From: an uncultured virus (IMG/VR IMGVR_UViG_3300031659_000001) | Lineage: Duplodnaviria > Heunggongvirae > Uroviricota > Caudoviricetes | Virus record (IMG/VR): IMGVR_UViG_3300031659_000001 | Length of the DNA: 36,109 bases | Direction: 5' to 3' (one strand) | In this document: positions 1-36,109 of the stretch, piece after piece | How the letters are laid out: every line of letters begins with the position of its first letter | Position numbering within the stretch: position 1 is the first letter of the stretch | Translations under genes and position numbers: made by a program | Notes under the pieces: generated by a model | Database searches by the model: none | Seen by the model: only the letters and a program-made list of their open reading frames with translations | Told to the model about the DNA's origin: nothing

Positions 1-1
1 T

Positions 2-454
2 TTGTTGAATATGACAATCAATGCTTCGGCTGGTGGTGCTATGATTTCACCTCAAGCCTTGACAGGCGACCTTGTTGAAATGCCGGATTCGTTGTCATCC
101 TTTGACGCTTCAAAGTTGCTGGGTATCAGTGAATCCGCTTCTGTCCGAAAATACATCGTCGGTTTGCGAATCCCCTATGAATCCATGATCACAGCAGGAG
201 GACAGGGTGAAGTCTTACGCCAATTCATCATTCCATCGGGGCCGGGAACAGACTACCCATCCGAAGACAACACAGAACCATTTGACCCAACAAACGACGA
301 AGGCGGTGTCATCACACGCCCCAATCCATTTTTCCGCCAAAAGGTAGCAATACCGGGCGTAGTGCAAACATTCACACCCGCCTACGCCGCAGGTGATTCG
401 GTTTGGACATATACACTTGGATTCCAAGCCGTCGAACAATTGATTGGGATTTGA
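2..454 (+). CDS. 5'-truncated virion tail protein, possibly a distal-tail (Dit)-like C-terminus
   Basis: Open from the window edge and co-oriented with the tail module. The ending 'IPGVVQTFTPAYAAGDSVWTYTLGF' resembles the last strands of tail-tube/Dit folds (inference). Confidence 0.45.
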   Translation: MLNMTINASAGGAMISPQALTGDLVEMPDSLSSFDASKLLGISESASVRKYIVGLRIPYESMITAGGQGEVLRQFIIPSGPGTDYPSEDNTEPFDPTNDEGGVITRPNPFFRQKVAIPGVVQTFTPAYAAGDSVWTYTLGFQAVEQLIGI

Positions 455-460
455 TGTCAA

Positions 461-3082
461 ATGCCGATTAAGAAAATACATTCACAGGCGATCCGCTTGA
501 ACGGATTCACGGATGGAATGGTTGTTCCTACTGGCGCATTCCGTGAAAGTGGTGTGGATTTGTATGCCGCATCACATACGGAAAAAACCGGCTCAACGAA
601 CAAGGTTCCTTCTTACAATAGTGACGAACCAAAAATAGGTTTGCGTCATATCCCAAACGAAGGCAACGGTTTGAACAATATAATTGGCCCATTTACTATC
701 GAAGCCTTTGTCATACCGGACAAAGGGGGGGTAGTGGTGCATAAGGAGAATTGCTACACTCTTTCTATCGGAGAACCACATAAACAAGGCAAAGCGTCAT
801 TCGTAGTCCACACCCGTAGCATTTCGGGTGAAAATAACGGTGAACAGGTAGAAACCCCATACGACTTCCCATCAACCGAAAACATATCACTTTGGGGCGG
901 GCAAAGTGCTTATTTCGACTCATCATCCGACCTCTTGCCGCACGATTTGGATTTACCCAACCAACCACTCATCTATCTCAATGCTCAATTCACTGGTTCC
1001 GACATTCGTCTTTACATTAACGGGGATTTAGTAGCAAAACAAGACTTTGGTGGTGAAGAACGCATATTACAGTCCAGTTCATCCGATCTGTTCATTGGTG
1101 GGCGTGGTGGAGAGTTCCGTGGTGTCATAGAAAGTGTTCGCATTAGTCGAGGAACCATAGCCCCTAAATTACAACAATTCACCAAAACGCCGGTCACTAT
1201 GGGTCTTTGGGACTTTGAAGACGAAGACGATATTCCCGACATTTACTTCTTTAATAACAAATCACCTTCGCATTCATATGCTGGGGCTGATGGGGTTGGA
1301 CAAAATGACGATGAAATGCCTTATCCTATGGTATGTGTTGGTTATGATTTCAATAATGTGACTGTGAGTGGAACGATTACAACACCCATTACACTTGCGG
1401 CTGGCTACAATTACGGGCGTTTCAAAATACGAAACTTTCCGGGTAGTGCCCCAACAGCCTTGAAAATGATTGCTTCACACATGTTATCGGTTCCTATTGA
1501 TGAACTACCGCTTCAATCGTGGTGGAACAACGGTGCTGGTTATCTCGATGTGGGGGCAACAGTCACCAAAGCACGCTATCATGCTGATGGATTGCCTGTA
1601 AGCAATTTGAATGCGGTGATCAACGCCAGTGGAACCGACCCGATAACCGGCGGCTCATTCAGTTCTTTTGACTATAATTCGACTAATTTAGACCCAAGCG
1701 GTGGTATAAGCCTCAATCCGATGGCTAATCCCATTGAACGAATCCGCATCATAGCCCTCGATTTCACCACAGATGAGGTAATAGTTCAAAGTAGTTTCCT
1801 ACAAGGAACGACGGCTGACGCTAAAACGACCGGCTTTTTGTTTAGTCACCCCGACAATACACCCGTGTGGTTCACTCTCGGAAATGCTGATTTAATGATA
1901 GACCCCGGAAACGATGCCCGACCAAAAGGCCAAATGACACGGGCACGATTCACACAGGGACAGCGTTTTGAAGACAGATCTGGATTCGGGAATGAGGCAT
2001 ATTTTATCGGGACTCAATCAAGAAATGTCGAAGAAATGCTTACGCAAGCACAAAACACTGGCGGTTTAGTCGCTAACACCAATTACCCGCCGATAGAAAC
2101 AACATTGATGTTGTGGCTTGACGCCGATGACGGAAGCAGTATGATGAAAGGCACCATGGAACCAATTATGACCGAAGAAGGAAGCGGTGCTTACCCTGTT
2201 TGGTGGACAAGCAAAGCCCCTAAAGCCCCTAATTATCACTTTTATGGGGGAAACAGGGTAGGAACCGCATGGCGTTGGATAAAGAACTGTGCCAATGTCA
2301 ATAGTCGTGGAGGGCTTCAAGTTTCCTTTGGTGGTGAACAAGTCGATGCAAATGCCGAAGCGCAAGAACTACAAGACATGTTCCAACAAATGACACCACT
2401 ACAACCCGTAGTGCCGATAACAGGAATGTGGGCAAATGGGAAAGGTGCCTTCGGTGAGCCGGGAAGAATACCCGGTTTTGATGGAGAAACGGGAGGCCCG
2501 ATTGCCTTTGCTATTGAACACGCCTCAACCATTGATGGATCAACACCGACTAATAATGGGGATTTTACATTCTATTTCGTCTTAACACCAGCCTATGCAA
2601 CAGCAACGGCTACACTTGCGCTAATACAAAATGCCGGTTATGGAATAGATTTCCGTTTGGATAATGGCAGTGGTGTTCCTAAAGTGACCTATTCAAACCT
2701 AACCAATACTATGCTGGCGGCTGGGAAACCCGCCGCAGGTGTTCCTTGTTTAATCGCTATCACGGTGAATGGTAGCGAAAACGGTTCCTACAATTTATAC
2801 AACAAGGCAAACGGACACACTCCTGTTTATACAAAAACCTTCTCCGGCACCCCAAACGCCAACCTTACCTTTAGTGGCAACAATAATGTTTCTACGGCTG
2901 GTTTAGAATTGTTCGGTATTTTTAACCACAATGCTGGTGGCGGTGGGCCGGGTGACAATGCGACTGTTGCCGATGCCTACGAAGGACTTACAGTGCATGA
3001 AGTTATGATTTACGCCGGGGCGCACACCACTACCCAGCAAGCCGATGTCCGACAGTGGATTGAAGACAAGTGGGGGATTTAA
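461..3082 (+). CDS. Virion tail/adhesion protein with two LamG (concanavalin A-like) domains
   Basis: 873 aa. N-terminal LamG motifs FTIEAFV, RLYINGDLV, LFIGGRGGEFRGVIESVRISR, GLWDFE. C-terminal LamG-like motifs LMLWLDADD...HEVMIYAGAHTTTQQADVRQWIEDKWGI. Confidence 0.8.
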   Translation: MPIKKIHSQAIRLNGFTDGMVVPTGAFRESGVDLYAASHTEKTGSTNKVPSYNSDEPKIGLRHIPNEGNGLNNIIGPFTIEAFVIPDKGGVVVHKENCYTLSIGEPHKQGKASFVVHTRSISGENNGEQVETPYDFPSTENISLWGGQSAYFDSSSDLLPHDLDLPNQPLIYLNAQFTGSDIRLYINGDLVAKQDFGGEERILQSSSSDLFIGGRGGEFRGVIESVRISRGTIAPKLQQFTKTPVTMGLWDFEDEDDIPDIYFFNNKSPSHSYAGADGVGQNDDEMPYPMVCVGYDFNNVTVSGTITTPITLAAGYNYGRFKIRNFPGSAPTALKMIASHMLSVPIDELPLQSWWNNGAGYLDVGATVTKARYHADGLPVSNLNAVINASGTDPITGGSFSSFDYNSTNLDPSGGISLNPMANPIERIRIIALDFTTDEVIVQSSFLQGTTADAKTTGFLFSHPDNTPVWFTLGNADLMIDPGNDARPKGQMTRARFTQGQRFEDRSGFGNEAYFIGTQSRNVEEMLTQAQNTGGLVANTNYPPIETTLMLWLDADDGSSMMKGTMEPIMTEEGSGAYPVWWTSKAPKAPNYHFYGGNRVGTAWRWIKNCANVNSRGGLQVSFGGEQVDANAEAQELQDMFQQMTPLQPVVPITGMWANGKGAFGEPGRIPGFDGETGGPIAFAIEHASTIDGSTPTNNGDFTFYFVLTPAYATATATLALIQNAGYGIDFRLDNGSGVPKVTYSNLTNTMLAAGKPAAGVPCLIAITVNGSENGSYNLYNKANGHTPVYTKTFSGTPNANLTFSGNNNVSTAGLELFGIFNHNAGGGGPGDNATVADAYEGLTVHEVMIYAGAHTTTQQADVRQWIEDKWGI

Positions 3083-3083
3083 T

Positions 3084-6000
3084 ATGACTATATCATATCC
3101 AAATCCCGGCGTTGATTATGACGAAAACGAAGATGTTTCGGGTCTAAAGGCAGTAAATAGAGACTTTGCTGGTTGTAGTGGTGTTACATCATACAATCGA
3201 GTCAAAGGGCACTTTTTCCTTGCGAACCTACCGCAACCCCAAGACGAAGTAATTACAAGAACAGTGCAAGGATTGGCAGATCGGTTTGAAACCACATATG
3301 AAGACGCTTCGGTTGGTTCGCTGGTGTCGATGAATGACAATGTTCGCATTACCGAAACCGTGTATCAAGGAGAAGCCCTGTCGGTTATCACCAAAAGCAC
3401 CATCTCATCAATAGCCGAAACAGCAAGTCCTAATCACAAGCATTCATCGATCATCGTTCAAGGAGGCTATGGCTTTCACGACGGGACAACAAATCATAAA
3501 TCATCATCGGCTGACAGTATTGTAGCAATTGGTGTGGATGATGTGCGCCTATTTGCACTGAAAGGTCTTGACATCGACCACGATGCCCTGTTCGACACAA
3601 ACAACCCAACAAAGCCAACAGACCAAGAATATGTTCGCCACCTTACACCGGAACAGGAAACAAGAGTTGCTACAATTGATATTCCATCCTCATTAGCAAA
3701 CTTTGGATTACCACCAAAGGTATTGGTATATTATTCCGCCATTGACTTAAGTGGAGAAGTAGTAGCCGCATGGAAAGGAACTGCCGAGTATCGAACTGCG
3801 GTGGTGAACCTCGACAATACCCACAACGATCTAACATCCATCAATCAAATGGAAAAGAAGGGGTGGTTGGTGGTGGAACGCACAGTTCCCGACGCAAACA
3901 CCATTTTCGTTGATAGGAGTGTTCCAACAGCACCCGTCTATCGAACACTCGCCAATTGGTTGAAAAGACCCTTTACTGATGCTCAACGGGCATCGGGGGC
4001 GCAAACGGCGTGGAACGGATTGACGATTCATGCACCCGGAGGGCTTGTTTCTATCCCATCCACCGCACTAAACAAGCCACTACAAGACCATGTTATGCGT
4101 TCAAACCCGACTGGTGGCAAAACACATTCTCCATTTATTAACCTTGAAAATTGCGCCCATACTATCATTCAACGAGGTGGTTTAACCGTTCCCGGTGTCA
4201 CCAAGAGTATTGACAATGGCTACGGCATTCCTATTGGACAACATGGGACAAGAAGTCCAGTTACAAAGAGCGAGGGTGTTTATCATACATTTTCTTGCAG
4301 TGTGGAGAGCATGGTGGATAAGACAGCCGTGACTACACTCGCTGGTCTTGGCCCAACAACGAAAAACACTACATTTGAGCAATTTGACATCATCGACAAC
4401 AAAGTCGAAGGGGACAGGTATTTACTTCTCGTCCACCCTAAAAACCGCCAACGATCAGGCACTCTCGCCTCCTTACAGACCACCCAAAACAGTGCTGAAC
4501 CCCATTTATGTAAAGTAGAACTTGTTTCCATGCGTGGTCGAATTGAAGAGATTGCACCAAACAGCAACAGTGACGGTGGAGGCGGAGTTGTTGTCCGTGG
4601 TCGTTCTCAATTGATGGACATTTCAGATCGAATAGCAGAAAGGGATTTCAGCCTTGCCGAAGGTTTTGCTATCAAAGAGATTGGCGACCTCGGTTCCCCT
4701 ACTGTTAGCCTCACCATGGGCGGTTTGGGGCAAGGTGGTATTGATATTGCGCCTACACGGACAGAACACTCCTTCTTGCCAGTTTGGAAAGACAAGGTTA
4801 TTGGGTCAAATAACCCATCAGTTCGGAACGACCGTCAAACCTCCACTTACTATGCCTCCACCCGTGCTTTGGTGGAACTACCTCTATTCCCCTCGATGTT
4901 CTATGATGTTGAACAACGCTTGGCTGAAAGTGAAAACAAGCGTAGCCCTCTTCCTACTTCAAAAGCCACAGAACTGGTGATTGACGCTACAATGACAGCA
5001 GGTAATAGACCTCAAATGAAGGACTTTGAGAGTAGAAACGCCATTGATTGGGGCATGAAGAACATAGTGTCGTCACTGAAAGTGAATGACTACAACGCCA
5101 TTTCCGGTGGCAGGGTGTGGATCCGAGCCATGCGTGAGAGTTCAGCAACATTTACCCGTGTCAAAAACACAGGTGGCGACGGTGCGGTTATTTTGGGCGG
5201 TAGTTCAAACAACGGCACTTTCCACTATTCATCATCTTATATTGAAGTGGACAGTGTATTGCCGTTTATTCTCGATTATGAAGGAGGTTTTGAAGGTGGG
5301 GCTACGGAATATAATACCGCCACAGCAGGTGCCGCTTTCACCAATTTAGGCTATGTTGTCACCGTTGGCGAAGGTATCATCAGTGAGAGGGGTATTCGCT
5401 TCCACATTCACAGAACACGGGTGACGGGCACTTCCCAACGCCTGTATTTCGACGCATACCAGCACTGGGAGGATAATGACTTAACCTATGCTGAACTCAA
5501 GTTAATTGTCACCACTGGCCTACCTGTTGTTATGGGGTCTTGGCTTACTGATGCTGGTGCCTACACGGGTGTGGGAACTGCTGGGAATACAAACGCCACC
5601 TTTGCGGCTTTGAACGCCGCCGTCGGCACTACTGCGACTACTGTGGCACAGAACTTCATTGGGCCGTTGGAGAAGACCTTCGCCATGGGTAGAACAACAA
5701 CAAACGGTATTGATGACCGAAGTGGAATACAGATTGACCCAAGCGATCCCGACGGGACAACGATTCTCATTTACAATGGCCCTACAATGGAGGGCTTCAC
5801 CTTTGACCCCGGCCACTACCTTTACAGTGCTGACGATATGCCACTTCTTCCTCCTGTTGAATGCCGTTCGGGACACCTTTCTCTCAAGGGCAAGCGCAAC
5901 GACAACACGCTTGATTGGGTGCGTCCTATGAGCCTCAATTTGGGTTCTGTGGCAAGTGCAGGAACGGTGAGCAAGTTTGAAGAAGCGGTGGATGAGGTCA

Positions 6001-8111
6001 TTCGTCGTATCAATCAAGCAGGGCACCCAGCCGCAAAGAATAGTGGAGGGGGTAGTGCATTCAACCCACCCGCACTGTTCACCACAGCCGCCGGAACTTA
6101 TACAGTCACTTCAACCGATACTGGATCTCACATGGGCTATGTTCGTGCTTTCTTAGGACAAGAAGTAGAAAGTAGGACTGGTGAAACGGGTATTTCGGTT
6201 GTTATCCACTGCACCGTTCCGGGTGCAACAGGCCGCAATTTTGCCGTGTGGATAAACAACAACAGTCCATACGCATACCGCCCAATCCAAGCGGTCGGAC
6301 ACGGTGGGTTGGTTGCGACAAACAGCCGGTCATATCAAGCGAGTTCATTCCCAGCACCCCTACCTTTGGGTATGGATGGTGAAACACATGTTCCAATCAC
6401 CACATTTCAAGGAGGTGTGCATGGGGCCATTACTGATGGAGATGACAACCTACGCCAATATAGTGGAGTGGGTCAAGAGTTCACCTTCAACACCGTCGCT
6501 TTGGCGCAATTTGAAGACGGCGACCTTATTCCCGATTATGACCCTCAAGCACAATCCGTTCTAATGGTTGAGCGCAAAGCACTCGACTTGTTATATCGAG
6601 CCAACCGCAAAGTATCAAGGGACAATAAGGGGCTAATTCTCGTCGATAATCAGTATTTGGGCGAGTTTGATCAAGTTGTTCCCGGCACCGGAACTGACAT
6701 ATCCGGTGGAAAGGTGTCGGGTGTCGGATCTTGCGTTGGATTATTCAACACGCAACCTTTGGACAAAACACTCGGTAAGAAGTGGAAAGACTTGTTCTAT
6801 GACAAGGATGGAAAAATGAAAACGGTTCCTATCAAGGTGCTTAATCCATTAGTTGATGCCCACGGTATTCTTTTCTTTGGAGGTGGACATACCGGCGTCA
6901 CCTTTGATGTCAGCGACGGAACGGCAAATGATTACAGTGATTTCTACACACACCACTACTCCAAAGGCCCGACAGGATATACAGGTTTCCAAAACCTCCA
7001 AGAAGTGCAAACATCGGCGGCTGTCTTGGACTTCACCGCACTCAAAAACGCCGACACAGTGAACGAAACGGCCTACCGTGCGCTTCATCACAAACGAACT
7101 ATTGTTGAAACGGGTGTAGTGCCAGCGTCGGGCTTGCTGGATAAGGAAATCGACGCTTGCCTTTGGTATGTGCGTATGAATAATGACTTGCGGGGAGATT
7201 ACGGCACTGCTGGAAAGGAACTCCCTCTTGACGCAATACACGGGGTCAAATTGAAGGCATTTGGGGATTTTGCCAATCAAACCATTTTGGCTGGGCCAGC
7301 AACAGGCGATCCCGAATCAAAGGGTATTGATTTGCACGGGAATACTGATGCAGGGGTTATTTCACTCCATAACATTGGAACATTGACAACGCCCAGCAGT
7401 GTCAATACTGTGGCTCCACGGGTGCCAATAAAAAACAATATGAACGGGGAACAAGACACCAATAATCCGGCTGATGATGGAGCATATTCGTTTTCATTCT
7501 TTTTCAATTCCGGTGACGCTACCGGCAACGCTTGGAGTAGTGCGGCTTTCGGCAACGGGCCTGTGGTTCATGGAATAGACTCTTCGGGGCGAGGTTTTGG
7601 CGTTTCAATCAATACGAAACAGGGGAACTCAAACACGACTATGGACTTCTCAATAACGGCTTTCTTTGCCAGTGGAAACGATACAAAAACCACGATTTCG
7701 GCTGTGCAAGCAAACCAAGCCAAAAACGCTTGGTATCATGTGGTATTCACCCGTGCGTCGGGTTATCCCGATGGGCTTATTTACATCAATGGTTCAGTAG
7801 TTGGGAGAACGGGTGCTTCTTTCACTGCGGTGAATCTCGCCGCTAAACCCCACCTCCCACTCGGTGTTGGGATAGGATCTGCTTTTACATCGGCTGGTGG
7901 CTTTTACGGAAAAGCCCGCAACATGCTTACTGTTGGTGCTGGTTTGCTGGACTGGTCGGCACCGTCAAATTATTATCATGGCACTAAAGCCACTCACGCC
8001 AATTCTCCTGTTTATTTCAACGGTGCCTTGAGTGAAATTGCCATGTGGAACAAGACATTATCGGCGGCGGAAGTCGCAACACTCTATAATGCGAGAACGG
8101 TGTGGGATTAA
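3084..8111 (+). CDS. Giant tail/baseplate protein (1675 aa) with an N-terminal hub-like segment and a C-terminal LamG domain
   Basis: Start moved to the ATG at 3084, 1 nt after the upstream TAA. Hub-like MRGRIEEI...VVVRGRSQLMD. LamG motifs YSFSFFFN, WYHVVFTR, IYINGS, YFNGALSEIAMWNKTLSAAEVATLYN. Confidence 0.75.
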   Translation: MTISYPNPGVDYDENEDVSGLKAVNRDFAGCSGVTSYNRVKGHFFLANLPQPQDEVITRTVQGLADRFETTYEDASVGSLVSMNDNVRITETVYQGEALSVITKSTISSIAETASPNHKHSSIIVQGGYGFHDGTTNHKSSSADSIVAIGVDDVRLFALKGLDIDHDALFDTNNPTKPTDQEYVRHLTPEQETRVATIDIPSSLANFGLPPKVLVYYSAIDLSGEVVAAWKGTAEYRTAVVNLDNTHNDLTSINQMEKKGWLVVERTVPDANTIFVDRSVPTAPVYRTLANWLKRPFTDAQRASGAQTAWNGLTIHAPGGLVSIPSTALNKPLQDHVMRSNPTGGKTHSPFINLENCAHTIIQRGGLTVPGVTKSIDNGYGIPIGQHGTRSPVTKSEGVYHTFSCSVESMVDKTAVTTLAGLGPTTKNTTFEQFDIIDNKVEGDRYLLLVHPKNRQRSGTLASLQTTQNSAEPHLCKVELVSMRGRIEEIAPNSNSDGGGGVVVRGRSQLMDISDRIAERDFSLAEGFAIKEIGDLGSPTVSLTMGGLGQGGIDIAPTRTEHSFLPVWKDKVIGSNNPSVRNDRQTSTYYASTRALVELPLFPSMFYDVEQRLAESENKRSPLPTSKATELVIDATMTAGNRPQMKDFESRNAIDWGMKNIVSSLKVNDYNAISGGRVWIRAMRESSATFTRVKNTGGDGAVILGGSSNNGTFHYSSSYIEVDSVLPFILDYEGGFEGGATEYNTATAGAAFTNLGYVVTVGEGIISERGIRFHIHRTRVTGTSQRLYFDAYQHWEDNDLTYAELKLIVTTGLPVVMGSWLTDAGAYTGVGTAGNTNATFAALNAAVGTTATTVAQNFIGPLEKTFAMGRTTTNGIDDRSGIQIDPSDPDGTTILIYNGPTMEGFTFDPGHYLYSADDMPLLPPVECRSGHLSLKGKRNDNTLDWVRPMSLNLGSVASAGTVSKFEEAVDEVIRRINQAGHPAAKNSGGGSAFNPPALFTTAAGTYTVTSTDTGSHMGYVRAFLGQEVESRTGETGISVVIHCTVPGATGRNFAVWINNNSPYAYRPIQAVGHGGLVATNSRSYQASSFPAPLPLGMDGETHVPITTFQGGVHGAITDGDDNLRQYSGVGQEFTFNTVALAQFEDGDLIPDYDPQAQSVLMVERKALDLLYRANRKVSRDNKGLILVDNQYLGEFDQVVPGTGTDISGGKVSGVGSCVGLFNTQPLDKTLGKKWKDLFYDKDGKMKTVPIKVLNPLVDAHGILFFGGGHTGVTFDVSDGTANDYSDFYTHHYSKGPTGYTGFQNLQEVQTSAAVLDFTALKNADTVNETAYRALHHKRTIVETGVVPASGLLDKEIDACLWYVRMNNDLRGDYGTAGKELPLDAIHGVKLKAFGDFANQTILAGPATGDPESKGIDLHGNTDAGVISLHNIGTLTTPSSVNTVAPRVPIKNNMNGEQDTNNPADDGAYSFSFFFNSGDATGNAWSSAAFGNGPVVHGIDSSGRGFGVSINTKQGNSNTTMDFSITAFFASGNDTKTTISAVQANQAKNAWYHVVFTRASGYPDGLIYINGSVVGRTGASFTAVNLAAKPHLPLGVGIGSAFTSAGGFYGKARNMLTVGAGLLDWSAPSNYYHGTKATHANSPVYFNGALSEIAMWNKTLSAAEVATLYNARTVWD

Positions 8112-8112
8112 C

Positions 8113-11100
8113 ATGGCCGATGTCTTGACCTTTGCCAAGCAGGAATATCCGGCGGCTCGAAGACCAATTGGTTCCGACGACGGTATTCCGGCAAGCGGGT
8201 ATTTCAGCCTCCATTTTACTTATCCCGACACAGCATATGAAGACCCCACAGTGATGACATTTGCCAAAGCCGGAACAAATCAATTGGGAATCAATTATAT
8301 GATCCGAACTCCGTTGGCAGGAGATTCAACCAACGCCGCCGCAGATGGAGAAGATGCTCGAAACGGAACAAATACCATCGTAATTGACCTCAAGCGAGCC
8401 GCCGTAGCACATGCCGCCGCTATTAGCGCAGGTGCCGTTATGCCAGCAAAGACCTTTGATCTCGGAACAGAAGAGGCAACACGGCTTATCGCCGCCACAA
8501 TCAATTCAACCCGCAATCGCCAAATCGGAGCGCATTCAAAATCCCGCTATCTACGGGCACGCTATGTGAAAATGAGTGGTAGTAAGCAATATGGTGGCTG
8601 GGGGACAGAAACAGGTGGTGGGCATCTAAAACAGGGTTTTCTAAACGGACAAGATATAGGAGGCGGTAGTAGTTCATACCTTCGAGTCAATCAAAGTGTC
8701 AGTCCAGCCGGTTATGCGGCTGGCTCAACACACGAAATTAGAGTGGACGGAACAGGTGCAACAAACGCACCCGGTAACTACCTCACACCCGGTGAAAATA
8801 TATACACGGTAGCAAATGATTTCGTCGGAAAAATCCTTGAAATAGATGGACGGACTATTCGTTTTTATGAGCCTATTGCTTGTGCTTTGTTGGATAATGA
8901 CAAGTTAAGAGGGGGATGGTTACGCCTGTTCAAGTTCGGTTCAGCAAGAGAAAGGGATATTATTGGTGCCGACTCTACCACCGCAAACGGTTTCAATTTC
9001 AACAACATGCCCACTGATATTCCAAAGCGTGGGACAATTGTAGGAAACCCAAACAGCACATTAAACGACGCATCGAACCAAGATGTAGGCACCTATACAT
9101 TAACCTATGACGGCTGGCAAATAGTCAGCGACACATCTATTCAATTCAACATAACAAAGGCTGAAACAACGGCGGCTGGTGGAGTAAAGGACATTACCGA
9201 TTCTACCACCACGGACGCCGACCAGCCCACATGGTTTGTGCAGAACGACACAACAGAACAACACACTGTCGTTGTTTCATGGGAGATAGATGCCCCAACA
9301 GGTGGCGGGTATTGGGGCACTGCCAACGGTGGGCCTATTGTGCAAGGACTTGGTGCCTCACTGCCAGTTTGGTATATGACAGCCAAGCCAATGGACGGCG
9401 GGAACTTAGGTTTGCCAGCCACGAATGCCGAATCAAGGGGTGCTGTCCCTGCTACACACACCACAGGGCACGGGTATAGTCGATTTTCTATTGAAGGGCT
9501 AAACTCATGCTCACTACCCGATATGCCACCGCCGGACAAACCTTTCGATGGGCCATCCATTACTGGCTCAACCGAAGCAGATCCATTCCAATGGACTGGT
9601 TTGAATACCGCCTTAAATGCTCACCAAGAAGACGAACTTCTCATCACCAAAGGGGAGTTCGGCACTCGAATGGACGACGCTGGGCCATTTGAAACGAATT
9701 GTATGATTTCAACAAACGCTAACATCACCGGAGGAAAGATAATCAAAACCCTTACACCAGCCACCAATATATCGGCTCATTTTGATGATGGGGATAGTAT
9801 TTTTAGTGCCGACGGAACTGCAATCGGAACAATAGCCGCAAACGGCATAAGTGGCCTCACCAGCACGGAGTTGTCGGTTATTGGCCCAAAAACCGTGGAC
9901 AGTGGAGTAACGATTTCTACTGCATTTGGCTCAACCGTAAATGGAGTCCCACCAAGAGGCGGTAGTCGTGTATATAGCACTGGTTCCACCTATCCGTGGT
10001 ATCATGGGTCGGGAGGTCTAAGCACCATTATGACAGGTGGGGCGGCACCGGATAGTTTCTTTAACCTCGGTGACGAAGTAATGAATGCGAGTAATGGATT
10101 GATTGGCACAGTGCCAAAGGCTCGTCTTGTTCGGCGTTTTGCCCCCGGACAGCACAACGATGGTTGCTTAATAAATACGGGTGACAGCAACCCTATTTCA
10201 TCAGCCGCAAACCTTGACATCATCAACATTCAAGTTGATCAAATCGACCCGAACTTGATTTATCATGTTGGTGAGAAAATCTACTCACAGGACACATTCT
10301 ACAACACAGGAGTGTCAATACAACAAGGCCAAAACGCCGCCGAAGAGGCCACGCCTATGCTAATGACTATACCCTCCTTTGGGGGAGGTATAGATCCAGC
10401 ATCAGCAGGACAAAATGGGGCAAGAATACAAGCCGGTGATCACATTTTCCTATTGGTGTCCAATGTTATGACTCTTGTAGGTGTAGCGGAGTCGGCTATG
10501 GATGGTGAAATTGCCCTCACAGGAAACAACCTCATCGCCGTTGCACCGAATGATGTTCTGTATGTGTATGGGTATATTGGAACAATAAAGACAATTCAAG
10601 AAACGCAACACACAATTAGTGTTTCGGGTTATGCCGCCCGTAGTTTTGGAACAGGTGTGAGTGTGGTTGATTTTTCAGCAAACAATTCAAGTGACTTTAG
10701 AGGAAAGATTATTGCAGGTTCAACGATAAAAGCCGGATCCAATTTGATAGGGGTTGTTTCATCGGTAGGGGAGCGTCAAATAACATTCGTAGCAAACATC
10801 GCTACTGCTGTGACAACAACCACCCAAATGACAGTTATTGGGAACACCACATGGAACATTGAATTAGAGGCAAAATTGGATTATGGGAATAGTAGAAGTT
10901 ATGTTAATGATATAACAAACGCAGGGGATCAATATCTCGTTCTTTCAAACAATAGTAGTATTATGGGTGAGTCATTGACAAACAAAAGTATGACATTCGC
11001 TGATTCGACAGGTTTGCTACCGGGTGTGACTTCGGAACAATTGGCTTTGGAAGAACGACTTTACACACCGGGTGTAAATTGGAACCAAGGTGTGAATAAT

Positions 11101-14100
11101 AGAGCGTCACTCGGTCTTCAAGCCTCCGATTGGAAATACACATCAACCCATTTTGAAGATAGTTCACGGTGGTTACTTGTCAAATCCACAGCCGGTAAGA
11201 AAACCACAGATATGGAAACATACGGTGGTGTTGGTTTATTGAATTATAATGATGTAGATAGTGGCAACCCTGCCACCTTAGTAGATGCTAATGGTAAGGT
11301 GTATGGGACAATTACAAGCGCACTGGATGAACGAGCAGTGACCTTTCAAGGAACAACCTACACCTATTCACGACTCAAATTAGCCTCTTTGGTTGCCGAT
11401 ATACCCGAAGGCACAATTCTCCATAGGGTTGAACCCACTCTTACTCTTGTAGCAAATATCACTCAAACACTCCGTCACGGTCAAATGCTGTTCAAGGGTA
11501 AAGGGCTGAATAAGTGGCAAATTGCGCTGGAAAACGGCCATGTTATCAATTCAAGGTTCCCTAAATTGAAAAACGCTTATGCCGACCAACACGAAGAAAT
11601 AACAAGTTTGACGAACGCCGATACCACATTAAACACTGCCCAAAATGTGGTGTTGAATAAAGCCGTTATCAAGAACGGTTTGAAAAGTGAAGTAAGCACC
11701 ATTACAGCCTCCACCGCCGCTAATATCGGTTCTCAAGGATATGTGCATAGGCCATTCCGAACAATTAGATCGGTCAATAGCGAGCGTGTTAAGGGTTTAG
11801 CAATCCCGAATGAAGCAAGAGTTTGGGAAAACATACCAGTGACCGATGATACAGGTGCGGAATTGATACTTGAAGGGGGTTCACCGTTTGGAACTGTCAT
11901 CAAGGACTACGATTACAAGCAAAATCGCATTGACCCTAAAACAAACACCGCTTCTTCTCTTCCATCCACGCCCGGTAGTGGAATTGAGCCGAACTTGGAA
12001 ATCCAAATGCCATCGCAGGATGAAATACCGGGCAACATTCTCGTCCGTAGTGGACACGACCGTGTGCAAGCATGGAAACACCTTTCGTGGGGCATGGGTG
12101 GTTTAAGTCCTCCAAGACCCGACGAACCGGGTGTGATCGAGGCCAACACCGACCCCTACGACACCAACGCAGGAGAAGCCACACAGTTCGACACAAACGA
12201 CCGAGTGTTGCATTTCCACCCTGTGCGTATTTTGCACGACACGCTGACTTCTCAATTCGGTCTATCACTGAACAATACTCCCGGTGCCGTTGCCAGTGGT
12301 TCGACACGATTGTTTGCGGCCCACCGCCTCTCCGACCACGCTGAACGAGGTTCGGTATTGCCGGAAACACAGAACGGTGCTGTCCAAAGCACCAATATAC
12401 ATGCACACCACAGAATACGGTTTGGCCGTCAAGGTCATCACTTTGTATCACCCTCCACGATCCGTGGAACACCACAGTCCCTACGGCGTCAATTGCACCG
12501 TTCTCACGGCTCGGCTTATTCACTAATGTTTGAAGCGGAGAGCGAAAACAAGCACTTTGGTTTCCAATCGGCCCACGGAGATAATGACTCAAATACCTTC
12601 TTTTTGGACACTTTAGAAGTCAAATCGAGTAGTAACAACACTGGTTCTTTCAGTGCCGACGGGTTGCCTCACGCTGAAATCGAAAACAACGCCCTGCCGA
12701 ACCACGAACGGTTCTATGGTTCAGCACCAAATGACGGCTATGACATGCTTTTCGCACCCGGACAGGAACATACCTTGACCGAGGGTGCCAAAGAACAGGT
12801 GCATTTCGTTTCGGGTGTTCAAGGTATAGAGGTTTCTAATTTCGGGGGATATGGTAACGCTGGTAGTAGTGCCGCAGTAGCCTTAGAATTGGCTTCAACA
12901 CGAACCGTGGGCCACCGGCATAATGCGGGTGAAGAGTTCGCTATAAACGGGTTCTTCCTCAATCAATACTTGCTCATGGGTGGTCGCCCACTACCCTCTT
13001 TACGCACATTACAACATGAGCGAAGTGGTGTAGATCCTCACGCTTATACATACAACGGACACCCTGCTGGGTGGCATCAGCCCCGTGTTGGGACAGAACT
13101 GGCTACTGTGCCACCATTGTTCGCCCACGACCCCGATATGGTGAACGCATCGGCTACTCCGGTTGCTATTATTGAATCACCAACAGCAACAGCACACTTT
13201 ACCCAAGTGTCGGCCCATAATGACCTTGCTTTGGTTAAGGCCAGCGACACGAACTCCGGTGCTACACCCGACGCATTCCTTTGCACATGGCTGGCGGAAT
13301 ATAGCCACCCTGCACTATTTGGCACAAGCCGTGAGCATTACATGACATTCCGCTATCGTTCAGCAGGTATGCCAAAAGCGGTTGATAACCCAGCAGTTCG
13401 TGGTCTAATGCTAAGAAACGCCACCCAATCCGGTGCCCAAACCACAGGGACTCCGAAGAAGGCTATGGCATTTGAACGACTTTATGCGTTCCAATGGTTG
13501 CAGAACTTCGGCTACAACGGATTGAATGCTGGCGGTCACGGTGCGAACTGGGGAACAAGAGCCGCCAGTTCCGTGCTGATGGGTCACACTACACTTCGAG
13601 AACCGCATGGGACACTGGAATTAAGGCCGAACTTCTTGATGCGAGGCTATGGACGGCGTTATAGTCGTGGTGAAGGTATCGGTGATGGGCTTAATCCATA
13701 CAAATTAGTTTCACGAACAATACTCGACAAAGACGCTGACGATAATGGGGTATGGAACGAGATTACTACGGTGATGAACCCCATGGTGGCTGTTGATTGG
13801 AGCCGTCGCTTGCCTGTGCGAGCATGGGGATTCCGAACAGGTAGTGATGCTCTCAATATGTTGGCGGGCGATCCTGCTGAAACACTCACCACGCAACAGA
13901 AGATACAAGCCTCCGGTCGTTTCGACGGTGGAGTGCATGACACCATGAACACCCTGCCGGTTGGAAGCGATTGGCAGACCCTATCAGCCTACACAGGTGT
14001 GGAAAGAAGTGTTCCTATTGGTTTTGTTGTAAGTGAGCATACAAACGAAGGCCATGATTTAGAAGGCTTTTCACGCCTGTCAAACGAAGCATGGACAAAA

Positions 14101-17100
14101 GGCGAAACACCAGCCGGTATGGGTCGTGTGCTGGATTTGGAGGACATTGGACTCGTTAAAGCAAATGCTTTACCAGCAGGTATGGTTGATTCGCACCGAA
14201 CCGAGTTCGCCACTATAACAGGCACAGCCGCTAAGTTCCTAAAGTCTAAACCATTGAACAAAGGTTCAGATCCTATTATTGGTTTGAATCACCATTCCGG
14301 TGATGCTACTTTAGCCGCAGGTTCGGTTGAAGCAGTGACTCAATCCACCGCATTTGGTGGCGGAACTACATTCATACATCATAAAGGAAATAACCTTCAT
14401 CTCAACGCACACCCAGTCGATCACAAAGTGAGCAGTGGCGACCAAACCCATTTCCCAGCACACGGATGGGGACGCTCATTGGACATGAAGAACAAGAATA
14501 CAGCCGACCGAGGTGTCATGCCTATTCCTCTATCCGAAATAGCCGACCACCGACAGGTGCAATCCGACCTTTCACCTCGATTGGGTATGGTTATTGAAAC
14601 CGAAAGCGAGCGAACTACTGGAAAGAACGAAGACTATATCGTAACCAGCACCAAGGCAGTTTCACTACACAGCGATTTAGCCATTGGACAACAGTTCCCA
14701 TTGACCCCTTCTTGGGTATCGCAAACCAAGTGGACAAAGTTCGCCGGAGGCGCAACGACAGCCGCCACAGGGCCGGATGCTACTTACGGCGGCCCTCTCT
14801 CCCCTAACCAAAAATGGCAAATGCCTCAATGGTCTTTGGATAGAGAGACAAACCACGGTGCCCCTGCTAATTCCGATACCATCACTATGTTCGATGGTAA
14901 GGGTGTCTTAGACCACTGGGCTGTTCGTGGTTGCGGTGACTTACCGCCTTGGGGCGGAGTATATATTGTCCGTAAGACTTGGCTTGAGCGACCCGAAAAC
15001 AACAACAACAACCGGGCCATAATGCCATATGACGCCTCCGACTCTTTACACAGTCAAAGCCCAGTCCCAGTATCGGCAGTGGAACAACCCGTGCGTAAAA
15101 CAGCCGACTACATCATGCGTATGGTGCGACCTCTCAAGGCGTTTGGTTTCACTACCCGTAAAGACTGGGATGACACAGACCAATTCACACAGGATGGATG
15201 GTTGTTGGGTGCTTACTCAACGGTTACATCGTCGGGCCATGGGCACCAGCCTTTCACCCGTGACAAACGATACGGTATGTTTGAAATGAACCAATCTAAG
15301 ATGCCCGGAACGATTGAACCAATTGGTTCTCGAAGCGATACTGCGCCTACAATGGAATGGCCGGATGCCAACGAGCGTGATGTTACATGGCACTTGATAC
15401 CAAGCGCAAACATGCTTCAACACTTCAAGTCGGATGCTTCAAGACGAGATGGTGAGGGTAGATTGGTTCCATCTGTAGATCCACGCTATTCCCAAAGCAC
15501 CCATCCGGGTGGCAAAGGGGTTGTTTCGCAAACCCAAACAAGTTTCACCGCTACTACAACAGCGATATTAGACCCTTACAACAGGCGTGGTGCAGATCAA
15601 GATGTTGTCAAAGCACAGGCTGACTTGGCGATGACTACACTTGGGCCGAAGCAATTGATTTCTATTGATGGGGGAACATACATCACAGTGGCCGATGCAA
15701 CAGTATTCCCTGCAACGGGAACATTGGTGATTATTGGTTTGACAGGACAATTAACCTACAACGCAAGAACCGAAAGCAGACTTACTATTTCAGCCAGCAC
15801 AGGTGAGTGTTCGAGTATCGCTGACCTTGCAGGGAGAAACATTTACTTTGGTAAGAATGGTGCCACTGTCGCCGCTACGGTAGCGAACATCTACCCTTCT
15901 AAGCACTCTCTTGTTGTCTTGCCTTCATTGGTGGACAATGCTGTCTCCGTCGGCCTTTCATTATCCGATAAATGGGATGCTACGGACAGTGGTGATACCA
16001 AGACATTCTCCCCTAATATGGGCTATCGAGGCATTGGGCACTACGACCCATCGGATTTCCGAATGCTGACTCCCCAGCGTTTCGTGCTAAACGACGGAGC
16101 AAAGGAAGGTGTCATTTCATATGTCAAGAGGCCGGGAACAGGTGGGTTGAACAAAATATATGTCGATGGAAGGGAACTTTCTAAGGCAAACCACCCTCCT
16201 TATTTGCTCGATTCTATCAATAAGAAGTGGCGCATCGCTGGTGCTGATGTCATCTCCGGTGAAGGCAATTGGCAAGAGAACCTATTGAAGTTCCGAAACA
16301 TCAACGGCGAGTCCCTTAGTGGCGGCGGTATGTCTTTGGGTGGCACTGTTCGATTAGGGCACTACATGGCAGTTGGTGTGAGATCCACCGACGCCTCTTT
16401 GATGTTGCTTGACGACATCGGCCAGTCAATACCGGGTGCTGACCTCCTGCCGTATGAAACAGCAAATGAGCCGACAATGGTTGATGACGCAATCTACTCT
16501 TACCCATCAGCGTCAAACATAGGATATTACCTACAAGCCAATAACAAGGTTTCGCAATCCGCTATGGTTAATGCCCACCCCTCCCTTTCATCGACCATTG
16601 AACATAGTAGTGTTTTCGTGAGCAGGGACGCAAGAGGTATTGGAGTTCTCGATACAATGCGTGGGTTTTCGCAAATGGATGGACGACAAATGCTGATGGA
16701 TGATACAGGAAGAATCATCTATTCGGGTGAGGTCTTCCTTGGCCGAGAACAACGCATTGGTTCATCCAGTGGCCCTCAAATGGTAGAGGTTTCTTCTATG
16801 TTGGAGATGGCAAACCATGTAATTGTCGAAGGTGATAGGATAGCCGAAAACGAAACAATCCGAGCCGAGGTCAAAGACCTTGAAAAAGCCAAGTTAATGG
16901 GCGGAAAGGGCAACGAAGAGGGTGTCCTTCGCACTTTACTTCAACAGGTTCCGGGTGTGAAGGAAAGGGCACTGGCTTTGAAAATGGCGAAACAATTTAT
17001 GAATCGAACCGAGCAAGGTTCCGCTATGATTAGGGTTACTGGACTCGTTAAAGCAAGTCATTTACAACCGGGTGAAATCATCGGAGTGGACTTTGTTAAT

Positions 17101-17697
17101 GAAGGCATCAAGGGCCAATATGCTGTGTTTGAAGTCACCAACCACAGCACTGGTGGCACGACTGATATAGTAATTGGACAGTATGAGAAGGGTATTGAGG
17201 GGCTTCTTGCCGACATGCTCACATCAACAGCCAGCAACAGCGAAGAAGACCCAACACGCCTAAAGGATCGTATTGAAATGTCCTTAAGTGGGTCAGTTCG
17301 TTTGGTCGCCGCCAGCCGTGTGAGAACACGGATTGTCAATAATACCCGTTTCATCATTGGTGGTCGCTGGCGAGGCTCACCTACAAACAGCCAATTGGGT
17401 TCTATTGGAGTGCAAGGTGGTGCTACTGGTGTTATCAAGAACGGTGCAATCAACGCCAATGCTACAACCGCTATCGCCGTCGATGGTGTGGATGCAACCC
17501 TCCGCTTCGGCGCAAACGACCTACTCTATACACTGGCTGGTTTGTATGTTGGGCGTGTTCAATCCGTCACCGCTACCGGCATTACGCTGACAGCAAATAA
17601 CATCGTTGCCATAGCCGACAACCTCCAATTAAGGGTAAAGTCAAAGAGGGCCGACCCAGTGGGTCATTCTAAGTCCGTGTTCTACGAGGTGAGATAA
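8113..17697 (+). CDS. Giant tail/baseplate protein (3194 aa) with repeated beta modules and a C-terminal baseplate-hub-like domain
   Basis: Start moved to the ATG at 8113, 1 nt after the upstream TAA. Gly/Thr/Ser/Asn-rich. About 8 copies of a 'GD.I....G..(I/V)G.(I/V)' module. Hub-like C-terminal motifs ANHVIVEG and LQPGEIIGVDF...GQYAVFEV. Confidence 0.75.
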   Translation: MADVLTFAKQEYPAARRPIGSDDGIPASGYFSLHFTYPDTAYEDPTVMTFAKAGTNQLGINYMIRTPLAGDSTNAAADGEDARNGTNTIVIDLKRAAVAHAAAISAGAVMPAKTFDLGTEEATRLIAATINSTRNRQIGAHSKSRYLRARYVKMSGSKQYGGWGTETGGGHLKQGFLNGQDIGGGSSSYLRVNQSVSPAGYAAGSTHEIRVDGTGATNAPGNYLTPGENIYTVANDFVGKILEIDGRTIRFYEPIACALLDNDKLRGGWLRLFKFGSARERDIIGADSTTANGFNFNNMPTDIPKRGTIVGNPNSTLNDASNQDVGTYTLTYDGWQIVSDTSIQFNITKAETTAAGGVKDITDSTTTDADQPTWFVQNDTTEQHTVVVSWEIDAPTGGGYWGTANGGPIVQGLGASLPVWYMTAKPMDGGNLGLPATNAESRGAVPATHTTGHGYSRFSIEGLNSCSLPDMPPPDKPFDGPSITGSTEADPFQWTGLNTALNAHQEDELLITKGEFGTRMDDAGPFETNCMISTNANITGGKIIKTLTPATNISAHFDDGDSIFSADGTAIGTIAANGISGLTSTELSVIGPKTVDSGVTISTAFGSTVNGVPPRGGSRVYSTGSTYPWYHGSGGLSTIMTGGAAPDSFFNLGDEVMNASNGLIGTVPKARLVRRFAPGQHNDGCLINTGDSNPISSAANLDIINIQVDQIDPNLIYHVGEKIYSQDTFYNTGVSIQQGQNAAEEATPMLMTIPSFGGGIDPASAGQNGARIQAGDHIFLLVSNVMTLVGVAESAMDGEIALTGNNLIAVAPNDVLYVYGYIGTIKTIQETQHTISVSGYAARSFGTGVSVVDFSANNSSDFRGKIIAGSTIKAGSNLIGVVSSVGERQITFVANIATAVTTTTQMTVIGNTTWNIELEAKLDYGNSRSYVNDITNAGDQYLVLSNNSSIMGESLTNKSMTFADSTGLLPGVTSEQLALEERLYTPGVNWNQGVNNRASLGLQASDWKYTSTHFEDSSRWLLVKSTAGKKTTDMETYGGVGLLNYNDVDSGNPATLVDANGKVYGTITSALDERAVTFQGTTYTYSRLKLASLVADIPEGTILHRVEPTLTLVANITQTLRHGQMLFKGKGLNKWQIALENGHVINSRFPKLKNAYADQHEEITSLTNADTTLNTAQNVVLNKAVIKNGLKSEVSTITASTAANIGSQGYVHRPFRTIRSVNSERVKGLAIPNEARVWENIPVTDDTGAELILEGGSPFGTVIKDYDYKQNRIDPKTNTASSLPSTPGSGIEPNLEIQMPSQDEIPGNILVRSGHDRVQAWKHLSWGMGGLSPPRPDEPGVIEANTDPYDTNAGEATQFDTNDRVLHFHPVRILHDTLTSQFGLSLNNTPGAVASGSTRLFAAHRLSDHAERGSVLPETQNGAVQSTNIHAHHRIRFGRQGHHFVSPSTIRGTPQSLRRQLHRSHGSAYSLMFEAESENKHFGFQSAHGDNDSNTFFLDTLEVKSSSNNTGSFSADGLPHAEIENNALPNHERFYGSAPNDGYDMLFAPGQEHTLTEGAKEQVHFVSGVQGIEVSNFGGYGNAGSSAAVALELASTRTVGHRHNAGEEFAINGFFLNQYLLMGGRPLPSLRTLQHERSGVDPHAYTYNGHPAGWHQPRVGTELATVPPLFAHDPDMVNASATPVAIIESPTATAHFTQVSAHNDLALVKASDTNSGATPDAFLCTWLAEYSHPALFGTSREHYMTFRYRSAGMPKAVDNPAVRGLMLRNATQSGAQTTGTPKKAMAFERLYAFQWLQNFGYNGLNAGGHGANWGTRAASSVLMGHTTLREPHGTLELRPNFLMRGYGRRYSRGEGIGDGLNPYKLVSRTILDKDADDNGVWNEITTVMNPMVAVDWSRRLPVRAWGFRTGSDALNMLAGDPAETLTTQQKIQASGRFDGGVHDTMNTLPVGSDWQTLSAYTGVERSVPIGFVVSEHTNEGHDLEGFSRLSNEAWTKGETPAGMGRVLDLEDIGLVKANALPAGMVDSHRTEFATITGTAAKFLKSKPLNKGSDPIIGLNHHSGDATLAAGSVEAVTQSTAFGGGTTFIHHKGNNLHLNAHPVDHKVSSGDQTHFPAHGWGRSLDMKNKNTADRGVMPIPLSEIADHRQVQSDLSPRLGMVIETESERTTGKNEDYIVTSTKAVSLHSDLAIGQQFPLTPSWVSQTKWTKFAGGATTAATGPDATYGGPLSPNQKWQMPQWSLDRETNHGAPANSDTITMFDGKGVLDHWAVRGCGDLPPWGGVYIVRKTWLERPENNNNNRAIMPYDASDSLHSQSPVPVSAVEQPVRKTADYIMRMVRPLKAFGFTTRKDWDDTDQFTQDGWLLGAYSTVTSSGHGHQPFTRDKRYGMFEMNQSKMPGTIEPIGSRSDTAPTMEWPDANERDVTWHLIPSANMLQHFKSDASRRDGEGRLVPSVDPRYSQSTHPGGKGVVSQTQTSFTATTTAILDPYNRRGADQDVVKAQADLAMTTLGPKQLISIDGGTYITVADATVFPATGTLVIIGLTGQLTYNARTESRLTISASTGECSSIADLAGRNIYFGKNGATVAATVANIYPSKHSLVVLPSLVDNAVSVGLSLSDKWDATDSGDTKTFSPNMGYRGIGHYDPSDFRMLTPQRFVLNDGAKEGVISYVKRPGTGGLNKIYVDGRELSKANHPPYLLDSINKKWRIAGADVISGEGNWQENLLKFRNINGESLSGGGMSLGGTVRLGHYMAVGVRSTDASLMLLDDIGQSIPGADLLPYETANEPTMVDDAIYSYPSASNIGYYLQANNKVSQSAMVNAHPSLSSTIEHSSVFVSRDARGIGVLDTMRGFSQMDGRQMLMDDTGRIIYSGEVFLGREQRIGSSSGPQMVEVSSMLEMANHVIVEGDRIAENETIRAEVKDLEKAKLMGGKGNEEGVLRTLLQQVPGVKERALALKMAKQFMNRTEQGSAMIRVTGLVKASHLQPGEIIGVDFVNEGIKGQYAVFEVTNHSTGGTTDIVIGQYEKGIEGLLADMLTSTASNSEEDPTRLKDRIEMSLSGSVRLVAASRVRTRIVNNTRFIIGGRWRGSPTNSQLGSIGVQGGATGVIKNGAINANATTAIAVDGVDATLRFGANDLLYTLAGLYVGRVQSVTATGITLTANNIVAIADNLQLRVKSKRADPVGHSKSVFYEVR

Positions 17698-18038
17698 TGC
17701 CAATACTTGATGGAATAAAAGCCAAATTAGCCGACCACCTACAAGGTTTGCTTACTCAAATAAGCCTCGGAACATCGGGGGGACAAGCCTCACGCCGTGA
17801 CGGTGGGGCAGGGAATGTAGTGTTCAGCACTACTCCTACTGTCCAGCGTGTGGATGACCGCACGATTTCAGCAAATGCTATTTTCTCGACTGATTTGATC
17901 AGTTCATCGGATGTTAAGGAGGTGGTGTTGCATGGTGCTACACCACTTGACAATCCTGCTTTTAGGGCGTCTTTCGTTCCTATTAGCAAGAATGCAACCA
18001 ACGAGATCCGTGTAGATATTGTAATGGAAGTGCGATAA
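17697..18038 (+). CDS. Small tail/baseplate structural protein
   Basis: 113 aa with TAATG stop/start coupling at both ends. Pattern ISLGTSG...KEVVLHG...FRASFVPISK...IRVDIVMEV is typical of small phage tail/baseplate proteins. Confidence 0.6.
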   Translation: MPILDGIKAKLADHLQGLLTQISLGTSGGQASRRDGGAGNVVFSTTPTVQRVDDRTISANAIFSTDLISSSDVKEVVLHGATPLDNPAFRASFVPISKNATNEIRVDIVMEVR

Positions 18039-19168
18039 TGGGGACAACAGGAATAACAGAAGGGCATGAAAAAACGGGAACGAGTGCAACATGGCAAGCC
18101 GATGGATTAAGGGACACAGATGTTCTTTCCTCCGCTACGCTCACCAATTTTGTTGAACGAGGCATTGGAAACGGTGTTATCCCTATCGGACTCACGAACT
18201 ATCAAACAGACAGTGGGGGTTCGGACAGGAACAACCCCATTGTAGGGAACTGTGTGACTCGACCAAATGGTGGTGGTGGTGCTAATTCCATTTTCGTTGA
18301 TGCAGGGGTAGTATGCCTCGACGGTGTATTCTACAATGTAGGGCACGCAAACGCATTCGATTTCAATACAAGCGCATATTACAATGGTCGTTTCAATTCG
18401 GGCGGAATGGTTCTACCAAGTGGTTCCAACCAAGAATGTTGGGTGCTTGTCATTGTCGATCCGGAACTCAATGGAACAAATAATGTAGGTCTTGTATGTG
18501 GCCCTGTGGTGGATGTCAGCACTGGTGTCTATCCGCAAATGCCTTATTCTCACCTTGTCAAGCAATCGGTCGTTTTGGCGGCTATGCGAATCACCTATGC
18601 CAGCCCACTGAATGTGGCGGCTATCGAGGACAAAAGAATGTTCATTCGTGGTGGCCCTATGCCCTTAACAACATTGAAGAAGGCAAATGGCGACGCAACC
18701 GATCCAATAAATGATTATGGAACTTCGCCCTCATTGACCGCCGGGACTTTGCCCGAAACAGGACTTGGTGTATTTTATGCAAGAAACCCTGTTGGACATA
18801 ACGCCGCTTTAGGTGCAATTCATGGTGCAAACCAAACCCATTTATTCTATCAATCCGACGCCGCTTTAGGTGCTGGTGCCGGTGGTTCGTATCAAATTAC
18901 CCCGTCACATAGGTCGGAGAAAGAAATAAAACCTGTGGGTAGTTCGGCTGGTGCCTTAGCGGCATTGGCTTGCACACCACTCGCCAGTGCTACTGGTGCG
19001 GCTAATACGCACTTAATTAGTATCAATTGGTCGAATGCAAATGGTTCTTCAACGAAAGCACTGGTGCAAAATATCCACTATACCGTGAGTGGGAAAGTAG
19101 TCAGTGTCACATCGGCTGGTGCTGGTGCGGGACAAGCGGAAATCACCTATACCCATTCGGGGTATTAA
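18038..19168 (+). CDS. Putative tail fiber/baseplate protein
   Basis: 376 aa, TAATG-coupled, Gly/Ala/Thr-rich. 'IFVDAGVVCLDG' and 'AIEDKRMF' resemble N-terminal anchor domains of tail fibers. Confidence 0.55.
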   Translation: MGTTGITEGHEKTGTSATWQADGLRDTDVLSSATLTNFVERGIGNGVIPIGLTNYQTDSGGSDRNNPIVGNCVTRPNGGGGANSIFVDAGVVCLDGVFYNVGHANAFDFNTSAYYNGRFNSGGMVLPSGSNQECWVLVIVDPELNGTNNVGLVCGPVVDVSTGVYPQMPYSHLVKQSVVLAAMRITYASPLNVAAIEDKRMFIRGGPMPLTTLKKANGDATDPINDYGTSPSLTAGTLPETGLGVFYARNPVGHNAALGAIHGANQTHLFYQSDAALGAGAGGSYQITPSHRSEKEIKPVGSSAGALAALACTPLASATGAANTHLISINWSNANGSSTKALVQNIHYTVSGKVVSVTSAGAGAGQAEITYTHSGY

Positions 19169-19169
19169 G

Positions 19170-19406
19170 GTGGTTAATCACTATCGTAATAAGGTGACAC
19201 AGGACTGTCCGGGTTGTAAAACCGGCGTTCTCGCAATACGCATAAACGGGTTTTATGCTGGAAGTAGGGAAAGGATATTCTTATGGGAATGTCCTGCGTG
19301 CGGTGAACTATGGCGGAACGCACGACCGATGTTGAAAGGCGTGCCGCCGATGTTGGATTCGGTGTCCTCAAAGGAAAGTTCCAAGGATATTCAAAAAATA
19401 ACTTAG
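19170..19406 (+). CDS. Small Zn-ribbon protein
   Basis: GTG start 1 nt after the upstream TAA. CPGC...WECPACG Zn ribbon. The last 97 nt overlap the next ORF. Confidence 0.6.
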   Translation: MVNHYRNKVTQDCPGCKTGVLAIRINGFYAGSRERIFLWECPACGELWRNARPMLKGVPPMLDSVSSKESSKDIQKIT

Positions 19407-19585
19407 AGGGTCGTGCTGAACGACAGTCTAAGAAACGCTCATGGAGTGTTTCTCGTAAGAACAAAACAAAACGCACAGCAAACCGCTACAAACGGGCTAA
19501 ACTTCGTGGTAGTGGTTCGGGGGCAAGACCTAAAATGCGCCGTTCATTAGGTGCAGGTGGGACAAGACCAGCGAGGGATCGATGA
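19310..19585 (+). CDS. Highly basic Arg/Lys-rich small protein, possibly DNA-condensing
   Basis: 91 aa. GGTGA Shine-Dalgarno-like motif just upstream of the ATG. C-terminal half is dominated by R/K/G/S. ATGA coupling to the next ORF. Confidence 0.6.
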   Translation: MAERTTDVERRAADVGFGVLKGKFQGYSKNNLEGRAERQSKKRSWSVSRKNKTKRTANRYKRAKLRGSGSGARPKMRRSLGAGGTRPARDR

Positions 19586-19668
19586 TGTTAGGTATATTTT
19601 ATGCCTTTCTCATGGTGACGGGTGTTTTCATTCTGTATGAGTTTTTGGCCGTAGATGAGAGGCGTTAG
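19582..19668 (+). CDS. 28-aa single-transmembrane microprotein (not in the ORF track)
   Basis: Translated by hand: MMLGIFYAFLMVTGVFILYEFLAVDERR*. ATGA overlap with the upstream stop, and it ends 3 nt before the methyltransferase ATG. Confidence 0.55.
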   Translation: MMLGIFYAFLMVTGVFILYEFLAVDERR

Positions 19669-19671
19669 GTT

Positions 19672-21012
19672 ATGAGGGACAATGCCTTCGACCAAGCGTG
19701 GACGATCATGAAGGGTATTGTTTTTGATGGTAAGCACTATGAAGACATTGATGAATTAGACCCTCAAATCCTCGAAATACTAAGGCTTTTCAACGAGAAT
19801 AATAAAGAAAACCCATTACCACAACCCCCGTTCCAAGCAAAAGGGCGTGAAGGAAAACCATTCAAGGCTATGAGAGATGCCCGTTTAGACGGTATCGATC
19901 ACCAACCTATTTTTGATTCTATGAGAGGGTTCACAGATCCGGAAAACAGTATGCTTTCTACCTTTATGAATTGGGAGGGAGGCAAAACAAGTGAGATGCC
20001 AAAGTTCCGCAACATGGCCTCACAATTGGGTTCACGGGGTCGCCCTGTCGAACCAATGACAGGCAGTGGGTCTTTCGTGCTGGGTATGAATAGGGGCAGT
20101 GGCTTGATGAACGACATGAACCCCGATATTGTAAATGTCCACCGTCAAGCAAAGGCTGGTCTTGGTGATGTTGCTATTCCTCAATCGCAAGAAGCACATA
20201 ACGCCGCTATGGATGCCATGAATACTATTCGTGAAAGACGAGATGTGGATGGAGAGGAATTGTCAGATCAAGACCTTCGTGAACTCGCCCAGCATTTCGT
20301 GGGCAACAACCTATCCTCCTTCCGCACAGACTGGCGAGGTGCCGACTGGGATGGTCGCACCGAAACCAACGCAAAGGGCAAACAAGTCCCTATCGGCGGC
20401 TTCGATGCAGATTACGCCACAGCCTATACAGAAGGTCGCTACCCACACCAAAAATGGCGTGACAATAATGCAGAAGTCAATAGATTACATGCGTTAAGAG
20501 AAGCGCAGGGTTCGACAGCAGGGTTCACGAATGCTGAAAAGAAAAAGGTAGGGAACTGGCGTGCATTCCCACATCATGCTGGTTCGCTTAACCTCGATGC
20601 TTACGCTTCCCGCTACAAAGGAGTGGACATACGAGAAGGTGATGCCTTTGACCTCAACGATCAATTACGACCGGATGATTTGTTGTATTTAGATCCTCCA
20701 TATATTGGCCGTGATATGGATTATGGGGCAACAACCCTACAACAACAAGGAAGAACCTATGACGACTTCCAAAGAAAAATACTACAAATGGGTAGAGAGC
20801 ATGAAGGGCCATCTATCCTTTCAAATTACATGTATGCAAAAGATAAGCACCAGCCCTTAGATAGATACATCAAGGATGCTATGGATTCGGGCTACACGCT
20901 CTACCCTTGGCTACGCAAACCAAAAGCCAACAAGTTCCCCCAAGTAGAAATGTTTGGATTGAAAGGATTGAAAAATCCTCTCCCTTCTTCGGCACAAAGG
21001 ACTCTCTTCTAA
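19672..21012 (+). CDS. dam: DNA adenine methyltransferase, Dam/D12 family, with an N-terminal extension
   Basis: Motif X FMNWEGGK, motif I VEPMTGSGS, NDMN, motif IV LYLDPPY, SILSN. Dam-like hairpin TNAKGKQVPIG. Target specificity is not established. Confidence 0.8.
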   Translation: MRDNAFDQAWTIMKGIVFDGKHYEDIDELDPQILEILRLFNENNKENPLPQPPFQAKGREGKPFKAMRDARLDGIDHQPIFDSMRGFTDPENSMLSTFMNWEGGKTSEMPKFRNMASQLGSRGRPVEPMTGSGSFVLGMNRGSGLMNDMNPDIVNVHRQAKAGLGDVAIPQSQEAHNAAMDAMNTIRERRDVDGEELSDQDLRELAQHFVGNNLSSFRTDWRGADWDGRTETNAKGKQVPIGGFDADYATAYTEGRYPHQKWRDNNAEVNRLHALREAQGSTAGFTNAEKKKVGNWRAFPHHAGSLNLDAYASRYKGVDIREGDAFDLNDQLRPDDLLYLDPPYIGRDMDYGATTLQQQGRTYDDFQRKILQMGREHEGPSILSNYMYAKDKHQPLDRYIKDAMDSGYTLYPWLRKPKANKFPQVEMFGLKGLKNPLPSSAQRTLF

Positions 21013-21224
21013 TCGTGATTCCAACATGTGTCCTTGCCAAACATACGGATCTGGCGACAACGGTTTCCTTGAGCATTGGTGCCTATACACATGTATTGGG
21101 TATCGTTTGTTGCGGCTATGTCCCTTCTACACTTGGCGCATAGAGGGCGATAGCCTTTCTTTCCCATACTGGTTGGGTTGCTCGAAAACCGGCCATCGCA
21201 CCTCCCACAAACAATGCGTGCCAT
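21009..21224 (-). CDS. Small double Zn-finger protein
   Basis: Start moved to the ATG at 21224 (GAGGA upstream). CGRC...CAKC plus CIGTNAQGNRC...CWNH. Stop overlaps the methyltransferase stop tail-to-tail. Confidence 0.65.
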   Translation of the reverse strand: MARIVCGRCDGRFSSNPTSMGKKGYRPLCAKCRRDIAATNDTQYMCIGTNAQGNRCRQIRMFGKDTCWNHD

Positions 21225-21226
21225 AC

Positions 21227-21775
21227 CTATTCCTCTTCGGTGGTATGCCACGAAACATCAGCATACGCTTTTTTTCCTGTCTTGGTGTCAAGGAAGCGAA
21301 CTCGCCTCTCCTTTCTCACCTTAATGAATAGATCGTGACTTAACCTTGCATCCTCAATAGCCCAGCGAGCAACCTTGATGTGCTGACCTTTGACCCAAGA
21401 CATGGTTTTGCGTAGTCGGGAAATGATTTCGATGGGTAGTGTTCTCACGCCATTCCATCGAGCGAGGTCATACAAGTCGAATCTCTTACCTTCGTTTTGA
21501 AGGACAGGGGCACTTACCTTCTTTACCTCTCTCAAGAGGTCAAATGCACCCTTACGGAACTCACCGTGCAAGTTATGGCCCACTAAGTCTGTCAAAGACG
21601 ACCAATCAAAAGACGCCAGATCCCTCATTTCGCAATTGAGACTTTTCTCACTCATGGATATGTCGGTATAGACAATGGGTTTCTTTCCATCCCATGTGGC
21701 AATCAGTATGATGTCCATGTCACTACGCCAGCCTTCCTCAAAGTTCGTGTCGAACATCACAGCAACGCCTTTCAT
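21227..21775 (-). CDS. RNase H-fold (DnaQ/YprB-like) 3'-5' exonuclease homolog, probably degenerate
   Basis: LVGHN...FDL (ExoII-like) and WAIEDARLSHDLF (ExoIII-like). ExoI reads VMFDT instead of DxE. Start moved to 21775. Confidence 0.6.
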   Translation of the reverse strand: MKGVAVMFDTNFEEGWRSDMDIILIATWDGKKPIVYTDISMSEKSLNCEMRDLASFDWSSLTDLVGHNLHGEFRKGAFDLLREVKKVSAPVLQNEGKRFDLYDLARWNGVRTLPIEIISRLRKTMSWVKGQHIKVARWAIEDARLSHDLFIKVRKERRVRFLDTKTGKKAYADVSWHTTEEE

Positions 21776-21776
21776 A

Positions 21777-23315
21777 TTAGCCACCCCATGAGAAGGAAAC
21801 ATAATTCCTACCGCCCTTTCCTTGCTTGACGATTTCCACCGAACCGCCCTTTGTCAAGGCATTGAAGCGTCGTTGGGCTGTGATGTCAGCCACCGATTGC
21901 TGGGCGGCATATACCTTGAGTAGTTCGGATTGCATAACACGCTCAATACCGTCCTTCTCGCTGGTATATCGCTTGCACATGGTCTGTGCCTTAGACCACG
22001 AAGCACGCTCGGCTGTGACCTTTTTCTTATCCTTGACAGATTCCTTCTGTTCAAGCCAAATGGTGAGGTTATGGAGATTGTCGAAAATGATTTCGCTTGC
22101 CATCATCACATGATCCTCGGTGATTTCTGTTTCCTGCATGAGAACAGCGATTAGGTTTGAGAAAATCATAGTGTAGTTCTCAATGTTGGGTAGGAACGAC
22201 AGGGCTGTTTCACGCACCGCTTCACTGGCTATGTTGTTCACCAGCCCGTAGTAGTCATCAACGGCGTTAAGGATGGCAGGATGATACCCTGCTGATACCG
22301 TGAAAATGTCGTGTGCGTGGCGCATAGCGGCTTGTTCCCTCTCCCCTTCGGGAATACGGTTCCACACTTCGTCACGCTCTATACGGCGTTCCTCTATCTC
22401 CCCTTCGGCGTTACGGATTTCAACGGTTTCCCATGTAATGCCCATAGCGTCAAAGAGTCGGTTCTTCATCACATCGACACAGCCTGTTATGTATTCAGCG
22501 AGAATGTCGTAATCCATGATATTTTCATTTGTTTGCACATACGCCCCTGCAACACGGTGTTCGCTGGTGGTTTGGCGTTGTTCCGCCGTAATGTCGTTTT
22601 GGAATAAGAATACACGCTGGAAGAAACCCTTGTCTAAGACATGCGCCATGATGTCTTTAGGAGGATAGGTAGTCATCCATAGGGAAACACCCGATGGAGT
22701 CCTTACATCGCCTCCTACAAGGTGCTTAACGAGGACATTGGTTCGTGAGCCGAGTGGTGCCATCGCTTGTTGGAGGTATAGGATTTTGTCGGAGAAGTGT
22801 GACTTTGAGTCATTGAGTAGTATTGACGCCTCGTCAAAGAGAAGCGTCTTGTAGCCGTTTAGAAGGCCGGGAACGGTTATGTGGTTGGTTTCACCCGTTG
22901 GACGCCCGTTGTCGTCCATTACAGGCTCGGACAGGACTGTTCCGATGAGTTTAGCATCCGAACCAGCAGTGAAGGTGTCGCTCTCGACATTACATGCCTC
23001 AAGCAAGCGGTCGGTGAACTCCCATGCGATTGACTTTCCAGTCCTTGATTGTTGGATCCAGTATGTGTGAACCCGACAGTCGATGTAAGTGCCGTGAATA
23101 GGTATTCGCATGAACGGGGCACATAACTGACCCATGACGAAAAAGAACGACAACAGACCAGCATATTCATTGAAGAAAGAAACGGTATTGAACCGTTCAA
23201 TATAACCACGAATGAATTGTGAACCTTCATGGTCGCTATTCACGACCATATAGTCGTCCCACTGCCTTTGTTGCGCCATTAAGTTGTTCATGTCGCTGTT
23301 TATTGATACTGTCAT
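21777..23315 (-). CDS. AAA+ P-loop helicase (divergent MCM/YfjI-like) with a probable C-terminal winged helix; candidate replicative helicase
   Basis: Walker A QSRTGKS, Walker B LLFDEAS, arginine-finger-like GFFQRVF. Sits in the replication block. Confidence 0.7.
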   Translation of the reverse strand: MTVSINSDMNNLMAQQRQWDDYMVVNSDHEGSQFIRGYIERFNTVSFFNEYAGLLSFFFVMGQLCAPFMRIPIHGTYIDCRVHTYWIQQSRTGKSIAWEFTDRLLEACNVESDTFTAGSDAKLIGTVLSEPVMDDNGRPTGETNHITVPGLLNGYKTLLFDEASILLNDSKSHFSDKILYLQQAMAPLGSRTNVLVKHLVGGDVRTPSGVSLWMTTYPPKDIMAHVLDKGFFQRVFLFQNDITAEQRQTTSEHRVAGAYVQTNENIMDYDILAEYITGCVDVMKNRLFDAMGITWETVEIRNAEGEIEERRIERDEVWNRIPEGEREQAAMRHAHDIFTVSAGYHPAILNAVDDYYGLVNNIASEAVRETALSFLPNIENYTMIFSNLIAVLMQETEITEDHVMMASEIIFDNLHNLTIWLEQKESVKDKKKVTAERASWSKAQTMCKRYTSEKDGIERVMQSELLKVYAAQQSVADITAQRRFNALTKGGSVEIVKQGKGGRNYVSFSWGG

Positions 23316-23365
23316 GGTTCTCTCTCCGTTGGAATTGTGCCTATCGCTATCCCCTATATCAACAC
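23316..23365 (-). promoter_or_regulatory. Possible archaeal TATA-type promoter and RBS for the helicase
   Basis: One of the few intergenic gaps. The minus strand reads gtgTTGATATAggg...GGAGAG...ATG. Confidence 0.3.
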
Positions 23366-24073
23366 TTAGGCATTGGTGATTTTAATTCTCTCTTTCACCA
23401 CAGGGGACTCACTATTTAATGCCTCTACGATGCCCTTAGCACGCACTTTTCCGATCCCTTCAAGTTTCATAAGTTCGTTTGCACTTGCGCCAGCAATTTC
23501 AGTAATAGAGCCGAATGACTTTAGCAAACGCTTGGCGATTGCCTCACTACATCCTAAACCCCTAAGAGCATCAATACGCATGTCTTCGCTCGATGTGCGG
23601 CGCAGTGTGCGATATGTGCTGATACTACCCAGCGTGCCATCCTTCTCACATCTCTTCACGATCCAGTAGGCGGCGGCGGAGGGTGTAGGGAATTGCATAA
23701 CTGTCAAATCAAAATCCACATCAAGGCGAGCCAAGGAACCTAAGAATTGGGCCTGTATGCGAGCGAAGGGGGTTCTGTTGCCTCTTCGCTTCAAACGAGC
23801 CACATAGGCGTCCAGTTTGCCATGAATGACGAGGATGTTACGGTTGTAGTTCTCGTCCATGTTTTCCAATTGGTGGGCAAGGTGCCCGCTTTGGAGGGAT
23901 TGCATGTAGTCATCAATGGTCTTGGCTTCTATGCCCAATTGACCGTAGCAGTAGTCTGTGATGAGATTTTGGTTCACTTCCCACTTGATACCGGCCTTAT
24001 CAGCCTTCTCTTTAACAGCCGCTTCAAGACCAGATCGTTCCCGATTGTCGATATAGAGGATTTTTTCAACCAT
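23366..24073 (-). CDS. ERCC4/XPF (Hef-like) structure-specific nuclease with a tandem HhH domain
   Basis: IDNRE, DY...GIEAKTIDDYMQS...GHL..QL. C-terminal LRGLGCSEAIAKRLL and LEGIGKVRA HhH motifs. Confidence 0.85.
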   Translation of the reverse strand: MVEKILYIDNRERSGLEAAVKEKADKAGIKWEVNQNLITDYCYGQLGIEAKTIDDYMQSLQSGHLAHQLENMDENYNRNILVIHGKLDAYVARLKRRGNRTPFARIQAQFLGSLARLDVDFDLTVMQFPTPSAAAYWIVKRCEKDGTLGSISTYRTLRRTSSEDMRIDALRGLGCSEAIAKRLLKSFGSITEIAGASANELMKLEGIGKVRAKGIVEALNSESPVVKERIKITNA

Positions 24074-24301
24074 CTATTCCACCTTCATAATTTCGGGATA
24101 TGTCTTTCGGAGACTCATAAAACAAGCATGACAAAGTGAGTGATTAGGATGCACTAACTTCACTCCCCTTGTGCATCCTCGGCACTTGTGTTTTTCTTTG
24201 TCATAATGAGTTCTTCCAGTCTTGCCCGGTTGAGAAGGTCGGTAACGAGCAGTGCCCATTTTGGGTCGGCGGTCATCGCCACTATTTGGCCTTGTTGGCA
24301 T
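24074..24301 (-). CDS. Small basic C4 Zn-finger protein overlapping the upstream gene; start uncertain
   Basis: CRGC...CHAC. Its stop directly abuts the ERCC4 ATG, filling an otherwise empty gap of about 86 nt. Confidence 0.5.
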   Translation of the reverse strand: MPTRPNSGDDRRPKMGTARYRPSQPGKTGRTHYDKEKHKCRGCTRGVKLVHPNHSLCHACFMSLRKTYPEIMKVE

Positions 24302-24489
24302 ACCTCAAAGGCACCCTCCATTTCTTCGCTCACACGAAATCCCCAGTCGGGTTCGTCAATATCGAAATCAGCCCAAGTAAATTGGTTCTGCATGGCACGA
24401 ACTTCGTCTACATCCTTTTCCATATTCTTTATTTTCGCTTGCATTTCTGCCACTTTTTTGGCTCGTATTTTTTCTATGTCTTCGCTCAT
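24160..24489 (-). CDS. Hypothetical protein with an N-terminal coiled helix
   Basis: 109 aa, ATGA-coupled, GGAGATG RBS. N-terminus MSEDIEKIRAKKVAEMQ. Confidence 0.65.
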   Translation of the reverse strand: MSEDIEKIRAKKVAEMQAKIKNMEKDVDEVRAMQNQFTWADFDIDEPDWGFRVSEEMEGAFEVCQQGQIVAMTADPKWALLVTDLLNRARLEELIMTKKNTSAEDAQGE

Positions 24490-24740
24490 TCAATCATCTC
24501 CGTTTGTTCCGCTTCACACCGTTTGCAGTGTATTTTACCCTCAAATTGAGGTTTATGGACTAATGGTTTTTTACATTTTATTCGGATCGGTTCCAATGGT
24601 AAGTGGACAAATACAGTAACCTCACACTTTTCATTACTACAAACGAAATTAGAAACAATGCCCTCGCCATCTAAGCCCCAGTCCTCGAAAGAATCGTCGC
24701 CTCCCCAAATGAGTTCTTCATTACAGTGCCAGCACTTCAT
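24486..24740 (-). CDS. Small Zn-binding protein (CWHC...LIWGGD type)
   Basis: 84 aa. CWHC...CSNEKC plus a second C..H..CKRC cluster. ATGA coupling at both ends, GAGGTGA RBS. Confidence 0.7.
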   Translation of the reverse strand: MKCWHCNEELIWGGDDSFEDWGLDGEGIVSNFVCSNEKCEVTVFVHLPLEPIRIKCKKPLVHKPQFEGKIHCKRCEAEQTEMIE

Positions 24741-24859
24741 TCCTCTTCACCTCGTTTGTCGGGGGTTTGTCCAACCATACATCGGACACATTTTCGGAAG
24801 CCACTTCGTGCTAAATTGTGGCACTTTCTATCTACACATATTCTTGCTGTTAATCTCAT
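24737..24859 (-). CDS. 40-aa C4 Zn-finger microprotein (not in the ORF track)
   Basis: Translated by hand: MRLTARICVDRKCHNLARSGFRKCVRCMVGQTPDKRGEEE*. GGAGATG RBS and ATGA overlap with the next gene. Confidence 0.65.
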   Translation of the reverse strand: MRLTARICVDRKCHNLARSGFRKCVRCMVGQTPDKRGEEE

Positions 24860-24883
24860 TGTTTTTCATCTCCGGTTTTCATT

Positions 24884-24943
24884 TTCCAATTGGAATGCTT
24901 TTTGGGTTTTATCAATTGAATAATCAATTTCTCAATTGAGAAA
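24884..24943. repeat. AT-rich intergenic cluster of CAATTG-centred palindromes
   Basis: TTCCAATTGGAA (24884-24895), TCAATTGA (24912-24919), TCAATT (24924-24929) and a perfect 16-bp TTTCTCAATTGAGAAA (24928-24943). Confidence 0.75.
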
Positions 24944-24944
24944 A

Positions 24945-26009
24945 TCATATTCCACCACTCCTATCATAGAAGGGACAACGCCCGATGCAATACCCTTTTT
25001 CAAGCAGGGTTTTACACGAAGGTGTCTTGTAGTATTTGTCCACATTGTGGCTGATGTATGATTTTGTGATGTCGGCTTTGTAGTCCGACCATTGAAGATC
25101 CTCGATGAAAGCGACTATTGTCTCTTTTATGCTACGGTTGGTGACTGGTGACGAACGAGGGGGTCGGGCGAATGAACGGAGTCTGTCGCCCAAATACATG
25201 GCGAGATACACTCTCGCTTCGTGCGTTGGGTTGCTACCCTTCTCACAGGCGGCTGACGCCAAGCATGGGAGGACGGTGATGTTCCCGACCTTTTTCATGT
25301 CCACATCGACAGGATCTGCCTCAAATGGGGCGGCTGGGTCACGCTTCTTTGTTTTGATTTCCATACCTTGTTCGCCGTATGGAACCATACCACCGTGCGG
25401 TTCATCGGCCTTTGCTATGACTGATGCCCACCCATTATCAATGTCCTCCGTCGTTAGTGGCATACCCCACAGCCCACGCTTGAAATTGTATGTATTAGGA
25501 ATGCGAATGTGACGGTCGGGTCGGAATGAAACCACTGGATCAAGTGTGGATAAGTCCCACTTCTTGACCCATGAGTCAATCATTTTGCGACCAGTGAGTA
25601 AGAAGTCACCGAGTTCAACAGAAGTAGGTGAGTATGTTTTGTCGAGGCTCACCCAAATATGGACACCGCCTCCGGTGAACCACATGGCGTGTCGCCAGCC
25701 GTTCGCCACAAGGTGCTGGTGCAGTGTAGAGACTTCTGTGAAGCACCTATCTCCCGCTTGGGCATATGAAACACCTTCTTTCATGGCTCGTTCATAGTCC
25801 ATGTCGATGACGAAATGAGGGATCACAGCAGTATTGTATTCACCACGGTTCCCTTTCGTCTTCAATTGACGGAACCCATAGACGGTGGTGGTGAGGTCAT
25901 CGGCACCGTTGGTGGCGGCTACATAGCGTTGGAGTTCCTCCATGTTATGCACTACCTTACGCTTACGCATATCCACTTCACGGGGGAAATGTCGGAACAT
26001 GTGCGTCAT
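24945..26009 (-). CDS. Archaeo-eukaryotic primase, PriS catalytic domain fused to a PriL C-terminal Fe-S domain
   Basis: FVIDMD (DxD), FTGGGVH, RHIRIPNT. C-terminal LPC...THEAR...PSCKTL...GYCIGRC. Start moved to 26009 (GGAGTGA RBS). Confidence 0.85.
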   Translation of the reverse strand: MTHMFRHFPREVDMRKRKVVHNMEELQRYVAATNGADDLTTTVYGFRQLKTKGNRGEYNTAVIPHFVIDMDYERAMKEGVSYAQAGDRCFTEVSTLHQHLVANGWRHAMWFTGGGVHIWVSLDKTYSPTSVELGDFLLTGRKMIDSWVKKWDLSTLDPVVSFRPDRHIRIPNTYNFKRGLWGMPLTTEDIDNGWASVIAKADEPHGGMVPYGEQGMEIKTKKRDPAAPFEADPVDVDMKKVGNITVLPCLASAACEKGSNPTHEARVYLAMYLGDRLRSFARPPRSSPVTNRSIKETIVAFIEDLQWSDYKADITKSYISHNVDKYYKTPSCKTLLEKGYCIGRCPFYDRSGGI

Positions 26010-26014
26010 AATAG

Positions 26015-26956
26015 TCACTCCAAATGTGTTTGATAGCGTGGACAGAACTCTTTGACAGCGCACCACGGGTCGCATATCGAGTATTGGCGGAAGGGAGGGA
26101 TAAGAGGAAACATACTGATTTCCCCATCACCCTTGTATTTCTTGTGCATACGGACGAGGTTTTGCATATCAACCATCATCAAGCCCAGTTCTTTGACACG
26201 AACTGCCTCCACTAAGCGGAACATTTCAGCGTTTTCTGTGTCGGTGTCCTTCACCCCTTTCGTGTGATCCCAACCCCAGTGGGTAATTGGTGTCAAAGGC
26301 TCGGCCTTTCGCAACAACCACACATAGAATGCCATTTCCTTACGCATAGCCTCGTATTTGTATGGGGACTCTTTCCAAGCCCCTGTCTTGAGTTCGTGTA
26401 TGTGAAGAGAGCCGTCGGGGTTGCTATATATTCGGTCAATGAACCCAACAAAGTGGATGCGCTGTGCCACACCATCAACGGTTATTTCGACAACAGTGTC
26501 CACCTCCTTTTCATTACCAGTCGGCAAGAAATTGTCGGGTTGGCTGTTGTTGAATCGCTCTACCTCCTTCACACGGTAGCGGTCAATATGCAAGTCTTCA
26601 TCCAAATAGAAAGAATCCTGCCCCGAACGGATTTCCGATGAAGAAGGGAAACATTCACGGAAATAGCCATCTAGATCCTCCGATTCAGTAGCCTTCTCGA
26701 TGTCCACCCTTTGATAGAAGCCTTCAACGGCGTCGTGGACATTGGTTCCTCGTAGCATGTTGTCGTTCTGTGGCTCCTTCATGCCTATAATCCGCTTGAT
26801 TGCGTATTGTTGAGAGCAAAAGGTAGATTCTCCCAGTGACGATTTAGTCATACGGAGAATGATATTGTCGGGCATACCGGGGTGCCAATCGTAGCAAGAG
26901 AACAAATCCTCATGGTTTGCCACAGGGTATGGGCGAGGTGCTTTATGGGTTATCAT
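26015..26956 (-). CDS. Cas4/AddB-like PD-(D/E)XK nuclease with Fe-S cysteines (stand-alone)
   Basis: KSSL...FC, RGTNVH, GFIDRI, IHELKTG, EMAFY, CDPWC...FCP. Start moved to 26956 (TAATG coupling, AAGGAG RBS). Confidence 0.85.
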   Translation of the reverse strand: MITHKAPRPYPVANHEDLFSCYDWHPGMPDNIILRMTKSSLGESTFCSQQYAIKRIIGMKEPQNDNMLRGTNVHDAVEGFYQRVDIEKATESEDLDGYFRECFPSSSEIRSGQDSFYLDEDLHIDRYRVKEVERFNNSQPDNFLPTGNEKEVDTVVEITVDGVAQRIHFVGFIDRIYSNPDGSLHIHELKTGAWKESPYKYEAMRKEMAFYVWLLRKAEPLTPITHWGWDHTKGVKDTDTENAEMFRLVEAVRVKELGLMMVDMQNLVRMHKKYKGDGEISMFPLIPPFRQYSICDPWCAVKEFCPRYQTHLE

Positions 26957-27915
26957 TACCATAACTCCTTTGGTTTTGGTTCTTCTTCGGCCTTCACCCA
27001 TTGAAAGGTTTCAAGGACTTTTTCATTTCCGGGGTCGTTAATTTCACAGGACATAGCGTCGTCGGCATGTAGTTCGCCTTCTTCGCCCCACATCTCAATG
27101 ATGCCTTGTTGGTCGTCGTGATAGATACTCACAGCGTCACAGGAATTGCATTCAAACGGCCTTCGGCCCTTTGGAACAAAGCCGCCTTTGAACTTCTCTT
27201 CCATTTCAGCAAGACTGTCGTATTGATTGAAACCATGAACTGGATTTGAAACACGGCGACTCTCTTCATCCCATTCCTTTGCTTGCGCCCATAGATCCGG
27301 GTATTTTTTCCACAGGATATGCCACGAACCGACAGGTTGCTTGGGACAGTGAAAACAGCCCAAACGCTGGAAATTGACATAGAGAGGGTTCACCATCTCA
27401 AGGGCGTCAAGATATTTGAAAGCGTCTTCTTCTGTCCAGCCCCATTCGATAAGGGGATAGCGTATGCCATCCTCCTTTGCGGTCTTCGACACACGGCGTT
27501 TCTCATCAATGGCGATACCAACATACTTGATGTTGCATTCCTTTGTAGCCCTTTGGAGGGGGTATAATTTTGCTTCTCTTGCCCAGTAGCAAGGATAGAC
27601 AATTAGAGGTGCCCCTCGCACATTACCCTCGTTCTTTCCTCTCGTCACCTTTCCATAGAACCAATCGTTCCATGACTTCTTTGAGAACACATGCTCGATA
27701 TGTAGCCCTCTTTCGGGGTATTTCTCTTGAATGTATTTCTCCACATGCTTGATGTATTCGTAAAGTTCGGGGAACTCAAAACCAGTGTCAGCGAACACGA
27801 TGCGATGCACCGGATAGTTCACTGGATCGTCCATCTCAAGCATTTTCAACAGCATGGCTGTTGAGTCTTTTCCGCCACTAAATGATACCATCGCTATGTC
27901 TTCTTTTTCTTCCAT
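26956..27915 (-). CDS. PAPS-reductase-family (CysH/DndC/SspD-like) PP-loop protein
   Basis: VSFSGGKDS, FADTGFEFPE, RYPL, RLGCFHCP, plus an extra CNSC in the C-terminal extension. Confidence 0.85.
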   Translation of the reverse strand: MEEKEDIAMVSFSGGKDSTAMLLKMLEMDDPVNYPVHRIVFADTGFEFPELYEYIKHVEKYIQEKYPERGLHIEHVFSKKSWNDWFYGKVTRGKNEGNVRGAPLIVYPCYWAREAKLYPLQRATKECNIKYVGIAIDEKRRVSKTAKEDGIRYPLIEWGWTEEDAFKYLDALEMVNPLYVNFQRLGCFHCPKQPVGSWHILWKKYPDLWAQAKEWDEESRRVSNPVHGFNQYDSLAEMEEKFKGGFVPKGRRPFECNSCDAVSIYHDDQQGIIEMWGEEGELHADDAMSCEINDPGNEKVLETFQWVKAEEEPKPKELW

Positions 27916-27918
27916 ATT

Positions 27919-30213
27919 TTACCACCACTCTTGGGGGGTTGCCCCGTCGGCTGTCAGTTCTCGCCAGCCCATAGCCTCGAAAATGAGACTGACCGGAGCG
28001 ATTATCTGTTTCTGTATAACCGTTGTGTAATCAATGTCAAGGGCTTCGAGTTCTTCATCTGTTCGGAACGCCTCGATCCCTCTTGTAGTATAGACATGGG
28101 GGACACCATCACCCTTCTCAAAGCGGTTGTCGGGGTTGCGGCGGTTGTAGTCTTTAGCGGCTCCTTGAAACCCACCTTGTTGTCCATATGATTCGGCCTT
28201 CTTACCGAGCCTAGATCTCATAACAAGAGACTCTCGCTTCACTAAAGTTCGCACAGCCCTTATCCAATTATTCATCATGTCCCTTATGTCTTCCTCCGTG
28301 GCATTTTCACGACATAGTGATTCAAAGGCTGTTTCTTGAATGTGTTTAGTGAGCCATGCGGCATTTGACTTCTTCATCTCAAAGCCAGTGCAGTGGAGTG
28401 CTTCTCTCGGCCAAGTGACCCAGCCAAAGTTTCTGTTCTTTTTGGCGGCAACCCATGACGACATCAGTTTCTCATATTCAACGACGAAACGCTCGGAGTC
28501 GAACTCCTTCTGTATCTTTCGTGTCAAAGCGTCGGCAATCTCTTCACCGTCGTCATCGCCAATTCCTATGTATGCACTGTCGGTGTGTCCTGCGAGTGGC
28601 TCGTAGCCCATCTCTTCGCACACATCCATGAGTCGTGAAACCAATGAACGCCCGACATAGGTGATAGTGGCGGCAACGGTTCTGTGTGCTTCACCATGAC
28701 CTGTGTGTCCCATGAGGCCATAGACCGATGCGGCGGCTCTCTTGAATGCTAATTGTAGTGTGTTGAAGCCAGCATGTTCCGAAGTTCCTGCTTCGTGCTT
28801 CTTCATCTCGGCCTTAGCGGCGTTGCGAGCATCAGCAAGATCCATCTGCAATTGTGGCAATACCCCTATGCTCTCTTGACTCCAAAATGTCCCGTTGCCA
28901 ACAGCACGGATATTCTCTCCCGCTTCGTGACGAAGCATTTCGGGACTGATATTGTCAGCACGCTGGATTTCAGCATACATGGCACGGTAATCGAAGACGG
29001 CTACATTGTTATGGCGGCCAGTCTTTGGCTCGGCCACGAAACCACCACCGTATGAATCTCCTTTTCCTTTGTTGTATAATCCTGTTGGCGAAGCCCACGA
29101 AGCCCTACGGCGTAGTAAGCCCCTTGCGAACCGACTTACGGTGAACACGGAACCAAATGAAACCCCACACACACGCTGTAAAGCCATGAAGAATCGGGTG
29201 ACATGGTATTCCCTGTCGAGTCGATCAGTGAGTATAACATCGGCTCTATGGTATTTCAAGAAGTCATCGAAGTGATTCAACCATAGATCGTGGTGAGTAA
29301 TCCCATTAGTGTCTATTTTCCACAGTTCGGGACTATCGGGGAATGCTACCTTTCCAACAGCACCAAGTCGGCGGTCGGACAATTGGCCGTTGCCACTGTC
29401 TCTCCACACACGCTCAAAGCCGTGGTTCCTGTCTGCCAAATCAACAGTCATTCGACCCGGTATTACTTGAGAACCATCCTCATAAACCCCACTTCGTGGG
29501 AGGTGGGTCATTGGCGGCGAACTGCTGACATCACTAAGAGGCGACATCCAATCGAAGCCAATGTAGTGGTGCTTGTAGCGTTCATACATTTTCGGCCAGT
29601 CGGCACGGTTGCCCGACCATGTAGTAATGAGGTCGGGATCCAGCGTTTTGAACGCATCGGCAAATGACAATAGCATCTCCCTCTCGGAACGAAATGCACC
29701 TAATCCTTCATGTGTCGGGTGCCAAGACCACTGTCGAACTACCTCACCGTCTGTGGTGAAGCCCATAGCGGTGAGTTCACCCTCTTCATTCCATTCAAGG
29801 TCAAAGCCACCAGCCCGAACCATGTTCGGAAACCAGTCGGGCATGTCCTTTGGATTGATATTGTCAATAGCAAAGCGGTCGGGAAAGTGAATGTCAGCCT
29901 CCCATGTTTCGTCGCAAAGGTCACGCATACCTTTCACAGAACTGGGTGATGGAGCAACAATAGAAAGTAGTTCACGGCCTTCGGGTAATTCCTCGGTCGG
30001 GAGAGATATACTGGTCTTCTCACCAGCATACCATCCACGGAAGCGTTCATCGAACATTTCCGTAATTCGTGACATGTCACTGTCGGCGGCGACATAGAAG
30101 TAAGGTCGGTAATCCGACACATAGTTCTCCATCACATTCCCGTCTTCATCACGGTAGCGAAGGTAGATCGATGGACATTCCTGTTCGTCTGTTTCGTAAG
30201 TGGCAATAATCAT
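27919..30213 (-). CDS. polB: Family B DNA polymerase with a proofreading domain
   Basis: ExoI FDLE, ExoII WSGNRADW, ExoIII YHRAD, YGGG. Polymerase motifs A FDYRAMY, B KRAAASVYG, C AGHTDS, then KKNR and GFEMKK. Confidence 0.92.
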   Translation of the reverse strand: MIIATYETDEQECPSIYLRYRDEDGNVMENYVSDYRPYFYVAADSDMSRITEMFDERFRGWYAGEKTSISLPTEELPEGRELLSIVAPSPSSVKGMRDLCDETWEADIHFPDRFAIDNINPKDMPDWFPNMVRAGGFDLEWNEEGELTAMGFTTDGEVVRQWSWHPTHEGLGAFRSEREMLLSFADAFKTLDPDLITTWSGNRADWPKMYERYKHHYIGFDWMSPLSDVSSSPPMTHLPRSGVYEDGSQVIPGRMTVDLADRNHGFERVWRDSGNGQLSDRRLGAVGKVAFPDSPELWKIDTNGITHHDLWLNHFDDFLKYHRADVILTDRLDREYHVTRFFMALQRVCGVSFGSVFTVSRFARGLLRRRASWASPTGLYNKGKGDSYGGGFVAEPKTGRHNNVAVFDYRAMYAEIQRADNISPEMLRHEAGENIRAVGNGTFWSQESIGVLPQLQMDLADARNAAKAEMKKHEAGTSEHAGFNTLQLAFKRAAASVYGLMGHTGHGEAHRTVAATITYVGRSLVSRLMDVCEEMGYEPLAGHTDSAYIGIGDDDGEEIADALTRKIQKEFDSERFVVEYEKLMSSWVAAKKNRNFGWVTWPREALHCTGFEMKKSNAAWLTKHIQETAFESLCRENATEEDIRDMMNNWIRAVRTLVKRESLVMRSRLGKKAESYGQQGGFQGAAKDYNRRNPDNRFEKGDGVPHVYTTRGIEAFRTDEELEALDIDYTTVIQKQIIAPVSLIFEAMGWRELTADGATPQEWW

Positions 30214-31007
30214 TGAGAACCCTCGGCTTCTTCTTGCCGGGGTGCAATAACTGTGTGCGTTCCAAAATCACCATCGGGTGATTCGTGGCGTATTAGCAGG
30301 GGGCTGTCGTTGCCTCCGTGCAAGTGGATTGTCCCATTTCCCGGCATAGCCTTGAGAGCATCCATAAGCCACTTTCCAAACCAATTTAGAGTAATGTCGT
30401 CTTCATCAGCGACACTGCTCTCTTGGGGTTCAAGTGTAGATTCCATGCGTATTTGATCACGCTTGACACTTAGTGTCAAACCAGCGACATTCGCTTCAAG
30501 GCAATAGAGCGCACCGCTTTGGATGGCCTTACCTGTATTGCGTAATTGCTGGAACTCCGATGAATCGAAGGCCATATGAAAACCAAAATTAGCCGAACCA
30601 AAAGCCATCCAATCGGATGCTTCACTTTCCTCAATCATGGCTACAACAGCCGAAACACCAGCCTGTGATGAAGCAGTGTTCACTGTTGGCATAGAGAACT
30701 TTGCATTAGAACCAATGACTTGGATCATGTTATCCTCACTTACCTGTAATTCCACTTCTTCGTTTCCTGCACCGCATTCGCTGATGAGGGATGTAAAGGT
30801 CTTCAATTGTCCCAGTGGTATTTCGCCTTCTACGAGGCATTCTTCGCCCTCACGGTAGTTTGTCCACCGTGTGATGAAGTAAGCCTTCTCAAGCGTTCCT
30901 GCCGCAACAAGACCCTCTTCCGTGACAGTGACGACTAAATCGTCCATGCCGTCGAAAGCCTTGAGGAAACCGAGCAGGTTGTGTTGAAGCATACGGAACC
31001 CACTCAA
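30210..31007 (-). CDS. pcna: PCNA-like sliding clamp
   Basis: 265 aa, acidic. C-terminal WLMDALK...SPLLIR...VIAPR matches the PCNA end. Adjacent to polB. TTG start overlaps the upstream stop. Confidence 0.75.
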   Translation of the reverse strand: MSGFRMLQHNLLGFLKAFDGMDDLVVTVTEEGLVAAGTLEKAYFITRWTNYREGEECLVEGEIPLGQLKTFTSLISECGAGNEEVELQVSEDNMIQVIGSNAKFSMPTVNTASSQAGVSAVVAMIEESEASDWMAFGSANFGFHMAFDSSEFQQLRNTGKAIQSGALYCLEANVAGLTLSVKRDQIRMESTLEPQESSVADEDDITLNWFGKWLMDALKAMPGNGTIHLHGGNDSPLLIRHESPDGDFGTHTVIAPRQEEAEGSQ

Positions 31008-31306
31008 GAGTAATCCCTCCTTGAAGGGTTTAGTTCACTTGAATACTGTTGGGTCAATTGGTTCACCATCATTTCCTTTTGCATAGTAATATGATTCAAT
31101 GCGTCTTCAACAGGGATCATGATAGCGTCGGGTAATTCGTCGCAAAGGATAGTAATAACCGTGTGTTCGCTCACGGAGAAAATACCTTCGTCGTTCTTGA
31201 CTACCCAAAAGGATGAGAACGGGCCAGTGGCAATAACCCACTCGCCTGTCACCGTCTTGGTTTCCTTACCACCTATGGTATAGTTAATCGTCATTTGCAC
31301 CATCAT
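31004..31306 (-). CDS. Hypothetical protein
   Basis: 100 aa, coupled at both ends, GGAGG RBS. Confidence 0.65.
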   Translation of the reverse strand: MMVQMTINYTIGGKETKTVTGEWVIATGPFSSFWVVKNDEGIFSVSEHTVITILCDELPDAIMIPVEDALNHITMQKEMMVNQLTQQYSSELNPSRRDYS

Positions 31307-32514
31307 TCATCGCCTCCTGTCACTGTGAAGTCGCCTTCTTTAATACCCGGCCATCCGTGCCAAACGCCACCGTCGTCGTTTCGCTCAAAGAGCATAACAC
31401 GACCCGACGATTGGAGAGAAGTTCGATCTGCAACGATGACAGCGTAGCCACGGACAACGCCCGTCATTTCGCCACTCTCGTTGCGTTCCTCTTCGAGTTC
31501 AGTATAGATAACTTGTTGAAGGTGTCCTTCGGTGTCCTTAAGCCACTTCGGTGTGTCCTGTCCTGCAAGTTCGTTTCCGTTCTTGTCATAACCCGGTTTC
31601 ATGTGAGTAATGATGTAGCAGTGGACTCCACCACGACATAGTTCACGCATGGCAACCATAGCAGTTTGATAGCGAGTAGCACGGATGTTCCAATTGAAGC
31701 GACCAATTTGCGTGGTTGTCTTCTTACCGGAAACAGCGATACCATCGACACCCAGATCCAAGTCATCTACCTTCATACAGGTTTCAGTGATATGTAGCCA
31801 ATGGTCTGCTCCATCGAACACCACAGTCTTTAGGTATGGTTTAGGCATTTTGCCATGTTCAGCGAAGTATTCAGCCTGTGCTTCCATTTGGGATTTAGCA
31901 GTTTTGAGAATATCAATGGTCTGTTGGAATGTAGCAGGGAAGTCATAAGGAACACGACTCTCACCGTAATTGAAGACCCAAGGGTTGAGGATAACCATGT
32001 TTTCGGCCTTATCCGAATGGTGAGCCGCCTTTGTTGTCTCTCCACCAAGATCGAAATCAATGTGCCAAATCTCGGCACCGGCTTTCACTTCTTGTGGGGT
32101 GAGGCTGTCAAGCACCATACCAGTCTTTCCTGTCTTTGGATGTCCAGCGATTCCGCACATGACGAATGCCTGTGGGGTATTCATCGGTTGGCGAGCATTA
32201 GCAATCATGGTAGCGATTGTTGGATTGACCCGTGATAGGTGACTCTCCGTATGGGCACGATTCACCTTGTTGTTGTTTGGCTTACTCTTCACCTTTGGTG
32301 GTGAAGGAGAAGGCTCATCGACAGGTGGTTCCTCGTCGAGCGATTGTTCGTGTTCAACGGAGGGGGTGTCGGGAGGAATGAATTGTTCTCTTTCCTCTTT
32401 CGTGGCAGGGCGTGGTGCCGCCGCCGCCTTCTTCGATCCAGCCGTCTTGGTTGGTGGTTCGTAGTTTCCTTTCTTTTCCTTAAAGCCGTCCAAAAATCCT
32501 GTTCCTGCCATCAT
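31303..32514 (-). CDS. RecA-superfamily ATPase (Sak4/RadA-like recombinase) with a disordered Pro-rich N-terminus
   Basis: Walker A GHPKTGKT, HIDFD, Walker B VVFDG, IITH. GGAGGTGA RBS. Confidence 0.75.
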   Translation of the reverse strand: MMAGTGFLDGFKEKKGNYEPPTKTAGSKKAAAAPRPATKEEREQFIPPDTPSVEHEQSLDEEPPVDEPSPSPPKVKSKPNNNKVNRAHTESHLSRVNPTIATMIANARQPMNTPQAFVMCGIAGHPKTGKTGMVLDSLTPQEVKAGAEIWHIDFDLGGETTKAAHHSDKAENMVILNPWVFNYGESRVPYDFPATFQQTIDILKTAKSQMEAQAEYFAEHGKMPKPYLKTVVFDGADHWLHITETCMKVDDLDLGVDGIAVSGKKTTTQIGRFNWNIRATRYQTAMVAMRELCRGGVHCYIITHMKPGYDKNGNELAGQDTPKWLKDTEGHLQQVIYTELEEERNESGEMTGVVRGYAVIVADRTSLQSSGRVMLFERNDDGGVWHGWPGIKEGDFTVTGGDE

Positions 32515-33851
32515 TCATCACCTCCGACACCGAAGCCATTGAGGTTGCCAAGATCGTTACTTGACTCGCTCGGCTTGCGTGCTGGAATAGACTTGTGTGG
32601 AACTGCATAGATACCGTGTGCTTGAACCTTGACGACTTCATCGCCGTCTTGGTTGGTATAGGACTCGGTTCGACCGACGACCCAAACACGGGAACCCTTT
32701 GCGTATGGTAGCCATTCGCCGCCCTTGAGAACGGAGAGAGCATTATGAGCCTCCTTCACTTGTCCGGCAACGCCAATACCAATGCGAGCATTTGGATCTT
32801 CACGGCGAAGAACCTGTGTGCTGATGGATAGCCAGTAGTCACGGCCTGTGGTGTCCCACTGGGACTCACGGCCTTCATGGTTAATGTCCATGACACCACC
32901 AACAATACAGACCATAGGGCCATCATAGCGTTGAATACCGTTGCGGTCAGTGTATGACTCACGGCGGTTGTCGAGATGGTGAGAGAGCAAATCCTTCAAA
33001 TTAACAGCACAGTCACCAGTAGTAGTGAGGTATTGTTCGGGATTGAACAGGCCAACACATGTGTCTCGCTTCTTACCTTCGGGAACCCAGTCAAGACCAT
33101 AGGTGGACTTTGTGTTGCTCACCGATAGAGTAGGGCCAGCACCGTTGTAGCCTTCTGCATCGAACTTTCCTTTGATGGAAATTGGTTGCCAAAGGTTCCA
33201 GTCGTGTGTAGCACCTTCAAAAGCACCTTCAACAGTAATCATAATCGGGCCTTCGTCAAGGAACTTGTCCTTGGCGTTGCCGTGGAAAGCCCAAAGAGAC
33301 TTCATAGCGGTAGCACGCTGTGGAGTGTTGTCACCCTTGAGCATACAGATCGATAGTTTCTCGTTGAGAGGAATAACCCAGTCGGGTGATGAGTCGGATG
33401 TGTCCTTTGACACAAATGTCCCACTACCGTGTTCGGCTCGCCATACGCCTTCGGAGGTGTAAGCACGGCCAATACCGACTTTGTTACCGTTGTAATTGAA
33501 TCCGTTTTTGATAGCACCTGTAAGGTCGGAAGTAGCGAAGTCGATAGCCGACTCACGCTTGCGCTTCATCAAGTCAAAGCGTCGGTCGAAGCCGATGAAC
33601 ATACCAACCCACTCTTCGCCAGATCCGCCGCCGCCACCGCCACTTGGGCGATTAGCACATACATACATGTCAGCAAAGTCGTTAAAATCATCAGCATCCA
33701 AGCCCTGTGCTGAATTACCAGCCAGTTCCCACATGTCGGTGAAGGTTTCGTTCATCCACGCACCAAAAGAGGCTAATGCCTCTTCTACCCCTATTCCAAG
33801 TATTTTAGCCGCTTCGCTTATGCAATCATTTCCAATTTGTCTTTCGCTCAT
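32511..33851 (-). CDS. Putative RPA/SSB-like OB-fold single-stranded DNA-binding protein
   Basis: OB-like C-terminus YAKGSRVWVVGRT...VKVQAHGIYA with an acidic tail. Lies between the clamp loader and the recombinase. Start moved to the ATG at 33851 after GAGGGTGA. Confidence 0.55.
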   Translation of the reverse strand: MSERQIGNDCISEAAKILGIGVEEALASFGAWMNETFTDMWELAGNSAQGLDADDFNDFADMYVCANRPSGGGGGGSGEEWVGMFIGFDRRFDLMKRKRESAIDFATSDLTGAIKNGFNYNGNKVGIGRAYTSEGVWRAEHGSGTFVSKDTSDSSPDWVIPLNEKLSICMLKGDNTPQRATAMKSLWAFHGNAKDKFLDEGPIMITVEGAFEGATHDWNLWQPISIKGKFDAEGYNGAGPTLSVSNTKSTYGLDWVPEGKKRDTCVGLFNPEQYLTTTGDCAVNLKDLLSHHLDNRRESYTDRNGIQRYDGPMVCIVGGVMDINHEGRESQWDTTGRDYWLSISTQVLRREDPNARIGIGVAGQVKEAHNALSVLKGGEWLPYAKGSRVWVVGRTESYTNQDGDEVVKVQAHGIYAVPHKSIPARKPSESSNDLGNLNGFGVGGDE

Positions 33852-33856
33852 ATATT

Positions 33857-34873
33857 TCACCCTCTTTGTTCATAATCCCCAATCATAGCATGGAGGAATA
33901 GGAGATCGCTCGCTGTCCAGTCGGGGCTTCTTGCCGCCCACTGTCCGAGGATCATGAGATGCTTACATGCAACCAAGTAAGTTATCTCATTGTCTTTGTA
34001 ATTTTGAAGGATGGCTTCATGCAATCCTTCTATGCACTCGTCACGGTTTATGCCGAGAGTATTGATGAGTTCGGAGGCAACGGTAATTGTCGCCTCGGTA
34101 GTAAGCATATCCGTATAAAGTGCGAAAATAGGCGACATATCAACGGCTATGAGACGAAGTAGTGCGTCGGGGTCTTCGGGATTGCATGTTTGCATAGCCT
34201 TCAAACAAGCACGCATATCGCCTTTGTATTTTGCGACGAACTGCTGGACATTCTCACTCCACTGTGTAGGAAATCCTTCTTCCTCTATTATACGGACAAT
34301 GAAACCAACGGCGTCATCATCCCCAAGAGGGCTGAATGAGTATGCTGGTAGTCTTGAACGGAGAGCAGGTATAATGCGACCAATACGGTTGCATGTGAGA
34401 ATCCAAAGGACATGTGAACCAGTCTGTTCGATCAATTGGCGCATGGCGTCTTGAGCGTCCTTGGTGAGTCCGTCGGCTTCATCCAGCACTATCACTTTGA
34501 AATCGTGGCCTACTGCCTTCTGTTCAGCCAAAGGCTTGAGGCGGGTTCTTACGAACTGTATGCCTCTCTCGTCGGAGGCGTTGAACTCATGGAAATTGTT
34601 ATCGAAACCAGATCCGAGCATATCCTTAGCAATAGCCCTTGCTCCACTGGTCTTACCAGTGCCCGGTTTCCCATAGAATATGACTCCCCCACACCTTAAT
34701 TGATGCTTGTTCTGTGAATGGACTACCCATGAAGGCACATCGTCCTTCAATTGCTCAAGCCCAACCATTCCTTGTAGGGTGTCGGGGCGGTGGGTCATCC
34801 ATAATTGAGTCATCATTACACTTCCGTGGGATTCATGCCAATAGGGGGTTGGGTATATAGGTTGGGGTGTCAT
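33857..34873 (-). CDS. rfcS: Replication factor C small subunit (clamp loader ATPase)
   Basis: W..HRP, YGKPGTGKTS, EFNASDERGI, IVLDEAD, LRSR, GDMR. Start moved to 34873 (ATGA coupling). Confidence 0.92.
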   Translation of the reverse strand: MTPQPIYPTPYWHESHGSVMMTQLWMTHRPDTLQGMVGLEQLKDDVPSWVVHSQNKHQLRCGGVIFYGKPGTGKTSGARAIAKDMLGSGFDNNFHEFNASDERGIQFVRTRLKPLAEQKAVGHDFKVIVLDEADGLTKDAQDAMRQLIEQTGSHVLWILTCNRIGRIIPALRSRLPAYSFSPLGDDDAVGFIVRIIEEEGFPTQWSENVQQFVAKYKGDMRACLKAMQTCNPEDPDALLRLIAVDMSPIFALYTDMLTTEATITVASELINTLGINRDECIEGLHEAILQNYKDNEITYLVACKHLMILGQWAARSPDWTASDLLFLHAMIGDYEQRG

Positions 34874-35442
34874 CGACTCGACCCCCAATCTTCAATGGAC
34901 AGGCTCTTAGTAGCCTGTTTAGGGGTCGGTTTTAGTAGCGTTGCTTTATCATGGATGATGAAATCCCAATCGCTGTCTAAAAGGTGTGGTAAGACCGCCC
35001 GAACATTCTCTTCACGGGCTACAATTCTCTCAAACCAATTCTGTTCACTTGGTCGCAATCCGAACACAGCAAGTAGGCGGTTCGGCACAGGCTTTGGGGC
35101 TTTGTTTGGAAAGGTAATGCGACGGCGACCGGAACCATCCTTTGAAAGTGCCAGCAGGGAATACATAATACCAAAACTCTCCTTCTGTAATAGTTCACGG
35201 GCGGCAAACATCACGGTTGGATCGTTGGGGCATGTGGCATTCATAACATCAAGCATGAATGCGTGGTGTGTGGAGGCGGTTTCCAAAGCATCTCTTACAT
35301 GGAGGCGGTCGTAGTCGTTCAACCACTTTCGCATGGCATCAAACAGTGATACCTTCTTCTCATCGAAAATAATATCCTCGGCGTTTGGGCATACATCGAA
35401 CCAGTCGTTCGTGTCAAGTGCCTCGTCTTCAAACAGATTCAT
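34870..35442 (-). CDS. Hypothetical helical protein, candidate non-ATPase second clamp-loader subunit
   Basis: 190 aa, coupled to rfcS, no Walker motifs. C-terminal QATKSLSIEDW is PIP-like. Confidence 0.5.
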   Translation of the reverse strand: MNLFEDEALDTNDWFDVCPNAEDIIFDEKKVSLFDAMRKWLNDYDRLHVRDALETASTHHAFMLDVMNATCPNDPTVMFAARELLQKESFGIMYSLLALSKDGSGRRRITFPNKAPKPVPNRLLAVFGLRPSEQNWFERIVAREENVRAVLPHLLDSDWDFIIHDKATLLKPTPKQATKSLSIEDWGSSR

Positions 35443-35804
35443 TCAATCACCTCTAATTTATCTAATATCTCCAACACGCCAGCATGTGTAGTCGCTTCGG
35501 GAAGACTACCGACATGAGCCGAGACGGCTAAAAAACCTTCCGGATCCTTAGTGAAATGGATGAACGGCTTCATCAGCCTCAAAAGCCGTGTCAAATGATG
35601 GGCTTTAGTGTATCGCTGTTGAACGGGCAACCCGTTCTCGATCAGGAATGCGCTCACTTGCGCTGGAATAGTTCTACGGCCAAAGAGGTCGCATTCGGGT
35701 CTTATGTCATACCCAGTTTGGTTCTTCGTGGTGAGGCGTGAAGCAATACGGAACCTAATGTTGTGTGCTACCAGTAGTATAGTGATGTCCTCTTCTTCAA
35801 GCAT
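35439..35804 (-). CDS. Hypothetical protein, possibly a degenerate LAGLIDADG fold
   Basis: Start moved to 35804 (AGGTGA RBS). RFRIASRLTTKNQTGYDIRPECDLF resembles the LAGLIDADG beta-hairpin, but there is no catalytic motif. Confidence 0.5.
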   Translation of the reverse strand: MLEEEDITILLVAHNIRFRIASRLTTKNQTGYDIRPECDLFGRRTIPAQVSAFLIENGLPVQQRYTKAHHLTRLLRLMKPFIHFTKDPEGFLAVSAHVGSLPEATTHAGVLEILDKLEVIE

Positions 35805-36108
35805 CGTCTTCACCTACCAAATACTCTACATCCTCGACAGGGACTACATCGGACAACCCTGCGGTTGGTGCCAAATCAGTGATGACTCCTTGAATGTGTA
35901 TGCCACGGTCGTCATAGTCAGCGAAGTGGATCTCAACCTCAACAAAGGTTGGTGCTTTCATATCCACCCGTGACCCTTCAACGGCCTTTGCTTCTCCTGT
36001 CATTCGTGCTAAACGCTTCTCTATGTGATGCTCGGCAGTAATAGTTCCTACCTCATAATAACCGTCAATGCCATCACGGGCGGCTACGCACCAGCCGTTC
36101 AACACCAA
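35797..36108 (-). CDS. C-terminal OB domain of an ATP-dependent DNA ligase-like protein (truncated by the window edge)
   Basis: VAARDG...YYEVGTI...PTFVEVEI pattern and position in the replication block. The canonical RFP and RxDK motifs are absent. Confidence 0.5.
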   Translation of the reverse strand: MVLNGWCVAARDGIDGYYEVGTITAEHHIEKRLARMTGEAKAVEGSRVDMKAPTFVEVEIHFADYDDRGIHIQGVITDLAPTAGLSDVVPVEDVEYLVGEDDA

Positions 36109-36109
36109 G

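Follow-up and report, generated by a model that had tools for sequence, protein, structure and literature searches.

The window (the whole stretch of DNA analysed here, 36,109 nucleotides) carries an archaeal-type replication module on its minus strand (21227..36108), which was recognised from profile matches and includes genes for an ERCC4/Hef-like nuclease (23366-24073), a primase-like protein (24945-26075), a PD-(D/E)XK nuclease (26015-27001), PolB (27919-30213), a PCNA-like protein (30210-31007) and RFC (33857-34888). On the plus strand, profile matches pointed to a Dam-family (D12 class) N6-adenine DNA methyltransferase gene at 19672..21012, encoding a predicted protein of 446 amino acids with the catalytic motif DPPY at residue 341. 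The matches were to Pfam PF02086 (E 2e-11), TIGR00571 dam (E 3e-13) and DpnM (2dpm; E 2e-6), and the predicted enzyme appears divergent because the TIGR00571 score fell below the curated cut-off.

The presence of the replication module identified the element as a magrovirus-type virus. A separate IMG/VR record, 100% identical over 14,435 bases, extends the genome, and this continuation carries TerL, TFB-like, thermosome (E 9e-166) and HMG-CoA-lyase-like proteins. The magrovirus hallmarks found were a near-complete archaeal-type replication apparatus, a tailed-virus module and a chaperonin, the comparison set being the order Magrovirales, with genomes of about 100 kb, as described in PMC5434244 and PMC10768690. 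The window represents ~40% of a magrovirus-type genome of about 90 kb, and a relative of 100,888 bases was 95% complete. A DNA search of a phage collection gave no match to any named magrovirus, and the best protein matches in that collection were haloviruses, with ~23% identity for PolB. Scanning genome contigs with the viral PolB found no relative, and the same kind of scan with the thermosome of the virus gave a single hit, a Woesearchaeota MAG (51% identity); a protein-atlas look-up of the thermosome returned generic archaeal and eukaryotic chaperonin clusters only.

Short words missing from the window

The original prediction reported, for several sampled kb, no AGCT, GTAC, ACGT, CGCG or GCWGC and apparently no GGWCC, CTCAG, CTGAG or RAATTY, and in an exhaustive count over 36,109 nt each of them occurred 0 times. 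The words it described as common were indeed retained, namely GATC (91), TCGA (134), CCGG (102), GGCC (90), CATG (169), TGCA (106) and GCGC (38), the last being itself ~2-2.5-fold low against 74-95 expected. The avoidance was thus confirmed and had been understated, since the list of words was incomplete. CTAG was present twice against 64 expected, CCWGG and CAGAG were absent, and YCWGR was found 12 times against 281 expected. Purging also affected 48 of the 64 six-base palindromes and spaced palindromes such as GGTNACC, CCTNAGG, GACNNNGTC, GCANNNNNTGC and CCTNNNNNAGG, while 173 of 2016 non-palindromic hexamer pairs had no copy at all. As judged from counts and null models, the loss of ~25 or more short words extends over the whole window (1..36109) and includes the two strands as well as the two gene blocks. 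A stringent filter applied to the window alone was passed by 5 four-base, 6 five-base and 14 six-base words, and ~1,084 sites were lost relative to first-order Markov expectation.

The purged set comprises the four-base words ACGT, AGCT, CGCG, GTAC and CTAG, the five-base words YCWGR (CCWGG included), GCWGC, GGWCC, CTCAG and CAGAG, and ~30 further palindromic and ~20 non-palindromic six-base words, giving >50 distinct words in total. The ~20 non-palindromic words resemble Type IIS, IIG and III sites. In the 86-kb virus, observed/expected counts were 0/151 for RAATTY, 1/63 for CYCGRG, 0/75 for GWGCWC, 0/50 for RGCGCY, 0/91 for GTYRAC, 0/65 for CMGCKG and 1/47 for CTRYAG. The purge was all-or-none word by word and spared neighbouring words, so that GGYRCC (75/76), RGATCY (80/80), CACNNNGTG (25/28) and GCSGC (237/117) were kept in the same DNA. 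Wider degenerate motifs were rejected as purged wholes (GTNNAC 132/322; GDGCHC 43/174), as were GGNCC, CCNGG and GCNGC, where loss was limited to the W or other specific sub-forms.

A first-order Markov model of the window predicted 133 copies of ACGT, 84 of AGCT, 96 of CGCG and 100 of GTAC, and the observed/expected check suggested with the original prediction therefore gave ratios far from 1 (0 observed against 84-133). A synonymous-codon null was also prepared by shuffling 21 ORFs, which account for 34,338 of the 36,109 bases, 200 times with amino acids and codon usage fixed. Here the expected values were ACGT 101, AGCT 102, CGCG 79, GTAC 104, GCWGC 51, GGWCC 45, CTCAG 41 and RAATTY 31; the shuffle minima for these words were 19-82, and none of the 200 shuffles approached 0. 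Absent hexamer palindromes numbered 0-2 in 30 Markov simulations and 0.5 on average (maximum 3) in the shuffles, compared with 48 in the window, and the shuffle mean for absent non-palindromic hexamer pairs was 0.1, compared with 173.

The accompanying claim that codon pairs bend to comply held as well. The first codon of Ala-Ala pairs was GCC in 45 cases, GCG in 23 and GCA or GCT in none, yet GCA and GCT together make up 56% of all Ala codons, and Gly-Pro pairs began with GGC (14) or GGG (10) and never with GGA or GGT. Similarly, GGT was used in 0 of 76 Gly-Thr pairs, TAT in 22 of 22 Tyr-Val pairs and GAT in 30 of 30 Asp-Val pairs. That the purge works via codon context, and not via composition, is supported by these observations. 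Mutational bias, or drift to the oligonucleotide signature of the host without selection on the virus, might account for some of the deficits, as CTAG is low in many prokaryotes and the window shows a moderate shortage of TA and CAG. It is nevertheless extremely unlikely as an overall explanation, given exact zeros against ~100 expected with amino acids and codon usage fixed, the purging of words both with and without CpG, and, as described below, on/off differences between lineages and controls without the pattern.

Control genomes, relatives and presumed-host methylomes

Equal depletion in unrelated genomes, the outcome named in advance as counting against selection by hosts, was not observed for ACGT, AGCT, GTAC and CGCG in T7, a cyanophage and a Woesearchaeota contig, where none of these four words is missing. 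When equal-length pieces were compared, 5 of the 16 four-base palindromes were eliminated in the window, against 1 in T7, 3 in cyanophage S-BM3 and 2 in halovirus VOLN27B. The VOLN27B control, a haloarchaeal virus, lacked 44 of the 64 hexamer palindromes, and also CCWGG, GCWGC and GGWCC. A hexamer purge unique to the magrovirus was rejected on these grounds, and, because VOLN27B is nearly as purged of hexamers, the window can be taken as an extreme case of a known phenomenon.

This similar hexamer loss in the halovirus, and the preponderance of palindromes among the purged words (48 of 64 at six bases), would also fit short palindromes being avoided across the board because of DNA structure or replication (hairpins, cruciforms, slippage), with no involvement of restriction enzymes. 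Such an avoidance is most unlikely, however, because many palindromes stood at or above expectation (CAATTG 63/45 and ACATGT 35/33, besides the GGYRCC, RGATCY and CACNNNGTG values given above), the ~20 non-palindromic words were lost equally completely, and other palindromes were lost in relatives. Moreover, palindromes of four to six bases are generally too short to form hairpins.

The core purge was common to 19 of 19 relative loci found in IMG/VR records. For an artefact of assembly, library preparation or synthetic sequence no supporting point was found, and the shared purge, together with the separate record that matches 14,435 bases exactly and carries the genome onward, makes it scarcely credible. 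Among the lineages compared, which span 58-85% PolB identity, word loss differed in an on/off manner. GCWGC was absent from four lineages and present at 207/181 in lineage G003, where GCSGC was lost instead (GCCGC 0/76); TCGA stood at 286/307 in the window's virus versus 1/225 in G005, and CTCAG at 0 in the window's virus versus 185/125 in G004. GTWAC was absent from four relative lineages and present at 45/124 in the window's virus, and GTNAC stood at 9/291 in G003. None of the lineages examined was without an orthologue of the Dam-family methylase, with identities of 77% for the 85% group and 39-41% for G003-G005. Of two further methylases, MT_A was found in G003, G004 and G005 and MT_B in G003, G004 and the 85% group, while the window's virus had neither; fewer methylases can be recognised in it than in its relatives, and still it tolerates a larger number of words. 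No clean methylase-to-motif map was obtained. Only AAATTC, CACGAG and CCTGA tracked MT_A, and this tracking is a lead at most because the five lineages are non-independent.

SMRT methylomes of seven Ca. Poseidoniia MAGs record m4C at GTAC, CGCG and AGCT, and m6A at GTWAC, GTNAC and GATC (PMC8919816 Data S1/S2). Among these host-methylated words, CGCG, GTAC and AGCT were purged in the window and GATC was kept, while GTWAC and GTNAC were purged in relatives. In the data set of PMC8919816, GTWAC/GTNAC was methylated in four MAGs only, namely three Ca. Poseidoniia and CM1_5m.P82 (Euryarchaeota), and these words are accordingly the sharpest case for the host link. CGCG is methylated in MGIIa MAGs too (PMC9516812). 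Methylated ACGT was reported for no MAG of PMC8919816, and the MAGs reported with methylated CTAG carry labels other than Poseidoniia. The host-methylated words GAAAC (270/222), GGTAG (85 and 83 copies) and CRGTGACV were rejected as avoided words, since the window's virus does not avoid them. For the Poseidoniia MAGs, PMC8919816 gives an REase gene count of 0, and the host methylation could therefore stem from orphan methylases. That Poseidoniales are the hosts of magroviruses is, in the literature too, a conclusion drawn by inference (PMC5434244).

It could also be that sequence-specific nucleases of the virus, or of a competing element, degrade host DNA, and that the virus lost its own sites to avoid self-cutting. 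The window does encode the PD-(D/E)XK (26015-27001) and ERCC4/Hef-like (23366-24073) nucleases, and Liu et al. 2021 (PMC8651126) note entire R-M systems in some tailed viruses of archaea. However, the nuclease families found are those of repair and recombination and not of restriction, and PADLOC detected no restriction endonuclease among 18 proteins of the virus (17 from the window and 1 from locus L022) and 114 ORFs of relatives, its sole restriction-type match being a helicase-like PbeA/Type IV protein. More than 50 distinct words would also demand dozens of enzymes in a ~90 kb genome, and the purged words match methylated motifs of host MAGs. Self-protection of this kind is thus very unlikely.

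Surviving sites: GATC overlap and strand polarity

GATC was retained (91 copies in the window and 220 in the 86 kb) while other palindromes were purged. The 12 surviving YCWGR sites in the window, at 1979, 4455, 4623, 14266, 20263, 21050, 21616, 24030, 31752, 33619, 34608 and 35642 (span 1979..35646), all read YCWGATC or GATCWGR. Overlap with GATC was therefore seen in 12/12 survivors in the window, 36/36 in the 86 kb and 47/47 in five loci of the 85% group, although a GATC is overlapped by no more than 2% of all five-base windows. Where they overlapped GATC, YCWGR sites were near expectation in the 86 kb (36 versus 47), and in the window 12 were observed with 18.1 expected. The same held for CTAG (3/3 survivors) and TCATGA (4/4). 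Both CTAG sites in the window survive as CTAGATC (26671..26677 and 28211..28217). Such a rescue is not predicted by a structural model of palindrome avoidance.

Because every surviving copy of these purged words shares bases with a GATC, the viral GATC is most likely m6A-modified, which would shield the overlapping sites. The m6A present at host GATC (PMC8919816) could be an alternative source of this methylation. Survival at GATC overlaps is the pattern expected from a methylation-sensitive nuclease combined with GATC methylation, but how CTAGATC would be shielded is not obvious because the methylated adenine falls outside CTAG. In the laboratory, overlapping Dam methylation blocks some restriction enzymes, for example those cutting TCATGA or TCTAGA. 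The magrovirus sites resemble these cases in surviving as YCWGATC, GATCATGA/TCATGATC and TCTAGATC, with the GATC adenine in or adjoining the site, and differ in that the evidence is which sites have persisted during the evolution of a natural virus, and not a digest. To our knowledge, YCWGR corresponds to no specificity known by name.

A different kind of survival was found for AGTTG. Ten copies were present in the window, at 114, 3665, 4586, 6674, 6851, 7799, 9869, 10233, 16371 and 23282 (span 114..23286), all on the plus strand (10:0), and CAACT occurred 0 times on that strand. In the 86-kb virus the ratio was 19:0, with 17 copies in plus-strand genes and 2 in minus-strand genes. Between 64 and 96 copies were expected per orientation, so the surviving orientation was itself depleted 3- to 5-fold, and the polarity had p ~0.01 after correction for ~2,650 words. 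No extended consensus was found in the flanks of the 19 sites. Polar words were also present in relatives, with GCGTTC at 23:0 in G003, where polarity was limited to the first 31 kb, and TACT at 59:10 in G004 versus 2:0 in G005. The one-strand survival of AGTTG may represent a Type III-like signature. Every site of the Type III enzyme EcoP15I is reported to lie in one orientation in T7, and AGTTG is likewise confined to one DNA strand whatever the gene direction; unlike in T7, the word is also depleted in its surviving orientation, and one relative (G003) is polar only in its first 31 kb. We know of no cognate enzyme for AGTTG/CAACT.

Host restriction as the proposed selective agent

Taken together, the data very probably reflect a magrovirus-type tailed virus, with Poseidoniales (Marine Group II) as presumed host, from which all copies of many restriction-type words have been removed under host restriction-modification selection; we infer both the agency of restriction endonucleases and the identity of the host. 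Selection by host restriction-modification would act through synonymous codon and codon-pair choice, and DNA freed of sites would be uncuttable whatever its methylation state. As a second layer, GATC is kept and would be methylated by the Dam-family enzyme, m6A at GATC shielding overlapping sites. In a third, depletion of AGTTG/CAACT with one-stranded survivors would leave a Type III-like enzyme, which requires a pair of sites in inverted orientation, unable to act.

The proposal that host restriction has left its negative image in the missing words is supported by four independent lines, namely codon context, the GATC-overlap survivors, lineage-specific words and the Poseidoniia methylomes, and, because missing words match marks in presumed hosts, the viral sequence can be read as an imprint of the defences of these hosts. 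It is plausible that purge lists could serve to predict hosts. There is perhaps an even chance that each lineage's purge list amounts to a quantitative, sequence-only readout of the pooled Poseidoniales restriction repertoire. If so, the TCGA, GCWGC/GCSGC, GTWAC/GTNAC, CTCAG and RAATTY switches would mark the host clades that each virus meets, so that viruses could be matched to hosts, and enzymes discovered, with no need for cultures.

Magroviruses rank with the most abundant viruses of the ocean, both they and their hosts are uncultured, and the arguments linking the two are indirect. The agreement between the purge list and Poseidoniia methylomes supports this link independently, and the list could be used to assign virus lineages to host clades. 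Its breadth implies a very diverse pool of restriction systems in a streamlined marine archaeon population, and the GATC-overlap rule suggests that DNA methylation and the methyl-sensitivity of enzymes can be deduced from sequence alone. We know of no enzyme matching YCWGR blocked by m6A at the last base, CCAG or AGTA (in relatives), or the polar CAACT, and several purged words may indicate restriction specificities so far undescribed.

The literature searched held no report of site avoidance in magroviruses. Restriction-site avoidance was surveyed in virulent dsDNA phages and archaeal viruses by Rusinov et al. 2018 (PMC6286503). The window resembles the cases described there, in that orthodox Type II words were lost by synonymous change, in a word- and lineage-specific manner, from an apparently lytic dsDNA virus. 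It differs in scale, with 5 of 16 four-base palindromes and >50 words purged, and in having an uncultured host. In the survey, Type I and IIG sites are not avoided and Type III sites are avoided only rarely, unlike the ~20 non-palindromic words purged in the magrovirus. Haloarchaeal tailed viruses are described by Liu et al. 2021 (PMC8651126) as following a 'self-methylate or purge' rule, in which viruses encoding a Dam methylase retain GATC and those lacking one have purged it. As an archaeal tailed virus that keeps GATC and encodes a predicted Dam methylase, the magrovirus is similar to them. Unlike those viruses, it has a broader four-base purge and a PolB only ~23% identical to theirs, and it combines purging with probable Dam methylation, so that GATC appears to rescue overlapping purged words.

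Missing words in the window and in control genomes

An exhaustive word count over all 36,109 bases of the window (GC 48.3%) returned no copy of ACGT, AGCT, GTAC, CGCG, GCWGC, GGWCC, CTCAG, CTGAG or RAATTY, the full set of words that the original prediction had listed as absent, while those described as common do occur (GATC 91, TCGA 134, CCGG 102, GGCC 90, GCGC 38, CATG 169, TGCA 106). A first-order Markov model predicted 84–133 sites for each missing four-base word, and the observed/expected ratios were far from 1. CTAG was found at 2 sites where 64 were expected, and CCWGG and CAGAG were also at zero. A stricter null was then built by shuffling synonymous codons with protein sequences and per-gene codon usage held fixed (21 ORFs, 34,338 of the 36,109 bases, 200 shuffles). 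Under this null the expected numbers were ACGT 101, AGCT 102, CGCG 79, GTAC 104 and CTAG 54 for the four-base words and GCWGC 51, GGWCC 45, CCWGG 48, CTCAG 41, CAGAG 43 and RAATTY 31 for the longer ones, and the near-zero counts were reached in none of the 200 shuffles. The observation of missing words is real and extreme, and the purge is far broader than the list originally given. Six-base palindromes were absent from the window in 48 of 64 cases, compared with 0–2 in 30 Markov simulations and a mean of 0.5 (maximum 3) under synonymous shuffling. Among non-palindromic hexamer pairs, 173 of 2016 were absent from coding sequence (shuffle mean 0.1), 143 including a shorter purged word and 30 without one. 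CAATTG was the sole hexamer palindrome clearly above expectation, at 30 versus 18 in the window and 63 versus 45 in the 86-kb virus.

The claim that codon pairs bend to comply with the purge proved exact. The first codon of Ala-Ala was GCC (45) or GCG (23) and never GCA or GCT, and that of Gly-Pro was GGC (14) or GGG (10) and never GGA or GGT. GGT was used in 0 of 76 Gly-Thr pairs, TAT in 22 of 22 Tyr-Val pairs and GAT in 30 of 30 Asp-Val pairs, and Pro-Gly used CCG or CCC only.

Control genomes were compared as pieces of equal length. T7 had eliminated one four-base palindrome (GATC) and lacked 20 of 64 hexamer palindromes; the values were three (CCGG, GGCC, TTAA) and 26 for Cyanophage S-BM3, two (CTAG, GATC) and 44 for Halorubrum virus VOLN27B, and five and 48 for the window. 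Comparable word loss was not seen in a Woesearchaeota MAG contig. If the purge were the product of general mutational bias, equal depletion would be expected in unrelated genomes; this explanation is excluded because no control lacks ACGT, AGCT, GTAC or CGCG.

The purge across 86 kb and the sites that survive

The analysis covered 86,016 bases, made up of the window and the non-overlapping remainder of a record 100% identical to it over 14,435 bases. A hierarchical filter flagged five 4-mers, eight 5-mers and 47 6-mers. Degenerate words were lost as whole groups (observed/expected: RAATTY 0/151, CYCGRG 1/63, GWGCWC 0/75, GRGCYC 0/66, RGCGCY 0/50, GTYRAC 0/91, GTMKAC 1/49, CTRYAG 1/47, CMGCKG 0/65, RGGNCCY 3/74), with near neighbours unaffected (GGYRCC 75/76, RGATCY 80/80, GCSGC 237/117). 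The spaced palindromes GGTNACC, CCTNAGG, GACNNNGTC, GCANNNNNTGC, CCTNNNNNAGG and CAGNNNCTG were lost, and CACNNNGTG, CCANNNNNTGG, GCCNNNNNGGC and GAANNNNTTC were at the expected level. Most of the purged words are probably targets of restriction enzymes already described, of Types II, IIS, IIG and III. CGTCTC was at 0 in the 86-kb virus, versus 5 for its complement GAGACG, and was at 0 also in the relative lineages G003, G004 and G005; methylases with a best match to CGTCTC enzymes, at 22–35% identity, are listed for Poseidoniia MAGs in the part of PMC8919816 available (Data S3).

The true form underlying the CCWGG, CCAGA, CCTGA and TCAGA series was found to be YCWGR. Every one of its survivors (12 in the window, 36 in the 86 kb) shares bases with a GATC and reads YCWGATC or GATCWGR; 2% of five-base windows have such an overlap. 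The GATC-overlapping class was close to its expected number (36 versus 47), and the non-overlapping class stood at 0 versus ~ 650. The same overlap was seen for 47 of 47 YCWGR survivors in five loci of the 85% group of relatives. Other survivors overlapping GATC were CTAG (3 of 3), TCATGA (4 of 4) and single copies of four further words, and two survivors did not overlap it (GGTCC at 51117 and GTCTAC at 24406). The virus keeps the GATC word, with 220 sites in the 86 kb. A Dam-family methylase gene is present in every lineage; in the window it is a D12/Dam-class adenine methylase in the plus-strand block (19672–21012), with DPPY at residue 341. The overlap rule speaks for methylation-sensitive nucleases as the agent of the purge, and the simplest reading is that GATC on the viral DNA would carry m6A, which would block enzymes whose site takes in that adenine.

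One depleted word was also oriented. AGTTG occurred 19 times on one strand of the 86 kb and its complement CAACT not at all (10 : 0 in the window), where 64–96 sites per orientation were expected; 17 sites lay in plus-strand genes and 2 in minus-strand genes. Polar words were also found in relatives (GCGTTC 23 : 0 and TTGGGTC 20 : 1 in G003, TACT 59 : 10 in G004), and TACT is purged in G005. Depletion together with a single orientation is the outcome that would be favoured under attack by an enzyme that needs two inverted sites, as for T7 and EcoP15I. By this analogy, evasion of an enzyme requiring inverted site pairs has roughly even chances of being the cause of the AGTTG bias. On the top strand of G003 (L024–L025), AGTTG and CAACT stood at 57 : 1 in bases 1–31000 and at 61 : 77 in the remaining 70 kb, confining the polarity to the first 31 kb.

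Relatives and published host methylomes

Nineteen IMG/VR loci carried PolB at 58–100% identity. ACGT, AGCT, GTAC, CTAG and CCWGG were zero or nearly so in all of them, the sole exception being the short locus L011 (ACGT, 2.7 per 10 kb). In G003 (100,888 bases, 95% complete), ACGT, AGCT and GTAC were at 0 versus 182–349 expected, and 50 of 64 hexamer palindromes were absent. Other words differed between lineages. TCGA stood at 286/307 in the window's virus and at 69/425 (85% group), 1/225, 41/264 and 18/221 in relatives. GCWGC was at 0 here and in three other lineages and at 207/181 in G003, with GCCGC at 0/76 there. Words at 0 in the window's virus included CAGAG (G003, 235/172), CTCAG (G005, 75/73; G004, 185/125), TTGCAA (tolerated by G003 alone) and GAATTC (tolerated by G004 and G005 alone), while the non-palindromic CCAG, unpurged here, was at 2/419 in G005 and 3/593 in G004. 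Base composition as the cause does not fit words that switch on and off between lineages; such switches fit changing word-specific selection.

In relatives, one or two additional Type II-like methylase genes adjoin the replication genes (L025:2988–5715 in G003, L031:4406–6502 in G004, L034:11312–12967 in G005, and L003:14122–15507), matching as MT_A (E 7e-95 to 7.5e-112) and MT_B (E 2e-42 to 8e-46). Neither gene is present in the window's virus, and still more words (TCGA, GAAGAC, GGYRCC) are tolerated there than in the relatives; AAATTC, CACGAG and CCTGA are tolerated only in lineages with MT_A. A helicase-like protein of G003 (L024:7643–9136) and G004 (L030:8897–10366) matches PbeA/Type IV restriction models (PADLOC E 2e-42 and 4e-36), and was not found in the window's virus by tblastn.

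The host side was tested against published methylomes rather than Poseidoniales genomes themselves. For seven Ca. Poseidoniia MAGs, the available part of Hiraoka et al. 2022 (PMC8919816) gives GTAC (m4C), CGCG (m4C) and GATC (m6A) for CM1_5m.P3; GTWAC (m6A) and AGCT (m4C) for CM1_5m.P48; CGCG and GATC for CM1_5m.P71; GTNAC (m6A), CGCG, GATC and CRGTGACV for CM1_5m.P78; GAAAC and GATC for Ct9H_90m.P16; GTWAC and GATC for CM1_200m.P21; and no methylated motifs for Ct9H_300m.P30. All three non-GATC four-base motifs in that part (CGCG, GTAC, AGCT) are among the five words purged in the window, a match with a chance of 10/560 = 0.018 for 3 drawn from 16. CGCG is methylated in MGIIa too, according to the part of Seong et al. 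2022 available (PMC9516812). GTWAC/GTNAC methylation is limited, in the same part of PMC8919816, to four MAGs, three Ca. Poseidoniia and one Euryarchaeota (CM1_5m.P82); GTWAC was at 0 in four relative lineages and at 45/124 in the window's virus, and GTNAC at 9/291 in G003. GATC, there methylated across archaeal MAGs, is the word that the virus retains. Against the match, host-methylated GAAAC and GGTAG are not avoided by the virus, and the portion of PMC8919816 consulted reports ACGT methylation in no MAG, CTAG methylation only in MAGs not labelled Poseidoniia, and zero endonuclease genes for the Poseidoniia MAGs. The proposal that the missing words are a negative image of host restriction is supported by the evidence from codons, from comparisons and from methylation overlap, and also by the host methylomes as far as these sources give them.

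Identity of the virus and comparison with known systems

Encoded in the minus-strand block of the window are replication proteins (family B DNA polymerase, RFC-type clamp loader, PCNA-like clamp and primase-like protein), two nucleases (PD-(D/E)XK and ERCC4/Hef-like) and a PAPS-reductase-like protein. On the plus strand, three giant ORFs follow consecutively (461–3082, 873 aa; 3045–8111, 1688 aa; 8032–17697, 3221 aa), with Pfam matches limited to Laminin_G_3/concanavalin-like domains; their products probably serve as tail fibres or adhesins. The genome continuation adds a large terminase, a TFB-like protein, an HMG-CoA-lyase-like protein, a UvrD-type helicase and a thermosome subunit (E 9e-166). 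The gene set corresponds to the published description of magroviruses, whose assigned hosts, in the available parts of PMC5434244 and PMC10768690, are archaea of Marine Group II (Poseidoniales).

The PAPS-reductase-fold protein adjoins PolB (26956–27915, minus strand; L022:7749–8504). It matched best to SspD, from the Ssp phosphorothioation system (PADLOC E 2e-21), and less strongly to BrxP and DndC; a ParB_N-domain protein is encoded elsewhere in the genome. Similar-sized ORFs (321–331 aa) lie beside PolB in G003, G004 and G005, resembling it by size and position alone. Judged from these sequence matches, the protein may provide a second DNA-modification route.

No mention of site avoidance was found in the magrovirus literature searched, including PMC5434244 and PMC10160649. 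Among cultured viruses, haloarchaeal tailed viruses come closest, with ~ 23% PolB identity. The same filter flags 27 words in VOLN27B and 25 in the window, and this haloarchaeal virus is nearly as purged. Cultured VOLN27B (L038, bases 1–36109) is also without CCWGG, GCWGC, GGWCC, GAGCAC and GAGCCC, several being common to the marine virus. It too shows a broad hexamer purge, and hexamer breadth is therefore not peculiar to the window's virus, which is distinguished from the controls by the loss of five four-base words at once. What is seen here is a case of a known kind, the avoidance of restriction sites combined with self-methylation.

Follow-up and report, generated by a model that had tools for sequence, protein, structure and literature searches.

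Restriction-type words are purged from this viral DNA, and we asked what spares the degenerate pentamer YCWGR wherever it overlaps GATC. The window, meaning the whole analysed stretch (positions 1 to 36,109), was counted exactly, and several tests were extended to the 86-kb joined genome. The first-pass annotation had listed 12 copies of YCWGR, all overlapping GATC, and read them as a footprint of Dam methylation shielding restriction sites. Its tally proves complete: YCWGR occurs at 1979, 4455, 4623, 14266, 20263, 21050, 21616, 24030, 31752, 33619, 34608, and 35642, and all 12 sites are GATCWGR or its reverse complement. TC is common to the two words in GATCTGG (1977–1983 and 21048–21054) and GATCAGG (4453–4459 and 35640–35646). 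GA is common to them in TCAGATC (4623–4629, 14266–14272, and 20263–20269, the last within the methyltransferase gene described below) and in CCAGATC (21616–21622, 24030–24036, 31752–31758, 33619–33625, and 34608–34614). CTAG, which the annotation had also confined to CTAGATC, indeed occurs in the window only in that form, at 26671–26677 (context TCTAGATC), where just the G is common with GATC, and at 28211–28217 (context CCTAGATC). The other CWG flank classes are as common as it had claimed, with 299 copies of RCWGR, 271 of YCWGY, and 203 of RCWGY.

As a null model, we used 200 codon-preserving (synonymous-codon) shuffles of the window. YCWGR is expected 208.5 ± 11.2 times (shuffle minimum 178) against the 12 copies observed, and CTAG 54.9 ± 6.6 times against 2. 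GATCWGR and its reverse complement, taken together, are present in neutral number, at 12 observed versus 11.2 ± 3.2 expected. About 5% of YCWGR sites fall in this context in the shuffles, so that chance could hardly place all 12 there. Many unshielded copies would count against shielding, and neither the window nor the 86-kb joined genome holds any YCWGR site without GATC overlap. Outside GATC the word is completely lost, whereas within the overlap it is not depleted at all. The exemption depends on the complete GATC word: no YCWGR preceded by AATC, CATC, or TATC survives in the window.

For retention of these sites by positive selection favouring functional words that contain GATC, or by protein-coding constraint, nothing speaks beyond the co-occurrence itself. 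GATC is under-represented in the window (91 versus 125.3 ± 8.9 in the shuffles), which leaves positive selection for it unable to account for the surviving YCWGR, and GATCWGR is neutral rather than raised. The three-base tails on both sides of the 91 GATC sites read WGR in 12 of 182 cases, with 11.4 (4/64) expected. The 12 sites are spread over 11 ORFs, their flanks have no further sequence in common, and the exemption extends to unrelated words and to other lineages. Shuffle counts, site contexts, and relatives all contradict this explanation, which we regard as exceedingly improbable.

Sorting CWG by its outer bases gives CCWGA 5, CCWGG 0, TCWGA 3, and TCWGG 4 in the window, all on GATC. Among the remaining 12 combinations, GCWGC stands at 0, being a purged word in its own right, and the other 11 hold 47–109 copies each. 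Four outer-pair expansions are avoided jointly while other flanks are spared, as expected of a Type IIP YCWGR specificity. To our knowledge, YCWGR is no recognised restriction specificity, and in the literature text covered by a search for 'YCWGR' no cutting enzyme of such specificity is described.

YCWGR and CTAG are two among about fifty short restriction-type words purged from the window; the first-pass annotation had these two right and missed both the breadth of the purge and the further GATC-exempt words. ACGT, AGCT, CGCG, GTAC, CCWGG, GCWGC, GGWCC, and CTSAG have zero copies. Five tetramers, at least six pentamer classes, and 48 of the 64 palindromic hexamers are entirely absent from the 36 kb, the last figure comparing with 0.5 per shuffle. 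Once words containing absent tetramers are removed, 28 of the 43 remaining palindromic hexamers have no copy, as against 68 of 1909 non-palindromic pairs. Some blocks of zeros fit the degenerate specificities RAATTY and RGCGCY, and purged blocks also take in non-palindromic members (CCWGA, AAATTC, and AGCGCC). The purged sets vary by lineage: ACCGGT and TCCGGA are present in the related genome G005, from which CATATG and CCATGG are absent, and further NGATCN words are missing in some relatives. CGATCG is absent from the window and has one copy in the joined genome; these gaps among GATC-bearing words, like the shortage of GATC itself, count against the shielding reading. Depletion relative to the codon-preserving null is concentrated on palindromes and degenerate palindromes, as in site avoidance driven by Type II restriction-modification (R-M), and the purge has R-M character in its palindromes, degenerate blocks, and lineage-specific sets.

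It is very improbable that YCWGR avoidance is driven by an MspJI-type modification-dependent enzyme, for which a CWG dyad would present mCNNR on both strands, or by a general palindrome-sensing defence. The MspJI literature, in the portions available, uses YCWGR in exactly this sense, and the loss of 48 of 64 hexamer palindromes would suit a palindrome sensor. However, the searches of the virus detected no cytosine methyltransferase, and RCWGR is abundant although it offers one mCNNR half-site. A sensor of palindromes is likewise hard to square with the non-palindromic members of the purged blocks, and the spared palindromes vary by lineage, which is not what a general sensor would give.

Sixteen palindromic hexamers remain in the window, seven of them only as GATC overlaps (26 of 26 sites). 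TCATGA lies on GATC in 3 of 3 cases (12.2 expected in total), each time as GATCATGA, at 19704–19711, 31115–31122, and 33950–33957. TCCGGA does so in 3 of 3 (8.1 expected in total), as GATCCGGA at 18458–18465 and 19936–19943 and as TCCGGATC at 35539–35546. All five copies of ATCGAT (11.3 expected in total) follow the same rule, as ATCGATC at 3446–3452 and 19894–19900 and as GATCGAT at 19577–19583, 30166–30172, and 33348–33354. The exemption of GCAGAT is partial, with 6 of its 9 copies in the window being GCAGATC.

The counts and their GATC dependence are replicated in relatives. YCWGR overlaps GATC at 36 of 36 sites in the joined genome and at 14 of 14 in G005. Across about 267 kb of non-redundant sequence from the clade, 95 distinct YCWGR contexts comprise 90 with a two-base GATC overlap, 2 with a one-base overlap, and 3 with none. 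TCGA lies on GATC at 18 of 18 sites in G004 and 41 of 41 in G003, and CGCG at 5 of 5 in G003, with a one-base overlap. An unbiased scan of all TC-initial words ranks exactly the GATC-shadowed words at the top, and no other word in our scans has a shadow as strong as that of GATC. The expected recurrence in viruses carrying the methyltransferase does not extend to G002, which has a homologue and no shadow: the TC-initial scan yields no significant word there, and TCGA has 1 site in GATC context versus about 10 expected. G003 is low in GATCWGR (3 versus 17.2 expected), which counts against the shielding reading.

These comparisons also bear on whether YCWGR is one degenerate specificity or the sum of several, either of which may be the case. 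A possible, if somewhat doubtful, reading is that the shielding is real and that YCWGR adds up separate host enzymes, one each for CCWGG, TCWGA, and CCWGA/TCWGG, or else a TCWGA enzyme and a CCWGG enzyme that reads the outer bases loosely. CCWGG is at zero in all five genomes, even in G004, which shows no other YCWGR depletion (572 versus 661 expected). G002 and G003 purge only CCWGG (0) and TCWGA (13 and 7 sites), yet retain CCWGA/TCWGG at 133 and 214 sites. Moreover, according to the part of a preprint available, a CCWGG methyltransferase from N. meningitidis also acts off target on CCWGA/TCWGG, at 12%, so that its motif looks like YCWGR (bioRxiv 10.1101/2021.02.10.430591). The window clade and G005, however, lose all four YCWGR classes jointly, with zero copies outside GATC and all classes shielded alike. 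G002 and G003 evidently face both a CCWGG and a TCWGA enzyme and still keep the hybrid word, which shows that relaxed cutting does not follow automatically. As a recognition site, a non-palindromic pentamer centred on W would be out of the ordinary, and RAATTY and RGCGCY are purged as blocks within the same genome.

The length of the overlap carries information on the mark itself. Two- and three-base overlaps, which bring the A:T pair of GATC within the word, are shielded where tested, G002 excepted. Most one-base overlaps are unshielded: GATCCWGG has 0 copies versus 10.7 expected (five genomes), GATCTSAG 0 versus 8.8 (three genomes), and the corresponding CGCG overlap 0 versus 9.1 (joined genome and G005). 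The shielded one-base exceptions are CTAG, in all lineages, and CGCG, in G003, where an m6A would sit outside the 4-bp word and the C of GATC lies inside it. This pattern speaks for the inner A:T pairs of GATC as the place of the mark. A mark on its cytosine (m4C or m5C), or another GATC-specific modification in place of m6A, seems improbable to us. Such a mark would fall on the invariant C2 of YCWGR in GATCWGR and, in the shielded one-base overlaps, on the leading C of CTAG and CGCG, and Dcm-type enzymes methylate the C2 position of CCWGG. The prevalence of unshielded one-base overlaps nevertheless stands against it, as does the enzyme content of these viruses. PF00145 (C5 methyltransferase) matches none of the five records, neither G001 nor the window ORFs match PF01555, and tblastn of the joined 86 kb returned no N6_N4 homologue except one 50-residue match. 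Pfam found no other DNA methyltransferase in 26 + 76 ORFs, so far as these searches detect leaving a single D12 enzyme in the 86-kb joined genome. This enzyme contains a DPPY rather than an SPPY-type motif, a distinction that speaks against cytosine as the target.

The gene at 19672–21012 (plus strand) encodes a 446-aa protein assigned to the Dam family (D12 class) of N6-adenine DNA methyltransferases; Pfam, motifs, profile alignment, and fold bear out the annotation's proposal. The protein matches PF02086 in two stretches (44.6 bits, cut-off 22), as do its G002–G005 homologues, and also matches phrog_56. Extra sequence is found in two places, as an N-terminal extension of ~95 aa and as an insert within the target-recognition region. 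The motifs FMNWEGGK (98–105), EPMTGSGS (127–134), NDMNPD, and LDPPY (340–344) follow the alpha-class order, and Trp101, Gly103, Gly104, Lys105, Asp341, Pro342, and Tyr344 are invariant in 17 sequences. Alignment to E. coli Dam with hhalign (probability 96.9%) includes the VPY..GRY hairpin stretch. The AF2 model (pLDDT 83.3) adopts a Dam fold: its top Foldseek matches are E. coli Dam (E 4.2e-9, target TM 0.63), DpnM (8e-9), and T4 Dam (2.4e-6, target TM 0.70), and the next fold class appears only from E 3.8e-3. Identity to solved Dam enzymes is 15–18%.

E. coli Dam reads GATC through a hairpin and an N-terminal lysine (Lys9, Arg124, and Pro134). In the hhalign columns, (V)PYTEGRY is matched to VPF--GRY and Asn213 to Asn115, Lys9 of E. 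coli Dam is aligned to Asn100, and the loop arginine has no fixed column across the family. All D12-type structures returned by the fold search are GATC enzymes, and the fold match therefore does not discriminate GATC specificity, nor can the protein sequence alone fix it. No partner endonuclease was found for this enzyme, which is a candidate writer of the GATC mark. That a host Dam methylates GATC and the viral enzyme has a different target is unlikely in our estimation, although the sequence leaves that target unfixed and G002 carries a homologue without a shadow. The window virus and each of the four other relatives searched (G002–G005) carry a D12 homologue, no other methyltransferase was detected in the window virus, and the scans show no comparably strong shadow of another word. 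A host mark, furthermore, would disappear on growth in a Dam-less host.

The window encodes PolB, an RFC-like clamp loader, ERCC4, and PD-(D/E)XK proteins, and G001 contributes a terminase, a TFIIB zinc ribbon, Cpn60, an HMGL-like protein, and a UvrD helicase. Magrovirales carry PolB, RFC, an SF1 helicase, TFB, endo/exonucleases, a chaperonin, HMG-CoA lyase, and a terminase in genomes of about 90–100 kb, with replication and morphogenesis blocks on opposite strands (PMC10768690, ICTV). The genes of the window and G001 agree with this ICTV profile, and by gene set the window belongs to a tailed, magrovirus-like virus of marine archaea. The search of genome contigs returned no relative of the methyltransferase, and the chaperonin gave a single match in Woesearchaeota, at 51%; neither route identified a host, a host Dam, or a host restriction enzyme.

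The interpretation of shielding withstood every computational test able to refute it, and we consider it probable that N6-methylation of GATC by the viral Dam-family enzyme protects overlapping sites from host Type II enzymes, including a YCWGR-cutter. We infer the methylation of GATC, its m6A identity, and the viral enzyme as its writer, as well as the existence of the YCWGR-cutting host enzyme. Selection by a highly varied set of Type II-like restriction enzymes in the hosts would have removed about fifty short words. The D12 enzyme would write a GATC-specific mark, most likely N6-methyladenine on both strands, before packaging, such that incoming DNA already carries it. In a target word sharing bases with GATC, the methylated A:T pair would lie inside or directly against the word, and the restriction enzyme would be unable to make a double-strand cut. 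With the enzyme blocked at the overlap, there would be no selection against the shielded copy, and such copies would persist at neutral frequency as all unshielded ones disappear. YCWGR would act as a degenerate palindromic specificity, like the block-purged RAATTY and RGCGCY. In GATCWGR, the methyl group would sit on the site's outer T:A pair, and a single modified half-site would suffice.

Overlapping Dam methylation blocks XbaI (TCTAGA), ClaI (ATCGAT), TaqI (TCGA), BspHI (TCATGA), BspEI (TCCGGA), NruI (TCGCGA), Hpy188I (TCNGA), and MboII. The pattern described here resembles this effect in that TCTAGA, ATCGAT, TCATGA, and TCCGGA in the window, and TCGA in relatives, survive only on GATC, and in its geometry, with the methylated A:T as the outer pair of the site. 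It differs in being read from the genome of a wild virus, as a trace of evolution rather than a bench nuisance, and in that CTAG and CGCG are shielded despite an m6A outside the 4-bp word; for CTAG, the analogy to XbaI therefore requires an enzyme that also reads the flank. The Hpy188I/Dam overlap GATCNGA includes GATCWGA. An Hpy188I-like enzyme itself is ruled out by TCSGA, which is not purged (167 copies in the joined genome).

Like the viral orphan Dam-type anti-restriction enzymes T4 Dam, P1 Dam, and M.phiCh1-I (from a haloarchaeal virus), the enzyme studied here is a stand-alone N6-adenine methyltransferase of a tailed virus, in this case with 446 residues, the N-terminal extension and target-recognition insert, and a predicted activity. 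CCWGG systems (EcoRII/PspGI type; Dcm) recognise a word contained in YCWGR, but in this genome the purge is as complete for TCWGA, which differs at both outer pairs, as for CCWGG, and the signal is one of cutting, unlike the methylation seen in relaxed CCWGG recognition.

Avoidance of short palindromes in phage genomes is said to have been described by Sharp in 1986 and by Rocha et al. in 2001. As in the restriction-site avoidance treated by Rusinov et al. 2018 (PMC6286503, in the text available), palindromic 4–6-mers are under-represented here relative to a composition-preserving null, in lineage-specific sets. The extent is different, with three-quarters (48/64) of the hexamer palindromes fully absent from 36 kb, and so is the GATC-overlap exemption; the words 'overlap' and 'Dam' do not appear in the main text of that article as available. 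Archaeal tailed viruses evade R-M through self-methylation or motif purging, according to the available part of Liu et al. 2021 (PMC8651126). In the virus analysed here, the two strategies appear combined, and their interaction is visible in the words that survive on GATC.

A direct count of the window yields 12 copies of the degenerate 5-mer YCWGR in 36,109 bases, at coordinates identical to those in the first-pass annotation, which had claimed that every copy overlaps GATC. This claim holds: all 12 sites read GATCWGR or its reverse complement, and they lie in 11 different ORFs. The remaining flank classes are common, as had been stated (RCWGR, 299; YCWGY, 271; RCWGY, 203). In the full 4 × 4 table of xCWGy words, the YCWGR cells contain five (CCWGA), zero (CCWGG), three (TCWGA), and four (TCWGG) copies, GCWGC (zero) forms a separate gap, and the other 11 cells range from 47 to 109. 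The window also contains two CTAG sites (26671-26677 and 28211-28217), both of them CTAGATC, again as annotated.

The codon-preserving comparison proposed with that annotation was carried out with 200 shuffles that keep every protein and the codon usage of each gene. YCWGR is strongly depleted against this null (12 versus 208.5 ± 11.2 expected, minimum 178), as is CTAG (2 versus 54.9 ± 6.6). The overlap class, GATCWGR or its reverse complement, stands at its expected number (12 versus 11.2 ± 3.2), and WGR makes up 12 of the 182 three-base tails on the two sides of the 91 GATC sites, with 11.4 expected at 4/64. YCWGR is thus fully purged off GATC and unpurged on it. The exemption requires the full tetranucleotide, as no YCWGR preceded by AA, CA, or TA survives in the window. 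Positive selection on GATC might also have left such survivors, but GATC itself is rarer than expected (91 versus 125.3 ± 8.9), so selection for it cannot account for them and we reject this explanation. Shielding of restriction sites by GATC methylation, as first interpreted, is supported as the best explanation, and the observation is both confirmed and widened beyond YCWGR and CTAG.

IMG/VR searches with the family B DNA polymerase (PolB) and the methyltransferase returned 25 loci, from which five whole records (G001–G005) were taken. The 64-kb record G001 is identical to window positions 21675-36109 over 14,435 bp, giving a joined genome of 86,016 bp. YCWGR falls on GATC at 36 of 36 sites in this joined genome and at 14 of 14 in G005, whose methyltransferase is 67% identical. 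The same is true of every YCWGR in the loci with 82–100% PolB identity and in those retrieved by the methyltransferase search (66–100% identity), save for the short locus L011, where four of seven lie on GATC and three unshielded sites occupy positions 7318-7476 of the 7525-bp contig. The contig end may be chimeric, or this terminal stretch may have been acquired recently. L011 also carries two ACGT and one GGWCC. In a clade pool of ~267 kb of non-redundant sequence, 90 of 95 distinct YCWGR contexts overlap GATC by two bases, two by one base, and three, the L011 sites, not at all. In G004 (PolB 58% identical), YCWGR is unpurged (572 versus 661 expected) and CCWGG is zero. G002 and G003 (PolB ~64% identical) purge true palindromes only, with zero CCWGG and 13 and 7 TCWGA, respectively, and keep 133 and 214 copies of TCWGG plus CCWGA. 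These counts confine the YCWGR purge to the window clade and G005, and YCWGR may represent either a single specificity or several.

Other words behave similarly. Seven of the 16 palindromic hexamers left in the window occur solely where they overlap GATC (26 of 26 sites): AGATCT (two sites), GGATCC (five), TGATCA (seven), TCTAGA (one), ATCGAT (five; 11.3 expected in total and 5.5 on GATC in shuffles), TCATGA (three; 12.2 in total and 1.4 on GATC), and TCCGGA (three; 8.1 in total and 1.1 on GATC). The shielded words include classic cases of Dam overlap. GCAGATC accounts for six of the nine GCAGAT in the window (3.1 expected), and GCAGATD for three against 11.7 expected. An unbiased scan, which takes each 4–6-mer starting with TC and records the frequency of a preceding GA, ranks TCTGG, TCTGA, TCAGG, TCTGC, TCTAG, and TCATGA at the top in the window virus and TCGA words at the top in G003 and G004. 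A preceding G is also found at 31 of 42 copies of ATCTT/AAGAT in G003, and at 17 of 21 (joined genome), 17 of 25 (G004), and 8 of 16 (G005) copies of ATCTGC/GCAGAT. Because these words are asymmetric, they are probably targets of Type IIS/IIG/III-like enzymes, with the adenine in question being the Dam adenine.

The exemption recurs in related genomes for words other than YCWGR. TCGA lies on GATC at 18 of 18 sites in G004, 41 of 41 in G003, and the single site in G002, and CGCG does so at five of five sites in G003 and one of one in G004. Every surviving CTAG in every genome is part of GATCTAG, in nine distinct contexts, some of them orthologous. The far side is a pyrimidine (YCTAGATC) in all nine, which come from the window, G001, G004, G005, and the shorter loci L003 and L025, and RCTAGATC is absent from the five genomes against ~13 expected. 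This one-sided survival suggests more than one CTAG-related enzyme, for example two specificities of the RCTAG and YCTAGR types. The extension to relatives that the first-pass annotation had called for bears out the pattern, with the exception of G002. A methyltransferase homolog is present in the window virus and in all of G002–G005, leaving no methyltransferase-free control among them; despite its homolog, G002 (59,975 bp) has no detectable shadow and no significant word in the scans. Its TCGA is purged even on GATC (1 versus ~10 expected there), and its GATC count is the lowest of the relatives (80 versus 234 expected). GATC is under-represented in all records, at 0.34–0.67 of the composition expectation, and GATCWGR is unexpectedly low in G003 (3 versus 17.2). 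CGATCG has no copy in the window and a single one in the joined genome, and other NGATCN hexamers are missing in some relatives, indicating that the mark does not protect against everything.

The purge itself reaches well beyond the shielded words. ACGT, AGCT, CGCG, GTAC, CCWGG, GCWGC, GGWCC, and CTSAG have zero copies in the window, with shuffle expectations of 41.6–107.3 for all but CCWGG. Of the 64 palindromic hexamers, 48 are absent, compared to an average of 0.5 per shuffle (60 shuffles). When words containing absent tetramers are set aside, 28 of 43 palindromic hexamers are missing versus 68 of 1909 non-palindromic hexamer pairs. In flank tables for the 86-kb joined genome, palindromic flank pairs are absent or strongly depleted for GGCC, CCGG, TGCA, TCGA, TTAA, TATA, and ATAT, with all four pairs at zero for GGCC, TGCA, and TCGA. 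The zeros for AATT and GCGC form the blocks RAATTY and RGCGCY (plus TGCGCA). RAATTY and RGCGCY are ApoI- and HaeII-type specificities, of the kind that Type II enzymes have. Asymmetric words are also missing or low, including CAGAG/CTCTG (zero) and GCAATG. In the tables for GCGC, TTAA, GGCC, CCGG, TGCA, AATT, CATG, and TCGA, purged hexamers and degenerate blocks alone explain the pattern, and we rejected a second shielding word.

The purged sets differ among related viruses: ACCGGT and TCCGGA are found in G005 but are absent or shielded in the window virus, while CATATG and CCATGG are absent in G005 and present in the window virus. This argues for many specific enzymes rather than a general sensor of palindromes, which is rejected since the spared palindromes are lineage-specific and the purged blocks include non-palindromic members. 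An MspJI-type explanation is likewise rejected, as RCWGR is abundant and a C-methyltransferase was not found. One palindrome departs in the opposite direction: CAATTG is over-represented in the window (30 sites, for example at 24887, 24913, and 24933, versus 17.4 in shuffles) and in all five related genomes (63–73 copies per genome versus 16–23 expected), unlike nearly all other palindromic hexamers, which are absent. The RAATTY purge may account for part of the excess through a funnel effect, or CAATTG could be a functional or protected word.

Because GATC is symmetric, overlapping words nearly always hold both A:T pairs and a G:C pair, and only one-base overlaps discriminate between the bases that could carry the mark. 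Observed counts were set against those predicted under full protection by GATC context. Where the word is purged, overlaps of two or three bases reach or exceed expectation except in G002 (observed/expected: YCWGR, 35/27.5 and 13/15.9; TCGA, 18/27.7 and 41/17.2; ATCGAT, 11/7.1). One-base overlaps are mostly unshielded, with zero GATCCWGG against 10.7 expected (five genomes), zero GATCTSAG against 8.8 (three genomes), and zero GATCGCG against 9.1 (joined genome and G005). The exceptions are CTAG (7 versus 26.3, five genomes) and CGCG in G003 (5 versus 4.4), with TCWGG|ATC (2 versus 5.4) possibly a further one. This difference favors m6A on the inner A:T pairs of GATC; in that case, methylation of the pair adjoining the site would affect a few enzymes as well. 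Less probably, the mark lies on the cytosine of GATC.

The first-pass annotation had named a Dam-family gene at 19672-21012 (plus strand) as the plausible source of m6A. Its 446-aa product matches PF02086, the D12 class of methyltransferases, at 44.6 bits (cut-off, 22) and contains the Dam-family motifs FMNWEGGK, EPMTGSGS, NDMNPD, and LDPPY. The DPPY motif points to adenine-N6 chemistry. DpnM and E. coli Dam are its best sequence matches among solved structures, and a 17-sequence profile matches E. coli Dam at 96.9% probability, pairing (V)PYTEGRY with VPF--GRY of the DNA-reading hairpin. An AlphaFold model (pLDDT 83.3) gives E. coli Dam, DpnM, and T4 Dam as top structural matches, with E-values of 4e-9 to 6e-5 for Dam enzymes and from 4e-3 for the next fold class. 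N100 takes the position of Dam K9 in the alignment, and the arginine of the loop has no fixed column. Sequence and model place the protein in the Dam family but do not fix its target as GATC. No C5 methyltransferase was found in the five records searched. G002–G005 each encode one or two N6_N4-family enzymes (PF01555; for example G005 25398-26621), and none was found in the window virus, where the sole trace is a 50-residue match (26019-26168) adjoining a 376-aa ORF of unknown function (24945-26075, phrog_9660). A Pfam scan of 26 window and 76 G001 ORFs detected no other DNA methyltransferase and no recognizable restriction endonuclease. The main link between gene and mark, which we infer, is the coincidence of a complete GATC shadow with a Dam-like enzyme as the only detectable methyltransferase. 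At E-values of 1e-5 or below, the family comprises 21 clusters, every one of them from marine or other metagenomes. At the N-terminus lies a leader, AF..AW..[ILMV]K[GSA] (window 19672-19770), which recurs in five other frames of the joined genome outside the window (near 11056, 23474, 23872, 26746, and 32132), in some of them directly after a possible start codon.

Besides the methyltransferase, the window encodes on the minus strand a family B DNA polymerase (27919-30213), an RFC-type clamp loader (33857-34888), an ERCC4/XPF nuclease with helix-hairpin-helix motifs (23366-24073), a PD-(D/E)XK exonuclease (26015-27001), and, overlapping the exonuclease gene, a PAPS-reductase-like protein (26956-27915; PF01507, phrog_424). 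Phage PAPS-reductase-like genes are sometimes tied to DNA modification. The plus strand carries three giant ORFs in a row (461-17697; 873, 1688, and 3221 aa), two with Laminin_G_3 and otherwise without a family match, which are probably tail fiber or adhesin proteins; a megablast search of the phage collection with the 9.7-kb ORF gave no match. G001 adds a large terminase, TFIIB-type zinc ribbon, Cpn60 chaperonin, HMG-CoA-lyase-like protein, UvrD-type helicase, and ParB_N. The ICTV profile (PMC10768690) gives the same gene set for Aoguangviridae/Magrovirales, which are associated with marine Poseidoniales, and by gene content the window virus is assigned as magrovirus-like. Among cultured viruses in the phage collection, haloarchaeal tailed viruses come closest to it (PolB ≤24% identical; clamp loader with 35% identity to that of HCTV-5 and 36.5% to that of HVTV-1). 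A host search with the methyltransferase profile found no relative in species-representative genomes, and one with the viral chaperonin gave a single match, to a Woesearchaeota MAG at 51% identity.

We propose that progeny DNA would be methylated at GATC before packaging, so that the next host would meet pre-marked DNA. Phage orphan methyltransferases are known to follow this logic. A YCWGR-reading host enzyme would have to contact the outer Y:R pair, which in GATCWGR would be T:m6A, and the major-groove N6-methyl group would block recognition. One modified half-site would be enough for protection, because TCWGA sites that overlap GATC at just one end persist. With recognition blocked under the shadow, these copies would be neutral and persist at their expected number, while all others would have been lost, through synonymous changes where the protein permitted them.

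Hosts and viruses here are uncultured, and their defense systems and DNA modifications are not yet directly measurable. Sequence alone nevertheless yields a list of about fifty words cut by enzymes of the host population, strong indirect evidence that viral DNA is modified at GATC, and, for each purged word, whether the responsible enzyme is blocked by that modification. The method, which compares survival of purged words inside and outside overlaps with a candidate methylation word, is usable on any strongly site-avoiding virus genome and provides a readout of defense and counter-defense in an uncultured virus–host system. It predicts a divergent Dam specific for GATC and a YCWGR-cutting host enzyme blocked by m6A. 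In a broader reading, to which we would give slightly less than an even chance, magrovirus genomes would be a negative imprint of the pan-restriction repertoire of Poseidoniales, with dozens of Type II specificities per lineage, including an undescribed degenerate YCWGR palindrome; the GATC shadow would be an in silico readout of the viral methylome showing which host enzymes are m6A-sensitive; and the Dam-like enzyme, whose leader is common to other viral proteins, might be packaged in the virion.

In the literature searched, neither a GATC-overlap exemption nor such a purge in magroviruses was reported, and a YCWGR restriction specificity did not appear in the accessible portions of the sources. 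The terms methyltransferase, methylase, restriction, GATC, palindrom, and avoid are all absent from the main texts of two magrovirus papers (PMC5434244 and PMC10160649). In the excerpts available, YCWGR denotes an MspJI double half-site (PMC10954476) or the motif apparently shown by a CCWGG methyltransferase that also acts off-target at CCWGA (10.1101/2021.02.10.430591), and the main text of Rusinov et al. (2018) mentions neither overlap nor Dam. Archaeal tailed viruses in general escape restriction-modification via self-methylation or motif purging, according to Liu et al. (2021). It is textbook knowledge that virus genomes avoid restriction sites and that overlapping Dam methylation blocks Type II enzymes; what appears new relative to the literature searched is a genomic imprint combining the two, the extent of purging in magroviruses, and YCWGR as a restriction specificity.

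Follow-up and report, generated by a model that had tools for sequence, protein, structure and literature searches.

The open reading frame (ORF) at 19672..21012 (+ strand) of the window, i.e. the whole 36,109-nucleotide stretch of DNA analysed here, probably encodes a clamp-tethered Dam-family methylase bearing a portable N-terminal tag, with two flexible linear motifs flanking an N-terminal domain and the catalytic core. The source virus belongs to the magroviruses, which are tailed viruses infecting marine Poseidoniales archaea; they rank among the most abundant viruses of archaea in the surface ocean, and the majority of their genes are orphans. The observation made in the original prediction, of a Dam-like methyltransferase with an AFDQAWTIMK leader, was confirmed, and its interpretation, i.e. 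that the enzyme is made late, packaged and delivered with the DNA as an anti-restriction system, was partly supported. The best reading of the results is replication-coupled self-methylation.

The methylase ORF, of 446 amino acids, begins at the first ATG past a stop codon, and its reading frame is intact. It matched Pfam family PF02086 (D12 N6-adenine methyltransferases) with an E value of 2e-11 and a score of 44.6 bits (cut-off 22), and phrog_56 at 1.7e-15; its sequence profile matched DpnM at 1e-8. When the AlphaFold2 model (pLDDT 82.6, pTM 0.85) was compared with solved structures using Foldseek, the best matches were E. coli Dam, DpnM, T4 Dam and McbE1 (E values 2e-8 to 2e-5, target-normalised TM scores 0.57-0.67), although identity to the solved Dam enzymes was 11-16%. 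The motifs occur in the α order, i.e. motif X, motif I and then DPPY, and their key residues are invariant among 21 relatives. Motif X (NWEGGKT, residues 100-106; 19969..19989, +), which aligned to DpnM and Dam, has W101, G103, G104, K105 and T106 invariant; in the AdoMet-binding loop of motif I (VEPMTGSGSF, residues 126-135; 20047..20076, +) the invariant residues are E127, G131, S132, S134 and F135; and in catalytic motif IV (DPPY, residues 341-344; 20692..20703, +) D341, P342 and Y344 are invariant and P343 nearly so. The PF02086 match, the invariant motifs and the Dam-like fold bear out the assignment made in the original prediction, and by sequence and model the ORF is a Dam-family (D12, α-type) N6-adenine DNA methyltransferase that looks active.

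Motif order, catalytic and AdoMet-binding residues and fold are common to the viral methylase and to the Dam-family enzymes of PF02086 (E. coli Dam, DpnM/M.DpnIIA and T4 Dam). Unlike them, it has about 90 extra N-terminal residues, made up of the tag and a family-restricted domain, as well as two insertions within the recognition region and a clamp-type C-terminal tail. The length of the extension follows from the alignment at motif X, where profile positions 94-96 of the methylase meet residues 6-11 of both E. coli Dam and DpnM; the original prediction had put about 95 extra residues before motif X, which starts at residue 100. The family-specific domain between the tag and motif X (residues 15-99; 19714..19968, +) is conserved in the alignment of methylase relatives. 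When residues 1-95 were used as query in an exhaustive phmmer search, five representatives only were recovered, four of them proteins of 393-451 amino acids; three of these four were already known methylase relatives, and the other two matches were P0050 (405 amino acids) and a protein of 146 amino acids. A look-up of residues 1-95 in the ESM Atlas gave no usable match. The long insertions anticipated in the target-recognition region proved to be two clade-specific inserts, both between motif I and DPPY, at residues 229-246 (18 residues; 20356..20409, +; from the alignment of relatives and the profile to DpnM) and residues 270-289 (20479..20538, +; from the alignment of relatives). The first lies within the segment whose profile aligned to the NGLYR...PYGRYK stretch of DpnM, which we take to be the DNA-recognition hairpin of Dam. 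Both ends of the methylase appear flexible in the AlphaFold2 model, with pLDDT below 50 at residues 1-13 and 438-446.

The C-terminus is a PIP-type tail, QRTLF-COOH (residues 442-446; 20995..21009, +), which is disordered in the model and kept in relatives. A Q-x-x-L followed by an aromatic residue occurred at the extreme C-terminus of 20 of the 21 methylase relatives, down to 36% identity, and the suggestion that QRTLF resembles a clamp-binding peptide therefore holds. Across the relatives the tail varies among accepted PIP variants, with the short form Q-x-x-L-[FWY] in 12 and a canonical PIP box (Q-x-x-L-x-x-aromatic-aromatic) in five, as in QENLNKYF, QQNLDRFF and QSTLKKWL. Among the approximately 97 ORFs of the 86-kb genome of this virus, a QRTLF-type tail was unique to the methylase, and a Q-x-x-L-F tail was absent from the other replication proteins of the virus. 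When a regular expression for the tail was applied to the 320 tag-bearing ORFs described below, nine of the 10 matches were methylase relatives. In each of the four genomes the viral PolB likewise ended in a hydrophobic-aromatic pair (EWW, EWW, ALW and PLF).

The proposed partner of the tail is a viral sliding clamp of PCNA fold (30210..31007, - strand), identified using AlphaFold2 and Foldseek. Its model (pLDDT 90.3) had archaeal and eukaryotic PCNAs as top matches (E about 1e-14, TM 0.65-0.80); against PDB sequences, its sequence profile reached archaeal PCNAs at an E value of about 0.5 only, and it was the fold search that settled its identity as a PCNA. Complex predictions for the clamp (alignment A2) with methylase residues 396-446 gave scores of 0.33, 0.22 and 0.01 against a mark of 0.32, which speaks neither for nor against binding.

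Archaeal PIP motifs lie at the extreme C-terminus, according to PMC6881253, and the clamp-binding motif of Sulfolobus PolB1 is given as QLTLF in PMC3504372. In the archaeal QL[SD]LF/PIP clients, such as PolB1, Q-x-x-L plus an aromatic residue ends a disordered tail, as it does in the viral methylase, which also shares with PIP clients the canonical PIP boxes of its relatives and a PCNA-fold clamp in the same genome. A PCNA-bound DNA methylase is already represented by human DNMT1 (PMC6881253); here the carrier is a viral adenine methylase, a putative clamp client. Neither the review PMC3504372 nor the literature listing examined contained an example of an archaeal or viral methylase with a clamp-binding tail. 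From its sequence and the structural models, QRTLF is most likely a PIP-type tail that tethers the enzyme to the viral PCNA; motif and clamp are both present, and from them we infer the binding and the coupling to replication. The tail would hold the methylase on the virus's own PCNA, and newly made viral DNA would be methylated at the fork and thereby protected from host restriction. If this is true, replication-coupled DNA methylation, for which DNMT1 is the known eukaryotic case, has also arisen in a virus of archaea.

The N-terminal tag, AFDQAWTIMK (residues 5-14; 19684..19713, +), scored 30.9 bits with a position-specific scoring matrix (PSSM), and Lys14 is invariant in the methylase family. 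The consensus of the tag is A-F-D-x-A-W-x-h-h-K, in which the spacing F-x3-W-x-h-h is amphipathic. One copy occurs in the window. A second record (G001) is the same virus continued, being identical to the window at 21675-36109, and it contained 18 further matches on 17 other ORFs; in the 86-kb genome there were 19 PSSM matches, all on the + strand, and none after shuffling. In about 1 Mb of related viral DNA we found 350 distinct matches, 320 of them no more than seven codons from a start, compared with five (two start-proximal) for a reversed motif and 10 (four start-proximal) for a scrambled one. Of the 320 start-proximal tags, 205 do not fit the pattern used to fetch the related loci. The bodies of the 320 tagged proteins fell into 159 BLAST clusters, 106 of them singletons, and the carriers were mostly orphan proteins. 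The original prediction had mentioned similar leaders on unrelated ORFs of marine archaeal viruses, and the search it proposed, of the genome and its relatives, did find the leader on the 17 further ORFs and on many proteins of the relatives. The leader is not unique to the methylase, because many unrelated ORFs carry it, and the ten-residue tag on the 17 other ORFs provides a sequence handle for a class of magrovirus orphans.

The tag is conserved at the level of protein. Synonymous codons within it vary freely (TTC 124, TTT 103; AAA 138, AAG 89), its information content falls to about 0.2 bit directly past the Lys, and the only nucleotide conservation nearby is a Shine-Dalgarno-like G-rich run at -12 to -8. 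A nucleotide-level origin of the tag (as a promoter, a leaderless-translation signal or a recombination box) was rejected on the grounds of this synonymous variation and because nothing beyond the one run, resembling a ribosome-binding site, is kept. The tag is a portable module, and its existence, spread and protein-level conservation are all direct observations. Mimicry of a host N-terminal signal was also considered and rejected: a degenerate pattern of 24 nucleotides matched 28 times, each time singly and at scattered places in various bacteria, against an estimated chance expectation of about 17. In 596 Gb of cellular genomes, clustered tag matches occurred only on one virus-like 106-kb contig, from a Poseidoniales single-cell genome. 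No mention of the tag was found in the papers searched, and the main texts of PMC5434244, PMC11706807 and PMC10160649 contained nothing relevant on an N-terminal motif, a methyltransferase or PCNA.

The position of the tag is not strictly N-terminal. It occurs near residue 147 of a conserved ORF in this genome and in relatives G004 and G002, and at the C-terminus of an ORF of 389 amino acids in this genome, with a homologous position in G004; 24 of the 350 copies are without a nearby start codon. Some methylases carry duplicated tags (P0007 has two, and P0020 has an internal copy), and tagged ORFs occur as tandem arrays. The cargo includes three kinds of DNA methylase, i.e. the present family, another enzyme of the D12 type (L053:1541-3187) and one of the C5 type (L034:6292-7599), as well as zinc ribbons and a recurrent family that resembles the Tpt1/KptA ADP-ribosyltransferase fold (E 1.7e-4).

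AFDQAWTIMK, one copy of this tag, probably acts as a common address or docking peptide, as would the copies on the 17 other ORFs. By analogy with known systems, packaging through the tag is plausible, and the favoured candidate destination is the procapsid, where an S78 (HK97-type) protease would cut after the invariant Lys. An S78 head protease has been reported in magroviruses; our evidence for one comes from G004, where it lies beside the major capsid protein (MCP), and the protease of the present virus lies outside the 86 kb. PMC10275583 places the cut of the HK97 S78 protease at K103/S104. The capsid targeting sequences (CTS) of phage T4 are, according to PMC9026906, N-terminal propeptides of 10-19 residues carried by various internal proteins, among them the ADP-ribosyltransferase Alt. 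The magrovirus tag resembles the T4 CTS (on IPI-III and Alt; PMC9026906) in being a short peptide common to unrelated, fast-changing proteins, with enzymes among the cargo, and in ending at a residue that could suit a head protease. It differs in sequence, virus lineage and putative protease (S78 with Lys versus gp21 with Glu), in being also internal and C-terminal, and in having far more carriers per genome. In the phage P1 system, DarB carries a methylase domain. The Dar anti-restriction proteins are packaged and co-ejected with the DNA, and are a precedent for head-internal proteins that shield incoming DNA from restriction (PMC12810830). The viral methylase has neither sequence relation nor a common tag with them, and P1 loading needs DarA/Hdf rather than a short leader. 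A literature search for a capsid targeting sequence in an archaeal virus found nothing relevant.

One reading, which we regard as doubtful, has the methylase synthesised late, brought into the procapsid by its tag, trimmed after Lys14 by the head protease and ejected with the DNA, to counter restriction in the next cell. Consistent with this, the tag is short and sharply bounded and has an invariant terminal Lys, it marks more than 150 unrelated protein clusters and three kinds of DNA methylase, and an S78 protease is present in G004, the HK97 enzyme cutting after Lys (PMC10275583); the T4 CTS (PMC9026906) and co-ejected P1 Dar (PMC12810830) are precedents. However, Ala, Ser or Gly follows the Lys in only about 41% of tags, and the internal and C-terminal copies are not predicted by a simple N-terminal propeptide. 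In favour of packaging, nearly all tagged ORFs lie on the terminase/portal strand in four genomes (13/13, 17/18, 4/4 and 2/2), and in the window the methylase is the final gene of a compact operon that includes fibre genes. It shares its strand with giant fibre-like ORFs, is convergent with the replication block (ERCC4, PolB, clamp and RFC), and is chained to the upstream genes through overlapping or nearly abutting ORFs. Its conserved upstream neighbour is a very basic ORF of 91 amino acids (19310..19585, +) with a degenerate tag (VGFGVLKGKFQGY), and the two are bridged by a hydrophobic mini-ORF of 28 codons (19582..19668, +), whose start overlaps the upstream stop and whose own stop lies 3 nucleotides ahead of the methylase ATG; ORFs of 53-62 codons occupy the same place in L004, L002 and L007.

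The original prediction had drawn on the co-orientation of the methylase with the structural genes, which is correct for this genome but has little force as a general argument. In relatives the gene always marks the boundary between the structural and replication blocks, being encoded on the structural strand in eight related loci (a ninth, L024, having only a 100% identical C-terminal fragment of 54 residues, with replication-strand markers as in the window) and on the replication strand in 10 of 25, where it is the last gene of the operon. The strand is thus a weak argument for late packaging, and "late" expression is not general. Nine of those 10 replication-strand methylases keep the tag, which counts against packaging. 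The methylase cassette has been inverted between lineages, and a search for flanking inverted repeats, as a sign of an invertible cassette, gave only three chance-like pairs of 13-14 nucleotides. Delivery as the main role is further weakened because the PCNA-type tail points to the replication fork in the producing cell, and if progeny DNA is already methylated an injected methylase would add little protection. Packaging and tethering to the clamp before release are nevertheless compatible.

We judge it unlikely that the tag is instead a helix that docks onto some non-capsid partner, such as the viral thermosome or a host protein, with the methylase as one client among cytoplasmic host-takeover or anti-defence factors sharing control of folding, localisation or turnover. 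The amphipathic F-x3-W-x-h-h spacing in a segment disordered in the model, the N-terminal, internal and C-terminal positions typical of docking motifs, and a cargo like accessory effectors (ADP-ribosyltransferase-like proteins, zinc ribbons and methylases) would all fit. In this genome the tag array is directly adjoined by a gene for a group II chaperonin (Cpn60_TCP1, E 8.7e-166), whose homologue is next to the array in G003 and no more than about 4 kb away from a tagged ORF in G002. That the thermosome gene is a neighbour is weak evidence, however, we know of no chaperonin system with a sequence tag, and the strand bias towards the structural genes suits packaging at least as well. Finally, it is very improbable that the tag is a functionless relic of gene birth by duplication or recombination at gene starts and QRTLF merely structural: the tandem arrays, the duplicated or upstream-fused tags of P0007 and P0020 and the inverted cassette could be read in this way, but residues are held while synonymous sites are free, the opposite of a DNA-level recombination cassette, the tag persists on bodies without detectable mutual similarity, and 20 of 21 relatives retain the tail, at identities as low as 36%, while it drifts among accepted PIP variants.

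Replication-coupled self-methylation remains the reading we prefer, and it may, tentatively, be one of two lives of the enzyme, which would work on PCNA through its PIP tail during copying, and then be loaded into the procapsid by its tag along with a large, rapidly evolving set of tagged effectors (methylases, ADP-ribosyltransferase-like enzymes and zinc-ribbon proteins), freed after Lys14 by the S78 protease and carried into the next cell. If true, no capsid-targeting code would have been described before in archaeal viruses; this one would greatly exceed the T4 code in size and could be read straight off the sequence.

As to restriction, the palindromes GTAC, AGCT, CGCG and ACGT do not occur at all in the 86 kb, and CTAG occurs three times, where 171-253 of each were expected; this total purge of several four-base palindromes shows strong restriction pressure on these viruses. 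GATC occurs 91 times in the window (116 expected) and 220 times in the 86 kb (297 expected). That palindromes were purged while GATC was retained makes a role for the methylase plausible. However, the ratios at which GATC persists (0.44-0.74) resemble those of other palindromes that were not purged, and so methylation need not explain its survival. A pattern of overlapping GATC sites, also claimed, was not reproduced: none of the 220 sites has another within 10 nucleotides. E. coli Dam, DpnM and T4 Dam are specific for GATC, and by analogy with these nearest solved relatives the methylase possibly has the same target; this is a guess, because its recognition region has the 18-residue insert and aligns only loosely to Dam. 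A GATC endonuclease of the DpnII/MboI family was found in none of 201 Poseidoniales genomes, with a control match in M. jannaschii, and this weakens the host side of the anti-restriction interpretation. D12 methylases gave matches in 37 of the 201, and 18 of the matches were full-length, with E values below 1e-16.

The methylase frame (19672-21012, plus strand), read from its first ATG, comprises 446 codons and matches PF02086, the D12 N6-adenine DNA methyltransferase family (E = 2e-11, 44.6 bits against a Pfam cut-off of 22), and phrog_56 "DNA methyltransferase" (1.7e-15). Among 5.8 billion proteins there were 20 further relatives, with 36-84% identity, and in their alignment (A1) the Dam motifs are invariant, i.e., motif X (NWEGGKT, residues 100-106), motif I (126-135) and DPPY (341-344). 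The structures closest to an AlphaFold2 model built on A1 (mean pLDDT 82.6, pTM 0.85) were E. coli Dam, DpnM, T4 Dam and McbE1 (TM 0.57-0.67 on target length), and the A1 profile matched the DpnM sequence at 1e-8. Judged by these profile matches, invariant motifs and a confident Dam-like predicted fold, the methylase is an intact alpha-type Dam-family enzyme, in line with the Dam-like identity originally proposed.

Motif X begins at residue 100 in the methylase, whereas in Dam and DpnM it begins at about residue 10, so that the methylase has about 90 extra residues, close to the 95 previously estimated. Residues 15-99 are conserved across the family. When residues 1-95 were used to query 1.84 billion representatives exhaustively with phmmer, only five matches were returned, four of methylase length (393-451 aa; three already among the 20 relatives, the remaining one being P0050, with 405 aa) and a fifth of 146 aa; the extension is thus a family-specific domain and not a common module. 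The long insertions predicted in the target-recognition region were also seen, the window clade carrying two inserts relative to more distant relatives (residues 229-246 and 270-289). The first falls between SSFRTDW (215-221) and YTEGRY (252-257), segments that the A1 profile pairs with the NGLYR...PYGRYK stretch of DpnM, the hairpin by which Dam enzymes recognise DNA.

The suggestion that the C-terminal QRTLF (residues 442-446) resembles a clamp-binding peptide was strengthened, because Q-x-x-L plus an aromatic residue ends 20 of 21 methylase relatives. Twelve of these tails are short (Q-x-x-L-[FWY], as in QRTLF), five are canonical boxes of the PCNA-binding (PIP) type, such as QENLNKYF, QQNLDRFF and QSTLKKWL, and three fall in between. 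The model shows residues 438-446 as disordered. PIP motifs of archaea are found at the very C terminus (PMC6881253), and the Sulfolobus PolB1 tail QLTLF, to be compared with QRTLF here, mediates binding to PCNA2 and resembles in form the bacterial QL[SD]LF (PMC3504372). The window encodes a clamp of its own (30210-31007, minus strand), whose model (pLDDT 90.3) has archaeal PCNAs as best matches (E ~1e-14, TM 0.65-0.80), and the C terminus of the viral family B polymerase (PolB; 27919-30213, minus strand) is a hydrophobic-aromatic pair in each of the four genomes compared (EWW, EWW, ALW, PLF). Taking together the conserved disordered tail, the PIP precedents, the PCNA-fold clamp and the PolB end, we read the tail as a putative clamp-binding peptide. 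A tail of this clamp type appears to be undescribed for an adenine methylase of an archaeal virus within the literature searched, where we found no account of one.

The window was extended with the virus record G001, which is 100% identical to window positions 21675-36109 over 14,435 nt and reaches 49.9 kb beyond; the composite of window plus G001 represents 86 kb of a single genome. Among recorded contigs bearing this same methylase protein, the longest is 106,442 nt. On the minus strand of the window lies an archaeal-type replication block containing PolB, the clamp, an RFC-like loader, ERCC4 and PD-(D/E)XK nucleases, and a PAPS-reductase-like gene (26956-27915; PF01507 6e-15, phrog_424 6e-39). 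The last lies between PolB and a PD-(D/E)XK nuclease, and possibly encodes an enzyme of DNA modification. C-terminal acidic-aromatic tails (ELW, EWI) are found on several further proteins of the replication strand. Three consecutive giant fibre-like ORFs of 873, 1688 and 3221 codons on the plus strand (461-3082, 3045-8111 and 8032-17697), the first two with Laminin_G_3/concanavalin-like domains, presumably encode fibres or adhesins. The same set of genes has been reported for magroviruses, i.e., tailed viruses of about 100 kb that infect marine group II (Poseidoniales) archaea and in which a prohead protease, chaperonins and a nearly complete replisome have been described (PMC5434244).

The N-terminal tag of the methylase (AFDQAWTIMK, residues 5-14) belongs to a tag system that is more unusual than the enzyme itself. 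In the model, residues 1-13 have a pLDDT below 50 and the tag does not pack on the enzyme. The pattern [AP]F..AW..[LMIV]K occurs only once within the window, which by itself would have counted as refutation under the original criterion of a leader unique to this protein; yet the tag is widespread in the 86-kb genome and its relatives, so that the refutation fails, and a regex applied to 25 related viral loci showed it opening many small unrelated ORFs. A 24-nt degenerate pattern for M-T-A-F-D-x-A-W matched 89 IMG/VR stretches, often three to six times per 8 kb, against our own estimate of one to three by chance. In these 115 sequences (1.02 Mb),.F..[AGS]W...K was present in 350 distinct ORFs, of which 320 had it within seven codons of a start, compared with 5 (2 start-proximal) for a reversed and 10 (4 start-proximal) for a scrambled control motif. 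As many as 205 of these 320 tags were not matched by the pattern used to fetch the loci, so ascertainment does not account for their abundance. Clustering the 320 proteins by BLAST without their tags gave 159 clusters, 106 of them singletons, confirming the earlier suggestion of similar leaders on unrelated ORFs.

The tag logo reads M68 T59 A70 F D73 [KRQT] A95 W x [LIV]92 [VLAM] K (percent where given), with F, W, K and the [AGS] column preset by the regex and the other columns free; the exact M-x-A-F spacing occurs in 229 of the 320, and information is only about 0.2 bit per position straight after the Lys. Synonymous sites vary freely (Phe TTC 124, TTT 103; Lys AAA 138, AAG 89; all four Ala codons), and conservation 5' of the tagged ORFs is limited to a G-rich run at -12 to -8, a pattern showing that selection acts at the level of the peptide. 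We found no description of the tag in the main texts of magrovirus papers, in a wider string search of the literature, or in literature pairing "capsid targeting sequence" with "archaeal virus".

Only 8 of 123 representatives of the tagged clusters had a Pfam match: the methylase family, a second D12 methylase (L053:1541-3187, E = 1.7e-7), a C5 cytosine methylase (L034:6292-7599, E = 2.2e-5), GP88, DUF6321, two Zn-ribbon types and DUF7249/GH-E. The Q-x-x-L-F tail is absent from both of these other tagged methylases. It is also unique among the ~97 ORFs of the 86-kb genome, and nine of the ten matches to the tail regex in the 320 tagged ORFs were methylase relatives; by sequence, the tail belongs to the methylase and not to the tag family. 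Another recurrent tagged family (alignment A3, 11 members, e.g., L062:4007-4627), with the motif K-[MA]-P-x-[YF]-H-G-T...G-L-x-P, gave a profile match to the RNA 2'-phosphotransferase Tpt1/KptA (E = 1.7e-4) and a weak one to DarT (E = 0.13), and probably has an ADP-ribosyltransferase-type fold.

Scanning the 86-kb genome with a PSSM built from the 320 tags gave 19 sites scoring 12 bits or more (none after shuffling), all on the plus strand and in 18 ORFs including the methylase (30.9 bits). Twelve or thirteen tagged ORFs follow an HMGL-like gene in a tandem, tightly overlapping array at composite 53.9-63.1 kb on the plus strand (G001/L145 2938-12141), and about half of them carry a W-to-F variant. 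Counts in the related genomes G003, G004 and G002 were 15-18, 4 and 2-5, with a reversed DNA pattern giving 0, 0, 0 and 1 across the four genomes; tag ORFs lie on the terminase strand in 13/13, 17/18, 4/4 and 2/2 cases. Of the 89 pattern-fetched loci, 62 also encode a protein homologous to the body of at least one protein of this virus. In prokaryotic genomes (596 Gb) the 24-nt pattern gave 28 scattered single matches and one cluster (L173-L180), with at least eight sites in about 10 kb of a 106,262-nt contig from a Poseidoniales single-cell genome; this contig, which also has a methylase relative at its end, is probably a magrovirus caught within its host cell.

The tag is not strictly N-terminal. 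It lies in the first 15 residues of 16 of the 21 methylase-family members; in long forms an additional N-terminal domain bears it at its tip, two tags stand in tandem in P0007, and P0020 has an internal copy. An ORF that directly precedes the head genes has a conserved copy near residue 147 in this genome (composite 76273-77946), G004 (75468-77108) and G002, and another conserved copy lies at the extreme C terminus of a 389-aa ORF (composite 66449-67618) and its G004 counterpart (85848-86270).

The methylase ends a packed chain consisting of a 376-codon ORF, a Zn-ribbon ORF, a 91-codon basic ORF, a 28-codon hydrophobic ORF and the methylase, in which stops and starts overlap or nearly abut, and it is probably on the same transcript as the fibre genes. 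The basic ORF (19310-19585, plus strand), found beside the methylase in 21 of 25 loci, carries a degenerate tag, then KGKFQGY and a tail extremely rich in Lys and Arg, and its product may be a DNA-binding internal protein; its GKF[RQ]GY motif reappears at the ends of other tagged ORFs. The start of the hydrophobic mini-ORF (19582-19668, plus strand) overlaps the basic ORF stop, and 3 nt separate its end from the methylase ATG; in L004, L002 and L007 the same slot is filled by hydrophobic ORFs of 53-62 codons.

Co-orientation of the methylase with the structural genes, part of the original prediction, is true in the window but is not a family property, since the gene is on the structural strand in eight related loci and last on the replication strand in ten, nine of which retain a good tag. 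A ninth locus, L024, holds only a 54-residue C-terminal fragment (100% identical), with replication-strand markers placed as in the window; in two or three loci the blocks are co-linear. Across L001-L025 the methylase is a movable end-piece that always sits where the structural and replication blocks meet, and it is inverted between lineages with this position unchanged. No flanking inverted repeats were found at the gene in the window.

GTAC, AGCT, CGCG and ACGT are absent from the 86 kb and CTAG occurs three times (expected 171-253), whereas GATC occurs 220 times against 297 expected; in the window alone (36 kb) the first four are likewise absent and CTAG occurs twice (expected 74-104 each). 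GTAC and AGCT are wholly lost from G002, G003 and G004 too, with CTAG at 0-3 and GATC kept at 0.44-0.65 of expectation. CGCG and ACGT are retained in G003, and TCGA is a further palindrome avoided in G002 (18 against 188 expected). Palindrome loss with GATC kept shows heavy restriction pressure and tolerated GATC, and the differences between genomes suggest lineage-specific host restriction repertoires. Retention of GATC is as compatible with protective methylation as with hosts that leave GATC uncut; a search of 201 Poseidoniales genomes found no enzyme of the DpnII/MboI family. The GATC-overlap pattern claimed earlier was not reproduced, no two GATC sites lying within 10 nt of each other.

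Sequence and modelling thus establish a motif-intact Dam-family enzyme with a disordered N-terminal tag and a conserved disordered PIP-type tail, alongside a PCNA-fold clamp in the same genome, the tag being common to many unrelated proteins of this virus group and under protein-level selection. The tail would hold the methylase on PCNA, so that viral DNA would be methylated during synthesis and shielded from host endonucleases, and the tag would act as an address or docking peptide. The leading candidate for its destination is the procapsid. The tag ends in an invariant Lys (Lys14 in the methylase), G004 encodes an S78 (HK97 gp4-type) protease beside its major capsid protein, a prohead protease is reported for magroviruses generally (PMC5434244), and the HK97 capsid protein is cut at K103/S104 (PMC10275583). 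In phage T4, N-terminal capsid-targeting sequences of 10-19 residues, removed by the head protease, load diverse internal proteins including the ADP-ribosyltransferase Alt, with cargo apparently swapped among T4-like phages (PMC9026906), and the Dar proteins of P1 exemplify head-internal proteins able to protect injected DNA (PMC12810830). However, the tag also occurs internally and C-terminally, Ala, Ser or Gly follows its Lys in only about 41% of cases, and many relatives have the methylase on the replication strand. The tag may instead dock elsewhere, one candidate partner being the thermosome: a thermosome gene (Cpn60_TCP1, E = 8.7e-166) abuts the tag array on the other strand in this genome, adjoins it in G003, and in G002 is some 4 kb away from a tag ORF.

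Follow-up and report, generated by a model that had tools for sequence, protein, structure and literature searches.

A PP-loop enzyme annotated as a PAPS reductase in a marine archaeal-type virus may be a DNA-modification enzyme docked on the viral replication clamp

The gene at 26956-27915 (minus strand) of a marine, archaeal-type virus would usually be read as a gene of sulfur metabolism, but its product looks, from its conserved residues and profile matches, like an ATP-using DNA-modification enzyme. Our preferred explanation, to which we assign a probability of roughly 0.55, is that the protein is an SspD/DndC-like enzyme that is tethered to the PCNA-like clamp and acts on nascent viral DNA. 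The replication clamp probably recruits the enzyme, because it has the same short C-terminal tryptophan tail as the viral DNA polymerase (PolB) and DNA methylases. If this is true, several modifying enzymes docked on the clamp would mark the viral DNA at the replication fork. The window, i.e., the whole 36,109-nucleotide stretch that was analyzed, includes the following genes.

30210..31007, minus strand: viral sliding clamp, PCNA fold, 265 aa (AlphaFold2 and Foldseek)
27919..30213, minus strand: family B DNA polymerase (PolB), 764 aa (PF00136 E 5e-28, PF03104 E 2e-7)
26956..27915, minus strand: SspD/DndC-like PP-loop enzyme, annotated 'PAPS reductase', 319 aa (PF01507 E 6e-15)
26015..26956, minus strand: Cas4-like PD-(D/E)XK nuclease, without the tail (PF12705 E 2e-16)
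19672..21012, plus strand: D12-class N6-adenine DNA methyltransferase, ending in Q-R-T-L-F at 20995-21009 (PF02086 E 2e-11)
33857..34888, minus strand: RFC-like clamp-loader ATPase, without the tail (phrog_168 E 8e-39, AAA E 9e-17)
34870..35442, minus strand: p190, a 190-aa protein adjoining the clamp loader (no Pfam family)
21777..23315, minus strand: 512-aa protein with a conserved sub-terminal F-x-W-G, belonging to no recognised family (no match in Pfam, PHROG or PADLOC)

The clamp, PolB, the PP-loop enzyme and the Cas4-like nuclease form a tightly packed, operon-like run. The clamp gene lies directly upstream of PolB and overlaps it by 4 nt, the ATG of the PP-loop enzyme follows the PolB stop after only 3 bases, and the enzyme's TAA overlaps a further ATG in a TAATG junction. 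This last ATG is the probable start of the Cas4-like nuclease, and the 313-aa protein that begins there has the same length as in relatives. The placement of the enzyme gene directly after PolB is confined to the window's own sub-clade; the gene is absent behind PolB in loci L101-L116.

The annotation corresponds to an established reading, as passages in papers on magroviruses and other archaeal viruses call this gene an auxiliary cysH (PMC10160649, PMC12418951, 10.1101/2021.07.29.453957), which would raise the host's sulfate assimilation. The protein does have the PF01507 fold (AlphaFold2 model, pLDDT 85), and the nearest solved structures are PAPS/APS reductases (7rge VIA Z 12.0, 2goy Z 11.8, 2oq2 Foldseek E 2e-8). 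Because these nearest folds are sulfonucleotide reductases, the fold by itself cannot exclude reductase chemistry. A D-T-G-x-x-F-P-E motif is also common to CysH and the viral enzyme. We aligned 121 homologues, with the window protein included, in which these elements stand out:

27862..27879, minus strand: PP-loop S13-G-G-K-D-S18, the ATP pyrophosphatase signature (SGG.DS in 115 of 121)
27589..27591, minus strand: Cys109 (kept in 121 of 121)
27346..27357, minus strand: C187-x-x-C190 (both kept in 121 of 121)
27139..27150, minus strand: second cysteine pair C256-x-x-C259 (each kept in 119 of 121)

CysH has its catalytic cysteine near the C-terminus, in an ECG[LI]H motif; ECG[LIVM]H occurs in none of the 121 aligned sequences, the window protein among them. 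Where CysH lacks a PP-loop, the window protein has an intact one: the CysH structure 6vpu has SSFGIQA at this position, whereas the window protein has SGGKDS and the PP-loop enzyme QueC (3bl5) has FSGGQDST. Scores against the CysH and APS-reductase models (23.5, 22.7, 21.7 and 15.9 bits) fall far under the respective curated cut-offs for CysH, PAPS_reductase and APS_reductase (154, 254, 165 and 235 bits). The best PADLOC profile is SspD, for which, as for DndC, PADLOC sets no curated cut-off (E 2e-21; protein residues 9-240 against profile positions 3-221 of 277). BrxP follows at 1e-8, and DndC reaches only E 3.5e-4; the PHROG match is phrog_424 (E 6e-39). Moreover, the gene sits inside a replication operon, and no sulfate-assimilation families came up when the larger ORFs of the window were scanned with Pfam. 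We therefore regard the metabolic role as very unlikely, in agreement with the earlier note, which had inferred a role other than that of a metabolic cysH and had seen no sulfate-assimilation genes in the window. On these sequence features, the enzyme appears to be an ATP-dependent member of the SspD/DndC branch within the PAPS-reductase fold and not a sulfonucleotide reductase, and C109 together with C187/C190 forms a candidate three-cysteine [4Fe-4S] site.

The evidence for recruitment lies at the extreme C-terminus, where the following elements are found.

27037..27117, minus strand: disordered acidic linker of the enzyme, residues 267-293, with Cys290 in MSCEIND
26995..27006, minus strand: F-x-W-[VI] element of the enzyme, F304-V307 (W306 invariant in alignment A4)
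26959..26973, minus strand: C-terminal tail of the enzyme, P315-K-E-L-W319 (protein ends in EEEPKPKELW)
27922..27936, minus strand: C-terminal tail of PolB, P-Q-E-W-W (ORF ends in TADGATPQEWW)

The earlier note had pointed to the likeness between the ends of PolB (ATPQEWW) and the next gene (PKPKELW), each behind a flexible linker. Both ends are as it described, and the linker is borne out for the enzyme, which is the protein modelled here: residues 267-293 have pLDDT below 50, as do the last three residues. Between them, residues 298-311, including W306, regain order (block pLDDT 82), and the conserved F-x-W-[VI] element is modelled as a strand that folds back. The linker cysteine is present in 10 of 10 sequences of the window's own clade and in none of the W-I-P-P-S clade.

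Conservation of the motif, which the earlier note had proposed as a check, is found in part of the family. Among the 10 closest sequences, identity is 0.75 in the tail, 0.55 in the linker and 0.71 in the core, so that in these relatives the tail is as conserved as the catalytic core. It is kept in homologues down to 44-50% identity although the linker diverges. Among the best 120 homologue clusters, the dipeptide is terminal in 24 and lies at most 3 residues from the end in 3 others. All of these fall within a long-form clade of 54 rows, which is split from 67 short forms at 100% SH-aLRT. However, 15 of the 120 best homologues have acidic ends instead, many with a cysteine, as does the enzyme in the related viruses L008 and L131-L133; in L008, the methylases still have aromatic tails despite the acidic-tailed enzyme. 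The tail is thus dispensable for the enzyme family as a whole.

It is important to consider that such a short likeness might arise by chance, or by a small local duplication without function. The motif comprises only five residues, and within the window's genome by itself, a loose version of the pattern ends 5 of 84 ORFs against an internal frequency of 0.024, which is not significant (binomial p 0.054). Because this one-genome count is weak, our case rests on conservation and on the families that carry the tail rather than on a single pair of proteins. In ORFs of related viruses, the [LW][WF] dipeptide has an internal frequency of 0.0067, compared with 29 of 281 distinct C-termini. Of these 29 strict ends, 27 belong to PolB, the PP-loop enzyme, three DNA methyltransferase families and p190. 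In clamp-centred loci, the tail occurs in 4/4 PAPS-like enzymes, 9/11 PolBs, 4/5 C5 methyltransferases and 7/16 p190 proteins; it is terminal in 4/9 N6_N4 methyltransferases and lies at most 4 residues from the end in 8/9. The PolB orthologues end in a hydrophobic or aromatic dipeptide in 9 of 11 distinct cases, and in 10 of 11 such a dipeptide lies at most 4 residues from the end. In the same loci, the clamp, RFC, Cas4, ERCC4, p403 and p449 families have no tails; none of the 11 RFC-like and none of the 8 Cas4-like orthologue ends carry the motif, nor do the structural proteins or the chaperonin.

The letters of the tail also co-vary within each virus lineage. In the window, PolB ends in QEWW, the PP-loop enzyme in KELW and a UvrD-like helicase in QEWI. 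In L120, the enzyme ends in IEWL and three methyltransferases in AEWL, LGWL and REWL; the tail is missing there from the chaperonin, the nuclease and the ERCC4 protein. The corresponding ends are VEWI (PolB) and LRWL (enzyme) in L128, and MGWI (PolB), KELF (enzyme) and KAWV (ERCC4) in L009. The D12 methyltransferase ends in QRTLF in the window and in QQRLF in its L102 orthologue; p190 ends in SLSIEDWGSSR in the window and in Q-[GD]-A-L-F or [FT]-L-W in relatives. Given the conservation, the few carrier families and this co-variation, we disfavour coincidence, which is highly improbable.

We next consider which protein the tail might bind. By its AlphaFold2 model (pLDDT 91), the virus has its own PCNA-fold clamp, of which 27 homologue clusters were found. 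The best Foldseek matches are archaeal PCNAs (1rxm_A E 7e-15, TM 0.73/0.78), and the nearest structures are, by their titles, PCNA-peptide complexes (1rxm, 1isq, 3a2f, 3p83 and 6t7y). The canonical PIP box, through which clients bind PCNA, is Q-x-x-[LIVM]-x-x-[FWY]-[FWY]. Neither E-P-K-P-K-E-L-W of the enzyme nor G-A-T-P-Q-E-W-W of PolB matches it: both lack the glutamine at position 1 and have proline at position 4, and only positions 7-8 fit. Some methylase tails (Q-R-T-L-F-E-W) fit the consensus better.

The tails might therefore form a shared docking peptide for another hub of viral or host origin in place of the viral clamp, such as host PCNA, the clamp loader, a single-strand-binding protein, the chaperonin encoded by the virus or a packaging factor. 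Consistent with this idea, the tail departs from the canonical box, and the gene products of the virus group include a Cpn60/TCP-1 chaperonin as well as many proteins without an assigned function. However, the carriers are enzymes that act on DNA together with two classic kinds of clamp client, PolB and a neighbour of the clamp loader, and the tail is missing from the structural proteins, the chaperonin, the clamp and the RFC-like ATPase. Additionally, methylase tails of the form Q-R-[ST]-L-F-E-W share their Q..L..W spacing with the consensus of archaeal PIP peptides. We consider a different partner unlikely, and the pattern of carriers argues that the tail probably binds the clamp.

The substrate of the enzyme raises a separate doubt. 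Among its structural neighbours are PP-loop enzymes that thiolate tRNA or form lysidine, as well as the [4Fe-4S] enzyme LarE (Z 8.7-10.5), and no DNA-binding domain was recognised in the protein. The substrate could thus be a tRNA or a free nucleotide that is thiolated or aminated as in TtuA, NcsA, ThiI, TilS or QueC, in which case the tail would merely place the enzyme in the replication compartment or have an unrelated role. Known phosphorothioation systems require partner proteins (SspA/B/C or DndA/B/D/E). A PADLOC scan of 82 viral ORFs of at least 90 aa found none of these; the scan covered ~86 kb, made up of the window and the remaining ~50 kb from the nearest record, which is 61% complete, with two giant ORFs left out. 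The PP-loop enzyme was the only match (to SspD and BrxP), in line with the earlier note, which had seen no other dnd or ssp genes. However, the top profile is SspD and not a tRNA enzyme (TtcA E 0.002), the tail is common to a DNA polymerase and DNA methylases, and a fusion with a C5 DNA methylase exists in one homologue, P0149 (PF01507+PF00145). For these reasons, we consider a non-DNA substrate improbable.

We can now describe how a clamp-tethered enzyme acting on nascent DNA might work. The enzyme would adenylate an oxygen of its substrate and then swap in sulfur or another nucleophile. An Fe-S cluster is probably held by C109/C187/C190, with C256/C259 as a second cysteine pair. The disordered linker carries the short tail P-x-E-[WL]-W. 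The viral PolB has the same tail, and the C5, N4/N6 and D12 DNA methyltransferases of the group have related ones of the form Q-x-x-L-[FW](-E-W). The most economical partner for the tail would be the PCNA-fold clamp encoded two genes upstream. DNA is the presumed substrate and sulfur the presumed chemistry, with phosphorothioation as our leading guess. The earlier note's proposal of a clamp-recruited modification enzyme is thus strengthened by the enzyme's family and by the tails of PolB and three DNA methyltransferase families in PCNA-encoding viruses, and weakened in that the tail is not universal.

The closest comparison is with SspD (of SspABCD) and DndC (of DndABCDE), which have the same PAPS-reductase fold, an intact SGGxDS PP-loop and conserved cysteines. 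According to PMC10853773, DndC is a PP-loop ATPase that has a three-Cys 4Fe-4S center and, in addition, a cysteine dyad. The viral enzyme matches DndC itself weakly. Unlike in these systems, the viral gene stands alone, with no desulfurase, nickase, ATPase or DndD/E found in the ~86 kb scanned, and its product has a C-terminal tail, putatively for docking, and is encoded inside a viral replication operon. With CysH, the enzyme shares the overall fold and the D-T-G-x-x-F-P-E motif, but it has an ATP-type PP-loop and lacks both the ECGLH catalytic tail and a sulfate-pathway context. Like archaeal PCNA clients with a PIP box (FEN-1, the RFC large subunit, PolB, RNase HII and PolD DP2), it has a hydrophobic or aromatic peptide at the extreme C-terminus, behind a flexible linker, with a PCNA-fold clamp in the same genome. 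Unlike in these clients, the peptide has proline in place of the position-4 aliphatic residue and no conserved glutamine, and it is carried by a predicted modification enzyme, not by a factor of replication or repair.

In phages T4 and RB69, the clamp gp45 is a hub to which the polymerase and late-transcription proteins attach by their C-terminal tails. The clamp studied here is likewise virus-encoded and a putative hub for several viral proteins with similar C-terminal peptides; T4 and RB69 are bacterial viruses, however, and their clients are a polymerase and transcription factors, not DNA-modifying enzymes. A DNA-modifying client is exemplified by eukaryotic DNMT1, a maintenance methylase that is recruited to the fork through a clamp-binding peptide, its N-terminal PIP box. 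DNMT1 is named among PCNA partners (PMC5264654); it resembles the arrangement proposed here, but is unrelated to PP-loop enzymes. Finally, a two-gene swap in a vibriophage, including a PAPS-domain-Dam fusion, is reported to give an anti-Dnd phenotype (10.1101/2021.05.05.442762). In both cases, a virus-borne domain of the PAPS-reductase family is tied to DNA methylation, as is also seen in the PF01507+PF00145 fusion among our homologues. In the vibriophage, a bacteriophage, the domain is also linked to escape from phosphorothioate-based defence and is joined to the methylase covalently, whereas the viruses studied here encode the enzyme and the methylases separately, with a common tail.

Two conclusions are well supported for the PAPS-reductase-like enzyme of 319 amino acids encoded beside PolB: it is not a metabolic cysH, and the short hydrophobic or aromatic peptide at its C-terminus (the tail) appears, on sequence comparison, to be a docking peptide shared with other viral proteins. 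By reasoning, we infer that the tail's partner would be the viral PCNA-fold clamp, that the substrate would be DNA and that the chemistry would involve sulfur. We propose that the viral PCNA may act as a platform to which a stand-alone SspD-like enzyme and methyltransferases of up to three kinds dock via variants of the polymerase tail. New viral DNA leaving the polymerase would receive both methylation and a sulfur modification (phosphorothioation or thiolation), and the sulfur step would be carried out by a single viral protein using host sulfur carriers. This full proposal is tentative, and we put its probability at about 0.3.

The genes that are most relevant to this proposal are as follows.

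21777-23315 (-): 512-aa protein of no recognised family, with sub-terminal SFSWGG
26956-27915 (-): the enzyme, ending PKELW
27919-30213 (-): PolB, ending PQEWW
30210-31007 (-): clamp, 265 aa, PCNA fold
31004-31306 (-): 100-aa ORF, in the replication module with two further proteins of unknown family
33857-34888 (-): RFC-like clamp loader of the replication module
34870-35442 (-): 190-aa protein adjoining the clamp loader, with sub-terminal SIEDWG

The minus-strand module also includes a Cas4-like PD-(D/E)XK nuclease, a primase-like protein and an ERCC4/HhH nuclease. Its genes are packed: the PolB stop and the enzyme start are 3 bases apart, and the TAA stop codon of the enzyme gene shares bases with the Cas4-like gene's ATG. 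The PQEWW and PKELW endings that the earlier note had reported for PolB and the next gene are confirmed as written by the C-termini of the ORFs. The AlphaFold2 model of the clamp (pLDDT 91) finds its best structural matches in archaeal and eukaryotic PCNAs, with 1rxm_A at the top (E 7e-15, TM 0.73/0.78), and PCNA-peptide complexes make up many of the entries listed among these matches.

The enzyme has a PAPS-reductase fold (PF01507, E 6e-15; model pLDDT 85), and its nearest structures are PAPS/APS reductases (Z 11-12). If the modelled fold alone is considered, reductase chemistry would be compatible with it, and this counts against the DNA-modification reading. Fold searches do not tell reductases apart from the rest of the PP-loop enzymes, and the absence of DndC and SspD structures from their lists is no evidence of a difference. 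The enzyme failed every CysH-specific test that we applied, in agreement with the earlier claim that it is not a metabolic cysH. CysH-type models score 16-24 bits on the enzyme, against cut-offs of 154-254, and the ECG[LIVM]H motif occurs in 0 of 121 aligned homologues. The PP-loop SGGKDS is intact (SGG.DS in 115 of the 121), whereas CysH (6vpu) has SSFGIQA at this place; QueC, which uses ATP, has FSGGQDST there. Among defence-system profiles, SspD is by far the best match to the enzyme (E 2e-21, nearly full length), followed by BrxP (1e-8) and DndC (3.5e-4). In phage and plasmid protein searches and the protein atlas, matches bear only generic names of the "PAPS reductase family" type, and two bacterial contexts added nothing informative. 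A profile-based locus search with an alignment, A1, over 6 of 64 parts of the collection brought up mostly members of the general family, and one with protein P0034 gave 0 matches. The PDB entry 21fy_C, "PptA", matches weakly in sequence over the C-x-x-C region (E 1.4e-3 and 0.065 with A1 and A2, two alignments used as queries).

Five cysteines of the enzyme are highly conserved, namely Cys109, Cys187 and Cys190 (121 of 121 homologues) and Cys256 and Cys259 (119 of 121). This pattern resembles that of DndC, which has three cluster cysteines and a cysteine dyad according to the available portion of its description (PMC10853773). Several [4Fe-4S] PP-loop sulfur transferases (8cnz, 6scy) are among the enzyme's structural neighbours, and together with the cysteine pattern they suggest, by analogy, that the enzyme may perform Fe-S-dependent, ATP-driven sulfur transfer. 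Known phosphorothioation systems differ in that they require partners. None was found beside the enzyme, which counts against our reading: other ssp or dnd components number 0 among 82 ORFs of at least 90 aa in the window and the remaining ~50 kb of G001 (the record nearest to the window). Sulfate-assimilation families are missing from Pfam scans of the larger ORFs of the window. The absence of both groups of genes from the window had been noted earlier; for ssp and dnd components it extends to the scanned ORFs of G001.

Some further features concern the enzyme and its possible associates. One homologue with 36% identity (P0149, 683 aa) is a fusion protein that also contains a C5 cytosine DNA methylase domain (PF01507 + PF00145). 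Cys290 (27046-27048) has the acidic context MSCEIND and lies within a disordered linker (27037-27117, -). A linker cysteine is present in 10 of 10 members of the window's clade, is found in acidic-tail forms within A-C-[DE]-I or a like sequence and is absent from the W-I-P-P-S clade; Cys290 could be a mobile sulfur-carrying arm. A ParB_N-domain protein of 251 aa, encoded in G001 just past the window's right end (L125 7949-8704), ends VMFANW. PAPS-reductase-like enzymes can have ParB-like partners, e.g., DndB, and IbrB in the IbrA/IbrB pairing, and by analogy the ParB_N protein might work with the enzyme.

Of 1977 candidates in a homologue search with the enzyme, 1578 clusters had E <= 1e-5. 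In the best 120 of the 1578, which we analysed, 24 sequences terminate in a hydrophobic/aromatic dipeptide that includes W or F, 3 more have it at most three residues from the end, 15 have acidic tails and the remaining 78, with a median of 270 aa, are short forms without an extension. A maximum-likelihood tree was built from 121 rows and is subject to minor circularity because its alignment included the tails; it separates a long-form clade (54) from the short forms (67) with an SH-aLRT of 100%. The long-form clade has 28 rows tailed by a loose pattern (window included) and 14 acidic ones; two loose-pattern matches among the short forms look accidental. Within the window's ten-member clade, identity is 0.75 for the last five residues, 0.71 for the core and 0.55 for the linker. 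When the 27 tailed sequences are taken together, it is 0.37 for the tail, 0.56 for the core and 0.29 for the linker. The motif conservation on which the earlier idea of clamp-tethered modification depended holds in the ten-member clade, but does not extend to the acidic-tail and short forms, which lack the tail. Distant tailed members have W-[IV]-P-P-S-[QH]-x(3-8)-[EDGK]-W-[LWI]. In the enzyme's model, F304-V307 is an ordered strand and the final residues are free.

Enzymes with acidic tails are encoded in four loci of related viruses (L008 and L131-L133), so the tail is not obligatory; the methylases of L008 are nevertheless tailed. That the L008 enzyme gene is broken was considered and rejected, as the gene is intact and its product has an acidic tail. 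Two other observations count against our reading: the tail departs from the canonical PIP box, and only the window's sub-clade has the enzyme gene placed after PolB.

To count tails in other proteins, we clustered ORFs by BLAST in 33 of 34 clamp-centred loci (L087-L119) plus L008 and L009, and considered distinct C-termini.

Distinct C-termini with the terminal dipeptide, by protein
Enzyme: 4/4
PolB: 9/11; 10/11 within four residues
C5 cytosine methylase cluster: 4/5; 5/5 within four residues
N6_N4 methylase cluster: 4/9; 8/9 within four residues
190-aa protein adjoining the clamp loader: 7/16
Primase-like protein: 1/11
Clamp, RFC, Cas4-like, ERCC4, 403-aa, 449-aa and others: 0/n

An antisense ORF cluster with the dipeptide in 2 of 3 termini is probably spurious. 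Strict [LW][WF] ends account for 29 of 281 distinct termini, the internal frequency of the dipeptide being 0.0067, and 27 of these 29 belong to six families: PolB, the enzyme, three methylase families and the 190-aa protein. Methylase representatives were confirmed by Pfam (PF00145, PF01555, PF02086). In the window genome alone, a loose pattern is found in 5 of 84 ORFs, which is marginal (p 0.054) and counts against the reading.

Endings in individual lineages
Window: PolB QEWW, enzyme KELW
Close relatives: PolB QEWW, enzyme KEWW
L120: enzyme IEWL; three methylases AEWL, LGWL, REWL; chaperonin, PD-(D/E)XK nuclease and ERCC4 without tail
L128: PolB VEWI, enzyme LRWL
L009: PolB MGWI, enzyme KELF, ERCC4 KAWV

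The unrelated proteins of one virus have the same ending, which differs between viruses, as expected from a common binding partner.

Tailed methyltransferases of three unrelated families occur in the virus group (PF02086 D12, PF00145 C5, PF01555 N4/N6). Their tails are Q-x-x-L-[FW], Q-x-[ST]-L-F-[ED]-W or [EG]-W-L, and PolB's ending is of the same class. The window's D12 methylase (19672-21012, +) ends QRTLF. Tailed DNA methyltransferases in related loci are:

L003: 3220-4227
L006: 1418-2413
L008: 12013-13290 and 13295-13984
L098: 14943-16175
L100: 10802-12364
L102: 14016-15026 and 19671-20756
L120: 305-4559

A UvrD-like SF1 helicase of 951 aa, encoded in G001 outside the window (L124 14157-17012), ends AAQEWI, close to the QEWW of PolB. 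The 190-aa and 512-aa proteins have a conserved sub-terminal [LIF]-x-x-W-G, and the 190-aa protein of relatives ends Q-[GD]-A-L-F.

G001 (64,342 nt, 61% complete) shares an overlap with the window's replication module and also encodes a terminase, a Cpn60/TCP-1 chaperonin, the UvrD-like helicase and the ParB_N protein. Virus-encoded group II chaperonins (Cpn60/TCP-1) are found at L124 1461-3038 (E 9e-166) and L120 4809-6329 (E 1e-51). A run of about 10 paralogous genes of no recognised family (L124 3035-12241) encodes proteins that start M-[ST]-A-F-[DE]-x-A-[FW]-x-L-[LIMF]-K; their ends are often acidic and rich in Trp. The window's giant ORFs, at 3009-8111 (+; 1700 aa) and 8032-17697 (+; 3221 aa), are probably host-recognition or tail proteins; a Laminin_G_3/concanavalin-like domain is present in the 1700-aa ORF and in an 873-aa ORF at 461-3082.

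Viral "PAPS reductase / cysH" genes are routinely classed as sulfur-cycling auxiliary metabolic genes, among others in magroviruses, haloarchaeal (Haloquadratum) viruses and Asgard viruses, in the available portions of the reports (PMC10160649, PMC12418951, 10.1101/2021.07.29.453957). Other work, again as far as the available text extends, describes a two-gene swap in a vibriophage, one gene being a PAPS-domain-Dam fusion, that leads to an anti-Dnd phenotype (10.1101/2021.05.05.442762), and predicts homology of phage PAPS reductases to DndC/SspD and an anti-defence role for them (a 2026 NAR paper). Clamp-type tails on viral PAPS-reductase-like enzymes or viral methylases were described nowhere in the literature that we searched, which covered few subscription journals; this is weak evidence of absence. 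If the PCNA-platform reading is true, many archaeal-virus genes labelled "cysH auxiliary metabolic genes" would encode replication-coupled anti-defence enzymes. If the enzyme's branch performs replication-coupled DNA modification, sulfur-cycling ecological readings would need revision, and archaeal viruses would provide a compact setting where several DNA-marking enzymes are brought to one clamp via a short, evolvable tail.

A near-identity DNA search with the window gave 0 matches among phage records, and among named PolBs, the nearest come from haloarchaeal tailed viruses (21-24% identity). For magroviruses, the available part of the published account describes DNAP, sliding clamp, RFC, primase and nucleases (PMC5434244). 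In comparison with that account, the window virus has no recognised MCM, RadA-like ATPase or ssb; the gene content of its module is close to theirs, and, going by its genes, it may be called a magrovirus-like, archaeal-type tailed virus.
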